From contig CM097882.1 in NCBI GenBank assembly GCA_044892505.1, positions 495,876,001 to 495,940,000 on the forward strand: a stretch of DNA of 64,000 bases, written 5' to 3'. Both the position numbers and the translations under genes were made by a program. The stretch is from Schmidtea nova (Eukaryota). Below the pieces are notes generated by a model. The model was not told where the DNA came from, made no database searches, and was given only the letters and a program-made list of their open reading frames with translations. Positions 1-64,000 of this stretch are shown piece by piece. The number at the start of each line of letters is the position of its first letter. Positions within the stretch are counted from its first letter, which is position 1.

Positions 1-63
1 GATATGATCTTTTCTGGTTCACTTACCTAAGAGTTTTTTGCATTAGGTAATAGTTTTCCAATT

Positions 64-253
64 TCATTCATTGTATGTCTTTTTAAAGTTGAGAGTTTTT
101 TCTGATCTTTCATGTACATCTTTTGCTGTTTTCATGCCAAAAGAACGAATCATTTTAAATATAGGAAGTACAATTGTTCCAAGCCAACTGGATCCATTAT
201 ATATTTCCAACAAAATATGGTAATTCCCAACCAGTTTGACTACCACTATACAT
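64..253 (-). pseudogene. Small Gly-rich ORF remnant of a Maverick/Polinton structural gene block
   Basis: ATG at 253 reads MYSGSQTGWELPYFVG, then after a frameshift YNGSSWLGTIVLPIFKMIRSFGMKTAKDV. This resembles the short QxGx-ELPYF-G..GSGWL proteins I associate with Polinton capsid gene blocks, and it lies directly downstream of the penton-like remnant on the same strand. Confidence 0.4.
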
Positions 254-261
254 CGAAACAA

Positions 262-595
262 ATTCAGGATTAGACATCCACTTTTATGAAATCTAAAGTC
301 AAATGAGTTTTCGAATCTTTGTGAAAGTTTATTAATTTTCCACAATCATCACGTATTTTAATTTACATATTGTTTATACATGATGTTAAAACAGATAAAT
401 ACATTGGACTTTTAATCTTTATTTGAACCACTAAATCCTGTTCATGTTTTTCAATACATACTGTTTTAAATAGATGAAAGTTTACATCACCAACAATTAT
501 TTATTCAACAATATTACTATATATGAACATTTGTTGATGAAATTTAATTATTTTAGGTTTTGCAGTTTCTGCATTAACTTGACCATTTTGTAAAT
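262..595 (-). pseudogene. Maverick/Polinton minor capsid (penton) gene, C-terminal half
   Basis: Conceptual translation through stops and a frameshift gives MFI(Y)SNIVE*IIVGDVNFHLFKTV...IKSPMYLSVLTSCINNM*IKIRDDCGKLINF...THLTLDF. This matches the Polinton penton pattern YIYSDIVE..IVGD..LL..V...P.Y......I.I.IRDD.G..I.F....LTLHF. Confidence 0.62.
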
Positions 596-600
596 GTTTC

Positions 601-822
601 TGTTATATGTGAATTAATAATATTACAAATTCGTTTAATATTATAATTATTAAAATATTGTTTTAATATTGTGTTGTATAATAGAGATTTTTGAATATTG
701 TAATTTACTGATTTATTATTATTATTATTTCCGAATTGGGTAATTGGCTTATTTAGAATTATTATTTCCGAATTGTGGTAATTTATTTATATAAATTGGT
801 TAATTCATTTAGAGATATAACA
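601..822 (+). repeat. 5' LTR
   Basis: Identical to 5824-6045 except one base (ttgttTtaat vs ttgttTGaat); 8-bp terminal inverted repeat. Confidence 0.97.
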
Positions 823-1813
823 TGGCGTCACGAGCAGTTACGTTTGACAATTCTTTTGTCAAAAATTTATTGGCACAAGAGATAGAGGGATTCCTATATC
901 TATACACAAGGTAGTGTAAAAGGGATGTGAGTACACATCTCAAGAATATAACATCCTTTTTGGCGATGTTTGAGATGGAAGAGGCATACAATGTTAGATT
1001 ATTAAGAAGATATTTTGATCCAGAAATTTTATTCGAGGTGGAATCAAAAAGTACGTATGGAGAAGAAAACAACACAGTAGAGTGGTACACAAAAACATTA
1101 ACAGAAATGTTCCCAATAAAGGAGTCAAGAGCCAAGAAGGTTAAAATTTTCCTATCGACCAAACAGGACGAAGGAGAGACGATAGTAGATTTCAGTAGAC
1201 GGGTAAAAAGAACGACGAAAGACACAAAAAAAGATCGAAACAGAATAGAATTAATGATCTTTAGAGAAGGTTTAAAAAGTGAAATCATGAGAAAGACATT
1301 GAAAATATTGCGGCCCAAAACCATAGAAGAAGCTGTCGAACTAATAAAGGAAAAGATGACCAGAAAGAAATAATTCCAGAATACAGATTATCACAACTAC
1401 GAGAAGAGAGCTATAATGCATTAAGAGACGGGAAAGGAATTAATCAAGCTTAAGGAAACAACAATGCTAGGCAAATGCGGGTAGATAAAAATGCCACATT
1501 GGAGTTACAAGAATTAAGAGAAGAGATTAAGAGACTTCGGAAAATTATAAAAAGTTTAAAAGAACCGAATAACCAAGATAGAAGTAGAAAAGAATTCCAC
1601 AATGGACAACAAGTGGAATGTTACAATTGCGGCAAAACCGGTCATATTGCACGTTTCTGCGAAGAAAAGAAGAACGAAAGATGCTTCAGATGCAAGAAAA
1701 CAGGACATATATCGAGTAATTGCCGAGAGTATCGAGAAAAGGTAACATGTTTTAATTGTAATAGAAAGGGTCATATAAGTAGAGAATGCCCAAAACAAGA
1801 GGGACGATTATAG
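822..1813 (+). pseudogene. gag: gag with three CCHC zinc knuckles, disrupted
   Basis: ATG at 822 is in frame with ORF 927-1373 but has TAG at 912-914; frameshift near 1350-1370; TAA at 1451-1453. Knuckles: CYNCGKTGHIARFC, CFRCKKTGHISSNC, CFNCNRKGHISREC. Confidence 0.88.
823..837 (+). promoter_or_regulatory. Primer-binding site, tRNA-Ser-like
   Basis: TGGCGTCACGAGCAG immediately follows the LTR. It is complementary to a tRNA 3' end ...CTGCTCGTGACG-CCA of the type seen in animal tRNA-Ser(CGA). Confidence 0.8.
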
Positions 1814-1983
1814 AAGAGTACGACAATTAGAAGAAGTATCCGTACAAGGGACAAGTTCAGATAGCGAATACGAAGAAGACGACCAATCAGAATGAATTAT
1901 GAAAGCGATTACACAAAAAGAAAAAAAGACAAAGAAAAGTAAGCTAACAATGGAAGAGAAGTGGGCACAGTTTATCGGAGGTA

Positions 1984-2460
1984 ATGGCGACAAACCAAAG
2001 GAAAAAATATAAAAAAGCCACAACAGTAATATCGCAAAGACGATCGGAAAGGGCAACCAACAAGCCAATCATTTGTTGCAAAATCCAAGGAGAAGAAGTT
2101 AAAGCACTATTCGATACGGGAGCAGATCTGAATGTCATTAGCGAGGAACTGGCAGAGAAAATAATACAATGAGATTCGACAATAGAAGTCAGGGATTTAA
2201 ACGTTAGAGTAGTTTACGCAGATGGAAGTAAAGGAAAAAGCCGAGGACATTTAGTATTATCACTGAGTTTCGGTCCAAGGACTACCAAACACAAATTCGA
2301 AATAATGAACGGGGTATTCCCACATGAGTATATCGGACTCAGATGCAAGAAAGAACTGGGAGTAATAATGAAACCGGCAGAAGACTGTATCGAGGTAAAG
2401 GGTATTCAAATTCCATTTCTATCCAAGACATCGATACCATCGTCTTTAAACTGTTAAAGA
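1984..2460 (+). pseudogene. Retropepsin aspartic protease, disrupted
   Basis: ALFDTGADLNVIS (DTG at 2113-2121). In-frame TGA at 2170-2172, after which the frame continues DSTIEVRDLNVRVVYADGS...HEYIGL. Confidence 0.85.
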
Positions 2461-5400
2461 CCACTCCCAGGCGTCCAGGAGTGGGAAGACTAGCTAAAGG
2501 GACGGAAGAAGAAACGAGAAAAGTAGTGGTAGCAGAAAATGTGACATTGAAAGGAGAGGGAGAGTATTGGATCAAAGGGATGATAGTAGATAAGGAGAAC
2601 GAGAAGATAAAGGAAGACGTAGCTAATTGTTTATTTACAGGAAACAAGGACAAGATGGAGGAAAGAGGTATACTGGTAGCAGACGGACTAGCAACATGTT
2701 CCGAGGGATTGATTTGGGTCCGAATTAATATGCAGGAAGGAGGAGTGAAAAGTCTATATACAGGAACAACACTGGGAGAAGCGGAAGAATGGATGGACAA
2801 GGAGGGAAAAAATAACACATTGATGAAATTGTCAACAATCGACCAAAACAAAGAAAAGAGAAGTATAGACAAAATTGTGAAAGGGTTGATAAACAAACTA
2901 GACGATAGATTAACAATAACAGAAAAACAGAAGATTTCACAAATTTTATGGCGGAACAAAGATGTATTCAGTAGTTACAAAATGGATATTGGGAAGACAA
3001 ATGTGTGACAACACACTATAGAAACGGGGAAAACAACACCGATAGCATTCAAACATAAAAGGATACCAAGGGGATTGGAGGAAGATGTGAGAAGATACAT
3101 TACAGAATTGGAAGAAGCGGGAATTATTAGAGAAAGCAATTCACCATGGAACTTTCCCATAGTGGTAACAAAAAAAAAGAATGGGGACATGAGAATGTGC
3201 ATCGACTACAGAGCTTTAAATGCAAAAACAGAAAGAGCTATATTTCAAATACCATCAGCAAACGAAGTCTTTGATACGATCGGAAACGCGAAATTCTTTT
3301 CCACATTAGATATGTCCAGTGGATACTATCAAATTCCAATCGCAGAAGAGGATATAAGGAAAACAGCATTCAGCACGAGATTTGGCCAATACGAGTTCAC
3401 AAGAATGCCATTTATATTGTGTGCCGCACCAGCAACATTTCAAAGAATAATGAACGTAGTCTTAAGAGGAGAGAACTGGACTAACTGTGTGATATATTTG
3501 GACGATATTCTTGTATTCGGGAAAACAATTGAAGAGCACAACGAAAGATTAGATAGAGTACTACAGAAGATGAGAGAAGCGGGACTAAAATTATCACCGG
3601 AGAAATGCCACTTGCTAAAAAACGAGGTAAGATATTTGGGACACATTATAAACGAAGAAGGAGTACAGACGGACCCAGACAAAACCAAAGCGATTAGAGA
3701 ATATAAGAAGCCAATGTGTCAGAAAGAGCTAAGAACATTTTTAGGGATGACGGGATATTACAGAAACTTTATTAAAGGCTACACTAAGACGACAGAACCT
3801 TTAAACGAAATGCTTCGAACAGAAAACAAATTTGAATGGACGGAGGAAAGACAAGGATCGTTCGAGAGATTAAGACAGGCTTTACTATCACCGCCAATAT
3901 TAGCATTACCAACTAGAGATGGATACTACGTTTTAGACACAGGCGCGTCTAACGATTCAATAGGGGCCGTCCTGTCTCAAATCCAAGATGGGAAGGAGAG
4001 AGTTATTGCGTATGGATCGAAGACTATGACGAAAACGCAGAGGAAATACTGTATCACACGCAAGGAACTTTTGGCAATTTATACATTTGTATTAAAATAC
4101 AAGTATTATTTAGTAGGTAAAAAGTTCACAGTAAGAACAGATCATCAAGCACTTAAATGGTTATTAGATTGGAGTAGCCCAAACACCTCTCAATATTGTG
4201 TATGGAAAGCAGAACTAGAAATATATGACATGAAAGTGGAATTTAGAAAAGGGAAAGACCATTGCAATGCGGATGCATTGTCAAGAATTACACCATGCGA
4301 ACAATGCCGACTGAAACACGCGGACCCAAGAAAGAAACGAAATGTAAAAGTTTACGAGGAAGAAAACAGTTCTACAGAAGAGAACAAGTCAGAAAGAATT
4401 ATATGTCAGATAAATACGAAGACGGATTCAGAAGTTAGGCAAATAATCGATTGGATACAGCAAGGGAGAAAAGAAGAAAACCGGAAAAACTTAGAACTAT
4501 GGAGAAAAGTGGAGCTTATGTATGTCAGCGAAGGAAATCTTATGATTAAGAAAGCAGAAGGACATAGGAAAATACTACCAGAAGAAGAAAGAAATAGATA
4601 TATTGAAGAGTTACATCGGGAATTGGGACATGTTGGCATTGAAAGAACCAAGAGAGCAGCCAAAGAAAGATACTATTGGCCAAATATCAACGAGAACGTT
4701 ATAGATAGAGTAAACCGATGTATAGCCTGTCAACACAACAAGTATATAAACGGAAGAGTTACAGCACCACTACAGAGTTTTATAAGCAGTAGACCTTTAG
4801 ATATTTTGGGAATAGACATTACTGGACCTTTTCAAATGACAAGAAAAGGAAATAGATACATTCTGGGATTAATTGACTACTTCACAAAATATCCATGTCT
4901 AATACCACTCCCAGAAATTACGACAGAAACAGTGGCTAGAGCAATATGGGAAGAATGGATCACAAAATTCGGTATACCAGAAAGGATTCACTCAGATCAG
5001 GGAAAGAATTTTGAGTCAAATATGTTTAAGGGTTTGTGCAGTCTGATAGGAACAAAGAAAACCTGTACATCACCGTACTACTCACAATCTGACGGCTTAA
5101 ACAAAAGAATGTTCCAAACAGCAAAAAGTATGATCTCAGCGACCATGTTCGACAGAAAGACGAAGGAATGGGATTCAACAGTACACACGGTAGAATATGG
5201 AGTAAGGAACACAGTCCATAAAAGTACTGGATATAAACCGATAGAATTAATGTTCGGCAGAACACCAAAAATAAGAGAAGAAACAAGCGACATAATAGGA
5301 CCACAAGACTACGGAGAATTCATGAGAAAACTGAGAACAGAGTTAACGAACATAGAAGAGGAAGTAAAAAAGAGAACTGATAAAGTGAGAGTATATGACG

Positions 5401-5813
5401 AAAAGATTTACAATCGAAATAGATGGAATAAAGACGTCAAAATAGGAGATTCGGCATTAGTAAAAGTAGTTCAGAAACAAGGATTTGGGGAGAAATACTG
5501 CGGCCCATATGAAATACTGGAGAAAGTAAATGATTGGACTTTTAAATTAAGAAGCGAGGCTGATGGGAAGATAATACAGCGTAATTTTAACCAGATTAAG
5601 ATTATCCCAGAAAGATCAGAAATAGCAAAGATAGAGACGGACAGTTGGGGAACAAGTATATGGTCAAGAACAAAGGAATCGGAGAGATTGGAAGAGGTTA
5701 ACGAAGCAACGTCGACGGAAGAGAATAAAGAGACCACAGGAAGATACCCGAAAAGACACAATAGAAATGTGAAGCCGAGATTATACGACGATTTCGAGTT
5801 GAGAGCCGAATAA
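2343..5813 (+). pseudogene. pol: pol (linker, RT, RNase H, integrase); open from 3009 to 5813
   Basis: SPWNFP, MCIDYRALN, LDMSSGYYQI, YLDD, LGHII, YLGMTGYYR-type RT motifs; GAVLSQ, ELLAI, TDHQAL, NADALSR (RNase H); H-x4-H...C-x2-C, GIDITGP, HSDQG, CGPY (integrase). In-frame TGA at 3006-3008. RNase H motif is DTGAS instead of TDAS; the integrase D(35)E position is Lys. Confidence 0.95.
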
Positions 5814-5823
5814 GACGGGGGAA
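5812..5823 (+). promoter_or_regulatory. Polypurine tract
   Basis: AAGACGGGGGAA immediately before the 3' LTR. Confidence 0.85.
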
Positions 5824-6045
5824 TGTTATATGTGAATTAATAATATTACAAATTCGTTTAATATTATAATTATTAAAATATTGTTTGAATATTGTGTTGT
5901 ATAATAGAGATTTTTGAATATTGTAATTTACTGATTTATTATTATTATTATTTCCGAATTGGGTAATTGGCTTATTTAGAATTATTATTTCCGAATTGTG
6001 GTAATTTATTTATATAAATTGGTTAATTCATTTAGAGATATAACA
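5824..6045 (+). repeat. 3' LTR
   Basis: Direct repeat of 601-822, followed by the TSD GTTTC. Confidence 0.97.
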
Positions 6046-6050
6046 GTTTC

Positions 6051-6420
6051 TTTTGATAATCTTAATTTTTTTCCAAATTTGAATAAAATCTAACTTGACT
6101 AATTTTATAATTTAATTGAAATTTAAAAATCTTGTCTTTGTCTAGATCAACTATAGTAAAAATCTTTGCAAAATGTTGTGTTAAATAAACTTGTAATTAA
6201 TCAAGATCTGTAATATATAATTCATCTTGTTCAAATATTTCATTGTACAAGAGTTGGAATTTGAATTCCACTAGTGACTAGTGTATCAGTTTTTGGGAGA
6301 GTATCAAATTCTATTTTCAACGTTTCATCAAACATATTGGTTAAAAATGTAAATCGAAGACGTTTTGCATCGGTTAAAGTTGCAAATATAAGATGAAATG
6401 ATTTCTTCAAAAACCGTAAG
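6051..6420 (-). pseudogene. Maverick/Polinton minor capsid (penton) gene, N-terminal half
   Basis: ...SLVEFKFQLLYNEIFEQDELYI...KISQVRFYSNLEKN*DYQKK. With the Gypsy element and one TSD copy removed, this frame runs directly into HLQNGQVNAETAKPKII at 595 and below. SLVEF resembles the penton N-terminal EV.LVE motif. Confidence 0.5.
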
Positions 6421-6424
6421 TTTA

Positions 6425-7797
6425 CAGTCGCCGCCAATAAATTAGCATCACCTTCAATAAAACCACTATCTTGGGAAATCGACCAAGTAAGAAGAAAAAT
6501 ATGGGTTATTTTTAAATGCAATCCATATGTCTACAAAGATGAATAATGCAACAGAGGCTTACAGTCAATACAGTCAATATTTTGATAGGAAACCGCAATT
6601 TTTCAGGATATCGGCGATTCTTCTTGGCATAGAAGCCGCAAGTTGTGCACAGTACTGTGGTGTAATGTCTGCGCTCCAGACTTGTTTTATTCTCTCTTTG
6701 AGTTCAGCGGTGCTCTTGGGACGATGAACAGCAACTTTTTTCTTAATGACATTCCAACAGTTCTCAATGATGTTGAGATCAGGTGAATCGCCAGGCCATT
6801 TTTCAAGGAGGGGAATATTGTTATCACAAAGCCACTTTTTCACAGATTTCACAGTGTGGCACGGAGCACCATCATGCTGGAAAATTGTGCAACCCAGAGC
6901 CGGCATGTAGACAGGCAATTGTTCCTGGAGAACATTGAGGTAAACATGGCGGTTGATCGTTGTATTCGGTGGCATAAACCACAGGGGACCAGTGTATGCA
7001 GCAGATATGGCACCCCAGACCATTGGAGTGGGTGCGCGCTTGACGACTTGGATGGTAAACCAGCTGTTGTACCGTTGATTGCGAGCACGTCGTACCATAC
7101 GAGTGATGGCATGGAACTGGCTGAAAGTGGACTCGTCAGAAAAGAGAACAGCATTCCATTGCTCTACTGTTAAATTCGCATGCTGCTTACAGAACCGAAT
7201 TCTGTCCAGCAGATTCTTCTTGGACAGCAAGGGCTTCTTGGCTGCTTTATGACATGGCAGCCCATGATTGACTTGGAGCCTCCGTTGAATAGTTCGAATT
7301 GATGGTGCAACAGGAAGCTCGGCGACTTCTTCTTGAATCTGGCTTGCCGAGGCAAATGGATGACGAACAGCCACCTTCCTGATGACTCTGGCTGTTCTGG
7401 CTGTTGTGCATCAAGAACGGCCATTTCCCTCTCTCCTGTGGTGTGATCTTGTTTCAGATTTCAGCTTTAGTACACGGCTAATGCGGTTCTGCGAGAGATG
7501 CATTCTGGCAGCAATCTGGCGTTGAGAGTAACCGTCTTGGTCGAGAATCTCCACTTGGGCGGAGGTTTCTAATGAGCAATCCTTTCTCTTTCCGATAATA
7601 CTGCGACAGAAAAGAAACACGTGCTTCACCAGTGTGACAAAGAAATAATGATAAGTCAATGCCCCAACACTGTCAAGAATGCTGCAACCAATTAAAACAC
7701 TTTTCATTCATGTCTGGACTTCCCAAAGTCTATTTTTAGAACATAATTGCATCTATGCGAAATTAACAGAGCGATGCTAATTTATTGGTGGCGATGG
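6425..7797 (-). mobile_element. Tc1-family DNA transposon
   Basis: TIRs CAGTCGCCGCCAATAAATTAGCATC (6425-) and its imperfect reverse complement ending at 7797 (22/25 identity); TA duplication at 6423-6424 and 7798-7799. Confidence 0.92.
6574..7596 (-). pseudogene. Tc1 DD34E transposase with one nonsense codon and a lost start codon
   Basis: HTH region GYSQRQIAARMHLSQNRISRVL; VLFSDES, MVWGAIS, FQHDGAPCH, WPGDSPDLNIIENCW. ORFs 7411-7707 and 6574-7374 are in one frame, split by TGA at 7411-7413 (likely CGA). ATC at 7596-7594 stands where ATG is expected (341 codons). Confidence 0.92.
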
Positions 7798-7799
7798 TA

Positions 7800-8290
7800 T
7801 CTTTCATTTTGTATTAATCTTTGAAATTTTAAAAGCTTCATGCTCCAATTGCTATCAAAGTTATTAATGAATAGAGAGTACGAATATTTGATATCCTTAC
7901 ATAATTAGAGATTTTAAAATTTGATTTCTTTAATTTTTGGATTTGACGAGATAACAGTTGAAAAAGCAACTGGTCTCAGTCCGTTTAAACCACGATGTGG
8001 TGAATGAATATATGAATAAATAACTTTGCTGTTGTAGAACTGCTTACCCAAATCAGTTTGCAGATTATCAGGATATCCATCAAAAATTAAAGTCTTGACT
8101 GTTTGAGCCATTTTATTAGAAGATTTAGTTTAAACGGGTATAGCTCTCGCAAATCGACTAAATACGTTATTACATGTCAAAATTTACTTGTAGCTTTTGT
8201 TGATACTCGAACACGGAATCATTTCCATCAAACCCCATTACCATAAATCGTCAATGCCAAATGTTTTATAGACTCTTGTCTAAAATCTTT
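7800..8290 (-). pseudogene. Maverick/Polinton c-integrase remnant
   Basis: RVYKTFGIDDLW*WGLMEMIPCSSINKSYK*ILTCNNVFSRFARAIPV*TKSS...PDNLQTDLGKQFYNSKV, and further on KFKISNYVRIS...NWSMKL. These are typical Polinton integrase motifs (GIDDLWQADL, DVFSKFAWA.P, LQTD.G.EFYN, KFK.GD.VRIS, NWS.E.F). Confidence 0.85.
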
Positions 8291-8650
8291 TTTAACATTG
8301 GTTTGTTCAGACTCTAGGAAGATTTGTAGAGACCTTTGAAATTAACAAAAATTATACAATAGGGTCAAATAGATATAGAGAATCAAGCCAATCCAACATA
8401 TTTTTATTAACAATCTATGATGATGCTAATCACGATGATAATTTATTTTGATTTCGAGATAATTTATTTAACAATTTATTTGACTAAGATGGCAATTTTG
8501 ATTTTAATTTGAATTATTTGATTAGAATGACAATTGTGTTACTTAAAATTTACATCAATAAAAACTTTTATAACCTAAAACATTTTTTTATAAAAACAAT
8601 AAATTTTATTGTAAAATTTCTATCAACATTTAATTAACTCAACACGATGA

Positions 8651-9600
8651 TGTATGAGAAGATAGGAACATATATTAAATAAGTATTATAATAGACGAAG
8701 AATACTATTAAGAACAATTATATGTCGGGCTGGTAGAATCGAAAATAAACTTTGTTTAAATGCATCAAAAAATAAATACACATAAAAACAGGAGAATAAT
8801 ACATGAACGCATTAAGCACAAAAAAAGGCATCCAAACATATAGAATACTAAAGCGCAAATATAATTCTTACGAACCGCATTTCGTAAATCGGTCAAGATA
8901 GTAACGAAACTATAGAAAAGATGCACCTCAGAAGAGATCACACTAACTGAGTGCAGGTCAGATTTGCATACGGAGGACCACGCGAGAATTGAATAAAGAA
9001 GATTGTTGCTTGTATATTGAATACGAAAAGCATGATCAAAGAATAAAATCAGTATCAAAATAAAGAGAACAATTGATTAAAAATTGTCGAGGAAATCCCC
9101 ATTGAAATATCGTAAAAATAACAGAGATAGGAATAGAATTAAAAATTAAATTTGATTGTTTTAATAAATCTATTAACACCCGCAAAAAATGGATACAATA
9201 CATTTGCTGGTGTGTTGGTTAGATTTTCAACTGAGATCCTATTCGATTTTATACGTTAGGGTGATCTCGCCAACATAAAAACATCTCCCCGCTGACACCC
9301 ATGATGTATCCCTAACTACTCATAATGTTGGTACTGTGTCAACGTTGTGAAATGACAAGGCAGGTGAGCAACCTTGCGGCCACTATTCCCTTGGTTATTC
9401 ACGAATCCACCACTACCGTTAGAAGGTTTATGTGGTTTTATTTCGGTCCCTTCTTACTCGTTCTTTTTATCTCAGCTAGGGTAAGTTCGATTTCGGTATG
9501 TCCTGTAGCACAAAATGAATCCACTTCACTTAATCAGCTTTGGATTAGATTTCACATACGTACCTCAAACATTCAAGTCAAGCCATTTAACTAGTATACA
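8651..9600 (-). repeat. LTR-like repeat (~950 bp) directly downstream of orphan ORF
   Basis: The minus strand begins TGTATACT at 9600 and ends CTCATACA at 8651 (TGTAT...ATACA). It starts 7 nt after the stop of ORF 9608-10165, contains the conserved module at 9361-9452, and has a TATA-like/TCAGTT pair near 8970-8945. No matching partner LTR in the window. Confidence 0.55.
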
Positions 9601-9607
9601 TTTATTT

Positions 9608-10165
9608 TTAATTCCATAACACTGATGGATTTATTACAGCGATCAATTGTTTCTCAGTAAGACCACTTAGAAGGTCTACCTCAATTCCGACTCTCTCGGC
9701 ATATTCTCTTCGCTCTCGTCTTCGTTTCGCTCCTAACCGATTCCGACGCTTCGTTCGTTTGGAGCCCTCAGGTTGCGACATGTTCGTTGGAGTATTCGTC
9801 ATAGAGTTCGAATCCATATCGGTTTGTATACCCGTAGATACATTGGTAGTCTCTATCCAGCGATTGAAAGTGCTGGCTCGGATGAGGGGTCGCAACTGCT
9901 GCGTTATGAATTCTCTGGTGGATGCCCTCATGTAGTTGTTTAATTCCAGCTTTACGGCGGCAGTTTCTCGAGTTTGTTCTTCAGCTATTCGTTCGGCTGT
10001 ATGCTTGGCTTGCTGAATAAGCTTTACACGCTGCGGATGAAACCACGTGGTTTTCAACAGTTGATGTTCCTCCCCCAACTGTTGTAGCCTACTCTCGAGA
10101 ACTCTAATTCGTAACTTGTACTCCCTGGCTTCCTTCTTATAGTCACGAGCTTTATTCACATTCAT
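9608..10165 (-). CDS. Orphan 185-aa coiled-coil protein with Arg-rich C-terminal tail (LTR-element accessory ORF candidate)
   Basis: Uninterrupted ORF with protein-like composition, more GC-rich than its flanks. ATG is directly preceded by TTTCCTTCTTTTTAG (splice acceptor); tail KRTKRRNRLGAKRRRERREYAER. Confidence 0.65.
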   Translation of the reverse strand: MNVNKARDYKKEAREYKLRIRVLESRLQQLGEEHQLLKTTWFHPQRVKLIQQAKHTAERIAEEQTRETAAVKLELNNYMRASTREFITQQLRPLIRASTFNRWIETTNVSTGIQTDMDSNSMTNTPTNMSQPEGSKRTKRRNRLGAKRRRERREYAERVGIEVDLLSGLTEKQLIAVINPSVLWN

Positions 10166-11730
10166 CTAAAAAGAAGGAAACGAAGATCAATCTGTATTGT
10201 GGTTCATTTACGGTCTTATGTCCCCCCTCTACCCTCAAATGTTATGTCATTAGTATTCACGAAACTTTACTCCACTTTACTCTTTATCACACAGTCACCC
10301 ATTCATAATCAACATCACTCCTGGCATCATTCTCTCTAGATTAAACACAAGAGTTCTTAGTACAGCTATTTATTAATTTTAACACAACACATGGCGCCTT
10401 CACATCTAAATTTTCAGAAGAACTCCAATAGGTCTTGGTTAAATTGTCGGTCTGCTCGTCCTTTCCAATCCGGTTGATAGATCTCCGGGCACGGGTCCCA
10501 ACATAGCCGATCCTGATACGCAAAGACTTCCCATAGTCTTTCGTCGTCTGGCCCCAACTGAGTTTTCATGTTTACATTCCCTGGGGCATGAAGGTAGGGT
10601 TGCCTTTCTCCTGTGTGGGTACATCGGGGTTGATTCATTAGGATGTATCCGAGCTTGTAGAAGTCGGAACCTGTCATAGAATTTCCACTCAATATTCACT
10701 TGGGTTGGCTTTGGAGGTTCTCGAGCTGTATAAACCATTGGCTTCGGGCTCGACTCGGCATCTGTGACAATAGTGCCCATTCCGGATCGCCTTCCCATCA
10801 CACTCTTAATTGGAAGGACCCTATATTTCCTCGGGTGGCTGGGTCGACGTGGTCTCGCATCCAGGCTCTCAGGTGTCGTTCGGCCGACTGCTTTATGGCG
10901 GTGGGAATGAGTTTTGAATCTTCGAAATTCAATGTTTGGATAGCGTGACTCCGCCGTTGCATTCTTTGGTGTTTCATTTTCTAAATTATAGAGGCAATAA
11001 TTGAAGGGTCAGACCTTTCTCGCATCATTCCATCACATGTCAACAGTGGCACGCATTTTTTCACCATACCTTATTCAAACCCCATCATACGCTTTCGCCT
11101 TAATCATACAAACTCTTTCTTAAAATTATTACCTGGTGGAGTTCACTCATATTTGTTGTAGATTTTTGTCAAAATTCTGATCAAATGACAGTATTCCGTC
11201 GTATTTGATTATAACCACCCTACGCATTCATAATACTATCGGCTTGACTAGTGATTGGTGTACTACTACCACTCAGATCTAGAACGTAGATGTTACTTAT
11301 TTTTGTAGGCCTGATCGTAACTCTATATCGCATTGATCATCAGTCACTCATATTTTCATATCAATCATACACTAAACATTCAACAAACCTTGGTCAACTT
11401 GTACATCACTATAAATCGGGAAGGTCTTGTAGTTGATTGGATTCATACTCGATAACTTTTATTGTGGGGCTAACTCTGGGTGGATGATAGTGGGAACTCA
11501 TATCTCTAAATGCCGTACAGCTCGAATTCAGCCTTTAGCATTCTAGCTTCCCTCGTATTCTCGCATTTATTATGTTCTCTATTGTCATTTACGATGATCG
11601 AGTCTAGCCTTAACTCTGGCCACCTATCACTCTCGAGTCATCTGATTCTATTCCTCCTCTCATTCATTTTACTCGAACACGCTATGTGCACCCTTCCCCT
11701 TCCGAATTAGTTAGAACACCTATAGTCTCG

Positions 11731-11806
11731 CGGCATCAGCACCTCACATGAAAATGTGTTGTGCTGAGATGCCGAGTATCCCGTCAGATCGTTAGACCTT
11801 CGGGAC
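11731..11806 (-). promoter_or_regulatory. Structured leader (two adjacent hairpins) next to an LTR end
   Basis: CGGCATC-AGCAC-CT-CACAT-GAAA-ATGTG-TT-GTGCT-GA-GATGCCG (11731-11774), and a TCCCG...CGGGA stem enclosing AGGTC-TAAC-GATCT on the minus strand (11778-11806). Confidence 0.5.
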
Positions 11807-11826
11807 AAAACTTATGTATTTTAATA

Positions 11827-12587
11827 TGAGGGGTTAATAATAATAACAATAACAACTAACTCACGTACCTTTTATTTCACTCAGATTCTTCAATTACAAT
11901 CGTATTCTGATTCACAACTAGTAAGAAGGATAGTTTACTAGTGAAGTGACACTTGGTAAAAATAAATGACCACCATATTGATTTCACTGCTGTATTTATA
12001 CTATTTTGGCCTTGCCTTCTGGCCAATCAGAATTTAGCACGGTTGTTTATTTTCTAGCCATTTATTTTTATTGTTGTGCTTTTCTCTATTAGACCGGTGA
12101 GTTTGATATTTATTCTTTTATTTATGCTCCAGTGATTTTTATTTTATATTTAGTTTCTACATCTTGTCTGAGCGTTCCACCTCCGCATTTGTTCCGTTCA
12201 TAATTTCATTCTCGCTTCAGTAATTTTATTGTAATTTTTGCTATTCATTATTCTTTCTATCTCAGGCCTCGGTGGTTTTCAATTGCTCACTGGTAATTAT
12301 TGTTTTTTGTGCTTATTTTATTTGATGACATTTTGATAAATCTTATTTTCGCTTGGTTGGTTTAATACTCATTACACAGTTCTCTCATCTCGGTCTAGCG
12401 GTAAGTTCTGTGTTATTATTATTATTATTTGTATTGTTATGCTGTTTCTTTCAGGTTTTTCGTGCTTGATGATTGTTTGTCTTTCATTGATGGTTGGTAA
12501 TTTATTTTATTTTATTTAATTCTATTCTTATTTTTATGTTTAATTTGTATCTTTTTAAGATTGTTTTACGATTCACCGGGCCCAACA
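11827..12587 (-). repeat. LTR-like repeat (probable 5' LTR of a decayed element)
   Basis: Minus strand TGTTGGG...CCCCTCA termini; GTATAAATACAGC TATA box near 11990-12002; CCAAT box; AATAAA near 11870-11876. No TSD; followed by the structured leader. Confidence 0.55.
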
Positions 12588-13199
12588 CATTATTTAATAG
12601 AATTAAGAATAAATAGTTAGAAAATAAATAAAATTAATTATAAAATTAAATTTACGGAAAATAAATAAATAATCATTTGTCAAAATAAACAACTTAAATA
12701 TTACAAATAAATATATTAATTAAATTGTAGACCCTTTTTTAATGAACATAAATATAAATAGACGCTGAAAAATCATAACCGTAACCATCATTTTGTGGAT
12801 AGACAGTTTTAGCGTTTAATTTTTGGGAGAGGGATTCTACTAGCCAGCACTGTTCATTGTATTTTTTTGCTCAAGTGGAACAGTTTACAAGACTATTCAA
12901 GTTAGTCTTATTTCTGGTTAATGTGTAATTAAATGATTTCATATTTTGCTTAATAAACATTTGAATTATAATTTTAGTTTTCATGCTCTCTTCAGTTTGA
13001 TTTTCATAACCTAAATTAATTATTAATAATGAGAAAGAGCGTGGTGAAAACACAACCGGTTTCCCATGCATCTTTAGTCCTACCATTCGCCAGGCGAATG
13101 CGAGGTGTGAGTCGTGGTAGATAATTAAAAGGGTAAATTTGAAGTCATTCAAGAGTAGGTTTAAGCAGGTCTGAGGGATATAGATAGGGTGATTATTCC

Positions 13200-13450
13200 T
13201 ATGTTTTTGGATAAGAAAATAGAAAGCTAGCAATAATTCAGCGACAGGACTGTAAAATATATATGTGCTTTAGTCATTCTATTGACAGCGGGAACCCAAT
13301 AAAGAGAATATAGTGAGGAGTAATTTTGACAACAAATCTTACCAACTTACTAGATTCTCGCCATTGCGAAACTATGTGTACACGAGTGAGGAAGTAAACA
13401 TTTATGCTGAGGTGTGGGTTGTAGTCATTCCTAGAAGCCAACTCTAAATT
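13200..13450 (+). repeat. LTR fragment carrying a degenerate copy of the conserved module
   Basis: Shares ATATAGTGAGGAGTA, ACTAGATTCTCGCCA and GGTTGTA..ATTCC.TAG with 21960-22190. Confidence 0.6.
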
Positions 13451-14545
13451 TCCATAACAACTCATACACAACAAGATATATAACAAAGCTATTAGAATGA
13501 TAAAAACCTATACATCCTTAACATCAGGGAGGCTGAGAATCGCGATTATAAGTGAAATAAAATCAATTTGAAATGAAAATATACCATTTTGAAATGAAAA
13601 ACTACGAAAATTAATTATAAAAATTAAATTGAAATGAAAAAAACATTAACTAGAATTAAAAATCCTATATACCAAAATTAGCAATTAATATGTTAGACTT
13701 ATAAAAATAAAGAAATTGTTGTTCGCAAAACAAATATTGTTGACAGAAGATGAGTGCTAACACTCAAAATGGAGAGCAACAAGAATTTACTAAATAAAAT
13801 GATTAATCTTTCAGTGAAACCACCCATCAGTCTTTGTTTAAGAAGAGTTTCATGGTTGTTATCGACTATTAAAAACGATAAAAACATTATATTATACAAA
13901 AGTAAAACAAAAGAAGCTGTAATATTTTGATCAGGTAATCATTTTGTATTTGTAATAAAAATTAAATTTATTAACCAGTTTCGACTTATTTATTTATATA
14001 AGATCATCAAGTTGATATTCTGTGAACCTCCGAATATGAAAAAAGTCTCGATAACCAATTTTGTTTCTCTTTCTTTGATTTCTTTAGTCTGTCGATTCGG
14101 CTGAAAGGTGCTTGGTCTTCCGGATTTTTCTAAATTTTCGCGATTACAACAATTTGAATTAAAATCAAGTTTGAAATTTGGTAATAAAGGAGTACCACAT
14201 ATTGTTTATGGCAAACCTGTACTAATAAACCTGTTTCATCTAGTAAAGATAAATAATTATTTAATGAATTCTAAATTTCTATTTTGCTAAAAACAATAAC
14301 TAAAAATAATAAAAATATAAATTTCAATTCGTAACTTACAACAAGAAGATCCTTTTATATCTTTTATATTTTATTTTATCTTGAATTTTAAACATTGTTT
14401 TATCGAAATTTGGTTTGTTTATAAAAATTACTAAAATCAAAAATATTTTTAACAAAGTTTATCATCGGTAAAGTCTTATTAGTTGAATAGTTTTATTTAT
14501 CAACAATTTTATATCGCCTAATTTTTTTTGAAAATAATAATTATT

Positions 14546-15196
14546 ATGTCTATCAATGAAAAGTATGAAGATATGTGGAAGATGTTAGAAAAATATAATT
14601 TTGATATTGATCCACAGTTACAAATCAATTTAAAATGCTTAATTTGTAAACATTTATTAGTCGATGCATGTTGTGGGCTTTGTTATTGTTCTTATTGTCG
14701 GAAATGTATAATTGCTTATTTGAATAGAAATAATAAGTGTCCTGGCAATAAACCTGATTGTGAAATTGAACAACTATCTATTGAAGAAATTATTGACGAT
14801 AATGCGGCTAACTTCAGAGTATCCGAAATAATCGTCACTTGTCCAGCAGATGGTTGTCTTTATCGCGATAAACTATTATCCATTTATAATCACTTTCGAG
14901 TTTGTGATAAAAAATCAATTCCTTGTCCTTTCAATGAGATGGGATGCATGAAGGCTGATATAAAAAATGATGAAATTTCAGTCCATTTGCGCAATGAAAT
15001 CTACGATCACAGTCAATTTTTAATTGATTGGATAAGGAATATGAAAAATGAGATGACAACGTTGATAGTTATTAAGCAGCAAGAAACGGCAGAAAATGAA
15101 TTAAAAAAGTTAGAGAAGATAATTAAAGATAAAATCGAGGAAGCGTTCAATTTCGAGGATGAACATCAACTAAATGAGGTAAAGATTAACTTTTAA
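14546..15196 (+). CDS. RING finger plus TRAF-type zinc fingers plus start of coiled coil (TRAF-like E3 ligase)
   Basis: LKCLICKHLLVDACCGLCYCSYCRKCI...KCPG (RING); VTCPADGC...NHFRVCDKKSIPCPFNEMGC...HL (TRAF zinc fingers). Uninterrupted 217 codons from ATG 14546. Possible splice donor GAG|GTAAAG at 15179; no MATH domain seen. Confidence 0.85.
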   Translation: MSINEKYEDMWKMLEKYNFDIDPQLQINLKCLICKHLLVDACCGLCYCSYCRKCIIAYLNRNNKCPGNKPDCEIEQLSIEEIIDDNAANFRVSEIIVTCPADGCLYRDKLLSIYNHFRVCDKKSIPCPFNEMGCMKADIKNDEISVHLRNEIYDHSQFLIDWIRNMKNEMTTLIVIKQQETAENELKKLEKIIKDKIEEAFNFEDEHQLNEVKINF

Positions 15197-15479
15197 ATCT
15201 TAATTATTACAATAATAAGTTCAAAAGTTATACAGGAGATTAATTTTTGAAAAATTATAACTTACTTTGTAGTTAAAAAAATAATATAATTTGAAAGTAA
15301 TCAAAATCATTTTAAAGGGAAAATTAAAATGTTAAAATATGAATATATGATAAATCATTTTATATGAGCATTCACTAATAAAGATGTTACAGCATCAATC
15401 AAATCATGTAAAATAATATATTATAACATCAATAAACCAAATTATTTATTCAAAAATAGTCATTTTATCATGTTTTGAA

Positions 15480-16030
15480 CATCTTCATAGCTTAGTTGGT
15501 TTAAATTCTTTTTTCCAACATTTCTCGATAAATCAAAGGACCTTTTCGTTCATGCTTGGCAATTAAACTTTCCTAAAAAACTAGTTTTGTCTAAATGTCT
15601 TGCGCGGAGGTCATTAAAAATACTTACACAACTAATTTTATCTCGAGAGCTCCTAATCCAATTAGCCATTTCTTCTGAAGTCTTTACAAAATTTCAACTT
15701 GTTTTTAAATTACCTTGTTTTCAATATAATTATTCATTTCTATTCGAAAAGTCTTTTGAAAAGTTTATTGATAGCAATGTTCAGAAATCATGATTTGGTC
15801 CACTCTCCTCTCATATCTTTCACATGATGAGTGCTAGCTAAATCACAAATAAATAACCCTCTTTCAACACCTATTAATTATTAGACTAATGGCAGGATCA
15901 TATCAATCCATTTTCTTATAATTGATTGAGTTAAACAAGCTTTCTCTGTTTCAAGAATATAAATTCCAGAAACTTGATTAATGATATTTTATTTGTCTCT
16001 AGTGACAATTGCTGGTGTTGAGATCAGGGA
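15480..16030 (-). pseudogene. pogo/Tigger-type (DDE_1) transposase remnant
   Basis: GIYILETEKACLTQSIIRKWIDMILPLV...ERGLFICDLASTHHVKDM...NFVKTSEEMANWIRSSRDKI, with stops and frameshifts. Confidence 0.7.
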
Positions 16031-16548
16031 ATGTGAGTGATTAATCGAAATAAATAATTATATATAATATAAATATACGTATTTGCTGCATGCGTTCGAA
16101 TTATTCAAAACAAAATTCTCATATAACAAGCTTTTATATAAAAAAGAAAATTTGCAATGTGCGTTTTACGGTAGCCTGATTTTACGGTAGTCGTGCGCGC
16201 AGTATCAGTTTGAATTTTTTATTTTTATATGTAGGGTAGGGTTGGGTTGGATTAGTGGCTCGTCTATACTTTGTTCAAAAGATTTCATATATCTTTCTGT
16301 CAGCGCACGATCATCATCTCTAGTAGGTTGGGCGATATTTCCCTCACTGTCAGTAATAGAATTTTTTCTTTATCGTAGTTACTGATGTAATCAAAAATTT
16401 ATTAGTCATCGGTTTAACAAATTTTTGGGGTGTCTCGCCTATTCAACCACATTGAAGAGTATATCAAAAATTTTAACTGCATCACCATCACGGTTAACAA
16501 GTTAACATTTAAACTCTCAGGTTGTTCGAACCATTTGTTTCACGTCCC

Positions 16549-16610
16549 AGCGCGAAACCGACGAGTCGAACTACCTCAGATCGGTAACCTATTAGGCCGT
16601 CTCCGATCTG
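16549..16610 (-). promoter_or_regulatory. Leader hairpin after LTR end
   Basis: 8-bp stem CAGATCGG/CCGATCTG (16577-16584 and 16603-16610); 35/46 ungapped identity to the leader at 61795-61840. Confidence 0.6.
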
Positions 16611-16629
16611 GTACGACGAAATAATTATT

Positions 16630-17579
16630 TTAGAACTGTTGGATTTGGAAAATATGAAGGGTTAACTAGAAATACTGAAAATCAAATAACTAATACAACA
16701 AATAAATTACTTGTAAAGTTTATTGGAATGAACAAATACAAAGCCGTAATCGAGTATAGTATCTTCCGAAAATTTACGCAATTAATTGTATAAAATAACA
16801 AAAAATTGTTTTGTCGTGGGTGTAGTTAAGTTAAGTTCAGTTTTGTAAGGTTAATCAAGTTAAGTTACCTTAAAAGTCTGAATTTGGCTGGTCTTTATAC
16901 TACATTGGTTGGTAGAATTAGCCAATCAGATTTCAACAGTTATTTTATTCGATAATTAAATTTTATTGGTTTATCCAATCCAAATCTGAATTTACCTGAT
17001 AATTAATTTGTTTTTATTTTTATTATTTTTATTATTTTACATGACAATAAAGCTACAGCATTGTGATTTATGGAACATATCTTAATTAAAAGTATGGTTA
17101 TGTGTCCAAAATGTGTCAATTTTGCAAAACCATCAAGCTATAAATTAATTCGTATCTTTATTCTTTACTATTACTCTTTACTATACTTATCCTTTTGCAA
17201 TTACATTACCCACTATAACGGTATGAAAGGGAAAGATAAACATCGTCTATATACCCGCAATCTCTCTCCGGGTGTGCGTTGGTAATGTATATAACGGTAT
17301 GAGTTCTTGGAGCAGGTGAGCTCTGTTACCAGAACTATTCCGCCTTTCTGGTTCTGTAGATCGATAGAAAGTCTAAACTATCTCATGTTTTATTCAGTTA
17401 TCTACTTTATTAGTAACGTTGTCTCTCGTGTACTTTCTAAATAACTTTTTCTTCCAACCACATCAATTATAATTCGCAAGAAACTCAACCAACTGCTTTT
17501 TAAACCGCTTCAAATCACTTAAAACAACTTCTACTAATATTACAAGATAAAACAAAAACACGTACACCCCAACTCCACA
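16630..17579 (-). repeat. LTR-like repeat (~950 bp) with conserved module
   Basis: Minus strand starts TGTGGAGTTGGGG at 17579; module at 17313-17375; GTATAAAG TATA near 16895; CCAAT box; followed by the leader hairpin. The lower boundary is approximate. Confidence 0.55.
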
Positions 17580-18079
17580 TAATTAAGCTATATACAAGAA
17601 CATTTCATCACAGCGGAATAATGTTAACACTAAGTCATCGTCAGTTGAATATACTAAACTGCTGCTTGAATGCCTTTTCTCGTTGTTACTTCTTCCCCTG
17701 ACTTGGTTTAGATCGTTTCTTGTTCTTGACCGCCTTAATAAATATAATAGTATTATTATTATCGTTATTATTATCGTTATCTGCATTATTATGATTATTA
17801 TTAATGTATTATTATTAGGGCTTGCAAATTTACCGACTTTTTCAATTACCGGTAATTCGGTAATTTATGTGGAAAAAACCGGTAAACCGGTAATTTACCG
17901 GTAATTTTGAGAGTATTTTAGTTAGTTGATATTTTATTCAAACTAATTACTTATAATATGTTTTATAAAATTCAAGTCAGTTATTTTATTAATTCATTCT
18001 TTTATTTTATTAATTCATAATCATAACATTATAATATATAAAAAAAAGTATAAACGCAAATTAGAAAAAAATTAAAACT

Positions 18080-20032
18080 TCATTTCAACTCTTGTTTTTG
18101 ATTAAAATACTGCCTTAAAAAACACATTGTGTTTAACGTGTTATCATTTAAGCTCGACCTCAACTTGGTGCAGATCAGACTGGGTGCTGAAAACGCGCGC
18201 TCCGATTCGACACTTGTCGCTCGAACAGTCAACAACATTTGAAATGCTTTCTCTAAATATTTACCTCGGATGTTCTGTTCTTGGAAAAAGTCCATTTCCT
18301 TTTTAATAATGTTTGCTAATCCTTTACCTTTAGGTGATTTTGGGCGAGTACTTTCCAAATTCGATTTATTCATCTTCTGCTGAATTGTAAGTTGCAGCTT
18401 TTCTTTCATTGTTAACGCTGGCGATGCTGATGTTGACGGAGTTGCACGCTCATCTGAAGTACATGTTTCTGAATCTGAAATTTCAGTTTCAGACTCTTCA
18501 TTTAACGTAAGCCGTTCAATTAATTCAACGATTTTTTTTATTATCAATGGTTTTGTTGTTTTATTGAATATTTCATAATTATCATCGTCATTTCTTATTC
18601 TTACATTAATTACATTTGGATCATGGAGATAGTGCAAAATATCTGCATAAATGTTTCTCCTTTCTTTAATACGTATAATTAGAGATTCTTTAAGTTCTTT
18701 ACTTAGAAGTGTGTTTTGCACACTAAGCTCATCTAACATAAATTTCATTGTTATATCTGAAACATAAATTAACGTCTTCTCGACATAGTGCTTCCACAGC
18801 AAGTTTTACTGGTTGCAATGATGCAATTATATTTTTAAGTAAAACAACTTCATTTTCGCTGAAACTTAACTCAGATTTAATGTCGATTAAACTTTTTCTT
18901 ATTGCACTTTCAACTTCGCAGAATCTCTCTAGCATTGCACAAAGACTATTCCATCTGGTTTTTGAGTCTATGATCAAGGATAGCTCTTTGTTAAATTCTT
19001 CCTTAATATGCTTCTGTAAATTGTCGTTCTTTGTAGGGGATCTGCGAAACAATACAACTTTTCTAATTTTTGTTATTAGAGGACTTATTTCTTCATGTTG
19101 AACATCAATACAAGTGGGTACCGTATTTATTACTTCAAAGCCCACTTCATCTTCTTCGGAAATGCCTTCTTCACTTTCTAAATCGGTTTCTGTTTCATCC
19201 ACAATACTTACTTCCTCTATATGAATATCGCTCATGTCTTTTTTACGATATAAAACATTAATGACGGCTAGCTGAATGCCGTGTGCTAAACACAATTGAT
19301 GATTAGCATTAATCAACGAACCTACTTTCTTCATCACCGAAGCACCATCAGTTGTTATTGAAAAAATGTTGTCTAAAGTTAGTTTGAACTCATTTAACTT
19401 ATTTTGCAACAGCGTTATACATTTATCAGCTGGCATCGAACCATGTACTCTCACAAGACCCAAGTTCCAAAAGCGGTCATTTCCATGAACGTTTATGTTC
19501 ATATATCGTCGATTCTTAACAGACGTCCACTCGTCAAACGTCAAACTGAATACACTATTATTAGCTTTTCGGTTGGATAAATCTTCAACCACTTGTTTGC
19601 GAATTTTATCCCCATAGTCCATTACAATTTTTTTGATCGTATGGGAAGATCTTGGTACTTCTTTATTATATTTAGCTTTAATTAGTACTCGGATATCGTA
19701 GGATGTGGCAACTCTATAAAACGGTATATTATATTTTGCTGTCAAACGCGCGAGAACAGCTGGAAGTGAATCATCAACCTTTTTTATAAAGAAATTTGAT
19801 ATATTATTGTTTGTAGTGCTAGCAATGACTTTGTTTGTAATTTGACTAGATGATGCCATATCACTCTCGTCATCTTTTCTCTTCAATAGATTAATTTTTG
19901 CTGAGATTTAAGATGGGCATGCAAACCGCTAGTGCTACCACCAACACATTTAATCGGTTTCGCACAACTATTGCAGACGGCTTCATTCTTATTTGTTTCT
20001 TTGAAATAGGTCCATATTAAATTTGTACGCAT
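18080..20032 (-). pseudogene. hAT transposase (BED finger, DDE, C-terminal dimerisation domain) with two frameshifts
   Basis: MRTNLIWTYFKET..AVCNSC..IKCVGGSTSGLHAHL (BED); LTFDEWTS, ITTDGAS, CLAHGIQLA, TRWNS, ATSVESERAFS. Frameshifts near 19900 and 18770. Confidence 0.93.
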
Positions 20033-20291
20033 GATGGCTAAAATATTTTTTGGTTTTAAATAACGAATAAATTAGTATTTTTTGTATTACCTTACCTTTA
20101 TTAAATTTTATGAGACGTTCTATTATATTAAAAAAAAATTCGATATATTTATTATAAATTATATACTGCAACAATTTATGTATTTCAATTTTAACAGTTA
20201 AAATTGTTCAATATTTCGAAATTCCACGAAAAACATTCGTTTCTGTCAGTATATAACTTGAATATTACAACCAAATAAAAAATTTCTACTT

Positions 20292-20357
20292 CGGTTTGAG
20301 CGAGCACTTAACACGGTTTGAGCGAGCACTTAACACGGTTTGAGCGAGCACTTAACA
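20292..20357. repeat. Three perfect tandem 22-bp repeats inside the hAT 5' region
   Basis: CGGTTTGAGCGAGCACTTAACA x3, with no spacers. Confidence 0.95.
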
Positions 20358-20504
20358 TATATATGTATAGAATAATAGAATATTAAGCATGAATATTTCA
20401 CGCATTTGCATACACAACAAGAAACAAAAATTTGTTTTATATTTACGTAGGTGCGAGTGTGACTTGTGACCACTGAACAGAAGTGTGAAACTTTTTAAAA
20501 TTTT

Positions 20505-20653
20505 ACAATATTTTTCGTTTTGTTCCGTACATACTACTTTATAAATAAAGTCGAATTTCTTTATTATAGTATAATTATTAATTTTAAATATTAAATTCAA
20601 CTATTTACTTATAAAATAGTATGCACGGAACGGAACAAAACGATAAATATTGT
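20505..20653. repeat. Inverted repeat / small foldback insert inside the hAT
   Basis: ACAATATTTTTCGTTTTGTTCCGT..ATACTA versus TAGTAT..ACGGAAC(GGAAC)AAAACGATAAATATTGT. Confidence 0.65.
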
Positions 20654-21959
20654 ATAATATAAAGTTTAAATTTTTACCGAAAAAACCGGTAAAAAATAAT
20701 GAATTTACCGGTTTTTCGGTAATGAATTTTTTAGCAATTTACCGGTTAACCGGTAAATCGGTTAATCGTTATTGCAAGCCCTAATTATTATTACTATCAT
20801 TATTACAATTATTATATCATAATTATCTTTTTGTTTCACTTTTGATCTTTTTTTAATATTATTAATAATTCCTATAAAGTTAGTAGGACTATAGATCAAA
20901 TTTTTTTAATATGTACGCAATATTTTGGCACAGCCTTTCTCAAGTGTGTATTATTATAACTATTATAATGAATATTATTAGTAATAGAATTATTATTAGT
21001 ATCGGTATTATTATTGTTTTTGTTTAAAATCATCAAAAGAAAATAAATAAAACGTTGTTTATACGACTAAATAAATAAAAACAAACAATTAGCAAAAATA
21101 ATAACAATAATGTATTATTACTTGTTGTGTCATTAGATCGCAATGTGATTTTGAGGTTGAGTTTTGCCGATAGGATTGATGGGGGTTGTTGTATTCTGAG
21201 TGAGACTCTGTTGCTTGAGAGGAGTGGAGCTGCTTTGTTCAGTGATTTGTTTGATCAGTGAGTTAGTTGTATTTAACTGTCATATGCATTGTTATATAAA
21301 TATAGAGGCAATTTTAAAATTTACTTTTGACAACTAACATCAAAAGAGGCACTAATAATTTGAATAAAAAATTTTAGCTATGCATATAGTTCGTTTTAAA
21401 AATCCAATAAAAACTGAAATCATAAATTANNNNNNNNNNNNNNNNNNNNNNNNNNNNNNNNNNNNNNNNNNNNNNNNNNNNNNNNNNNNNNNNNNNNNNN
21501 NNNNNNNNNNNNNNNNNNNNNNNNNNNNNNNNNNNNNNNNNNNNNNNNNNNNNNNNNNNNNNNNNNNNNNNNNNNNNNNNNNNNNNNNNNNNNNNNNNNN
21601 NNNNNNNNNNNNNNNNNNNCATTGTTATTATTGTTGAGCTGAGAGATCCACCTGAAACTATAAAACAATCATAAAAATATATAAAATAAATCATAGAATA
21701 TACACGAAAATAACCTTCAAGAGAAAATAACTCGACCTACTGGTCGAAGTCGTCTCATTGTAATGGAAATTGCAATATTGTTATGAAATAAATGTATCTG
21801 AATTTAATGGTATTTGTTTCAATGGTCTGTCAAAGATTTTAAATGCAAGCAGACCCGAGACAGTTAATAAAAGTTACATATACAGTTTTAAGAAATGATA
21901 GGTGAAAATAATGACAGCGTCAGTGAATAGAAGGTTAAGATTAAATCATACAGTGATGT

Positions 21960-22190
21960 CGTAGAGTGATTAGATACATAAGTCCTTCTATCGGGAGCAG
22001 GGACTCGAAAGAGGGGATATAGTGAGGAGTAGTTTAGTTAACGAAGCTCATCTGTTCACTAGATTCTCGCCACCGTGTACAATACCAGTATAGCTAATTA
22101 GGGAATAACTATAGGTACATGAGGTAGCCTAATCTTTATGATGGACTATGGTTGTATAATTCCCTAGAGGCAATAATCATTTTTTATCAC
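21960..22190 (+). repeat. LTR fragment with conserved module, truncated by gap
   Basis: CCTTCTATCGGGAG...GATATAGTGAGGAGTAGTTTAGTTAACGAAGCTCATCTG...ACTAGATTCTCGCCA; homologous to 13271-13363 and 34839-34913. Confidence 0.65.
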
Positions 22191-22371
22191 NNNNNNNNNN
22201 NNNNNNNNNNNNNNNNNNNNNNNNNNNNNNNNNNNNNNNNNNNNNNNNNNNNNNNNNNNNNNNNNNNNNNNNNNNNNNNNNNNNNNNNNNNNNNNNNNNN
22301 NNNNNNNNNNNNNNNNNNNNNNNNNNNNNNNNNNNNNNNNNNNNNNNNNNNNNNNNNNNNNTAAGTTCAAC

Positions 22372-22420
22372 ATAAACGCGATATATTTCGATTGTATAAC
22401 AATCTTCGTCAGGCAGCAAT
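22372..22420 (-). ncRNA. Minimal type-I hammerhead ribozyme (Penelope/retrozyme type)
   Basis: Minus strand GCTGC-CTGACGA-A-GATTGT-TAT-ACAATC-GAAA-TATA-TC-GCG: catalytic core, 6-bp stem II, self-complementary ATATAT stem III, AUC cleavage triplet at 22382-22380. Stem I is weak (about 3 bp). Confidence 0.62.
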
Positions 22421-22789
22421 CAGGACAATCAATAATAAAATAGAAAATATGCTAAATTTAAACAAATTAATCAATAATAATCATCTCCATACTATATCAA
22501 AATTTTAATTTAAAAATTTAATTTATTTTATTTTATTACATAAAAATTTTTTTAAATTTAATTAAAAACAAACATAGAACAACATACGTATTATTTTAAA
22601 AAATAAAATTTAATTAAATAAAATTTTAACAATCAACATAAAATTTACAAATTTACAAATTTTAAAAAATTAAAATTTTTACAAAAAAAAACAAACATAA
22701 TTATACCACAAACATAATTCGCAACATTCAACCTTCGGTTACTTAAACACATTCAAAATATCAGTGGAACGGGCAACTTGATCATTTAT

Positions 22790-23781
22790 TTTTGGATTAA
22801 AATATCTAATCAACAATTGATAGGAGCTTGGGAAAGAAAACGGGAATAAAAAGGAATGAGAAATGAGGAAGGGAAACAAAAGAAATCAGACAAGGAAAAT
22901 GAAATAGAGGTCAGCACTAATTAATTAGTGCAAACAGGAAGAAATTCTAAAGTTGGGAAAAACAAAAAACAACAACAAGAATTTTATCTCGACAACCAGT
23001 CAGAGATAACGTGGGCAAAAATCAAACAAGCCGGAGCGGCAAAAGGAAACAGAGATTATCTTGACGGCTGTCAGAGATAACTCCGTTGCTGAAAAAATGA
23101 ATGGGAAATTATGTTGGAAAAATTGGAATATCAAGTGATAATAAGTGCCACAAAGGGAAGAGATATAAAAGGAGAAACACAGCAGAAGCGATCAGAAGTT
23201 TAGACAGAAGTTTCAGAGAAATTTAGAGGGAAGTTTTAACAGAATTAGAGAGAGAAGTTTAGAGAGCAGAACATAATAATCAGAACGATTTTGGGAAAAA
23301 CAGAATAGACAGAACGGAAAAACACTGCGACTAATATTGTTAAAGAGAATCAAAGGAAAAGGAAAACCGAGAATCAGAAGACGATATTTATTGGAGAAAA
23401 GTGAAAGGAATAGTGAAGTAATTCAAAGCAGAAGACTGAAAGAGAAGAGTTAAAGAAGAGTTGAAAGCGAATCGGCGTAAACCCAAGTCAAACCCAGAAA
23501 ACAACCAGTCAGATTACCAATCGTTATACCCCTCAGTGGTGAGTGATCGTTCGAGCCAAAATTTTACAAAGTGGTATTCTTCACCTTCGTGTCGTAATAA
23601 GCACCGTATAATCAATTGTTGGTCTGTTGATTTTGGTCAATTCAGTGTTAAAGACAATATTTGTAATATTCAATAAAGTTTCCAATGTTAATTGTTATTG
23701 GGGTCAATTAAAGGCACGCTTTGGAGTCAGATATTTGATTGGTAACTTTTACCATTTCACCAACAACCCCAGAACTCAACA
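22790..23781 (+). repeat. Solo LTR-like repeat, copy 1 of 3
   Basis: TATAAAAGG near 23165, AATAAA near 23673, end CCAACAACCCCAGAACTCAACA; homologous to 24060-25245 and 26084-26966. The start is approximate. Confidence 0.7.
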
Positions 23782-24059
23782 GTATTATTGTTAAAAAGTA
23801 TGTTTTTAGTTATATTAATATTATTATCGCTGGCATTATTAGTATTATTATTGTTATTATCATTATTATTACTATTGATATTATTTTGGAATGATTAATA
23901 TTATTATTTTTGGTATAATTAGTGATAGCGCTATTGTTATTATTATTACCATCATTACTATTATTGTTGGTATTAATATTGGTATTATCGTTATTAGACA
24001 AAAATTGTGATTTTTATAAATTATTATTATTGTAGCAAATTATGACTTATTATTATTAC

Positions 24060-25245
24060 CAATATTATTAAATATGATAATAATAATTTAAAAATAGCTA
24101 TTAGAAAAATAAAATTAGGGAAAAATTGGCTAAACATAATACTTAATTCGAGAACGAATTTCTTTAATGGGGGAGATATGTTAAGGATACTTAAATAATA
24201 AATTAAATATTGGCACAAATAAATGATTAGGGGAAAACGAACAGGATAAATGATGTGATATTTAGAAAAACGAAAAATGAGGTTTGAAGAACAAAACATG
24301 AGAAAGGAGATGACAGTAAAACAAAGGAAATCGAACAATTAACGAAGTAAGGTCATTCCTAATCAAAAAGTACAAAAAGGCAAAAGGAATTTCGAAAACA
24401 AGGAGAAAATTATACAGTGGATTTCGGTTAATTGGGACACCGTATAATTAGGACAACTGTCTTATTGGGACATTTTCTTAAGTCCCGAAACAAATATGCA
24501 GTATAAATTCTTATAAATTTGCTATAAGATGCACATTTTGTATATTTGGGACACCTGTATATTTGGGACAAATTTTCCTGTCCCGTTGTGTCCCAATTAA
24601 CCGGAATCCACTGTATCTTGACAGTCTGTTAAAGATATCTGAATGATAGGAGAAAATTCGGAATAACAAAAAAAGCAGGACATATCTAAACAGTTGTCAG
24701 AGATAAGATGAGAGAAATAAATTTGTTTTAAGTATCACACAATTTAACGCGCAATAAAAGCAAAAGTCAGTGCAGTTGAATCAAAAGAAAAATTCGAGTG
24801 GGACTACAAATTTGTGTAATGAAGTGTTGTCGCAAGAATTTGTGAGAGAAAACTTATTGAGAAATTTATTGTGAAACGTATCGAGAGAAACTTATTGTGA
24901 AATTGATCGAGAGAAATTTATTGAGAAAAATTTGTTGAGTCGAATTTCAAGTCAAAGCAAACAAAGCAATTAGTTGGTTACCCACTGTTGAATCAAAATC
25001 AGTAGCTAGTGGTTGTTAGATGGATATTATACATGAGTGCTATTTTTCACATAAGTATCGTAATAAGAACTTTATAATTGTCTCATATTGTTGATTGATG
25101 GGACTAGTTTAATATTGAAACTAGTTGTGATATCAATAAAGATTCCTGTTGTAATTGTTATTTTATTGATTAATAAAGCACGCATTTGGAGTCAGAAATT
25201 TGATTGGTAACTTTTAAATTTTACCAACAACCCAATAACCCAACA
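24060..25245 (+). repeat. Solo LTR-like repeat, copy 2 (contains MITE)
   Basis: Shares AGGTCATTCCTAAT, AGTAGCTAGTG, GTCGTAATAA, TCAATAAAG.TTCC, TTTGGAGTCAGA.ATTTGATTGGTAACTTTTA and CCAACAACCCAATAACC with the other copies. Confidence 0.7.
24415..24613. mobile_element. Tc1/mariner-superfamily (pogo/Tigger-like) MITE, 199 bp
   Basis: 26-bp TIR CAGTGGATT(T/C)CGGTTAATTGGGACAC with one mismatch; TA duplication; internal GGGACA repeats. Confidence 0.93.
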
Positions 25246-25922
25246 AATACATTTAACAGTTAATTTCTATACACTCATTTCAGAATTTAACTCGTAGTCG
25301 ATAAATTAGATTACTTCGTTAGCCGCCTCGGTTTATGATTTAGAAATACTATTAAACTTCGGCTGATAAATTCTTCCTTCGGCAGATTCTTCGTACGATC
25401 GTACTGGGACATATCTATTATTGTACTCGGTATATTCTGGCACACATAGCGTCGGCGCGCATGTGCTTGGGAACTCTTTTGATGATCAGGGATAAAACTT
25501 CTTATCATTGGGCAAGAAAACTCCAATGTTCTGACGTTATTTTCATTCAAAATCTCTAGGATAAAAGTAGCCCGAATTTAATTGAATCTACATTCCTTAA
25601 TAATAGTTAAGATAGAAACATTGATAATGATAACAATAATAATTATATTAATATAGTACTAATATCAATCATTTTTTCAGTATTTAATTAAATTGACGTA
25701 GTTGAACAAAAGTTTATAGAACGTTTTTTCATTTCATTTATTTTGTTTTAAAAATAAATTTTATTTTTACTAAATCTTTATACTTTTCATTAATTTTAAC
25801 TAACCTAATTTATATTAGTTTTTAACTTTTGATTTTTTCTCATTTAAGCTATTAAAATTAAAATAATTAATTATAAAATTCTTTGAATTTTTCTGAATTT
25901 CCTTATTTTTAATGTATTTTGT

Positions 25923-25954
<32 letters not shown>

Positions 25955-26083
25955 CGTGTTTCTTCGTGTTTTCTTCTTGCTTCTTTTTCAAGTTAATTCT
26001 TATATTTGTTTTAAGTATTTAAGTATTATGTTTCTTCATGTTTACTTCTTGCTTCTTTTTTCAAGTTAATTGTTTTAAGTATT

Positions 26084-26966
26084 TGGTTGAGGATACCTAA
26101 ATAATAAATTAAAAATTATCACAAATAAATAAAATGATTGGGGGGAAATGGACAGGGTAGATAGTGTAATGTTTTGAAATTCGGAGGAAAGAAGAGCAAA
26201 AATTGTGAAATGAGAAGATGGCAGCGAAATAAAAGAAATCGAACAAATAGCCGGAAAAGGTCATTCCTAATTTACAAGTGTAAAAAGGGAAAAGGAATTA
26301 CAAAATCTAAAACAAAAACAGGATGAAAGTTCATATCTTGACAGCTTGTCAGAGATATCAGGATTGCAGGAGAAAAAGTCGGAATAACAAAAAAGGGAAG
26401 CATGGCATATCTCGACAACTGTCAGAGAAAAGGCATAAGCTACGGAGAATGCTAGAGGCAAAAATGGAAAAACAAATTTATCTCAAGTATCACAAATTTG
26501 ACGAATTATAAAAGGAAGAAACAATAGTAGACCAGGGAGAAGATAGTGTGAGATTCAAAAAGGAAATCCGCGAAGAAAATTGAAATTTAGAAGAATCAAA
26601 GTGTATTATAAGAAAACGTGAATTAAAGGAAAACTTCAGAAAATTGTAGTGAATTTAGCAAACTAAGAAATTAATTGAATAAGAGTCAAAGTTTATTAAG
26701 CCAATTGGTCTGTTACCCATTGTTAATCTAAATCAGTAGCTAGTGATCGTTAGACGGGAATATTGTACACGAGTGTTATTCCTCACAGAATGTCGTAATA
26801 ATCACTGTATAATTATCTGTCATATCATTGAATTGGTGAAACCAGCTGTGCTATCAATAAAGGTTCCGGTTATTAATTGATATTTTATTGATCAAGTAAA
26901 CACACTTGCAAGAGGCAGAGAATTAATTATTAAATTTTAAGTTTCACCAACAACCCAATAACCAAA
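26084..26966 (+). repeat. Solo LTR-like repeat, copy 3
   Basis: Same conserved blocks as copies 1 and 2. Confidence 0.7.
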
Positions 26967-28365
26967 AAAATTTTCTTGTGTTTTTTGTTTTTGATGTTTG
27001 TTCAAATACTTTAATATAATTCTTGCGCGGTATCTATGTGCTGTTATCGTTTGCTTTAAACAAAATTAGTTGGCTTCAGTTTTTATCCAACAATTTTGTC
27101 TCATCGAAAGTTTTGACATAACCTCTTTAAATCCCATGGAACAAAGACCATGAGTCATAACAAAGAGTATTACGCAGCTTCTATTAGATTCATGACTCAC
27201 CACGATGACTTATTGCTTCAGGGGTAAGTAATTCCATTGTGGGCCAAAGAATATATCTTACTACTAAAGAGCATAAAATAAGCACTGAATTAAAATTTAA
27301 AAGATTTAATAAATATGAATTAACAATGAAATTGAGTATTTCTACGTTATTGGTTTTAAATTTTCGATTATTTAATAAATAAATTTAAATGACTTATTTA
27401 CCTGACAAAAGCCAATAAGCTCTTAATGGGCCTTTATTGAAATTTAGAAAACAAAAAATTTTCTACAGTAAATTTAATATTAGATGTGCAGTACAGATCA
27501 AAAAAATCAATAAAAAGGATTGCCTATAATGAAAGAATTATAATTATACATCAAAACTCATTTAATTAGAATCACCTTGAACTTTTTTAATACTATGTAA
27601 TCGGGACATACATTTTTTTACATTGGTTTTTACAAACAATATTTCAAAAGTTTTTTTGGCTTCATTTTCATTATTTCAAATCTAGAATCATGAAGATTTT
27701 ATGTTTCTTATAAATCTGAGTAAATACTGAAATATTTTACATTTTCGTTATGTATTTGTAGGTGTCAAAGTGGCGGTCTTCAACATTTTACTACTTTTAG
27801 TCAAACTGAAGAATAGAGATAACTAATTATCAAAAATTATTCTCAATAACAAAAACAATTAGTAGATTAAACTTTTAAGTTTTTTGGGATAAATTTTGGT
27901 TTGATGTGAAAAAGTTTCTTTAACTTTTTGCAAGCATTAAAAAATAATATTAATATACAAATGGTCGACTTTAGTCGATTTAAGCGTAAAAGGGTTCAAA
28001 ACAAAATTTTTGTTATGTAATTTTTTAAAATAATAATGTAAATAAATAAAAAGTCTTATCTTTTATGATGAAGCACGCGAATTTCTTGGGTTCTAAGAAT
28101 TTCGACAGGAATCAGAGCTTTACATGGCTCCTCGCATTCATTTATTTAATAAAACAACTCAACAAAATACAAATTTTATTTTCGTTGTAATTGAATTAAA
28201 TCCATAAAAATTAACAATTAATCTCGATACAATTGAAAATTGAGCAAATCTTGACTAAGTTTACTGATGTTTAATTTTCCTTAATGACAAATGATGCTTT
28301 AGTTCTATTCAATCTCGTTTCAATTGAGTTTTTGTTAAGAATGCACTTTTACACTCTGTTGTTTA

Positions 28366-28928
28366 TGTTGGGTTAGCCAAGCTATCTAAACTTGAAGGGA
28401 AATTAGAGAAGTATAATAATAAAATCATAAAATATACCGGAAAATAACCCTCAGATAGCAAGTATTACTACAAATTAATCAATAATAATTAAAAATAAGC
28501 GAGGACCAATTACCATTTTAATTAATTAGGGAACTATCAGGAAATACGAGGAGATTGAGAGAATCTAAAATTAGTAAAATCAGAATTGATAAAATAAAGT
28601 TAAAATAGAAGTACTTTTAATTAATCCATTGAATAGACTTTGACCCATAAAACCGGATATTCGAAATGCCTATCAATTTTTATGATAAATAAATAATAAA
28701 AGTATCATACTCGGAGTGGTTAATCAATTCTTATTGGTTGATCTATGAACCAGATCAGTATAAATACTGAAGGAAAATTCATTAAGACAGACATAGTTGT
28801 AATTTCGCTAGGCTAGCAGTTCATAAATTCTCTAGAATAGGTTATACCAGTGGTCTTCAAAGTGGGTTCCGCAAAAAAAAGATTTTACAAGTATTTTTTA
28901 AGGCTTAAAAAATGCGTATAAAAAATTT

Positions 28929-29022
<94 letters not shown>

Positions 29023-29460
29023 AATATAAGCTTTATAAGCGTTATTTTTGAATTTATATTATGCCTTTGCGAAAAATCATTCTCCGGTTATATTGTTATA
29101 AAAACTAAATACAGAAATAAACTTGATGCTGAAAATGCCATGCGTTTAAGATTAACAACAATTTCTCACAATATTGCCAGTTTATGTAAAGATAGGCATG
29201 CACATCCAAGCCATTAATTAAAAAATTTATTTAAGGTTTTTATATTTATTAATCATTTTATTAAAAAATTAAACTTATATTTTAAGAAAGTTAATTAGGG
29301 TTCCACGAAAAAAAAATTTTGTAAAAGGGTTCCACAAGTATATAAAGTTTGAAGACCACTAAGTTATTTGCGATTCTTAGAAAGATTTGTAGAAGGATAA
29401 GTTTTATTGGATTGCGATATACTGTATTTTATTTGTCGATTATATTTTGTTTTCATTACA
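28366..29460 (+). repeat. Solo LTR-like repeat interrupted by a hAT derivative
   Basis: Starts TGTTGGG, has GTATAAATACTG at about 28758, ends TTACA. Confidence 0.5.
28848..29361 (+). mobile_element. Internally deleted Buster/Charlie-type hAT
   Basis: TIR CAGTGGTCTTCAAA / TTTGAAGACCACTA. Retains the transposase C-terminus CEKSFS...IKTKYRNKLDAENAMRLRLTTISHNIASLCKDRHAHPSH*. (TA)n at 28932-29018; TSD degraded. Confidence 0.85.
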
Positions 29461-29463
29461 TAT

Positions 29464-30150
29464 TGTTGGGGTTGTTAAAATAAATTTAAAATACACAATA
29501 TGAAAATTGGAAAAATAATAATTAAAGTTCAAACATTAATTAAAATTTATAAAATTCAAAAATAAAGATTTAGAGGCTGAAACTAGTATGGGAGGATGCC
29601 TAATGATGAGACGAATTCAAATATTGGTATGTAAAATTAAAAAGGGGCCCCAGAAAGAAATATTAAGAAAATACAAATTAATTAAAATAATTAATTACCT
29701 AATGGGAAACCCAGGCGTCAACAAATCTATTAATTAAAAAATAAACTGACTAATTGAAGAGTGCCCGGGTAAAGAAGCCGCAAACACACTTAGCGGCAAC
29801 TGCCAATTTAATTAATCATTTGACAGTTTAATTAAGGTGTGACAGAACTGAGCGACAAGGTACTATATAAACGGATAGCAATTTGCCGAAATTGCCAGTG
29901 TAGTCGAAGCAAAATTTAAAAACTTGAGTGAGGATCGGAAAGGACGAAAAGGAAGTTTTAACGGTAATTGCAAGTTAGTGTTGATTTATCAATTTTCCCT
30001 GCTTACAAGAAAGGGACATCTTCAATTGGGTCTTCTTCCCTAACGCAAGGAAATTGTAGAGGATATTATACTTTGTAACTGTGTAATTAAAAGTGTGTTT
30101 AACTAATTTGAAAATAAATATTATTGTGTTGAGTTGAAACTCTCAGTAAA
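29464..30150 (+). repeat. LTR-like repeat upstream of gag remnant
   Basis: Starts TGTTGGGG; TATATAAA near 29864; AATAAA near 30114. Confidence 0.55.
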
Positions 30151-30152
30151 TC

Positions 30153-31588
30153 AATATGGAGGTGATCTGGTGGAATTCGTTGACTTTATGACAGACTATA
30201 ATATGTATGCTATGGCATATGGATAGAGCCAAGCGACAATGGTGCAAAGTCTGCCACTGTTTTTAAAAGGAGCAACAAGGGAAGTCTGGCAACAAATAGA
30301 TAAAAGAACAATTGCTAATGACTGGACAAAACTGAAAGATGCCTTAGTCGCAAAGTTAATTGGAGGAAATATATAACGGATAATGTGGCAGTAGTTCTAT
30401 AATCGAGTGCAAAAATCAGACGAATCGGTAAATGAATTTGCGTACGACTTGACAACTCTTGCAGATAAAGCATTCTAAGTAAAACCGAAACAGATTGAAG
30501 TGGCAAAGCAGGTAAAGGAATTGTTACAAGACCAGTTGTTAACTAAAGTCTAAAAGGAGATCAAAAAAGCCTTGTTATGTGGATTTCAATAAGTTTGATG
30601 AATTGATCAAAAAGGCGATGAAAATCGAGTGGAATTTGAAAAGCTCACAGCCAAAATCAGAATCGTTTGCCATCATTAATGAACCCAGAGAAAGATCCAT
30701 AACTCCAGTCAAAAACAATCGGCTTCAGCAATCAATTAGTCCATCACCAACGTTTAGACAAAGGTTTGAGTCGAATAAATCAACAAATGTTCAAATTGAT
30801 GAAAAAGAGAAGCCAATTCAATGCAGCCATTGTCAACGGATAGGACATCATGTCAATCAATGTTGGTTCAAAGATGTATCTCCAAAAAGTCCAACTCCAA
30901 TCCAGTGTGATTATTGTCAAAGTATGGGACATTACAGCAATCAGTGTTGGTCTAAAAATAATGTTCAACGAAGCCCAAAACGAATGTGGCCAGATTGGTT
31001 GAAGGGTAGCGGTGAGAAAAAGTTTTAATAAAATAAATATTAAAGATCAGCGAACTAATGATAATGTGCAATGCTACAATTGTGGAATGAAAGGACATGT
31101 CTCACGGAACTGTTTTGCTAGATCGAGGTCTTCATTGCCATCCCCACAAAGAGATAAAAATGAACTTTCAAAGCCAAATTCAATGCCATTCATGTAGAAG
31201 CTATGAACACATGGCTAGATTATTCCCGAGAAATGTCGACAAATTTCAGAAACCTATATTGAAAAAATCAATTAGATTCCAAAATGATAAAATGCAGATA
31301 GACAATGTGGCTTTTGTTCAATCAGATGATTTCAATGAAAAGATTGAAAATCAATTGAAAGAAATGGGTCGACGTTTGGATCGTCTAATGTCCAAGTTCG
31401 AATCCGATGATGAATTGAATAATCACATGATGTATGGATCGCAGCAAGATATGGCGGAAGCGGAAACGAAAGCTGTAAGTACAAATGACGATCTTGAAAG
31501 TGAAAAAGCTACATTGATGATAAAAAGACTTGAAAAATTACTAGAAGCCAGTGCGGAAGAATCATCTAAAATATTGGTATCGATATAA
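30153..31588 (+). pseudogene. gag: Ty3/Gypsy gag remnant with four zinc knuckles
   Basis: YGGDLVEFVDFMTDYNMYAMAYG*SQATMVQSLPLFLKGATREVWQQ...FYNRVQKSDESVNEFAYDLTTLADKAF (capsid domain, five stops in about 145 codons). Knuckles: CSHCQRIGHHVNQC, CDYCQSMGHYSNQC, CYNCGMKGHVSRNC and a degenerate CHSCRSYEHMARL. Confidence 0.88.
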
Positions 31589-34010
31589 AAACTGAAGTCT
31601 AATGTCGTTGAGTATGAGGAAATTGAAAGGCAGGATTAATTTTTGTGCTAATTATTATCAAATAAATGTAACAAAGAGATGAAATTAAAGAATTTATGAG
31701 AAAATTTGAAAAATATTTTCAGGAAAATAAATGGTTAGATTTTATTTTTATTTATGTTGTTAATAAAAGTGATAAAAATGTGATTACGTGTCGCTGAGAA
31801 GCCTATGATAGCGTAAAAGATTTAAAAAGGGAGACTAAGAGAGAAATGTAAAGGATGGGTGGTCGAATTAAAATTTAAAAATAGAGATTTAGAAAATTAT
31901 GGTTATTTAATAGACTGTGGTTTCATACCAGGAAATAAAAATGAATTACAAATAGCCAGTATGATGAGTAACTGTGAAATGATAAAAAGTGATTCGATGG
32001 AAATAGTAAGGGGGCTATCTGAAGTTTATATATTGGTGACGAAAACGAAATTAATGAAATAGAAAAATTAATTGAGGAATCTGAATTTTGGCAAAAAGAA
32101 AATTTATTTGAGGATTTCCACAATTTTCAATAGTAATATCTCTAAATTAATAACATAAATTTTACTGTTAATCCGTAATTCGATAAGTCGCTATTACATC
32201 TGACAAAAGCGGAAATTCATGCAAGAAATGTCATAGAAATTCGCAACCCCCTATTTACAAAACTCACCTGAACTATCGGCTAAAAATCCAGAATCCCCAA
32301 TGGTTTTACTTTGTACCAAATCATGCATGCCCACCTCACCGGTAATTTTAAAAGTTCTTATCAATTGTAGTCATTATGTAGTTGTTTCGATGTACAATAA
32401 ATTTTACCCAGTCGGATAATGTAATCTCCAGGATTTACGATAACAAACCTCAACTCAGATCAAAGTGTAAAAATTAGATTTAAAACGATATAAAACTTCA
32501 AACGGTATGCTGGCGTAGGATGAAATACCTACCAAAGTAATGCCAAAATAATTATACTGAATGAATATAAAAGAAAAAGGTAGTCATAAAATTTGATACA
32601 TTATAAATGAAAAATTGGAAAATTGAGAACTCGATTGAAAGAATTTAACTAAAAAACAAAATTTATTTTTCCAAGAATTATATGAACTAGTATTTATTTT
32701 CCGAAAATATCTGAGAACAAAATTTTTCTTAAATTAAAAATTTTATCGGGAATTAATTTTATAAAAACTCTTAAATAAATGTAAAATATTACCATAAAAT
32801 TACTTGGGAATTAAAAATACCAGCTAAAAAAATCTCTTGAATAAATATAAAATATTACCAGGAAATTGTTTGTGAAATAAAAATACCAACTCAAGAAATT
32901 TAATAAAATCAAAAGGCATCTTGATCAAATAAAATCAGATATAATAGTCATAGATTAATGTTTCTTCGGAAATCCACGAGAACACTCCCCGAGAATGGGG
33001 GTTCAATTCGAAAGAATGCGAGATTCCCTCATAAATTTTTGATAATGATTCCATTCATGAGGATCAACAAGAAAAGTCAAATTGTTGATTTCTTTTCTTT
33101 TTCTTTGCTAAGGCTTGAGTTCCGTTTTTTGAGTTGATGGCAACTTTGCTGAGCCATGAATGATCCGGGTGATGCTAGGAGTGATTATGAGAGATTAAAC
33201 AGTAAAAAAAGAAAAATAAGATCTTACGTTTTTGTCCAATTTGAAGATGGAAATCTCCGTTACTAAAAATATAATAATGAATCAATAAATTTCATTATGT
33301 AATAAAGCATACTATAATGAATTCAACCAATAGGGATTGATTATTTTTTGCTCCCCAGTTATATAGTTATGCTTCTCGTTGGGGGAACGCCGATATTTCT
33401 GGATGAAACTAACCCGAGACGGTGTTTCCTAGTGTAACATTCTGGTTGAAACCTAAAGTAAAATTTAAATCTCCTAAATTCAGATAAATTTTTTTTAACT
33501 TGAAAAAGAAATATATTATGAGAAAAAATTGACGTCGTTACCGTCGCTAATGTCTCGGCGATGATTTAAATTCATTGCATAAAATTTTGATAAAATCTTA
33601 AAATAAATTTGAAAATAACAAGATAGACATTAGGTATAAGGGATAAGTGAAATTTTAGTTAAATTTACCAACACAAAAATATACAAATTTTAAAAAATCT
33701 TGAAAATAATAAAAATTTAGCTAAAATCAACAGACATCGTATACCCAAATATATGTGATAATCAAAGATTTTTCGATCCCCGAATTGAGTTTGTGATGAT
33801 GTTTGAGTATAAGCTTACAACTAAAATGACTGCGAAAACTCCTGTGTTTTGAGATAATATTGTGTATAATAGTTGTTTGTGAAAAATCAATAAATTTTCA
33901 CCGATAAAATTATTTCATCTTACTAATTTTAAACTGAATATTTAAAATTAAATTATAGTGCTAAATGATGGCTTAAATGTGCTTTGAATGTGTGATTTTA
34001 GATTTCAGAA

Positions 34011-34565
34011 ATGAACCTTGACCAAAAATTTGAAGAGATGCACCGGTTGATTTTGGAAAATGCCCGACATAATCGCCGGGTGGATCAGTGCTTCGCCGAG
34101 CTGGAAAAGGCAAAAGCATCCAATTCCGACGCTTTGCAAATCATGACCTCCAGGATGGAGAAATTTCGAGCGCGGTGCGGAGATATGGAGTCGACCTGGT
34201 CCGACAAGGAGACCGTCGACAGATTAAAGAAGCAGAACCAGATGCTTCTACAACAGGCTGCAGAGGACGCGAAGCGATTACGCGCATGCCGTGTTACGAT
34301 GCGAGAGCAGGAGCTCTTGATCGAAAAATTGAGGGTGGATAGTGACATCATCGCTGCCATCTTGCCGAAATCATCGTTCCCACCCCAAGAGCTGTTCCCA
34401 GTAAGGGTCGAAGAAGAGATCCTGACACCTCCGGTGCCAGCGAAATTGACACGGCAGAAACCCAACAAAGGAGTGAGGGCTCGACGAAGACGTCGCCAAG
34501 AAGCGCGATTGCTGGGGCAAATACGCAAAGAGTCCTCAGAAGTTATAGACATTACGTTATTGTGA
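34011..34565 (+). CDS. Orphan 184-aa coiled-coil protein with Arg-rich C-terminal tail
   Basis: Uninterrupted and markedly more GC-rich than its flanks. ATG is preceded by TTTTAGATTTCAG-AA (splice acceptor); tail KPNKGVRARRRRRQEAR. Confidence 0.7.
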   Translation: MNLDQKFEEMHRLILENARHNRRVDQCFAELEKAKASNSDALQIMTSRMEKFRARCGDMESTWSDKETVDRLKKQNQMLLQQAAEDAKRLRACRVTMREQELLIEKLRVDSDIIAAILPKSSFPPQELFPVRVEEEILTPPVPAKLTRQKPNKGVRARRRRRQEARLLGQIRKESSEVIDITLL

Positions 34566-35500
34566 TTTGAATCGAACAATAATATTTTATCTTGTAGATA
34601 ATGTTGTATTTATTACCTTATTTTGTAGTTTATGTTTTTTTGTTGATGACATTAAAGGTTTTTCTTTTGTGTTTGAAATGTTTATTTGTTTGAATGCGTG
34701 AAGAGAATAAATTGATAAAAAACTGACACTCATTTTTGTGAAGAGAATCAATCTGGGGTTCAGTAGTAAATTTAATTCGATATAACTTATGATTTTTTTT
34801 TGAAAGCAAATAATGCATACAAGGGACAAAATGGGCATTAAACCTTCTATCGGTAGCCCTTGGACCCAGGAGATATTCGGTCAATCATAGTTTCGTATTG
34901 ACGACGCTCACTGATTGCGAATACCCACCCATTTGTTGCATTACCAACGTTACATTGTGACGGACAACAAGATAGCTAATCTAATGTTTTATGTGTTGAG
35001 TTGTTGATGTGAGCCATAGCAACGTCAAGGTCATATTGACGATCAACAACCCACCACATGTATGGTAACTATTCATATGTGATTTAATTAAAACAACTAG
35101 GTTAATATATTATTTAAACAAGCATATTTATGTTAATTTACCTGTAATTTAATCTGTGACAAAAACAAAGATGGATTAATATATAGAATATAATTATTGT
35201 ATAAATGATTACTTAATTTTCTTTAAACAATGATTTTTTATAATAAAGAATAATTCTAATAAGATAATTTTTTATAATATAAAATCCAATAAAAATCAAA
35301 TTTATTTTTATTGATCCATGACCGATAGCAACTAAGAAATAATATATAAGCTGTTTACTTTTTCAGTGGAATACCCCAAAAATTGGGTAAGTTCTGATCA
35401 TAAGTTCTGATGCACTGGTAGCAGTTTAAATAGAATTGGCCCACGACAGCTATTCACTACGAATTTAATTCACGACACTTGTATATAACTTTAAAGTTAT
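34561..35500 (+). repeat. LTR-like region downstream of orphan ORF with conserved module
   Basis: Module at 34821-34913; TATATAA at about 35345 followed by TCAGT at about 35365, with spacing similar to 8651-9600 and 16630-17579. Boundaries are approximate. Confidence 0.45.
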
Positions 35501-35512
35501 ATTAGATTTTAG

Positions 35513-35550
<38 letters not shown>

Positions 35551-36559
35551 CACTATTTTTTATTAAACCTAAAAAATAGATATTTTTGAATCTAAGTACT
35601 CGAAACTTCTCTTTAAACTGATTTTTTTCTTTTTTGTGGTTGTCAATGTTGTGAAATGAATTAATTAATTATTTTGTATTTTTATGTTAAAGTCCAAAGG
35701 ATATTTTAACATTATTTCTCTCTCCCAACTGTAATTAAGAAAAATAAGAATATAGTTTAGTGTAAAGTAAATGTAATTAAATTGTTAGAATTAATCGTGT
35801 TATAGTATCAAATTAAGTCTGAATGGCATTCTTGACAACGAGGAAGGAAATAAATATTATGACTGCCGTATTGGTGAATTCCACATATATTGTGATACAG
35901 TTGTTACTATAATATAATCCTATAATACTATAATATAATCCTTTTTGACATCGAATAAAAATTTGAATTTTAATATATTTAATCTTATTTAAGGAGGGAG
36001 ATTTGTTGAGGGGAGATGATTTTGAAAATCAATATTTTTCGGAGGAGAGAAAGTAGAAAAATTTAAAAAATAAAATTAGAAGCATAATTTTTCTTTTTAT
36101 TTCATTCCTTTCGCGACGAAGCAAATTGAGTAATGAAAATAACATATTGACGTGCCAAAAGTAAGAAAACCTATATATTGAAATGGGTTTTCTCACTGTT
36201 GTATAATAATAAAAAAACTGTGAAGATATAAAAATAGTTGATTATTATAAATCTTAAGGGAAATTTTAAGTGTAATGGGAAAAGTTGAAAAGTTTATATA
36301 AGAAAAAAGTGAAAATGTAAAAAATTTTACAATAGACATGAAAGGTTTATTTTATAATATTTTACTGAATTAGTATGTATAAAAGTTGAATCACAGCTCT
36401 GTTTGATAATATTGAAATTATAGTCTCTGAAAATTTGTTTGAGTTCTTCAGACTGATAATATATATTATTTGTATATAAATAAATCTTTATTTGGAAATT
36501 TAATTATTATGAATTCAAAAATAACAGTTTTTTAATTGACATGATGACTGCCCTAAAAG

Positions 36560-37300
36560 ACCTACCTATTGTCAGGTTTAATCTTTAAAGGTTACAGTTA
36601 CTCCGCGAGTCCCTTTGATAAACAATTTGAATCCAACAAATAACAATGTTTATTTCGTCTATAAAACAAATCACAAAACCAATCTTTAATGACAATTAAT
36701 AAATATGGGTGAGTTTACCAATGGTGAACTACCAGATGATGCTTTAGGAAAAAACAATTACTCTTCTTTATAATTATTATTTTAAAAACACGTTATGGCT
36801 TCGTTTCTTTCTTGAATCTTTATTCTCTTTCTGACTTCGGTCTCTGTCTGTTATTCTCGAACTCTAATTTTATTGCAACTCCAATTTTTCTCGCTGTTGT
36901 TGTGTTTGGTCTCATTTTGTAGTGTTTTACACCGTATCTAATTATTCACTAAATCCAGACTAAATAGGGTTTTATCGACTACCCACTATGATTCCCGAGA
37001 ACTGTAATTATTGAACAAGAATGTTTAAAATATACTAATTATCCTTAATTTGGTAGATCGCTACTATACTGTTACTATCGGCAATCTCATTTCCTTTAGG
37101 GGACTTTCGTTGATTTTCTTGCATAATTAATAAAATAAAATAATTTATTTTTATTTTTAAATACCTTTATCTTGGGAGCCTCATCAAATTTTAATTGTTA
37201 TATTCATCTTTAACTTTTCATTTGCTACCTGCTCATATCTTTTCCCCCACAAGATATTGATTTTCACTTTAAATTTTTAATTTTTAATTAGTTTTTGTCT
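36560..37300 (-). repeat. Degenerate LTR-like repeat
   Basis: The minus strand has a purine-rich tract (AGAATAACAGACAGAG...AAAGAGAATAAAG) similar to the 22.8-27 kb LTR family. Confidence 0.3.
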
Positions 37301-37407
37301 CAATTTAAATTTTTTATGCTTTGTATTAAATTTTACATTTTTATGTAACTTCAACGCAACTCCCACACTGAATAAAATTCGCCCTCGAATCTATCTTTAA
37401 TAATAAT

Positions 37408-37438
<31 letters not shown>

Positions 37439-37568
37439 CGTTGTATTTATAATCCTCAATTATCAAATTGACGAAATTTCACACATTATCTATATTTATT
37501 TATTTCGACATCGGAAATACACAGCAACGATAATTAAATAGCCCTTACAATATAGTTGAATGAATATA

Positions 37569-39082
37569 ACGGATAACTTCAAATAGTGTTCCGTATAGTA
37601 TTAAATAGTGTTACCAAAAATATTTTAAAATGATAGGGTCTCATAAAATAGGGACATTATTTGGATTTTATGAATTTTTAATAAAATATTGCATAAAACA
37701 ACACTCTTTATAAATTTATTCGTATTATTTATATTTATTTATATTAAATTTATTCTTCGAAATCATCAATTGTTTCAATTACTAGATCAGATAATTTCCT
37801 TTGTAAATATCTTTCTTTAAAAAATGTTCCGTACACATCATTCTTTGCTATATGCCATTCACTAATATTAGAGGAAAATCCAGCCTCATTAATAGAATTT
37901 ATTATATTTTCAGATGATACAGCATTCCATGAATTTCTAATCCAAGAATTGACTTGGAATGATGACGCTTAGGATTTCCATTTTAATTGAATTCTATTTC
38001 AAAGAAAACCTTTCGAGAATTAATCCGCGACTATACAAAATCTTTGAACTCCCTAACACCTGAAGATATGATGTTAAACCACCTGGAATAACTATCATTA
38101 AAATATTTCTTTTTTGGTAATGTTCTTTAACCACCTTTGAAAAATGTGCCCTGCAAGAAATCCCAAATGATGCATTTTCCTGGATTTATATCAAATCTTG
38201 GAAACATTAAATCAATCCAATTCATTATGGTATCTTGAGTTATCCAAGCTCTGCTTTGAGTTGTTAATATTTAATTTTGTTTACAATTGACTTCTGGTCT
38301 TTCCATTTATGAATAATTAAAAGCGTGGCTTTTTCCCCATTTGCCCAAACAGAAATGGTAGCCTTCACTCGCATGTTGATAACTGTTGATAACATGACGA
38401 CATGCCGCCTTCTTTTCATATCAACGGTTTGAGTTTATTAATGTCATTATTTGCTGAAGATACACCGTATATGAAATAGCTCTGCCAACCAAAACATCAT
38501 CAAATAGTGTTGTAAGATTGGTTGTTCTTCTCAAAGACAAATTGTGTCTCTTCATAAAGCCATCAATCTATCGATCACTTTTTTTTCTTCAGCTAAAGGG
38601 ATTTCACTGTCTGAAATAAATGTCCTTGTGACATTTAACTTCACCAGTCGTAGTTCCAAAAATTTCTGATAACATCTTTTCCAATTTGCCCAGGGATGTT
38701 TTCAGATCTTCTTTAACTCGTTTCATAAGATTTTACTGGTTTGGATTGTCTTTTTAATCTATACCATTTACTAAAAATTGAATGGCGATATTCACAACGA
38801 TTTCCTCCAAAATGTTTCGCTGCTTTGAATGAACTATTTCCGTACATCATATATGTAATAACTTTCTTTTTGAACCCAATTGTAAATGTTTACATTGTCA
38901 TAATTAAGACTTCTAAAACAAAAAATTTGATTTGTTATTTAACTCATATTTTAAATTAATTTATTGAAATGTATTGTTAAATCACTATTGATCATTAAAA
39001 ATTAGTGATACTGTTAGCGTCAACCATTTTGTTTAAAATGCGGATACTATTCGGAGTGAGGACACTATTTGGAGTTATCCGT
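37569..39082 (-). mobile_element. pogo-family DNA transposon with decayed transposase
   Basis: TIR ACGGATAACT(T/C)CAAATAGTGT with TA flanks. Minus-strand remnants IDGFMKRHNLSLRRTTNLTTL, VWANGEKA.LLIIHK, AWITQDTIMNWIDLMFP, GKCIIWD, IVIPGGLTSYLQ. Confidence 0.88.
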
Positions 39083-39174
39083 TATTATATACTACGCACT
39101 GCACACATTATATGAATTTTTAATAAAATATTGCATAAAACAGCACCATTCTCTTAATAAATTTATATATGAAA

Positions 39175-39546
39175 TTATATTATTTTATAAAAATGAATTT
39201 TCGTTTTAGCTTCCCCGACAATCCTTTTCAAAATGTACACACCATCATAATTAGTTGCATATACCACCTGGCCGCATTTACTAGTAATATTCTTTTTCAA
39301 AAATCGCATACTGTCCTTTAGTAAAGTTGACATTAAAACTGTTGTAGTCTCTTTTGTTAATACTGGAATTAATTTAATTGAGTCCTTTCTTTTGAACTTC
39401 ACGTTTAAGTTATTAGGTATTTCTCTAAATTTATTTCCACTCAGCTTTTCAAAATTCATTGTTTTTAAGTTCGAAAAATTGCATATATTTGTCTTGGCAT
39501 CATATACAAGAATTGATTCTCCAGTTTGGCAGCTGTTCTGTTTCAT
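39175..39546 (-). CDS. Unassigned 123-aa open frame (possible host exon)
   Basis: Open frame with ordinary protein composition in very AT-rich DNA; no motif recognised. Confidence 0.25.
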   Translation of the reverse strand: MKQNSCQTGESILVYDAKTNICNFSNLKTMNFEKLSGNKFREIPNNLNVKFKRKDSIKLIPVLTKETTTVLMSTLLKDSMRFLKKNITSKCGQVVYATNYDGVYILKRIVGEAKTKIHFYKII

Positions 39547-41040
39547 ATTGCTTCTTTCAGATATGACGACAATTCAGATATAATGCCAATTCACATAATT
39601 ATATTATTAGGCTTTTTTGAAAAACTTATCAATTTAAACAATTATAATATTAACAAAAAAATTTATTTTTACTCTAAAATTCAAAACCTGAACATTTGTT
39701 AATATGAATGGGGATGCTAGCTTTAACGTAAAAAGAACTTTGATTATATTTTATTGATATAGTTTTATTTATATTTATATTTAATTTAAAATAAATGCAA
39801 TTTCTAAATGTATTCAATTTGAAGACAAATAACCAAAAAAATAATTTTATGATCGTTTATAGTAGTGTTGGTAAAGCTCGAGCTCACGGGCTCCTTTTGC
39901 ATACGAGTTTTAACTGTTTGGTCGCCAAAATTGTTAAAAACGAATTTTTTTTCGTTATTATTAAACAGTATTGTAAATTTTATTCCATTAACAATGTAAG
40001 GTGTTTTAGCTGAGAATTAAATATTTTGTTAAAATAGTAAAAAGTAAATTGAAATATTAAAAAATTTTATTGTTAAATTATTAAAATCATAAATGAATTT
40101 TTATTATTAAGTAATTTTTAAATATTTAAATTTTAGAGTTTTGATTTTTAACTATGTAATTTCATAATACTAAGTAATAAATTTAAACATTTATCTTATA
40201 ATTTTAAAATTAAAATTAAATTGCAGTTTAAAATTAATAAATTATTTTGAAAATTTATTTGAAAAAATTTTGGATTCAAAGCTGAAAATTCGTTATAAAG
40301 ATTGTTTAAAAATTCAACAATATTGTGATATTAATAAAATTCTGGAATAATAAATTTTTTAAATTGTCATCAAATGAATTCAATCTAGAAGATGTTCTAG
40401 TAAGATCTAACAAAAACTATACGCATTTCTTATAAAATGTTACGGACAAGAATACTTTTAAAATAATATTGAGAAAAAAATCAAGTTATTTAATTATAAT
40501 TATAATTCAACAATTTATTCATATATTATTAAAATATTTTTAGGATTTTTATATTCAGTTTTAATGTTAACTTAGTCTTTTAAAAAAATATATTGTGCTT
40601 ATGCTGCTGTCACTTAAATGTTGTCGTTTCTCGGATACAATATTGGACAAAATTGATTATACTCCTTTGCTTTTAGTCGAGGTCAGTTGAATAAATTTAA
40701 AATGTTCTAAAATTATTTGTAATAATTCCATATATATTTATCGATTAATTGACTTATTTTCTGTCAGCAATTGGCATATATTTCATCGTCATGTGTATAC
40801 TGATTTTAATTCTTTCAGTCAGAAATATTTTCGGAATTTTGTATATAAATTTCTTGAGCATCTTTTAAATCTGATTTGACTACTGATTTTACTGCGAAGT
40901 CTTGATATTTTAAAAGATTTATTTACGGAATTTGATTTTAATATTGAAGTATAGTTGGGAAAAGGATAGTGACATGCATTCTTTATTTCGACGATGTTCC
41001 AAACGAGTCTTGAATTGTCTGAAAATAAAAATTTCATATA

Positions 41041-41155
41041 ATGATTATATTTATTTATGAAATGATTATATTTATGAAATGATTATATATATTTATGAAA
41101 TGATTATATAAATTTATGAAATGATTATATAAATTTATGAAATGATTATATATAT
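41041..41155. repeat. About 21-bp AT-rich minisatellite
   Basis: TTTATGAAATGATTATATA(A) repeated about five times. Confidence 0.85.
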
Positions 41156-41221
41156 ATATTATCATAATTATCTTTTTTCACCTTTGATCTTTTTTTATTA
41201 TTATTATCAATAATTCTCATA

Positions 41222-41356
41222 ATGACTATAGATCAAAATTTTTTTTATAAACAATAACACAATATTTCGGCACAGCCTTTATCAATACACACTTGATAAA
41301 GGCTGTGCCGAAATATTGTGTTATTGTTTATAAAAAAAATTTTGATCTATAGTCAT
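41222..41356. repeat. Perfect 64-bp inverted repeat with 7-nt loop abutting an N gap
   Basis: 41222-41285 is the exact reverse complement of 41293-41356. The sequence is also homologous to 20817-20952. Confidence 0.95.
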
Positions 41357-41759
41357 NNNNNNNNNNNNNNNNNNNNNNNNNNNNNNNNNNNNNNNNNNNN
41401 NNNNNNNNNNNNNNNNNNNNNNNNNNNNNNNNNNNNNNNNNNNNNNNNNNNNNNNNNNNNNNNNNNNNNNNNNNNNNNNNNNNNNNNNNNNNNNNNNNNN
41501 NNNNNNNNNNNNNNNNNNNNNNNNNNNNNNNNNNNNNNNNNNNNNNNNNNNNNNNNNNNNNNNNNNNNNNNNNNNNATTATATATATTTATGAAATACAC
41601 TGTAATAAAATTCTTGAATTTCAAATTTATAAATATTTAAATTCAAAAGACATAAATTCAACACATACTGATAAGATATAAATACTAAAATTTATTAATT
41701 AATTCATCATTCTCAATACCCATTTAAGGTTAATTTGCAAAACAATTAACAGATGGGTT

Positions 41760-42560
41760 AGGGTACATTGTCGAGTCCACTTGTTGTGGTAGCAGGGTTT
41801 TCAATTGTCCTAGGATACGAACTTCTCGCCACGGGCCGCAGCACCTCTCTCCATGTCTAAGTCATTTATAATAGTCGTTCCCGATGATTTACTCTATAAT
41901 CAATTATTTTCAGGGTTTTCCTAATCTTTCGCTGTTATTTTTTAACCATTTTGGTCATGTTAGACCAACAATTACAATAATTTTAAATTACTATATTTAG
42001 TACTATATACTTTAAAAAAATTTTTATTTGACTAAATAACTATTTTTAGTTATCTAATTAATTTATTTGAGGCCTTTCCACAAATAATATTTGTAATAAG
42101 TTGTTAACTAAATATTAAGGTATTATTGTGATGTGATTAGTATGGGAGAACTGTGTAGAGCCCAGTCAAATCTCCTGTATAAAAGGGTATCGGGACAGCT
42201 GGAGTGCGTGTTGTTTTTGGGTTATGCATGCGGGTGTGTGTTATCAAAACAATATATCAAATAATGATAAAATAAAAGTATAAAACAATAACAAATTTTT
42301 TTAGAGATTACAAAACAGTAATAACAAGTTTACTCACAAATTCAATATTCTTTTCTTGTTTCTTTTTAATTTTAATATTTTCAAATTAATTTGTTTTATT
42401 TCCGATCGTTCCTTTATTTTTCTTTTTTAAATTCGTTAGTTATCTTATTTTCCTTAGCAATTTACTTTTCAATTGTTTAATTTTAATATTTTATTGATTT
42501 TTTTTCAAAATTATTATTATTATTTTCATAATAACTTTGATAAATACCAACGAGCGCGAT
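41760..42560 (+). repeat. Degenerate LTR-like repeat
   Basis: TTCTCGCCAC block shared with 13349 and 22058; CTGTATAAAAGG at about 42175; AATAAAA downstream. Boundaries are uncertain. Confidence 0.3.
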
Positions 42561-44461
42561 AACAAATAAGTTTTTAAAAATAATAAGAATAAGAATACAG
42601 ACTTAACGATATTTAAAGAGAATAATTCCATGTTAAAAATTCTGTATTACTACATATTTTTTTCCTCCAGTACCGGATATTTGTTTCGTTGATTTTGTTG
42701 TCGATGTGCATGATTCAGTCCTTGTCTTCATTGTGATCAGATTTCTACCGTTTCTGTTCTCAGTTATCATACTTTGCATTTATAGGATGTTTTACATTTC
42801 CGTTGCGCCGATAGAAGATGTGTGTGATTTGTGTGTAACTTTCTTTTGTGTTGGAATTCGATCAATCGGCCTAACGGATTCACCCGTTTCTAAAAATGCA
42901 TTAATGCATTGGTATTAGGTTTTACTTTCGAACTCAAATAAATGACTCATTTGAACGGCTAAGTAAATAGATTTATTAATTATCATTAGTATAACAGATT
43001 ATTCTCGACTGTCAAATATATCAGTATTTTTAATAAAAAATAATTATCACTTTTTCGAACGCATCAACTGTTTAAAAATCAGTTTGAAAAATGTACCCTT
43101 GATAAACTTAGTCAATTCTGAAAACTTTGATATCGATTTATTGTGTGATTTTTTATAAAGAAATAAACGTTACTATATGTTGGATTGTGTATTTTTGATA
43201 AAGGAACGCGCGGAATCAGTAAAGTCAAATCATACCAATACTAGTTAATAAGCCCAAAATAATTAATTACAACTTTAATTATTTTTATTAAATCAATTTA
43301 TTATAAGTTTTTCAAGTAATAACATAATTTAAAATACATTTAAATCGAGTTGCGACTTTAATTTGCGAAAATATGATATAAAACATTTTCTAATTAACTA
43401 ATTGTATAAAAATTGATCTTTCCAATTGTCCCGAGGTAAAATAAAATTCATAAAAATATTTTAGAGACTTCGTCAGTATAATATGGATCACACTTTTTAA
43501 GGTCATTGCATTTTCACGTTTTTGCTGAAAATTCTATCTATTGCTATTTTGAATTTTATTTCAGATATTAAATATTTGAATTCATAACGTTTAGCGAAAT
43601 ATTTTTTTTTGAATTATAGATATTATTTGTATTACTGCCATTATCCAGTTACGATCTATGAAAATTTTTATTTCAGTATAAATGTCTTATTAATTATAAC
43701 TTAAACATAAAATAATCATGAGGAAAAAATGTTGTTAATATTCAAATTGTAAAATAAATTGCTTCACGATAAATTAATTTAAAAACAGAAAATTTTTATT
43801 ATCGAAACAAAGTCTAGGCTATTTATTTAAAGTTTTATGTCAATGAATTCTCAATATAAATTGAGCAATTCCAATACACTGAAAAATAATATCAAACTAA
43901 TAAATCTCAATATATAGAAGAGTAAATAAACATTGTAATACATGTGGAGAATTTCAATACAAGAAAATAAATATCGTGTAAAAGAATAAAAAAAATGCAT
44001 TTTTTTTAAAATTATTTTTATAATTTCAGTTCTTTATAAAAAAGTAAGGACCTAGATCGCAATTTCAAGGAGAGTAGCTCGAAATTTGAAATATTTAATT
44101 ATATATTAATATTATTAAATAAATTTAAAATGATTATCTCTGTGCTCTATCGTGTCTTAGTGTCTTAGATTAATTAAAAAAAATGGTCGAGTGATTTAAT
44201 TTATCTTTATTTTTATTGTATTTTTATGACTTTTCTAAGTTTATTTTTTGAAATATTTATTTTTTTTTTGATTTTTAAGGAATTTTTAAAAAAATCAATT
44301 CATCGAGCTATACAAACTTTTGTATGTCTTTTGCTTCTGTCAAACTAATTTAAAGTATTTTGTTTTGGCTTAACACTTAGTATCAATTGTTACATTTTTA
44401 TCTCTCAATTTTTGTGTTATAGATACATTAAAAAATACTGTACAAAACAGATATTTTCAGC

Positions 44462-44464
<3 letters not shown>

Positions 44465-44540
<76 letters not shown>
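44465..44540. repeat. (TA)n microsatellite
   Basis: About 38 TA units. Confidence 0.98.
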
Positions 44541-44543
<3 letters not shown>

Positions 44544-44544
44544 T

Positions 44545-45376
44545 CCATTTTGTCTAATAACTTCTTCATAGTGCTTAAGTTCATTTGTTAATTTCTCTGG
44601 GTTAAACTGAGCTTTCAAATCTTGAAGACACTGCTCAGTTTTATTGTTATTTTCAAAAAAATTTGCCTCTTCGAAAGAATTTGAAGTTCATAAAGATGCA
44701 TCGATCTTCAACATTCATATCAAGGGAATAAGCTGGTTGACACAATATCTTAATTCCTTTATGGTTTAAAAATTTTCTAGTGACAATATCTTCATACGGA
44801 GTATCATTATCATGCATACACACATTTGAATGTCTTCGTACACTAACATAACGTTGAAGCTCAAACTAGCACCCACCAATAAAGTTTGACGCAAAAATCA
44901 TATCAACCTTCTAATGGGAACTTGCTAGTCTTGCCAAACGCTGTCGTTAATTAAGGAACCATGAAAGGTGTTGGCTACGAATATATTTTTCTTGGCATTC
45001 AGATGTTGACAGGATTCTAAAAGTATACGATATCGTTCAATTCCTGCTCCCTTCTGCTCGTCAGTCAGGTAATAAGGAACCAATTTTCCAAAGACAGGCT
45101 TGAGTTTCAATTCATTTTTCAATACTCCTCTTTATAAATACAGTTATGGATTCCAAACTAAGCTGCTTATTCTTCGCAATTAGAGTAACGAGAATTAAAA
45201 TGTCACTTACATATATTTATGGCGTTATGTCAGATCCTTCATTCTTGCCACCATATTCTACACACCGTGGCTTATCTCAGTTGAATACTGTCTTACTCTT
45301 GCCAGAGGCAATGTTTTCATTAAGCAAGGCATTTTTTAAATATCTGTGAATAACTGCTGCTGAAAAGTCGTTCTTT
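44545..45376 (-). pseudogene. mariner (DD34D-type) transposase remnant
   Basis: ILKNELKLKPVFGKLVPYYLTDEQK (W/LVPHEL motif); HDNDTPYEDIVTRKFL..KGIKILCQPAYSLDMNVED (HDNA.PH, HPPYSPDLAP.D). Confidence 0.75.
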
Positions 45377-46705
45377 GTCATGGCCATGTTAAAAAATTAA
45401 CGTTTTTAACAGATATCGAAGTATGTATGCGTATATCTGTGATCTTAAATTGAGTTGGTATAAAAAAAGCAAGATTAACAAATTTTCATTATTTAAAAAA
45501 ACTATAGACCAATATTCTTTTAAAGTTACGAATTTTAGACAAAGCCTTTTTTTGAAAATAATTTTTAAAGATAAAGAAAATTCCTGGAATATAAATGAAA
45601 AGATCAATGGTGATAATAAGAGATGTTAATGATAAGATCAACAAAATTCAATAGTTTCTAATTATAATAACAGTTTTTAATAATAGTGTTTAATAATGAT
45701 AAATAAACAAATGCTAAATTTAAATAATTATTCCTACCAGTCTACTGTGCTAAAACGGAAATCTTTTTGGGACACCCTATATCAATATTACTTAAACTTT
45801 ATATAATTATTAGACCTGAAATTTTAATACAATGAGTGTTGAATTATGGTCAAAGGATTATAGATAAGTATTTGGAAACAAAGTTAATTCCAGTAGAGTT
45901 GAATTTTTCATTACCTTTGTTATTTGTGATAACTAAAATATTACCCATTCGAAGAAACTTTTCAAAATCATACTCGACATTAAATTCTAGCCAGGAGTGA
46001 TTATATCACAATTTCCATATCTTTATATGTTACGAAAATTTCCAATTATTTCTGGAAATAGAACAAGTTCCAGATAATAAATTTTAATATCAATATTAAT
46101 ATTTCCAAACAAAAAAATTTCATCTATCGAAAATTTTCAAAAAAGATGTTATAAGATGGGTGAGTAATAAAAATTTTAAAGCTAAGATACTGCATGATAG
46201 GGTACAACAAATGCAGAATGAATATAAACATACAAATCAAGGATTGAGTCGAGACTTCAAAGATGATTTTAAGAATTCATCAACAATCCGATTTATTTGA
46301 CAATTATATTCATTGTTTGGTCAATTTATTGACATTGAAAATTTGTTTTGACAATTTATTCTTGTGATGTCATTTTCATAATTTTTGGATTTTATTTTTG
46401 TGATGTCTTTGTAATGACAATTTATTAAATTATTATTTATAATAACAATTTATTTTATTTTATGTGATTATTTGTAATAACAATTTATCATTTTATTCTA
46501 TTGATTTTTATTTTTATGTGTTAAACATGGCAACGATTTAATTAATGAAAAAAGCACAATGGTATCCAGGGTCTGGCCCCTCATATGTATTTATAAAATA
46601 TTGATAATTAATTAAACCCTCTAGTGGCTATTTAATTATTTTATAGATATTTATCTTTATTTTTTGTTATTATTCAGTACCGAAAGCTGTTTTCGAAATT
46701 TCAGT

Positions 46706-46809
46706 TGACGCAAAGCGTCATCAAAATTAAAAATAATCTCTTTAAGAGTAATTTATAATACAATCGACGCAAATCGTCGCTAAAATTAAAAATAAGCTCT
46801 TTTAAGAGC
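46706..46809. repeat. Two tandem ~59-bp units, each with two short hairpins
   Basis: TGACGCAAAGCGTCA / CGACGCAAATCGTCG, each followed by AAAATTAAAAATAA and CTCTT(T)TAAGAG. Confidence 0.8.
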
Positions 46810-47469
46810 AAAATAATAATAATAATATTTATAATAATAAACATAAATGAATATATATTTTTAAATATCAGTTTGAAAGTGTTGAATTGGGTTTTTATTT
46901 TTTAAAACATCTGATTTAAATTTGTTTCAGTAATTTCATCACAAATTCGGGTAATCAACATAATAAATTGATATTTGATTAATAACATGTAAATTCACAA
47001 AAATTCACAGCAACAATATTTCTGATTTAACTTACCTCTATCATCAATCCTCCACAGATATAAACAAAATCATATTTCACGAACAATAATAGTAATAAAA
47101 ATATACATTAATGATAACATAAATATAATAATAACAAACATTAATATTAATAATTATGAATATCGAAGAAAAAATTATAATTAATTAAAATCTTCTCATT
47201 TTTTATTTTATCACATCAGATAATGGTCGCTTCGGTTAAAAATTCCCATAAATTAAATATACAAATTAAAACAAAAAATCAAATTTTTTAAAACAATTAA
47301 TTTAATATTAAATACAATTTTAAAAAAATTTAAATAATGTCATTTGCCATTTTTACTAACAAATTGATATCATCTCTATTTTAGACAAAATTTCCCATTA
47401 ATTTCTAATTTATATCAATTATTTTATTTTAAATTATTAACTTTTATTTAGTCATAAATTTCCCTTACG

Positions 47470-49155
47470 CAGGGTCGTTTCCCTTACGCCTAGGGCCTAC
47501 GAACAAAATTAAATTAAATTTTTTGTTTTTTTATCAATTTGTTGTAATGTTGTTGATTGATTAAAAATAAAAAATAAACAAGAAATCAAAATTATTCTCT
47601 ATTAGTTAAGTTGGGTTGCTCGACAGTCTACACAGTAAACTAAATTATATGAACTTTGCGGCTCTTCGCATGAGCGAAATCCCAAATAACATCTTCAAAT
47701 GACATTTCCCTCATAAAATCGTGCAAGAGAAGAAGTGCAAGAGAAGACAATCTTTCTTGTCCCATCGTTGAACGCAGATAGTTTTTGATTAGTTTCAGTT
47801 TTGAAAATGATCGTTCACCTTCACAACTTGATCCAAAATTGAAAGATAAATTCGATAAGCAATATTTACATTTGGAAAACTTGTGACCAACTTGTTTTCT
47901 ATTTAGGCTTTCATCATTTCCGAAACAGAGTTTATGTCGGCGAAAATTCGGGAAAACAAAAGAAATTCATCAGCGAATGCCTCTTCCATATCTGATGAAT
48001 AGATCTTAATTAATTCATTTGCTTTAGAAACTATTTCATCACATGACAAAGATCTGTCAAGAAGAAACTGAACCTAAAATGTAATGCTGCGTATGCTGCT
48101 CGCCGTTTTTCATCTCAATTATAAGTCTGTCTATGATCACGTAGAAAGACTGGATACGGAAATGTTCACTAGCACTCAAATTTAAACTGGCATCATCAAT
48201 GTTATCATCATCCTTAACTTCATGAAATCTTTTTCGTTTGCGTTTTTGTACATTCTTTGTAATCGGATTTTGTAAGATCTTTTGTCATACTTTCAAACAC
48301 TTCAAATTTATTACGTGTATCACGAAAGTGTTCTGTCTTGTTTTTATCTTGTTTCCAAATTGTCTACCCTTCAATAGGAAATCACTTTCTAAACTCTGCG
48401 AAGGGATATTCTCTGAATAATAGCTATAAGATCTGCATTTACTTCCAATTCCGCTAGATCACTGACTCTTCATTCATTGTTGTTCCTCGTTTTGAAATCT
48501 TTGCTGCTTGATAGTTCTGGATCTGGATCATCCAATTGTAGCTTTTTATCTTTAGCCTGTTATATCTGTTCTGGTTTTTCATTAATAACATCTGCATCAC
48601 ATTGTTTGGTAGTCTTGCTCGAGGATATTTCTGGTATTGAGACATTGGTCGCGACAATTGTGTCATTATTAAGGTTATCATCAATATTTAGATATTTTAG
48701 CAAGGAACCCTTCATCTGTTTTAATGCTTCCTCTTTCACTTGTTTTTTCTTTCGTTTTTCAGATCCATACTCGTGTTTTCTTTTGTATCCATCAAACATG
48801 ATTTCAACTATTTATAATTACTAATTGGTAAAATATTAAAAAATTCTAAATCATTTTTATTTTATCTAGACGAAATATTTGTAAAATGGAAAGTAAATAA
48901 AATGTTACAAAAAATTAATTGAGATTAAAAATATCAAAATCTGGGTGCATTCATAAATTCTTTTTCAAAACAATAGTCAAAACAATCTCGTCAAAAATGC
49001 TGTAAACGTTTTTACAATTTATATTAGTCATTACTTAATAATTAGTACAGAATTAAATTTAATCAATTTGAGGCCTACAAGGCTACAAATGCTGCAATGC
49101 AGATATCCAAATTCTAAAAGTGTCTAGGGCCTACGACGACCTTAAAACGGACTTG
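47470..49155 (-). mobile_element. Internally deleted hAT (ZMYM/TTF-finger-associated type)
   Basis: Ends CAGGGTCGTTT / AAAACGGACTTG; 8-bp TSD CCCTTACG / CCCTTATG; TAGGGCCTACG subterminal motif at both ends. N-terminal KRKHEYGSEKRKKK and C-terminal FPNVNIAYRIYLSI..SSCEGERSFSKLKLIKNYLRSTMGQERLSSLALL; catalytic core missing. Confidence 0.9.
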
Positions 49156-52100
49156 CCCTTATGGTAAAAAAAAATCCGTCTTGGAATTAAATTAACATTT
49201 TAAAACAATAAAATATAATTTGAAATTAAATCTGAAATTATAAATTACATTGTAAATTATATTTCAAAAATATACTTAAATTAAACTTGTGCAAATATAT
49301 CGTATGTGTATTTGAAATTAATTTTCATGCGTTTAACAAGCTCCATGACACTTAACCATGAGACAGATAGTCATACGACATATAACAATGACAATTAGTC
49401 ACAGCAACAGATAATCATAGAAAAGATAATTAAGCGAATCGATAATACAACTAAAGTATGAATGATTTTTTAAAAAAAATTAATTAGATTTAAAAATGTT
49501 TATTCAAATAACAGTGTTGCAATTACTAAGATTCAGAGATTGTTGTTGTTGCTGTTATTATTATTTTTATTATGAGCTCCTTGAAAACCTGTTTTAGCGT
49601 ACCTGATCTGTAATTTTTTGTTTTACCTAGTTTGATTCAATTTAACTTCCACACATTTTAGAGTCAAATTAAACAAAATACGAGTTTTCATTCTAATAAT
49701 AACAATATCACTGCGATTAGTATAGATTATTATTATTTTTATTATTAATTATGCACAAATAGATCCATATATTGAGACAAAATAATTGTGATTAAATATC
49801 GTGTGGTTATTTGTCGCATGATTAACTGTCAGGACACTGTTTTAAATATTCCAGCGAATATTCTGAAACATGACTGGCACAATAATTTTTAAAATATTTC
49901 ATTTCGAAAAGTTAACTATAATATGTACATGAAATTGAATTAATTAAATTACGAATAATGATTGACATTCATTTGTCACCCCTAACCGAAAAAGAATGAA
50001 ATATAGAATCTGTTGTCAAAATCTTGTAATTATAATCATAGTTTATGTTTAATTTGTGTTTTACTTACATTGTTGTATTGCATTATTTATTTTGATATAA
50101 GAATAATCTTGCCCCTGTGCCTATTAAAATAAGTACGTTTAAATGGATTTCACCAGTCCTTTTCATTTATATTTGGTCCACAAATAAATAATTTGGATCT
50201 TATTCACAAAATAAGTTCTGGGTCTCACAAATTGAAAATTATGAGAAATAAATAAAATTTATTTGGGTGCACATATTTGGTAATCATCTTACTCTATTAC
50301 CAATTATTTAAAACTGGAACGAAAATAACTTTTCGGTAAGGTTTTATTGATTCGATATTCCGATTAATCAATAGCTAATTTCACATTTAATATAAGATCG
50401 TTATCGGTGCATCGACCGTGACAAACTTTTAATTTAATTTTTAGATTCCTATTAAAAATATTGTTAATAAAATTAAATTTTTTAATTCGATTCATATTTC
50501 AGATGTTAAGTACCATATAAATGATTAATATTCTATCTTTGATAGAATTTATTATTTGAAAAGTAAATATTAGAATTACTTTCATTAATAGAGAAAAAAT
50601 TATAAATATGGAAAACTATATAGGTTGTTATGGCTTAGCAGGAAAAAACGCGATTCTGACACATTGAGTAATAGACAATGAATTTTGTTGTTCGCTTGCG
50701 TACTTGTAAATTCCAAAATGACTCATCAAATGTTTAGCCTTTTGTGGACATTTTTCATTTTATGGATGCTTTCTAGATAAATGTTTTCTTAAATTAACAG
50801 CAGCATAAGATTTACTTATTGATACTCCCAGAGAAACTATTACCTTTCATAGCTTTAATTTTTCTTTGTTTTGGTTAGAATCGCTAATTAAAGTATATCT
50901 TAAATTGAATTATTGTAGCAGATACTAATTGTCAAATGATTATTTGTTCCTGATAATTTGAAATTTAATGTTATTAGATTAAAACTTTAATACTAAGATG
51001 TTGTCTGCCTTTAAGTCAAAAACGAATGAAGAATTCACAGAATGTCTAAATCACACCATACTTTATACATTAAATGAAAAAGATGAACCCGTAGCAAATC
51101 GATTAAAATTCATAAATAAATGAGATGAACATCATGTGAGATTGCCTTGTTGTTCTTTCAGTTTTTATCCTCCAATTAATAATTATAAGAAATCTCTCAT
51201 TCCCAGATAGCAAGTTATTGAACAAAATCTCAGACAAATTTCAGTAAATGTTTATGATATTCAGGTAATAAAAATACAGCCGATGAAGACAACCATTTAA
51301 TAGTGAATAATATTCCTCAACATTATTCTTATTCTGAAATTTTGCAATTATTTTTCAGCATTGTTTAAAATAAAAAATATTTAAATTACATCGCAATTTT
51401 TTATTCAATAAATGTACAATTCAATTTTGAAAGATGCCCCATTGAAAAAAAAAGAAATATGCATGAAACATAAACTATTTTGACTTAGTTTGCGATAAAT
51501 ATAAGTGACCAACTCTAAATGTTTTATAGCTCTATGATAATCTTTATTTGAATTTGATAGCTACAACTATCGACTCTGTATGTTCTTATGAGACCCAAAC
51601 AAAAAAAATTATTTTCGCCAAATTATTGCACAATGTATTCATTAATTTGATCACATACAATCTCACAAAATTATCTTAGTCCAAAACAAATTTCATGAAT
51701 TTTCTTCAAAATGTACAGATTTAAATTTAATCTAACTTGAAAACTTGTATGATTCTGTTAACACTTCGATCAAAATGGCAATTTCCACTCTAAATCAATT
51801 AGTTTATATATAATTGTTTCCCATAAATCATTACCTTGAATTTCTTCTTTCGTGTTTCAAGAAACCCATTTAATTTCGCAACGTACTTCTCTTTAATTTT
51901 GAGGCAGCCTTGATTTTGATATTGTCGAAATTGACTATTCTATGATCTTAATTAATTAATTTTTATTATTAAAACATCTCTTATATATCCTGCCATTTAA
52001 TTTTAAATTTTCACTTTGAATTTATATTTTAAATTGTCATTTGTTTCCAGCTTTACCACTTAAAATATGTTGATTTTTTTTGCCTGGAATTCAATTAATT

Positions 52101-52943
52101 AATTTTTGATTAATTTAAGATACTTCTTTTGTACCCTTTTAATTTTTAATTAATTTACATTATTTCTAATTAATTTTTCCCCAACATTACTTTATATTAA
52201 AAGTTTGATGCAAAATATTTATTTATAATCAAGAAAAATGAAATNNNNNNNNNNNNNNNNNNNNNNNNNNNNNNNNNNNNNNNNNNNNNNNNNNNNNNNN
52301 NNNNNNNNNNNNNNNNNNNNNNNNNNNNNNNNNNNNNNNNNNNNNNNNNNNNNNNNNNNNNNNNNNNNNNNNNNNNNNNNNNNNNNNNNNNNNNNNNATT
52401 AAAATAAGATAAACTGTTTTTCTATGAAAAAATTCTTTTGAATGTGCCTTGCTATTATTGATAAAACCAAGATATAACGAGGGCTGTTATTACATTACAA
52501 CAATCGACGTGACTTCATTTTCCATACGACATGACTAAACACTGGATCAATTATTGCACAATGTTTGTTAAATCACTACAATTTTAAAGTAAATTTCAAT
52601 GCTTTTCACTACTGTATTGAATATATTAGGTTTTTAATTAACAGTCCTTCTATTTCATTAATCATTTTGTCAAAATATAATTTCCAGAAAATATTTTGTT
52701 GACCTGTCCGTTTTTCTTTAATTAATTAATTAACGATTTTGTCTTTTTTGTCTTTTTATTCTTAATTCATTTTCTCAATTAAAATAGGAAATTATTGATT
52801 GAATTTCTGGTATTTTGTATTCAAACTATTAAGCAATACTTCAAAATAATAAATAAGATTGGATTCAATGTGAATTCTATCATTGTCATTACTATTACAG
52901 CACGTTAATATATTCAGAAAATCAACAAATAAATAATGCAATT

Positions 52944-53629
52944 TGTTGTGTTATTTATAATTAATTCGGTGAAACCAGTAATAATTATAATTATAGCTTG
53001 ACTGTGTGTGTGTATTTAAATAGTCACAGTTATCATATAAATCTTACTTTGCCTAGTTTGATATAAGACAGGTAACCCTATGGAACACAGTCTTCTTTTA
53101 TTATGAATTTGATTCAGTGCAAATAATCAAAACTTTTCTCTTTTAATCTGCTGAGAATTTTCACTAAATTTTTAAAGTTGAACTATTCTTTTCTGACGAT
53201 AGATTGATCCACATTGATCCTCTTCCCACTTGACTTTGCTTCGAACAGCGGTCTCAGTGACGCGATAAAGGTACAATTTGTGTTTTTGTGAGATATCACT
53301 ATTGGTGTCTTGAGTTGGTAATTAAAAGGGCAAAACCTACTATATTAGCAATGAAAAAAAATTCCAACACAGAAACATTTATTAAAAATCTCCAAACTCA
53401 CAAAATTTCAATTTTTAAACCTATTGCTGAAAAAACTGAGCAAAAAACTGATCAAGATCTAAAGCTAAAATTCTAATTCAATAACGAAAAACACTAACCC
53501 ATAGAACGGCAAAGACCAGCAAAACCAAAATTCCAACAGCCAATCAAAATCTTTTTTCAATCCCCCCACAAATATTTCTTGAGTTTTACACACACTTATT
53601 CACCGAATTAAACACAAATAAAACAATCA
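52944..53629. repeat. Repeat with subterminal inverted repeat (solo LTR or MITE)
   Basis: TAATTCGGTGAA at 52962-52973 and TTCACCGAATTA at 53599-53610; TG...CA ends. Confidence 0.5.
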
Positions 53630-53759
53630 TAAGAAACTATATCCTTAGAAACTATATACATATACATATTTCAATATTATCCTTGAAAAATAACTGAATT
53701 ATATTTTAAATTCATATCCGTTATCCAAATTCACCAATTAAAATTGTATGTCCTGAAAA

Positions 53760-55190
53760 TTGTTTAGCATAGAATTTGACTTGGTGGATGAAAGTGATGT
53801 TTCAAACGAAACTATATTACCAATTATAACAAAAATTCGTTCCCCCATGAAAAATGATGTTCTTCAACATCCCGTGAAAATGAATTTGGGAAAGAAATAT
53901 GTTTTATTTTGGATAGTAGGACAAGATGGAACAACCTATTATATATGGTTAAACGCTTCTATCAATTAAAATCAGTTGCCAGAAAGAGTCTTATTGATTT
54001 AAATATTGAAATTTCTTTTTCGGAAAATGAAATTGACTTTATTAACTCGATAATATCTACGTTGTTACCTGTAAAATTGGCTGTAGAAGCCTTAAGTGTA
54101 TCAGATTGTACATTATTGAATGCCGATGTCACCATAAAATTCATGTTTGATCAATTGTCTGCGCAAAGTAGTACTCTAAGCAGAGAATTAAAATATGAAT
54201 TAATTTTACGGGTATAAGAGTGTCGCACAAGTTTTTCATATATTATCCAGTTTTTGCATAATCCGCTTGAATTTAGGAATATTCATCTAGAGCAGAGATC
54301 CTTAAACTTTATTCATTCACGACCCCATTTATGATGACGAGTTTTTTGGCGACCCCATATAAATATAAAAAAAGATATAAAAATTGTATGATAATTTATT
54401 GATTATGCAACAATATACATACATATGAAAAAATATAGTTTTAGAATTTGTTTAAAAACATACAAAAATAGAAAATTAAAAATTTCACAAAAAGTTATAA
54501 AACTGTATTTATTATAGTTACAAAAATTATATGCCCTGTTTTTCATCAAAATTTCATTTTTTGCAATAACATAAATAAATATTTTATCAAAAATACTCAT
54601 CTAGATTTTATAAATTCATGTTTTTAAATATTTTACACTAAAATCTCGCGACCCTATTTGGGGCCGCGACCCATAGTTTAAGAAGCCCTGATCTAGAGGA
54701 TAATTACAATTTAATTAAATTTAATAAACCTAAAATTACAAAAATTATTGTGTCTCTTATAAAACGCTTAAACGTTATAAATGACAGTGAATGGAATAAT
54801 GAATCCAATGAATCAGTCATAATGACTCTGTCATCTGATGGTCGTGTATTTGAAGTCGTTGAACCAACACCATTATCCATGAAATGCAAGTTGCGATTGA
54901 CTATGAAACAAAAAATTGACTTAGAATTAAATAAAATTCCCGCGCTCTAATAACAAAAAACATCGCAACTTTAACAAAACTGGTTAAAAAGAAATCGCTT
55001 TGTTTGAAGAGGAAAAAAGCCGTGGTAAATATTTACCGCTGGCGTTCAACCATCTTTCATCAATAAAACCAACAACTGTTGAATCCGAGCGATTTTTTCT
55101 AGTTCTGACACTTTTGTATAACTTTGCCGAACACCCAACTCCCGTTTGTTATTCTATGAATTTTTTACGAAGTAGGGCGCATTATTTTTA
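53760..55190 (+). pseudogene. hAT transposase remnant related to 18080-20032
   Basis: DSRTRWNNL...RKSLIDLNIEISFSENEI...LLPVKLAVEALS...RGKYL..AF..L.SIKPTTVESERFF aligns motif by motif with the 18-20 kb transposase. Confidence 0.88.
54293..54690. mobile_element. Charlie/Buster-type hAT MITE
   Basis: TIR CAG(A/G)G..(C/T)CTTAAACT; perfect 8-bp TSD ATCTAGAG; CGACCC subterminal repeats. Confidence 0.9.
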
Positions 55191-55716
55191 GTAGCCCATG
55201 GGCACCGATTATCTTAAGACGACCCTGTTAATCCTTGTGTTAGTTAATTCACGATTTCGGATCCATTCCAGTCTCCATGAAATAAGTATTCAGAAATTCT
55301 ATTTGTTGTTTGCAATTTCTCAGAAGTTGCGCTTCAGTCAGCTAACTTTTGACTAGATTTGAGCTGTTGTCCGGATTTCTTATCGATCAAGATTCGTGGA
55401 GGGGTAATTGCAAAGTTCAGATTTGAAAGCCGTCTTAGGTTTACTTAGGTCCGAATCAATAATGCCAACTCTTTGTCGGTATTTTAAGAGATTTAATTTT
55501 ACGGGTCGAAATCCTCTCAACAATTCGGTTTTGATACTATCAGTTTATTATAGCTTCCCATATAAGGACTTCGCGTGAGATAACGGAATTAAAGTCGTCA
55601 CCAGTTCTTCCTGGTGTTACTCTTAATACAACTGCCTCCCGAGTATCTTGAGCATCGCGTATCTTGGCGTATTTACAAATTGAGATTATTTTTTTGATTT
55701 ATAATAATCTAGAGCA

Positions 55717-56755
55717 GACATGGCCAACATACGGCTCGCGAATAATTTTTCAATATTAGCATTTAACTTCTAGCAATTAGTCAAATGGATTTTCGATACT
55801 TTTTTATTTTTTAAAAAGATTCCGTTAAAGAATGAAAATTCATATACACGTTTGTACTCGATATGAACAGTTTGATGTTCAAACGACGTTGCCAGCATAC
55901 GATTAGACTGGAACGAATGATCTGTCTCACTCGCACTAAAAATAAATGACCATCCGAGTTCACTTCACTCCGAAGGCAAGTTTTGTGCGTGCACACAGTT
56001 CAGTCCACTGATGTGAAACCCACACTCTTTTAGGCGGAGCTTGTTGTGCAGCACCTAATATCAAGTGATAAGTTATTTTTGTGGTCGATTGTGATTCAGT
56101 ACATCAAGTTTGAAACGAAATAATTGCTTGTTTTGCGATATAACACACTCAACCTCTTTCATTTATATGTAATATTGTTTCAATTAGTTACGATACAGTT
56201 TGAGTATCAAAGCAGTATGTAATTTCATTTTGTTTTTAATAATATTTTATATTAAGAAACTTTTTCACTCCAGGAATGGCTTTCAAAAAACGAAAATATA
56301 TTTTTAAAACCGTATATTTAACGAAGAATGGAATTGGAAATATTTTTTACGATGTACAATAATAAGGCTGTTTGTCTTATATGTAACTCGATTGTGGTGT
56401 TTCCTAAAAAATACAACTTGAGAAGACATTTTGAAACCAAAAATGCAAAAATACAAAATTGAAGCGAAGAAAGACGAAAAAATGACCCTCTAGTAAAATG
56501 TATTTTCACAGCAAAATCTCTTACAAGAATCTGTCACTGAAACAAGCTGTTTAGTAGCAAAGCATATTGCTCAATGTAAAAAATTTTTTACTGAAAGATA
56601 ATTTGTAAAAATAGTGCATGTTGGATATATGTGATATAATGTGTCCAGAAGTTAAAAATAAATTTGAAAATATAAGCCTGTCTCAGCAAACTATTGCTAG
56701 GAAAATAGAATATTTAAATGTTAATATAAATAATCAGTTATTGAATAATTTTTTT
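55717..56755 (+). pseudogene. 5' end of a SPIN/GTF2IRD2-like hAT
   Basis: End CTAGAG|CAGACATGGCCAAC; MAFKKRK...RIFNEEWNW.YFFTMYNNKAVCLICNSIVVFPKKYNLRRHFETK...FENISLSQQTIARKI. Confidence 0.82.
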
Positions 56756-56772
56756 ATATAATAGCTCTAGAC

Positions 56773-58015
56773 CATGGGTTCTCAACCTTTTTTTGTCCAC
56801 CGCCAACTTTGAGAATATTTTTTCTAGAGATCCACCATCTGTCGCGAATCTGAAACACCTATTGCCACAATTATATTTAAATGTGTAATTACACTGTAAT
56901 ATTATATAGTCATAAGATAAGATATGACTCCTATTCTATTTCTGAGTTTAAAGAAGAATGTTTCAATGAGAACAATTAAATTGCATAATAAATTATATTG
57001 AGAAGTAACATTTAAAATACATTGAATATATAAGTTATCTAATGAAAAAGTTGAATTTTGTGCATTTTAAGGAGTTTGTTAATATCAGGCTCGATTTAAC
57101 TTAAAACAACCATAAGTTCAGTAACATGTAGCCGATTTCTCTTTTTAGTTACCGAAGTTGATACAGCACTCAATCCACGTTCAGCTAAATAGGATAATGG
57201 GGATGCTATCCGAAATCGTTGAACAATCGACCATAATCCTTTGTACAATTGCGAAATCGGCTTCTGCAGCCAAAATTCTTGGTAGTCATTCTTAAATTTA
57301 ATTTTTAATTCCTCATTTGTCATAAGTTCTGTTAGTTCTTCTAACAAGGATGATCATGTTGTGTTGACATTTGAAAAAGGATCCAAAAGCCAGTCTGGTG
57401 TGCCTTTGTTTAAAATACCCTGTAATCGTTTCTTGAAATCATTGTGGAGGTTTTCCAAGTGTTGACAGTAAACAAGCCAGTCGTCATTCTTGAATGATAC
57501 TGCTGATAACCTTTGGAAGTTATTGAATTCCCGTCTACCGATATTTCTTTTGTATAATAGCAGTTTGGATACAAAAGCAACAACGCTATTTTTGTCTTAA
57601 TTATGTTTAAGTCGTCGCCTTGAAGTTGGAAATTGACATCATTAAACACTTTATACAGGCCTATCAAGTACACAATATCGTTCTTTGATGATATGAGGTT
57701 GTCGCGCAATTATGTGTTTTTGTTTACTAGGAACTCTATCACACACCCAAACAGATTGTGAAATCGAGTCAAACAAGTACCCTTTGACAGCCAGCGCACC
57801 TCTGTGTGAAGCATCAATTGGTTGATATCTTCATCATTGGCAATGCAAAGCTAACTTAATAATATGTCATTAACTGCATTTAATTGTGTTTAAGTCTAAG
57901 GATGATATATTGTTCGACTAGAAAATGAATGACACCGAAATCAATTATTTTAAACACATGGAATAGCCCTTATCTTTTACGAAGGTCTCTTCTTCATGAT
58001 ACCAGTGTCATCCTT
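56773..58015 (-). pseudogene. Buster/ZBED8-like hAT 3' part
   Basis: End CATGGGTTCTCAACCT after CTCTAGAC; LHTEVRWLSKG, FNDVNFQLQGDDLNIIKTK, EFWLQKPISQLY.GLW, SYLAERGLSAV..TKKRNRL. Confidence 0.85.
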
Positions 58016-58029
58016 TCATTGTAGATCCA

Positions 58030-60480
58030 ATTAAGGCTCGTCAAGAACTACTTGTAACGCTGTGTCTTTGAGTATTTCGTTCACACTCGTAGTGAATATG
58101 TTGCAAAATAATCTTAAAGCTATCATTAGATTTGGGAACAGAGCTTTAAACTTCATTTCCTTCATTTTATTTATTAAGTTTTTTGGATAAAGATGTGCAA
58201 TTTCAAAATGCAATGATTCATTTGATATCTTATTTTCTATATCTTGATCATAAAAACTTTAAAATTTTTTTTTGCTTTGTATGTTATCTTATTACTATCT
58301 AATTCATTAAATTTCAAATAAAGAATTAATTTTTCTAACTGTTTCGAATATTATTGTTATATCATTAATTATATTATCCAAGACCACACTGAAAACATTT
58401 ATTTTACAAAATTCTTCGTCATTTATATTCCCTTTTCCTCGTCTGCTGTGGAAATGTGGTACAATACCTAATTTATCGGCAAGAATTTTACTTTCTTATA
58501 AAATTATACACCAGTCATCTTTGATATCTTGTAAATTATCTAAAGGAATCTGAGATTTTTAACTTCCAAATCAATTGTTATTTCTCTTCCTTGTAAAACT
58601 GCATTAACATAATTTATTATAATTAGGTTTTGAAGGATTTAGGATACATTTTTATTCCATTTAAATCAGTTTTAATTTCAGCAATATTATTTGTAAATGG
58701 TTTAACACTATTAATTTGAGCAACCAGTTGTTGATAAAGAATTTAATTAACCTACGTATTTTTATGATTTCCCATCTTTGTGGACTGATACTGAGTATAT
58801 TAAATAATTTTTGTAGAACTCCAAAAATGTTATGACTTCAGGGTAGCACTCCGATGCATAAGCACCACAAAAATTTAAGCTGTGACATGTACAAGGAGAA
58901 AACAGCGGTAAAACATTTATTTGTAAAAGTCGTGCTGGCTTGCCTCTATGTGGTCGTTTTATATTATACCCATTATCGTAACCTTGCCCAAGACAATTTG
59001 GTATTGGAATTTTGCGTTTTCCTATAGTAGTAATTCTCAATCTTATTTTGATTGCGGCACACAAAATCAATCTTAAAATTTTCGAGGAACACCTGGAAAG
59101 ATTTAACAATTTTTATGACATAAAAGTTGTATACTTATTAAAAAAATTTTAAAGAAAAGTTTGTACCTGCTTTTGAGAGCAAATCAAATTTTAGTGAGGT
59201 TCCAATGTCGATAAACAAGCACACATATCAAAGTCTATCCGATGAAGTTTCTCTCGAGTTGGAAACGTTTAAAAATGATATCGAATAAAATTTTTTTTTA
59301 AAAATCCGTTAAAATCTTTTAGGTGAATTTTAAAATTTCCTCAAAACTAGTAATTTTAAATATTTTCTAAACTTTTCGCGGCACATCAGTGAAAGTCTAA
59401 TGATACACAGGTTGAGAATCACTGTTTTAGAGTTTGTAAATTAATTCAGCAATATATTTTCTAGATTTCTTGTTACAGTCAACAAATTCCATAAATCTTT
59501 CTACTTTAAATTTATTTTCATTTATAATATCGTAAAATAAATGTTGTTTGTTCTAAATGTACAAAGTCTAGGGTAATATTTACAATTATAGAGAAATATT
59601 TTGCCACTTCTCTTTATTTTAAAATAGTGCCTAAAACATGTTCTGTACATCATTAAAGGAATTCATTTTGAATTCTAGTAGATAAATAATGCGTTCGCAA
59701 TTTTTTTCCATTTTGCGACTTGTTTCACTTCCATAGATATTCTGATAATTATGACATAAAAGCTCTAAGATTCTTAAAAGTTTTCCATTTTGTGAATCAC
59801 ATATTAAAAGACTACTTCTTCTAAAAAATACTCCACGTTCAGAAAGAAAAAAAGTTACATCAATGACGTTTTCCATGTTTGTATCTCATTCTATAATTTT
59901 TTGCATTAAGAATGAATCTACAGTTGTATTTTTATTGATATTATTTTCTAAAGTTCTCAATTTCACATAATACTTTCGATGACCATTATTGTTTTCTTTC
60001 TCAAGAATATAAAGTAAATATAAAGATTCCAATATTATTGTAAAGTAATCGACAAGGAAAATTAAATAGAGCTTCCTTTCTTTTGCTCCATTTAAGCCAG
60101 TTTCGAGGTACCATTTTTTTATTTTGTAAACGTCACTTTAAAATATAAGTCGGGAATGGGTTATCGTCCTTATCACTTGGCAACATTTTTGGAACATGTT
60201 CTGGGCCAAGTTAAACTACTTATTTTATTTCATTATTATTGCAATTTAATTTTATTGTATCAACATCAAAATTAAACAATTGATCGGAAATATTTTCTGA
60301 AATTAAAGGCAAAGTTTTGTTTTCAGAAGTAAGTTTTTGTTGAATTATTTCTTGCTCGGAAATATTTTTAATCATAAAACTTTCTGTAGTAATTGGTTCT
60401 TCGATATGTCTTGAAGTTAATAAATTTGTATTATTTTTTGATGATCCAGGTTGCGAAATCTGTTTTGGCTTGTGGTGATT
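58030..60480 (-). pseudogene. TTF-zinc-finger-type hAT transposase remnant
   Basis: RNWLKWS....ALF.FPCRL (TTF finger); IDVTFFLSERG..FR.SS..I.D..NGK.L.ILELL; GQGYDNG; SPCTCHSLN; LFPNLMIALRLF. Interrupted by a small hAT end at 59150-59424. Confidence 0.8.
59150..59424 (+). mobile_element. hAT (Buster-like) terminal fragment
   Basis: CGCGGCACA...AGGTTGAGAATCACTG end followed by TTTTAGAG. Confidence 0.6.
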
Positions 60481-60649
60481 GGTTAATTGTCCTTGAAGTT
60501 TCGGTGGTAATGTCCTCCTGCCTCAGTTCCCCCAGATAGCCGTTGATATAAGGAAAGCATTCTATGTGCTTATTTAATACCCAAATTTTCCGACTATAGT
60601 AATTTTCGAAAATCCTTACTCAGTGTACCAATACAATTTAAGAACGTTA

Positions 60650-61860
60650 ATGCCCTTTATATATAACATGGGAAGGTTATTACACCGGAGATGTGACGTC
60701 ATTTATAATTCTAGTTTCCTGTCATAAGTTTTCAGTTAATGCAAAAATTTATCCTTTCCCTGGCGCTGAAATTAGACTTTGTGTTCAGGCAATGCAATCA
60801 TTTCCTCTCTACTAATGGATGACATCCTTCAACTCATGGTCAAGGCAAAACTAACTTTCTCTCCCGACAAGTAACTTCAGTCTCCGTGGTTTCCGGGAGG
60901 AAAATGTGTTTAATTTTGTACTTTACGGTTGAAGTTTCCGTCGCTCAATCATCGGCCTCGACAAGTGCGGAAATGTACGTTTACCGGTGCACTTAATTAC
61001 TCCACTCTCCCATATATAATTCGATAGTTAACTGTCTCTGGTATGATAGATAATTTTTTGAACTGCAATCGCTAATGCAAATTCCAACTCGTCGGAGTTT
61101 GTGAGTGGAATTTTAGCCATGTTTCCGTTAATTTTACTGGGAAATTCTTCTGAATACCTATTTCTTATAAATGATTACTTATAACTGTTTAATATCATAT
61201 ATTTTCTACTGATTGAGTTCTCACACTTTACTGTTGTTTAATGTTGAACATTTTTGGGTTGTTGTGTAGGAAGACTGTTGCGTTACTCAGATAATTGGGC
61301 ATTTTATTTACCGGGAAAATTTTATTTTTCCCACACTTATTTACTGTCTTTATTTCGTTCAAGGTTTGGGAAATTCTCTACTGTCACCGGCTAAGCAATT
61401 TCTCGTCAGTTCATCTGTTGTACTATCGTAGCTTAGTATTATGTAATCTAGTACTCGTGATTTACGTGAACTTTGGCATGTTATAGTGGATTCTCAATTT
61501 ATTTATGTGCCATTTAGTATCACCTTGCTTTCCTCGTCCGGAGTTGACTGGATTTTTGTGTCGACGAAATTTAATTACCTTGTTGTTGATTCTGATTTTA
61601 GACTATTCTTACCTAATATCACATAATTGTACACTGTTCAGGGTTACGTATTTTATGCCGATGTTTTCGCCATAATGTTTGTACTGCTGCCATCTCCTTA
61701 ATTAACTGTGACATGGAATTAGGAAACTAAATCTTAGTATCATTATCGAACGATTGTTCCAACCATCCATTCCACATCCGAGTGCGAAATTAATAGTCGG
61801 TCTACCGAATATCGGCGACCGATTAGGTTGTATCCGATCTTATCACAATTCGAAACTTGA
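60650..61860 (-). mobile_element. Decayed internal region of an LTR-type element starting with the conserved leader hairpin
   Basis: The leader at 61795-61840 is homologous to 16565-16610. The downstream sequence is GC-richer with broken frames; no domain recognised. Confidence 0.45.
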
Positions 61861-63329
61861 CTGTATTATCACTGAAAGAAAAATGCTTGTGCGAAGGGAT
61901 TCCCGTGAATAAAATGAACAAATAATTAGCTTTAAAATCATATTAAATAAAACATACTTACAAAGGTATTCTGGTACAGTGCTACTCCACAACATCACAA
62001 ATAACAATTAAAATTATGAAAGATTTTGGTTGTAATGTAAACATATTGTAAATAGACATAAAAATCTTCTACATAAATATAAAACAAACTTTTTTATAAA
62101 TACTCAAATACATAACAAAAAAAACTAAAATCACAAATATTTAATAAAATCAATAAAATAAAAGTTTATATTGTCATTATTGTCATCACAAAATATGTCA
62201 CCATCATAAATAAAATGTGATCATTTTTGATTGTCACTGGATGGTTTGATTACGATCTACATACACATTGATTAATCTAACATTCGTTATCAGTTTTTTA
62301 AAAAAACTTATTAACAAAGGGTAGGCATCCGGCCCCTTTGAATTACCGAGTGCCGAAAATTGTTCCCCTCTTCCTCCATCTGTGATCGGGCCTCACTAAA
62401 GGGTACCCTCGTGCGTTGGAATTGTACACCTTAAGCTATAAACTACTTCCACAGTGAATCTCTCTTTTTGCTTTAACGTAAAATTGTGAATTTTCTTTCC
62501 ATTAAGTCCTTACTATATTCACTTTTAAAACTTAATGATTAAATTCCAATTGAGGCACACAAATGTTCAAAAATTTGTTGAGTTAATTTATTCTTTCTAA
62601 AATCCTCATAATCTGTCATATATCTTTTAAAATTTATTTAGTATTTTTGATATAACTGCAGTTCTACACAGCGCTCTAAATAACTCAAATAAGAATTTAG
62701 TGGAGGAATATGATTTGTTCAAAAATTTGATTTCGGAATTGCTTTTATACTATTAACTATATTTTAAATAGGGTATCTGAAACTTTGACCACAAAAATTC
62801 TAATTATATTCCTTATTTGCTAACTTTTTCTATTTCTTCAAATAGATACAAATTTATATATATAATAGTATATTTAGGAGTTAATGTTGTCTACTTTATT
62901 TTTCGATATTTGTTAAAACATCTTGTTGTTACCACAGAAGTTAACAGTTACAAATAATTTTGTTTATTTTGAATTTGTTGATAGAAACAACTTGAAATTT
63001 CATGTTGATTATCTGTTATTATTTTTTTAAATTTTTAATGAATTTATTATGTTTTTTTCTCGAATTTGAATGCTCTAGACCCGTGATTCATTATATTAAA
63101 ATAAATACAGCACCTTGTTTTTATTTCAATGTCATTTGAAAAGCGAATTTATTATTCTATTTCCTTTTGAATAAATGTTATTTGACGTTGGAAATCAGCA
63201 ATCATTTTTCATTCCTGGTGTCAAATCACAAATGCATTTCTCATTTCATAAATTAATTTATTGTTTGTATAAATTCAATAATTCTAATTAGAATTATTTT
63301 TTCATCTTTTGAAAAGTTTATCATTTTAG

Positions 63330-63524
63330 GAATTGTTTCGTGATTTGAGAAATCAACTAAATACTATAACCGACAATACGGAACAACTAGAACAAAAAAT
63401 AATGTCAATAAAAAACAATAATGAAAAGGAATTGGCTTTTTTGTTTGAATCAAGGAAAAAGTTAGGAGAGGAAATAAATCAGTTAATGAACAATGCTAAT
63501 CGTCCTAGTAGTGAAATACAGTGA
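63330..63524 (+). CDS. Probable terminal coding exon of a host coiled-coil protein
   Basis: TCATTTTAG acceptor, then phase-0 ELFRDLRNQLNTITDNTEQLEQKIMSIKNNNEKELAFLFESRKKLGEEINQLMNNANRPSSEIQ*, then AATAAA. Confidence 0.55.
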   Translation, partial: ELFRDLRNQLNTITDNTEQLEQKIMSIKNNNEKELAFLFESRKKLGEEINQLMNNANRPSSEIQ

Positions 63525-64000
63525 TAAATAAATAATTTTTATAATTTGTATTTTTACATAAATTATTTTGTTGAAATATTTTATTGTTTTTAAAATAATG
63601 AAGAATATTTAAATTCAATTTATTATTATTCAATCATGAAATTGAAAGTAATAATCAAAATATAAAAATTTTATTTGAAATTTTCCAATATTATTTCTTA
63701 ATTGGTTTTTTAAAACAAATTTTAAGAAAATTATTGTTTTATTTCGAAGATTAAGTTGTTTTAAAAAAAGATTGAGATAGAAATACAAATGACTAAAATA
63801 ATTATGAACAATATTTGTCAGGTGACTCTTTGTTTTTAAACAGGTAATAAAAGGTAAAGCTTTGACATATCCAGTGCAAAACCTCAATAGAAGACTAGTT
63901 TCAAGTTATCTGATATCCACTGTGCCAGGAATGGTATTTAACAAAGTTGTTTCGACTTTGTTTTATACTGGCACAAAGATCAATTATCGCGTGTTCTTCA

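Follow-up and report, generated by a model that had tools for sequence, protein, structure and literature searches.

Five copies of a non-coding module (A to E), each of ~95-135 nt, lie within ~26 kb of the analysed stretch of Schmidtea nova DNA (64,000 nucleotides, hereafter the window), together with two orphan Arg-rich open reading frames (ORFs) and several promoter-like words (Table 1).

Table 1. Features of the module copies and their surroundings (positions in the window; functions of the promoter- and donor-like words are inferred)
Feature	Position	Strand	Details
Module copy A	9347..9436	-	Hairpin 1 9436-9409, loop UUCUAAC 9424-9418
Copy A, hairpin 2	9402-9347	-	RUAGU 9386-9382, GCUCAC 9369-9364, GCAA tetraloop
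Module copy B	34833..34923	+	Hairpin 1 34833-34859, loop 34845-34851
Copy B, hairpin 2	34874-34923	+	RUAGU 34887-34891, GCUCAC 34906-34911; exact 1x3 U/CAC internal loop
Module copy C	21976..22068	+	Hairpin 1 with weak outer stem, loop 21986-21992; small GAAA hairpin 22004-22013
Copy C, hairpin 2	22013-22068	+	GCUCAU 22046-22051
Module copy D	13266..13359	+	Decayed relative of C; 6-nt loop 13277-13282, 4-bp stem
Copy D, hairpin 2	13304-13359	+	Core altered to UAAU / UCUUAC
Module copy E	17310..17380	-	Loop 17369-17363
Copy E, hairpin 2 (short)	17345-17310	-	RUAGU 17338-17334, GCUCAC 17321-17316
3′ extension word CAKTACCAAC	9327..9336	-	~28 nt past GCUCAC of copy A
CAKTACCAAC	34939-34948	+	Behind B
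CAKTACCAAC	17278-17287	-	Behind E
CAKTACCAAC, looser version			In C
Orphan ORF A	9608..10165	-	185 aa; predicted helix 2-110, disordered linker, Arg-rich helix 144-158
Orphan ORF B	34011..34565	+	184 aa; predicted helices 3-117, linker, Arg-rich helix from 153
TATA-like word, donor-like GGTAAGT	35340..35392	+	~500 nt past B
CCAAT- and TATA-like words, donor-like site	16860..16930	-	440-510 nt past E

The preliminary description had reported two 18-mers, at 9413-9430 (minus strand) and 34839-34856 (plus strand), with 17 of 18 positions identical, and this identity was checked and is correct. With up to three mismatches, the 18-mer pattern has three matches in the window (the two exact ones included) versus 0.09 expected. 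The variants claimed at 21984, 13275 and 17362-17371 (minus strand) and the degenerate CTTACC at 13338 are all where they had been placed, and AAGGGAC, said to precede both 18-mers, is present 15 nt (A) and 11 nt (B) ahead of them; it does not occur in copies C, D and E. The distance from the first loop base to GCTCA is 55, 61, 60, 60 and 48 nt in A, B, C, D and E, respectively. Recurrence of the module in divergent repeats was confirmed by leave-one-out nhmmer searches, in which the profile of the other four copies found every omitted copy (E values of 2.6e-3 for A, 2.2e-4 for B, 7.5e-15 for C, 2.2e-8 for D and 6.6e-7 for E; best non-module match, 0.6). Four of the ten pairwise module alignments exceeded all 100 shuffles, and eight were equalled by at most four of 100 shuffles; only one of ten flank alignments upstream and one of ten downstream exceeded all shuffles, showing that the flanks are mostly unrelated. 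Copies C and D form one family (64% over 200 nt), and because they are kin the five copies represent about four independent lineages. A post-hoc descriptor gave six matches in the window compared with a mean of 1.07 (maximum 4) over 100 shuffles. The sixth match, at 12255-12316, was not found by the covariance model, which returned only its five source copies from the window (next best E value, 0.58). The word CAKTACCAAC, absent from the preliminary description, has four exact matches in the window, three of them behind modules.

Comparison of the copies showed that the module is conserved as an RNA structure of two hairpins, a fold absent from the preliminary description. Hairpin 1 bears a T-loop-like UUCUA loop that is invariant in all five copies, only the following one or two bases being different. 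Hairpin 2 has a long stem with an internal loop, in which (R)U faces CAY, adjoining an AGU/GCU helix; the loop is 3x3 in A and E and 1x3 in B, C and D. The helix beside this loop is composed of A-U, G-C and U.G pairs, the U.G pair being present in four of the five copies. Amid stems with compensating changes, two unpaired patches are fixed: the UUCUA loop of hairpin 1 and the RU/CAY internal loop of hairpin 2. The spacing between the two loops ranges from 31 to 43 nt.

Pairing statistics were in agreement with this fold: 77.7% of 103 cells were paired compared with 62.7 ± 2.7 in shuffles and 32-44% in slid controls, and the covariation check suggested earlier, applied to the five-copy alignment, gave double changes at 12 of 22 pairs compared with 4.7 in shuffles (0 of 500 as high), these statistics being drawn from no more than five sequences, including one closely related pair, and from a structure derived from the same sequences, which biases them in its favour. 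RNAalifold recovered hairpin 2 unaided, with 12 pairs, nine of which show double changes. When each arm was paired with arms from its own and the other copies, its own partner was best, the diagonal ranking 2 of 120 for both the outer and the inner arms of hairpin 2 and 4 of 120 for hairpin 1. Complementarity of the arms was not significant for hairpin 2 of E (p 0.60) or for hairpin 1 of C, D and E. In all five copies folding is better on the motif strand than on the complementary one. The count of 16 G.U pairs versus one C.A mismatch carries little weight, as it is partly built into the folding method. Whole-module folding z-scores were weak, at -2.7 for D and between -1.0 and -1.4 for the other four copies. 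Forcing the model fold costs 0, 1.1, 9.3, 4.2 and 6.0 kcal/mol in A, B, C, D and E, respectively, the model fold of A being its free MFE, and the closing pair of hairpin 1 has a probability of no more than 0.26 in all five copies when longer segments are folded. Judging from these comparisons, the module is very probably a compact, strand-specific RNA fold under selection in the 3′ or terminal region of a retroelement lineage. The functional cis-element postulated in the preliminary description is thus supported, by compensatory pairs and strand bias, as a conserved element acting as RNA on the motif strand.

The module had also been placed about 450-500 nt upstream of a TATA-like box. This holds for B and E and weakly for D (~470-510 nt) and fails for A, where the distance is 171 nt; the promoter context of C is interrupted by an N gap. 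The promoter-like region past B resembles that past D (13772-13826; 73% over 56 nt). The view that the repeats are LTRs was not borne out: a search for TG..CA termini with target duplication gave one or two candidates per copy compared with 0.85 on average at 60 randomly placed anchors. No direct repeat pair representing a second LTR was found for the module copies in the window, and old fragments may have lost their termini; nor was a tandem or inverted terminal repeat (pseudo-LTR) found around the copies. No match to reverse transcriptase (RT), integrase or gag adjoins any copy in the regions scanned, and no Penelope RT or GIY-YIG remnant adjoins any copy. A gag remnant, possibly from another element, lies 2.4 kb before ORF B, and the single complete-looking LTR element in the window is without the module.

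As had been described, the module in A and B lies 3′ of the orphan Arg-rich ORF, 170-270 nt past its stop. A pyrimidine tract and AG resembling a splice acceptor stand right before the ATG of ORF A, and an acceptor-like AG is found immediately upstream of ORF B. The frames were fully open in one (A) and four (B) of 2,000 shuffles, indicating that they are non-random. ORF A had no match among 1.84 billion representative proteins, ORF B had no homologue in protein searches, and comparison of the ORFs with Pfam and PHROGs gave nothing credible. A fold search with ORF B yielded no match at E ≤ 0.001 among 87, and Atlas matches of ORFs A and B (0.77 and 0.90, low recognition) are leads only.

Investigation of Rfam, ribozyme models included, gave nothing meaningful for the module, either with the whole window or with copies A and B alone. 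None of the ten window sites resembling the hammerhead core (CUGANGA/UUGANAA...GAAA) is inside a module. The HDV-like topology is a nested double pseudoknot in which P2 closes after the catalytic C; inspection revealed no P2 partner, and Rfam no match. The twister fold was likewise rejected by inspection and Rfam. A deltavirus-like rod, considered because of the ORF size and Arg motif, was discarded (56-61% paired, no single long-range diagonal, no Pfam match), as was a Penelope-like element, which the locus resembles in the promoter-short intron layout alone (no RT plus GIY-YIG ORF, no hammerhead pseudo-LTR). Eleven pattern matches in bacterial and archaeal genomes were taken as chance, as none scores over the whole model; the best reaches 8.4 bits with hairpin 1 only, and eight of the 11 are in a fully open frame. 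Phage records contained no match to copy A.

Our best guess, a tentative one made by analogy and not raised in the preliminary description, is that the module may be a self-cleaving RNA in the terminal region of a retroelement. Mg2+-dependent self-cleavage would occur between GCUC and A within the internal loop, in a fold that would resemble the twister-sister ribozyme but with the T-loop hairpin joined on the opposite side. In twister-sister, the cleaved strand GCUCAU is paired to AG beside a 3x3 loop, and a 7-nt T-loop binds an adenosine from that loop (bioRxiv 2020.11.26.399451; PMC7373991). A T-loop is defined by a U-A trans pair five bases apart, usually with two bulged bases (PMC4551918). 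The UUCUA loop would adopt such a T-loop and take up a base that flips out from the internal loop, so that the two hairpins would pack against each other; in sequence pattern the loop is compatible with the base-intercalating T-loop of twister-sister. The fourth base of a T-loop is usually a purine, and the U at this position in the module was counted against the ribozyme reading.

The module shares with twister-sister (PDB 5T5A, 5Y87) the GCUCA(U/C) strand with A-U and G-C pairs beside the internal loop (GCUCAY with both flanking pairs in four of five copies, D being decayed), a 7-nt T-loop-type hairpin with U, C and A at loop positions 1, 3 and 5, and variable peripheral stems. However, its 5′ loop strand is AAU, AGU or CAU rather than GCA, and the GC that in twister-sister contacts the scissile phosphate is absent in all five copies. 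Moreover, the inner helix is a plain hairpin without a three- or four-way junction, the T-loop hairpin precedes the outer stem on the 5′ side, the internal loop is often 1x3, the T-loop is UUCUA rather than UGCAA, and the context is an animal repeat. The module is not regarded as a member of the twister-sister family, since the G and C by the cleavage site are absent and the wiring differs. The twister-sister-like LINE-1 and OR4K15 ribozymes also have a GCUCA strand opposite UAG in a stem-loop-stem core, and one of them sits in a retrotransposon, as the module probably does; the U before AG in the module matches U38 of the LINE-1 ribozyme, but equivalents of G36 and C37 are lacking, and the T-loop hairpin and 3′ word are extra (PMC11620745).

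Ribozymes are common in retroelement terminal repeats, and Penelope repeats carry a promoter and a 5′UTR intron (PMC4209133, PMC8557442). Cleavage by the module would free the element RNA from longer or read-through transcripts, the same cutting role as has been proposed for hammerheads in Penelope-type terminal repeats (PMC4209133, PMC8557442). The module is like Penelope pseudo-LTR hammerheads and retrozymes in that a small RNA with structure lies in the terminal region of a retroelement, a region that by inference also holds a promoter and short 5′ intron, and differs in lacking a hammerhead core and a nearby RT or GIY-YIG. A cut within U3 of a true LTR element would be expected to sever the element's 3′ end, which was counted against self-cleavage.

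The pairing covariation and the arm-pairing evidence would also be explained if the module is an RNA signal without catalytic activity, recognised by a host protein or by the parent element's RT or Gag, for CTE-like export, stability, localisation or packaging, which we consider possible but somewhat unlikely. On this reading the internal loop would serve as an architectural C-loop, and the T-loop would provide a contact in folding. Copy B contains an exact C-loop, with UCACU as the long strand and A-U-A with one bulge as the short strand (PMC4551918). C-loops and T-loops are generic and co-occur in non-catalytic RNAs, T-box leaders among them (PMC3664808), and the three of five copies without the ORF are consistent with a ligand from elsewhere. 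A C-loop test (long strand N-C-A-Y-Y; short strand A plus 0-2 bulges) showed, however, that B is the only exact case among the five, with A.C closing in A and E and with G in C and D where the crossing pair needs A. U-N-N-N-A followed by one or two variable bases is present in all five copies, with U as the fourth loop base; these three-dimensional modules are building blocks, not a family (PMC4551918, PMC3664808). The signal reading also has no candidate ligand and no Rfam match to a transport or packaging element.

By analogy with Rec/RcRE, as the preliminary description had suggested, the Arg-rich orphan protein would bind the module, oligomerise through its long helix and export or stabilise unspliced element RNA; this is unlikely. 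The position of the modules behind non-random ORFs in A and B speaks for it, as do the shared layout of the two ORFs (long helix, linker, Arg-rich helix), their acceptor-like starts and the fact that they align best, locally, in the Arg-rich segment. Against it, the ORF was found in only two of the five copies, an absence that is not clean because C adjoins an N gap and E a hAT insertion, and the two ORFs are not significantly alike (BLASTP E 27; Smith-Waterman score of 51 reached in 22, 43 and 86 of 1,000 shuffles), so their homology is not demonstrable from sequence. A Leu-rich export pattern is absent from ORF A; ORF B has one at residue 7, well away from its Arg run; neither ORF has one downstream of the Arg run, and an upstream exon might supply one. 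Arg runs can be mere nuclear localisation signals, and response elements of the Rev type span several hundred nt, while the module is a compact fold of ~100 nt. Rev-like proteins have a Leu-rich export pattern (PMC3856414). RcRE lies in U3, so that only its 3′ copy is transcribed (PMC6916052); LTR termini at the module copies are at background level, leaving LTR status unsupported, and there is no provirus. The likeness to HERV-K Rec/RcRE and Rev-like systems thus consists of an RNA element with a probably spliced Arg-rich ORF on its 5′ side and a promoter-like site downstream (PMC6916052, PMC3856414).

A DNA enhancer, that is, a transcription-factor site cluster upstream of the promoter, had been proposed as the simpler alternative and would suit the several short fixed words and their spacing from the TATA-like words in B, D and E, but it is very improbable, as it leaves the compensatory pairing, the self-versus-cross arm pairing, the kept U.G pair and the strand bias unexplained and does not fit the spacing in A. 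Equally improbable is a neutral relic, the slowest-decaying part of a common ancestral repeat with no present function: D is visibly decayed, the copies are few and the whole-module z-scores are weak, yet stems of different sequence still pair amid mostly unalignable flanks, implying selection during the divergence of the lineages. Any given copy may by now be inactive.

Self-cleaving RNAs fall into few known classes, and the literature searched yielded only two minimal human examples of twister-sister-type cores in animals. A covarying fold of T-loop and GCUCA in divergent animal retroelements would, if true, be a new ribozyme architecture. By analogy, and with rather less likelihood than self-cleavage as such, the module could represent a small self-cleaving ribozyme of a new class, or a twister-sister fold rewired so that a tRNA-type T-loop comes from the opposite side, in unclassified intron-containing animal retroelements whose only recognisable gene encodes an orphan helical Arg-rich protein, possibly binding RNA and gating cleavage. 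If the module binds the Arg-rich protein, the two would form a Rev-like regulatory pair outside retroviruses, of which the literature search found no description. Five copies in 26 kb suggest a high copy number genome-wide, enough for a decisive covariation analysis.

The preliminary description had placed a conserved module in five divergent LTR-like repeats; all five positions (copies A to E) were confirmed, as was the 18-mer likeness between copies A and B, in which 17 of 18 bases are common. A search with the 18-mer pattern, allowing up to three mismatches, yielded 3 matches in the window against 0.09 expected. In leave-one-out profile searches the left-out copy was recovered from the other four in every case (5/5; E 2.6e-3 to 7.5e-15), the best unrelated match having an E of 0.6. 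Pairwise tests showed that 8 of the 10 module pairs were matched by no more than 4 of 100 shuffles, whereas among the 600-nt flanks only 1/10 upstream pairs and 1/10 downstream pairs outscored every shuffle. Copies C and D belong to one family (64% over 200 nt). The module exceeds the extent first described, comprising a folded core of ~95 nt plus a 3′ word, and the word CAKTACCAAC was found ~28 nt 3′ of GCUCAC in A, B and E. No sixth full copy was detected within the window by the covariance model. A possible partial copy at 62455-62410(−), ~600 nt before a second structured motif, consists of a UAGU..GCUUA mini-hairpin and an E-like CAATTCCAACGCAC word; neither nhmmer nor the covariance model matched it.

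Features of the window discussed in the text
Feature	Positions	Strand	Remark
Module copy A	9347-9436	−	
Module copy B	34833-34923	+	
Module copy C	21976-22068	+	
Module copy D	13266-13359	+	
Module copy E	17310-17380	−	
ORF A (orphan, Arg-rich)	9608-10165	−	185 aa
ORF B	34011-34565	+	184 aa
Second recurring structured motif	16609-16522, 61840-61754, 11800-11720, ~10655-10620	−	
Gypsy-type element	601-6045		222-nt LTRs scored 100% identical
Tc1 transposase	6574-7410		
RING + TRAF zinc-finger ORF	14522-15196		
hAT element	~17817-20783		inserted into an ATT repeat immediately upstream of copy E
Broken gag with zinc knuckles	30150-31588		

The conserved words were found to occupy the loops of an RNA fold common to the copies. 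Hairpin 1 has an outer stem of 3-5 bp, a lopsided internal loop, a stem of 3-4 bp and a loop of UUCUA plus 1-2 variable bases; a purine-rich linker joins it to hairpin 2, which has an outer stem of 5-15 bp, an internal loop of (R)U versus CAY, a helix of A-U, G-C and U.G, and a variable tip. In copies A and B the model fold is the free MFE, and RNAalifold, unaided, recovered hairpin 2 with 12 pairs, 9 of them with double changes. The 22-pair model, which was derived from the same five sequences on which it was tested (n = 5), paired 77.7% of 103 cells compared to 62.7% in shuffles and 32-44% in slid controls, with double changes in 12 pairs compared to 4.7 in shuffles; 0/500 shuffles equalled either value. 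Own-copy pairing of the arms beat cross-copy pairing (rank 2, 2 and 4 of 120 assignments), the hairpin 2 outer arms had single-copy p values of 0.014, 0.036, 0.058, 0.0015 and 0.60, and the motif strand folded better than its complement in 5/5 copies. Set against these pairing tests, whole-module z-scores were weak (−1.0 to −1.4, D excepted), forcing the model fold cost 4-9 kcal/mol in C, D and E, and hairpin 1 seldom formed in longer windows; support is accordingly good for the fold of hairpin 2 and poorer for that of hairpin 1.

As the preliminary description had stated, the module lies 3′ of an orphan ORF in A and B, 170-270 nt behind it. ORF A and ORF B are improbable as chance open frames, with 1 and 4 of 2000 shuffles open, respectively. 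Both start at an acceptor-like AG, and in single-sequence models (pTM 0.23 and 0.27) each shows a long helix that a linker connects to an Arg-rich helix. Sequence comparison showed no significant likeness between them, and the protein-family, sequence and fold searches run gave no relatives. No such ORF was found within 900 nt upstream of C, D or E, although an N gap borders C and the hAT insertion borders E. The promoter claimed about 450-500 nt downstream of the module stood in part: a TATA-like word occurs ~470-510 nt on in B and E and weakly in D, whereas the distance in A is 171 nt. Donor-like sites lie beyond the TATA-like words in B and E, followed in E by an acceptor-like site and then the second hairpin motif. 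Such an arrangement suggests a terminal repeat that contains a promoter and a short intron. The LTR status first proposed was not established: no LTR ends above background level, no second repeat to form a pair and no gag/pol linked to the module were found, one gag/pol scan spanning four regions (10170-11850, 31590-34000, 15200-16700 and 60400-61800). A site at 12045-11860(−), 1.7 kb upstream of ORF A, bears CCAAT, TATA and a donor-like site, and could provide an initial exon that is joined by splicing to the acceptor of ORF A. Similar GGTAAGTTC donor-like words at 9480-9495 and 12400-12412 (+), on the strand opposite ORF A, hint at antisense splicing.

The window is AT-rich (GC per kb 19-45%) and dense in mobile elements; the host is probably an invertebrate and may be a flatworm. 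The Gypsy-type element has a gag with zinc knuckles and an RT-RNase H-integrase region, and stops separate its frames; a covariance model search showed that it lacks the module. Three diverged units of ~1.7 kb (~74% identical) lie at 22800-27000; TATCTTGACA..TGTCAGAGATA palindromes recur in them, along with a CCAAT-like word. The second structured motif consists of an ATCGG..CCGAT stem with a CTAA(T/C) loop and then a long hairpin, and sits 3′ of a promoter-like site and putative short intron; its E copy and 61.8-kb copy share 73% identity over 88 nt, and it contains no hammerhead core. At 41222-41356 there is a perfect 64-nt inverted repeat whose centre carries a candidate minimal-hammerhead-like core on both strands; a decayed copy lies at 20915-20947. 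The core is a U3-A8 one in which stem II is preceded by an unpaired base, a form known in Penelope-like elements (excerpts of PMC4209133); its stem II is only 3 bp.

As an RNA motif the module is real, shows covariation and is uncatalogued; any function is putative. No Rfam family matched it, no genuine match was obtained in prokaryotic genomes and none in phages, and no description was found in the literature searched (titles and abstract starts, with few subscription journals and no supplements). Repeat databases may already contain an entry for the element family that omits the RNA fold. In kind, the module is grouped with the structured RNAs of retroelement terminal regions.

That two loops stay fixed, without being complementary, on stems that vary points to a tertiary contact. 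UUCUA with its 1-2 variable bases fits the pattern of a T-loop, which intercalates a base bulged from another loop (excerpts of PMC4551918). The twister-sister ribozyme makes such a contact: its T-loop binds an adenosine from the internal loop in which catalysis takes place, and the cleaved strand of that loop is GCUCAU (excerpts of bioRxiv 10.1101/2020.11.26.399451; PMC7373991). Similarly, GCUCAY and the A-U and G-C pairs of that ribozyme recur in 4/5 module copies, and the module's UAG opposite GCUCAY resembles the LINE-1 TS-like ribozyme (PMC11620745, in part). Terminal repeats of retroelements commonly contain ribozymes (excerpts of PMC4209133, PMC8557442 and PMC6431247; see also PMC8501958 and PMC4918200). 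Given the T-loop fit, these likenesses and this usual association, a self-cleaving RNA is tentatively ranked first. Membership of the twister-sister class was rejected: the phosphate-contacting G and C were missing from 5/5 copies, the junction was absent and Rfam gave no match.

Somewhat less probable is a non-catalytic RNA signal whose internal loop is a generic C-loop, a pattern that copy B fits exactly (PMC4551918, PMC3664808, both in part). A Rec/RcRE-type response element, putatively bound by the Arg-rich ORF protein, is slightly less likely again: the position of the module fits the analogy (part of PMC6916052), but no clear export signal stands out (compare PMC3856414, in part) and ORF and module are linked in two of five copies. 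A DNA enhancer and a neutral relic are both improbable, each leaving the compensatory pairing unexplained.

For the self-cleaving RNA, all steps past the secondary structure are inferred. The UUCUA T-loop would contact the internal loop of hairpin 2, and the RNA of the element would cleave itself between GCUC and A. That the module may represent a new ribozyme architecture is a rather unlikely prospect.

Follow-up and report, generated by a model that had tools for sequence, protein, structure and literature searches.

ORF-B, an open reading frame in a 64,000-nucleotide stretch of the Schmidtea nova genome (GCA_044892505.1, contig CM097882.1, positions 495,876,001 to 495,940,000; hereafter the window), is almost certainly, as judged from its position and from selection, an accessory gene of a Burro-type giant gypsy element, and it lies inside the long terminal repeat (LTR), downstream of the LTR promoter. 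Conserved signals make it quite probable that the mRNA would be spliced from a leader donor at 11869 to an acceptor at 10166 and would end at the AATAAA beside the stop codon, so that either a 5′ LTR or a solo one would suffice for its production. By analogy, and more tentatively, ORF-B may be a Rev/CERV-like Arg-rich regulator promoting export or read-through of unspliced element RNA. The features concerned are collected in Table 1.

Table 1. Features of the solo LTR in the window, in window coordinates
Feature	Position	Strand	Remarks
Target-site duplication (4 bp), 5′ copy	12588..12591	-	AATG
Solo LTR of Burro-type giant gypsy element	9205..12587	-	3,383 bp, TGTTGG...CCAGCA
CCAAT box, reverse orientation	12023..12030	-	CTGATTGG; 33/34 LTRs, 31 at expected place
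TATA box	11993..12001	-	GTATAAATA; 33/34 LTRs, 32 at expected place
Initiator-like motif	11976..11984	-	AAATCAGTA; 17 nt after TATA start in 32/34 LTRs
Putative non-coding leader exon, probable R	11869..11980	-	Sequence and length vary between fixed motifs; linkage break at 3′ end
First AATAAA, then donor-like AG/GT	11865..11876	-	AATAAA at 11876-11871, AG/GT at 11869/11868
Two-hairpin RNA, just inside inferred intron	11719..11809	-	Folding z -5.9 versus shuffles (window)
ORF-A remains	10416..10965	-	211 aa in young copies; in-frame stops in window copy
Acceptor-like pyrimidine tract and AG	10166..10200	-	YAG 0-3 nt 5′ of start in 41/45 copies
ORF-B	9608..10165	-	185 aa, intact in window copy
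Second AATAAA at ORF-B stop, then GU-rich stretch	9601..9606	-
Near-invariant LTR 3′ block, beside PBS in 5′ LTRs	9205..9387	-	89-96% identity, old and young copies
Target-site duplication (4 bp), 3′ copy	9201..9204	-	AATG

The solo LTR and its parent element

From the TG..CA ends and the AATG duplicated on both sides it follows that the window carries a solo LTR with ORF-B inside. Twenty related copies (10-kb fetches) end sharply at 9202-9208, and three close copies begin at 12587-12589. A 4-bp duplication flanks 11 of the 15 old-type copies with a located 5′ end, while in two others a PBS-like sequence follows, and the junction of LTR 3′ end and PBS-like sequence occurs 152 times against 0 for a reversed control. 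We take this PBS 3′ of the LTR to be that of tRNA-Pro. A related repeat sits at both ends of full-length elements, with a purine tract before the 3′ copy. A Ginger-type DNA transposon was ruled out by the PBS, the LTR pairs and the absence of long inverted ends. The adjoining sequence at 8651-9204 is part of a different repeat, which the solo LTR splits into two flanking halves; these halves are adjacent in copy L022, the empty site. The original prediction had drawn a ~950-bp TGTAT...ATACA LTR here, beginning 7 nt after the ORF-B stop. The TGTAT is indeed found at that place (9600), but it occurs 215 times in the window, the proposed repeat (9600-8651) straddles the true LTR end, and related copies stop at that end. 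The supposedly stop-riddled internal sequence at 10166-11800 is likewise LTR, made up of an intron-like stretch and the remains of ORF-A.

Size, polyprotein and domain order assign the parent to the Burro type. A protease-region search gave 140 scored matches, 31 of them in open frames of at least 5,000 aa, and a full-length element assembled from tiles measures 29.1 kb, with LTRs of 3,133 bp that are 99.97% alike and both contain ORF-B. Eleven further LTR pairs are 99.76-100% identical (two covered only in part), ORF-B being open (187 aa) in 10/10 of their 3′ LTRs that cover it; from the near-identity of the pairs we conclude that the family is very young and the gene probably in use. At the locus whose protease region served as query for that search, an LTR is followed by gag-like, env-like and protease sequence, and a deletion then runs into a second LTR. 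The polyprotein holds Pfam domains for CCHC knuckles, a Monjiviricetes-type fusion domain, RVP, RVT_1, RNase H, rve and ankyrin repeats, with the env-like fusion domain (PF24664, E 1.5e-71) in frame between gag and PR-RT-RH-IN. Pfam also detects RING and TRAF-like (MATH/TRAF) accessory ORFs, and BIR and BCL2 domains were not detected (Pfam, E 0.01). The earlier conclusion that ORF-B, which has no hydrophobic helix, is not env thus stands, with env in frame within the polyprotein, whereas its placement in the env position, as a third ORF between integrase and 3′ LTR, gives way to one inside the LTR, at both ends of the element.

In planarian Burro, too, env is in frame between gag and pol (PMC6431247), and Burro/GYPSM1 as described there agrees with the present element in its ~29-30 kb, its single ~5,000-aa polyprotein, CCHC gag, in-frame fusion-glycoprotein env, PR-RT-RH-IN and ankyrin repeats, and a MATH/TRAF domain within an accessory ORF, which in our element, unlike Burro/GYPSM1, is placed after pol. 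Ankyrin, MATH/TRAF, BIR and BCL2 are listed as extra domains of Burro elements in the same source, whose section on Burro names no gene within the LTRs; excerpts of PMC8532177, PMC11410931, PMC13238120 and PMC8797187 name no LTR ORF. Among the papers searched, none dealt with genes inside Burro LTRs or with genes that follow an LTR promoter and have acceptors and a poly(A) signal to themselves, although the original Burro description or Repbase may show LTR ORFs. Beyond the LTR, an accessory RING protein (L076:4435-4905) precedes the polyprotein, behind which (L078:3255-6530) come a whole TRAF-like protein with RING, zinc fingers and MATH, an orphan of 396 aa and what is probably a membrane protein, of 176 aa.

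Other parts of the window and genome hold further features. Window 601-6045 (+) is an ordinary 5.4-kb gypsy element, unrelated to ORF-B, bounded by 222-bp LTRs of 99.5% identity and showing a target duplication. A 216-aa ORF at 14546-15196 (+) has Cys residues spaced in the manner of RING and zinc fingers and by eye resembles TRAF, and ORFs at 6574-7098 (-) and 18080-19859 (-) appear by eye to be Tc1-like and hAT-like transposases, respectively. Some 20 intron-less copies of dynein light chain LC8 are clustered at G000:C2:5.2-45.1 Mb (L102-L109). A second high-copy unit occupies window 33540-35058 (+); its search yielded 5,385 candidates, of which 150 were scored. The unit has a ragged 5′ end and, near its end, an AACGTT like that of the LTR 3′ block, and elsewhere its final 236 bp are present at several copies per 10 kb. 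It encodes, behind an acceptor, a helical, TW-containing, Arg-rich protein of 184 aa (34011-34565, +; dN/dS 0.13 in 12 copies). Comparison gave no support for this ORF as a copy or homologue of ORF-B (BLASTP E 27, HHalign 1.5%), and no dominant PBS follows the unit among the 100 of 216 matches listed.

Selection on ORF-B and its homologue in a second family

The originally predicted 185-aa frame on the minus strand was confirmed, as was the position of its ATG, with TTTTAG immediately 5′. Prediction of the structure gives long helices over residues 9-114, a low-confidence linker at 112-138 and an Arg-rich helix at ~136-153 (beginning at 142 in the model), and so bears out the helical N-terminus, linker and Arg-rich stretch read previously from the sequence. 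W41 lies within a motif, the linker has GIQT/TQT at 112-115, and residues 135-158 carry a net charge of +10 that is kept among copies. There is no Cys, and a best 19-residue hydropathy of only 1.03 speaks against a TM helix, both as predicted. The Q-T of the linker is kept in at least 90% of copies, the linker switching between GIQT and STQT, with one or the other in most of 42 copies. Across the genome 150/150 scored matches (the best 150 of 8,949 candidates) are 69-100% identical to ORF-B, and this conservation exceeds chance expectation.

A known host or gag-derived domain was looked for and none was found, with nothing below E 0.02 in Pfam and no Foldseek match of the predicted fold below E 0.001 in PDB and viral sets. 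Neither the protein nor alignment A2 found a match in a search of 5.8 billion proteins (near lengths only), the ORF-B profile had 0 matches among 1.84 billion representatives, the PDB sequences gave 0 matches, and the best Atlas match was 0.77. No similarity to Rev, Rex, Rem or CERV appeared in sequence or fold searches. In the searches made there is thus no ORF-B homologue or fold outside the Schmidtea nova genome.

Selection was assessed by Nei-Gojobori dN/dS on 16 young 5′ LTRs chosen by PBS and polyprotein, not by ORF-B (120 non-independent pairs; L007 and L092 left out as frameshifted, L078 and L049 as LTR partners of kept rows). ORF-B has dN 0.091 and dS 0.96 in this set, a ratio of 0.095, with stops in 0/16, and by part the ratio is 0.03 for residues 135-185 and 0.36 for the linker. 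Three control frames of the region gave 1.3-2.6; antisense frame -2 gave 0.20, which is expected from shared third positions, yet the test cannot separate it. Young-old pairs are saturated (0/416 usable). Among 26 old-type copies, picked by score and therefore biased, dN/dS is 0.105, with 14 open and 12 with stops, and changes at codon positions 1/2/3 number 65/54/218 when shared and 77/67/104 as singletons. The window ORF-B has five private changes, all at codon positions 1-2, which points to selection on the replicating element and drift in the window copy. The latter is a neutrally ageing solo LTR in which ORF-B is still open, and it shows no sign of co-option. Thus an accessory protein of an LTR element under selection, as first proposed, holds, and its suggested co-option does not. 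That ORF-B fills the env slot and was perhaps taken over by the host here is very improbable: the ORF is open in the window copy next to a broken ORF-A, but it lies inside the LTR with env in the polyprotein, more than half of the old-type copies in the above set are open as well, though picked by score, and the private changes at positions 1-2 tell against co-option. We also observed that in the very young elements L080-L095 synonymous divergence of ORF-B is ~1.0 versus a U3 difference of 5-7%, which suggests that shuffling is joining old gene lineages to a promoter and backbone of recent origin.

In a second Burro family, at 72% in the protease region, the same LTR slot is taken by an ORF-B homologue of 198 aa, at 29-32% in tblastn and 98.4% in HHalign, with W-F-x-P and the basic stretch kept and QT absent from the corresponding place in the linker. 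This homologue is stop-free in 148/150 matches, which are often paired ~26.6 kb apart. Its LTR has the same CCAAT, TATA and initiator boxes, two hairpins at the matching position and an AATAAA that overlaps the stop too; there is no AATAAA-donor pairing, and an ATTAAA stands ~50 nt past the candidate donor. ORF-A is a second gene of the LTR, with dN/dS 0.18 in 16 young copies, and its remains in the window are 35-39% identical to young ORF-A (tblastn). Its product (L076:2117-2749) is a Trp-rich orphan with two basic patches and a predicted structure of pLDDT 39; no homologue was found in the 5.8-billion-protein search (alignment A3, near lengths only) or in Atlas. In the second family an unrelated-looking 158-aa ORF occupies the ORF-A slot.

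Signals along the LTR and the R/U5 boundary

Read 5′ to 3′, the LTR presents CCAAT, TATA, initiator, a leader of ~110 nt, AATAAA with donor, hairpins, ORF-A, acceptor, ORF-B and AATAAA. The spacing of CCAAT, TATA and initiator is kept across 34 LTRs (the window copy's initiator-like motif is one base off AAATCAGTA), TATA and initiator, both conserved, precede ORF-B by 1.8 kb, and from these boxes we infer a transcription start near 11980. The first AATAAA follows the promoter boxes by ~100-135 nt, and A[AT]TAAA-GT is found in 30/30 LTRs whose TATA was located by script (4/34 were not located), one of them being ATTAAA. Upstream of ORF-B a YAG stands close to the start in nearly all copies (Table 1), versus a background of 12% of 571 internal ATGs. 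The gap from AG to ATG is 0-2 nt and varies by lineage, which fits a non-coding leader better than a fused upstream exon. An AATAAA lies within 16 nt of codon 185 in 44/45 copies.

These acceptors might instead be served by spliced-leader trans-splicing rather than by cis-splicing from the LTR donor. Spliced-leader trans-splicing is known in flatworms, and a YAG just 5′ of the ATG is found in every accessory ORF examined, including 4/4 of those outside the LTR, a pattern like that of polycistronic RNA when it is resolved; a conserved donor closes the leader in all 30 LTRs, and we regard trans-splicing as quite improbable. A comparison of contigs of four runs (kind unknown) with a young 5′ LTR, with 15 of 47 joints listed, gave no donor-to-acceptor joint and is uninformative either way.

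The two-hairpin RNA has 27 pairs, of which 5 are changed on both sides, and 97% of cells are paired (28 distinct rows), the covariation stemming mainly from one old-versus-young split. In both Burro families its distance to the inferred start is ~170-260 nt, and an Rfam search gave 0 matches at E 5. For the LTR 3′ block the folding z is merely -1.2 and -2.3; it contains a GNRA-type hairpin and an AACGTT palindrome, a candidate packaging or dimer signal.

Distances among copies were compared between parts of the LTR by Mantel correlation. U3 and the ORF region are weakly linked (r 0.30 and 0.32; 14 and 16 copies), the hairpins track ORF-B (r 0.80 and 0.62), and the leader goes with U3 (r 0.55-0.69) and not with the ORFs (0.06-0.25). 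In the 14 old copies, linkage is to U3 up to about LTR position 700, where the first AATAAA lies, and to ORF-B beyond it. This break is suggestive of a short R and a gene-bearing U5 of 2.6 kb: if the first AATAAA is the strand-transfer point, R would be ~130 nt and both genes would lie in the 2.6-kb U5. Retroviral R is given as 15-250 nt (PMC12789967). A long R of ~2.4 kb, from the start to the second AATAAA, would place the genes in R rather than U5, still downstream of the promoter. It is consistent with the second AATAAA and GU-rich stretch being kept in both families and with the LTR 3′ tail of young copies being unlinked to ORF-B (r 0.00), but the switch in the old copies, the leader's tracking of U3 and the retroviral range all argue against it, and we consider a long R possible, if somewhat unlikely.

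Proposed function

ORF-B is probably a conserved regulator of its element, and a putative RNA-binding protein. In the scheme that we put forward, transcription from the LTR promoter would begin near the inferred start, the short leader would be spliced to the ORF-B acceptor, with an alternative acceptor feeding ORF-A, and the mRNA would end beside the ORF-B stop, a single 5′ or solo LTR being enough. Genome-length RNA would have to remain unspliced here and to bypass two poly(A) signals. The first of these could be masked by U1 at the donor, since in foamy virus U1 at the donor can suppress 5′ LTR poly(A) (PMC3694450). The foamy-virus LTR also has donor and poly(A) signal close together, with the difference that its donor is upstream of the signal (PMC3694450), whereas the donor in our LTR follows 2 nt after the end of AATAAA. 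ORF-B may oligomerise through its long helices and bind element RNA with its Arg-rich helix, the two-hairpin RNA, which splicing would remove, being the candidate target, and would then promote export or read-through of unspliced element RNA as Rev, Rex, Rem and CERV do.

Rev, Rex and Rem are small basic proteins from fully processed RNA that license unspliced RNA (PMC3856414), and CERV of the Caenorhabditis elegans element Cer1 is an orphan gypsy-element protein made from a spliced mRNA and needed for export of unspliced genomic RNA (PMC10309623). CERV serves as our working model, the export role of ORF-B being an analogy. To the Rev/Rex/Rem/Rej group (PMC3856414) ORF-B is alike in its small size, Arg-rich helix, possible oligomer, structured RNA nearby and presumed splicing; that group differs in being retroviral and in not being LTR-internal downstream of the promoter. 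A weak point of the Rev-like model is the export signal, the leucine-rich pattern being inconsistent among ORF-B proteins: present in 3/3 young copies tested, absent from the window and second-family proteins. Arg-rich helices also act as plain nuclear or nucleolar signals.

From the same gene and mRNA, a protein acting in transcription in a Tat- or antiterminator-like manner would bind the promoter-proximal hairpins and support elongation past the LTR poly(A) signals. The position of the hairpins in both families and the two poly(A) signals to be bypassed suit such a role, as does the Arg-rich stretch, which we take to resemble phage N peptides (the PDB sequence search being empty). ORF-B, however, has no activation-type or Cys-rich domain, TAR-type elements sit at the very 5′ end (PMC12789967), and U1 at the donor alone can suppress 5′ poly(A) (PMC3694450), so that we think this unlikely. 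Slightly less so is a role in the particle or directed at the host (in anti-silencing, in the nucleolus or as an LC8/dynein-linked scaffold) instead of one in regulating element RNA processing. Burro elements bear many host-directed domains (PMC6431247), and the linker GIQT/STQT is near the published LC8 motifs (K/R)XTQT and GIQVD (PMC2700376); on the other side, the second family is without QT at that place and the basic C-terminal third is the most constrained part of ORF-B. Complex prediction of LC8 with ORF-B gave 0.46 versus 0.44 for a control.

LTRs are usually regarded as non-coding, and a solo LTR as the scar of a promoter; to our knowledge the exceptions code in U3. In MMTV and HIV, sag and nef occupy U3, on the upstream side of the promoter (PMC12789967), and share with the present genes a coding sequence within the LTR that is duplicated at both ends; unlike these, two whole genes here come after TATA and initiator and have acceptors of their own and a poly(A) signal. 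With two genes under selection on the far side of its promoter, the solo LTR is to be viewed differently. It is a doubtful but possible extension that Burro LTRs hold two genes in a 2.6-kb U5 and that each solo LTR can express, on its own, a Rev-like regulator of RNA that belongs to a new protein family. If so, the numerous solo LTRs could supply the regulator in trans to full-length elements, and LTR-LTR recombination would leave behind a regulator gene rather than an inert scar. A gene-bearing LTR also predicts very long strong-stop DNA. RNAi in planarian-type flatworms gives a direct test, and with it ORF-B would offer a testable answer to how the RNA of a 26-kb multiply spliced retroelement passes its own splice and poly(A) signals.

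Follow-up and report, generated by a model that had tools for sequence, protein, structure and literature searches.

Rev-like proteins (HIV Rev, EIAV Rev, HERV-K Rec and MMTV Rem) combine an arginine-rich motif (ARM) with an NES and mostly a coiled coil, as described in PMC5568270. A protein with a comparable task is known from Cer1, an LTR element of C. elegans, in which the spliced accessory protein CERV exports unspliced RNA (PMC10309623). According to the same description, CERV is an orphan accessory protein of 517 aa made from a spliced mRNA of five exons partly shared with gag, and it carries leucine-zipper-like helices, an NLS, a Cys loop and M and G domains. LTR retrotransposons of bdelloids possess a family-specific third ORF, usually a separate spliced unit, of env, TM, GDSL, DEDDy or coiled-coil (CC) type (PMC5408684). 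Elements of the MDG1 group are described with two small accessory ORFs, sORF1 and sORF2 (FAST-like); sORF1 is nuclear, and sORF2 has a polybasic region and a transmembrane helix (PMC11952523).

Here we analyzed an ORF of 184 aa, ORF B, in 64,000 nt of Schmidtea nova DNA (the window), together with a possible relative in the same window, ORF A. The window is AT-rich, repeat-dense DNA. Like the Rev-like proteins of PMC5568270, the protein encoded by ORF B would be small and helical, carry an Arg-rich motif and a predicted coiled coil, and come from an acceptor-led ORF near the 3' end with a conserved non-coding segment nearby. It differs in having no detectable homology to them, much longer helices, a C-terminal ARM, no conserved NES and a response element that is only a candidate, and its host element is not a retrovirus (no env and no pol seen). 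Unlike CERV, ORF B encodes only 184 aa in a single coding exon, lacks a Cys loop and ends in an Arg-rich tail. The likeness to bdelloid ORF3s is drawn from their description; ORF B has no enzyme or transmembrane domain, and the word "arginine" is absent from the main text of PMC5408684. The two small ORFs of the MDG1 group recall those of unit A below, but they have 63-110 aa, lie mostly upstream of gag and are unspliced in the account of PMC11952523, and the transmembrane helix of sORF2 has no counterpart in ORF B, ORF A or the homologue P0003 described below.

Units A and B and their terminal module

ORF B is located in unit B (29464-35056, plus strand), a 5593-bp envelope (TGTTGG...CCACCA) whose inverted ends are short and imperfect. 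Its flanks, CATAT and CATGT, form a possible 5-bp TSD with one mismatch (4/5), and its right border at 35056 was sharp, with 290-334 loose ends of public contigs per run (X2-X4). On the plus strand, unit B contains a putative TATA-like box (29864-29871), a putative first exon without ATG (about 29890-29963), a candidate 5' splice donor at 29961-29969 (ACG/GTAATT, one of two pattern matches in 29860-30140), a candidate splice acceptor TTTCAG at 34003-34008 with a second AG at 34000-34001, and AATAAA at 34706-34711 within a T/GT-rich 3' region. Unit A (9205-12587, minus strand) is a TGTTGG...CCAGCA envelope of 3383 bp with AATG on each flank (TSD 4/4), a TATA near 12000 and a candidate donor at 11871, both on the minus strand. 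No gag was found in unit A. Ahead of ORF A it contains a second acceptor-led ORF (10414-10977, minus strand) of 187 codons with two internal stops and GC1/2/3 of 0.55/0.42/0.52, for which no Pfam match and no counterpart in unit B were found. The order is the same in each unit: a TATA box lies 400-600 nt inside the unit and is followed after about 100-130 nt by a donor-like site, then by an acceptor-led ORF, AATAAA and a terminal module.

The hallmarks of an LTR, which are TG..CA short inverted repeats, TATA, AATAAA and a TSD according to PMC3601003, occur once per unit, at its two ends, and the right ends depart from YNYAACA. Each unit thus reads as a single LTR-shaped envelope, with the marks of one LTR distributed along its full length. 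No direct-repeat LTR pair bounding unit A or B was found, nor any direct or inverted repeat between the ends. Neither unit has a PPT or a clear PBS. In unit B, no purine run serving as a PPT was found ahead of TGT in 32001-34010, and there are two PBS candidates (CA..TGG), not matched to a tRNA, one of which lies within gag codons. In a control Gypsy element at 601-6045, the LTR pair, PBS and PPT were all detected. Similarity between the left ends of units A and B was only weak (equalled by 12/596 background windows), and the promoter regions of the two units were not detectably alike (91/621). The sequence-only reading had assigned the family to at least two LTR lineages; this is an assumption, as there is neither an LTR pair nor a pol for placement.

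Other classes of element were also considered. A DIRS-like internal complementary region was rejected, as the left end is not repeated close to the right one. Ginger DNA transposons resemble the units in their TG...CA ends, short TSD, absence of an LTR pair and possession of introns, but they are described with TIRs of 40-270 bp and an integrase-like transposase (PMC2836005). The inverted ends of units A and B cover only about 6-13 bp, no integrase was found, and unit B carries gag; membership in Ginger was therefore rejected for lack of long TIRs and an integrase-like transposase. Burro elements, as described in PMC6431247 and PMC8532177, were not linked to the units. The units may be giant solo LTRs, two-LTR remnants or chimeras, or single-envelope elements moved by their ends.

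The terminal module of unit B (34821-35056, plus strand) is a non-coding segment of ~230 nt with a small ACC-UUCUAUC-GGU hairpin, and that of unit A (9205-9452, minus strand), also non-coding, is at the unit end. Two further copies were found: copy C (21955-22190, plus strand), between assembly gaps and with no detectable ORF, and the weaker copy D (13245-13470, plus strand), which is close to C and has no ORF upstream. The similarity between the modules of A and B claimed earlier held (none of 1000 shuffles reached the score, and a block of 17 of 18 nt is shared), but two copies occur without a detectable ORF. Against 2744 background windows the four highest scores belonged to copy C (94.5 and 88) and unit A (86 and 85), followed by 82; at the 600-nt scale, A led the background narrowly (194 vs 190.5). 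Shuffles as good numbered 0/1000 for copy C (at 21981) and 2/1000 for copy D (at 13272). An ORF tail suspected upstream of module C was unsupported (368/1000 shuffles as good, no profile match), and a profile search of 858 six-frame pieces detected no further copy of the ORF.

In X2-X4, the summed contig depth, which is not a copy number, was about 0.8-1.1 million at the module, 3,300-7,100 at ORF B and 1,700-3,300 at gag, and contigs identical to the unique flank had a depth of 7-13. We concluded that members of a very large repeat family end in this module. That both units have it shows that the elements are related, but not that the ORFs are. Rfam returned nothing at gathering level for the module (four chance rows, E 3.6-9.1). 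Its folding energy was ordinary (z -1.18 and -1.31), the hairpin in context had a pair probability of about 0.8 in B and 0 in A, and no common fold was found across the four copies; an outer stem, GGGC/GCCC in B and CCAC/GTGG in A, could be compensatory between the two, a comparison of two sequences only. A 17-nt pattern of the module had 9 viral and 76 metagenome matches, none of which extended past the pattern, and none of 84 loci had an ORF match at E <= 1. By eye, the module matched none of the consensus patterns of HDV-like, twister and hammerhead ribozymes.

Coding status of ORF B and the broken gag

The open frame of 184 aa was confirmed at 34011-34565 on the plus strand, as were its GC richness (0.51 vs 0.24 upstream and 0.33 downstream), the TTTCAG two nt ahead of its ATG (34003-34008), and the TW motif, Pro-rich linker and Arg tail in its translation, all of which had been noticed from the sequence alone. 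A helix at 3-63, a break after TW, a helix at 66-117, a disordered Pro-rich linker and an Arg-rich helix at 153-176 are predicted by AlphaFold, from an alignment that included A.

When ORF B was searched with phmmer against 1.84 billion protein representatives, three matches were returned, of which one, P0003 (E 8e-5), was a true homologue; P0001 and P0002 were dropped as Ig/cadherin repeat artefacts. P0003 has 157 aa and comes from a 638-nt ENA contig, and a near-identical twin exists. It was identical to ORF B at 42 of 122 residues (34%, over 122 aa) in BLASTP, with a pairwise E of 1e-12, and its global score with ORF B was reached by none of 3000 shuffles of either kind. ESTW, the I-x-P that closes the second helix and the basic tail are all kept in P0003. 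Public contigs also diverge from ORF B. Behind 34360, a loose end carried by 3 contigs of run X1 stayed in frame and preserved 8/10 residues, 7 of the 8 via silent changes as read by eye against the codons of ORF B; this is a single short stretch, one among 24 loose ends listed of 3346. One public contig differed at 46 of 320 nt within ORF B without a gap. The silent-biased stretch of a paralogue, short as it is, shows the pattern of purifying selection. These two lines, the homologue P0003 and the silent-biased stretch, indicate that ORF B codes for a protein, and ORF B is very probably a real accessory gene. The best explanation is an accessory gene encoded by a Ty3/Gypsy-type retroelement family, in the sense of gag and near the 3' end of the element. 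The earlier claim of an accessory ORF placed like copy A is supported.

The gag of unit B (30122-31585, plus strand) is of Ty3/Gypsy type and broken, with a capsid-like domain, 5 stops, 3 frame changes, a coiled-coil tail and four zinc knuckles (CCHC), one of them degenerate. With X placed at the stops, it matched Retrotrans_gag (PF03732) above cut-off (E 4e-6). Five early stops had been noted before, and five were found in 30122-30586 (the first 155 codons), but they are clustered, the other 333 codons having none. The reported lack of RT, RH and IN near this gag was confirmed both by tblastn with the intact pol of the window and by Pfam. No pol match was obtained in 31590-33600 in any of the three frames, and none better than E 0.2 in units A and B; an integrase C-terminal remnant suspected by eye at 32200-32520 or within unit A was unsupported by tblastn and Pfam. 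The pol of unit B may have been deleted.

The idea that ORF B was retained while gag decayed is weak. ORF B is intact and gag is broken, but this contrast is suggestive only (p 0.06-0.09 at equal decay). At a gag loose end (7 contigs, run X2), 7 of 10 residues were kept, 5 of the 7 by silent changes as read by eye. Since gag relatives show a silent bias like that of ORF B relatives, ORF B behaves like any other gene of its family, in which gag was under selection as well. For two of the five gag stops, almost every public contig has a different reading, so these breaks are largely private to this copy.

Captured GC-rich cargo, or an open frame that arose by chance and does nothing for the element, is a very unlikely explanation of ORF B. 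Such an origin would agree with a base composition unlike that of gag (GC3 0.59 vs 0.32 in the two gag pieces), with an antisense ORF of 155 aa that overlaps ORF B, and with the modest p value of its intactness taken by itself. It is countered by the homologue in the plus frame of ORF B, by the silent-biased paralogue stretch, by base shuffles of the region (0/2000 gave an ORF as long), and by the absence of any host gene family matching ORF B.

The protein family was not found in Pfam, PDB, BFVD or the ESM Atlas. ORF B had no Pfam family above cut-off (HMG_box_5 at E 0.06 only), and the ESM Atlas returned only unnamed or generic coiled-coil clusters for the searched proteins; its top match for P0003, zgc:113691-like (0.95, 157/256 features), is a lead only. 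Word-based searches detected no homologue of ORF B (0/119 candidates) or ORF A (0/112), and a profile of B, P0003 and P0004 returned P0003 alone (1/3025). In IMG/VR, none of 99 stretches matched the ORF profile and none of 17 matched gag. Neither Pfam nor the PDB sequences linked ORF B to Rev-like proteins, and Foldseek against viral and PDB sets gave no match at E <= 0.001 and no fold link to them. No description of the family was found in the literature covered; paywalled papers, Repbase reports and supplements, which were outside the scope, may hold one. What is new is this protein family, which was found in no library searched, within the known class of accessory 3' ORFs of LTR elements.

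Relationship of ORF B to ORF A

ORF A (9608-10165, minus strand; 185 aa) is probably an old and distant homologue of ORF B in a sister family. That the two belong to one family was claimed earlier, and global alignments, motifs of P0003 and the common slot make this probable, but local tests failed and homology was not established. The low residue identity remarked on before was evident in BLASTP (E 24). Both ORFs are acceptor-led, but in A the acceptor is TTTTAG directly at the ATG instead of TTTCAG followed by AA, and of the claimed common architecture both have TW and the basic tail, but the linker of A is Ser/Thr/Asn-rich, not Pro-rich.

Comparison of the profiles was negative in local mode and weakly positive in global mode. 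The HMM of B, P0003 and P0004 gave ORF A 1.1 bits, a score reached by 1133/5000 full and 865/5000 windowed shuffles, and hhalign of A against the B-type profile gave a probability of 1.3%. The global score of B vs A was reached by 10/2000 and 8/2000 shuffles, and in a further test by 15/3000 shuffles and 132/3000 windowed shuffles. When A was aligned globally to a column profile of B and P0003, 7, 16, 34, 92 and 20 of 3000 were as good across five shuffle schemes, and reversed A and 6/6 control ORFs scored below zero against 25.3 for A. The p of the global A-B alignments is about 0.002-0.04, the lowest values being optimistic given the several scoring schemes used.

P0003 has ESTW in common with B and, in order, TWFxP and RExI...[LI]RP in common with A, a likeness noticed post hoc. 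The order of landmarks (TW, [LI]xP, G-basic tail) is identical in B, A and P0003 with similar spacing, the distance from TW to [LI]xP being 55, 51 and 55 residues. In the AlphaFold models, ORF A, folded alone, has predicted helices at 2-41, 44-110 and 144-158, and the helix breaks just past TW in both A and B. The helix patterns agree, but the models carry little information (pTM 0.30 and 0.23).

Alternatively, two unrelated helical ORFs with basic tails may have reached one slot independently, which would be compatible with any function; we regard this as possible but not favoured. The failure of BLASTP, HMM and hhalign would follow from it, as would the A vs P0003 global score, which 183/3000 and 291/3000 shuffles equalled, and the lack of DNA similarity, both between the ORFs (122/200 shuffles as good) and between the regions upstream of them (89/200). 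Occurrences of the module far outnumber those of the ORF, and different lineages gain accessory ORFs independently in the account of PMC5408684. On the side of homology are the global profile (p 0.002-0.03 in five shuffle types, with reversed A and the controls negative), the ordered motifs common to A and P0003, and the equal length, slot and module.

Candidate functions of ORF B

An element whose gag is removed by splicing still has to export its unspliced RNA, for which retroviruses use Rev-like proteins and Cer1 uses CERV. We tentatively propose, by analogy, that ORF B encodes a spliced, oligomeric, Arg-rich RNA-binding regulator acting like Rev or CERV. A short non-coding exon past the TATA box would be spliced to the acceptor ahead of the ORF B ATG, skipping gag(-pol). 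The protein would oligomerise via its helices, enter the nucleus by its basic tail and bind RNA of its own element, a candidate binding site being the conserved 3' module. Intron-containing genomic RNA would thereby leave the nucleus or escape splicing, as with Rev, Rec and Rem or CERV.

The features of the protein and of the units are compatible with this proposal. A 15-residue basic stretch contains 9 K/R in B, 10 in A and 8 in P0003, which qualifies by sequence as an arginine-rich motif, and the Arg tail is predicted to be helical in both AlphaFold models. Net charges of B, A and P0003 are +8, +13 and +13, and maximal 19-residue hydropathy values of 0.85, 1.03 and 0.11 leave no transmembrane segment. 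The hydrophobic share at heptad a/d positions of the B helices was 0.76 and 0.71 vs 0.39 and 0.44 overall, values inflated by taking the best of 7 registers. Donor and acceptor candidates are present in both units, but no donor-to-acceptor joint was among the 15 joints listed of 160. Contigs of run X1 are identical to the window over 34076-34662. The kind of X1 is not on record; it leaves the unique flank without cover and has a low module depth, unlike X2-X4. An RNA library would look like this, but an RNA origin cannot be concluded from absent cover and contig depth, so X1 was not used as evidence of expression.

Several observations weigh against the Rev-like proposal. There is no sequence or fold link to any Rev-like protein, and a simple NES-like pattern has one match in B and two in P0003, at positions that are not aligned, and none in A; ORF B is thus outside the Rev family. 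The predicted structure of the module is unremarkable and no common fold was found, and the module lies behind AATAAA and ends at the element border, where a U5/att role fits equally. Basic tails also mark plain NLSs and DNA-binding regions. With no LTR pair and no pol, the RNA in need of export was not seen here, and the homology of A and B fails three local tests.

Two other functions were weighed against the Rev-like proposal, both of which we judge less likely. The first places the protein in the particle or RNP as a nucleic-acid chaperone or scaffold for packaging or transport, without nuclear export, and appears rather unlikely. Coiled coil and basic tail fit it equally, the net charges agree, and the lack of an NES common to all three proteins speaks for it. 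ORF B presumably resembles caulimovirus P3/VAP. P3 is described as virion-associated (PMC5670102), and coiled-coil ORF3 types exist in bdelloid retroelements (PMC5408684). Gag, however, already has four knuckles for RNA packaging, a candidate separately spliced GC-rich exon would better suit an early regulatory product, and no fold match was found. A nuclear regulator of DNA or chromatin is unlikely. Such a protein would transactivate the promoter of the unit or counteract silencing, dimerise through the coiled coil and use the tail as an NLS or as a basic helix for DNA binding. The tail is predicted helical in both models, the module is conserved more in sequence than in fold, as would suit a DNA site, and MDG1-group elements have the nuclear sORF1 (PMC11952523). 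About 35 disordered residues, however, separate tail and coiled coil, unlike in bZIP; no DNA-binding family reached the cut-off, HMG_box_5 included; and the A and B promoter regions are not detectably alike.

A broader form of the Rev-like proposal is doubtful. By analogy, A, B and P0003 could be an old undescribed Rev-like family in a non-vertebrate Gypsy-type lineage with the splicing plan of complex retroviruses, a convergent Rev/RRE outside Retroviridae, possibly with a single LTR-shaped envelope around gag. One 5' donor would then serve up to two 3' accessory exons, and the conserved 3' cis module would be the response element. If so, the ends of these elements would call for a route of replication that is as yet undescribed.

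Should the function prove mundane, ORF B would add one more orphan accessory ORF to a known class and would still help in annotating the repeat family. The export of unspliced RNA alongside spliced RNAs is understood for few LTR retrotransposons, CERV being the protein-based case that we found, and the small Arg-tailed protein, the candidate spliced message and the conserved cis module form a directly testable protein-RNA pair. If ORFs A and B are homologous, the system must be old, since DNA similarity has been lost while the slot was kept. The module is apparently a very abundant repeat, and a protein that binds it could touch many loci.

Terminal sequences of the units

The TGTTG start recurs 65-80 nt upstream of the right end in both unit A (9205-12587, -) and unit B (29464-35056, +), the two TG...CA envelopes carrying ORF A and ORF B. 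The repeated TGTTG is preceded by a TTTTATG stretch in each (9285-9205, -, in unit A; 34990-35056, +, in unit B), and in unit B it is predicted to close a terminal hairpin. Terminal sequence of the CCAACAACCC type, resembling the end of unit B, was also found in three related solo-LTR-like pieces on the + strand (22760-23780, 24179-25253 and 26085-26970; repeat families D5, D6 and D10).

In the public contig runs of unrecorded kind, one contig in X3 and one in X4 joined the end of the module, the non-coding terminal segment of the units (35033), to sequence like the left part of the unit (29618); head-to-tail or nested copies are possible. At 29490-29704 (+), summed contig depth, which is no copy number, was 44,000-53,000 in X2-X4 and far lower in the neighbours, and a contig joint left out 29557-29639. 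This is a short high-copy piece within the left end of unit B.

Reading frames and other elements

Unit A contains a second acceptor-led, GC-rich ORF of 187 codons (10414-10977, -), which has two internal TGA stops and gave no match in a Pfam search. An open 119-aa ORF in a different frame (10798-10439) overlaps it. Within ORF B, an antisense ORF of 155 aa (34085-34552, -) is probably a by-product of the GC content of ORF B.

The window also holds a young Gypsy element (601-6045, +) with two 222-bp LTRs scored as 100% identical, a PBS-like TGG start and a PPT; its RT-RH-IN is encoded by one 874-aa pol ORF, and its gag and protease regions are made up of several pieces. A 216-aa ORF (14546-15196, +) showed weak RING and TRAF zinc-finger matches, both under Pfam cut-offs. 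Two ORFs are transposase-like: one (18080-19859, -) matched DUF659 (E 5e-5), and the other (6574-7098, -), judged by eye, looks like Tc1/mariner. A perfect inverted repeat of 64 nt with a 7-nt spacer lies at 41222-41356.

Module copies outside units A and B

Module copy C ends a candidate third unit (21140-22190, +), in which a TATA-like promoter region is followed by an assembly gap, AAATAAATGTAT and the module. This is possibly a gap-cut unit of the same kind as units A and B. Module copy D, with its neighbourhood (12590-13470, +), lies immediately next to unit A, at that unit's left end and in the opposite orientation to it, and a D-type element may have been the insertion target of unit A.
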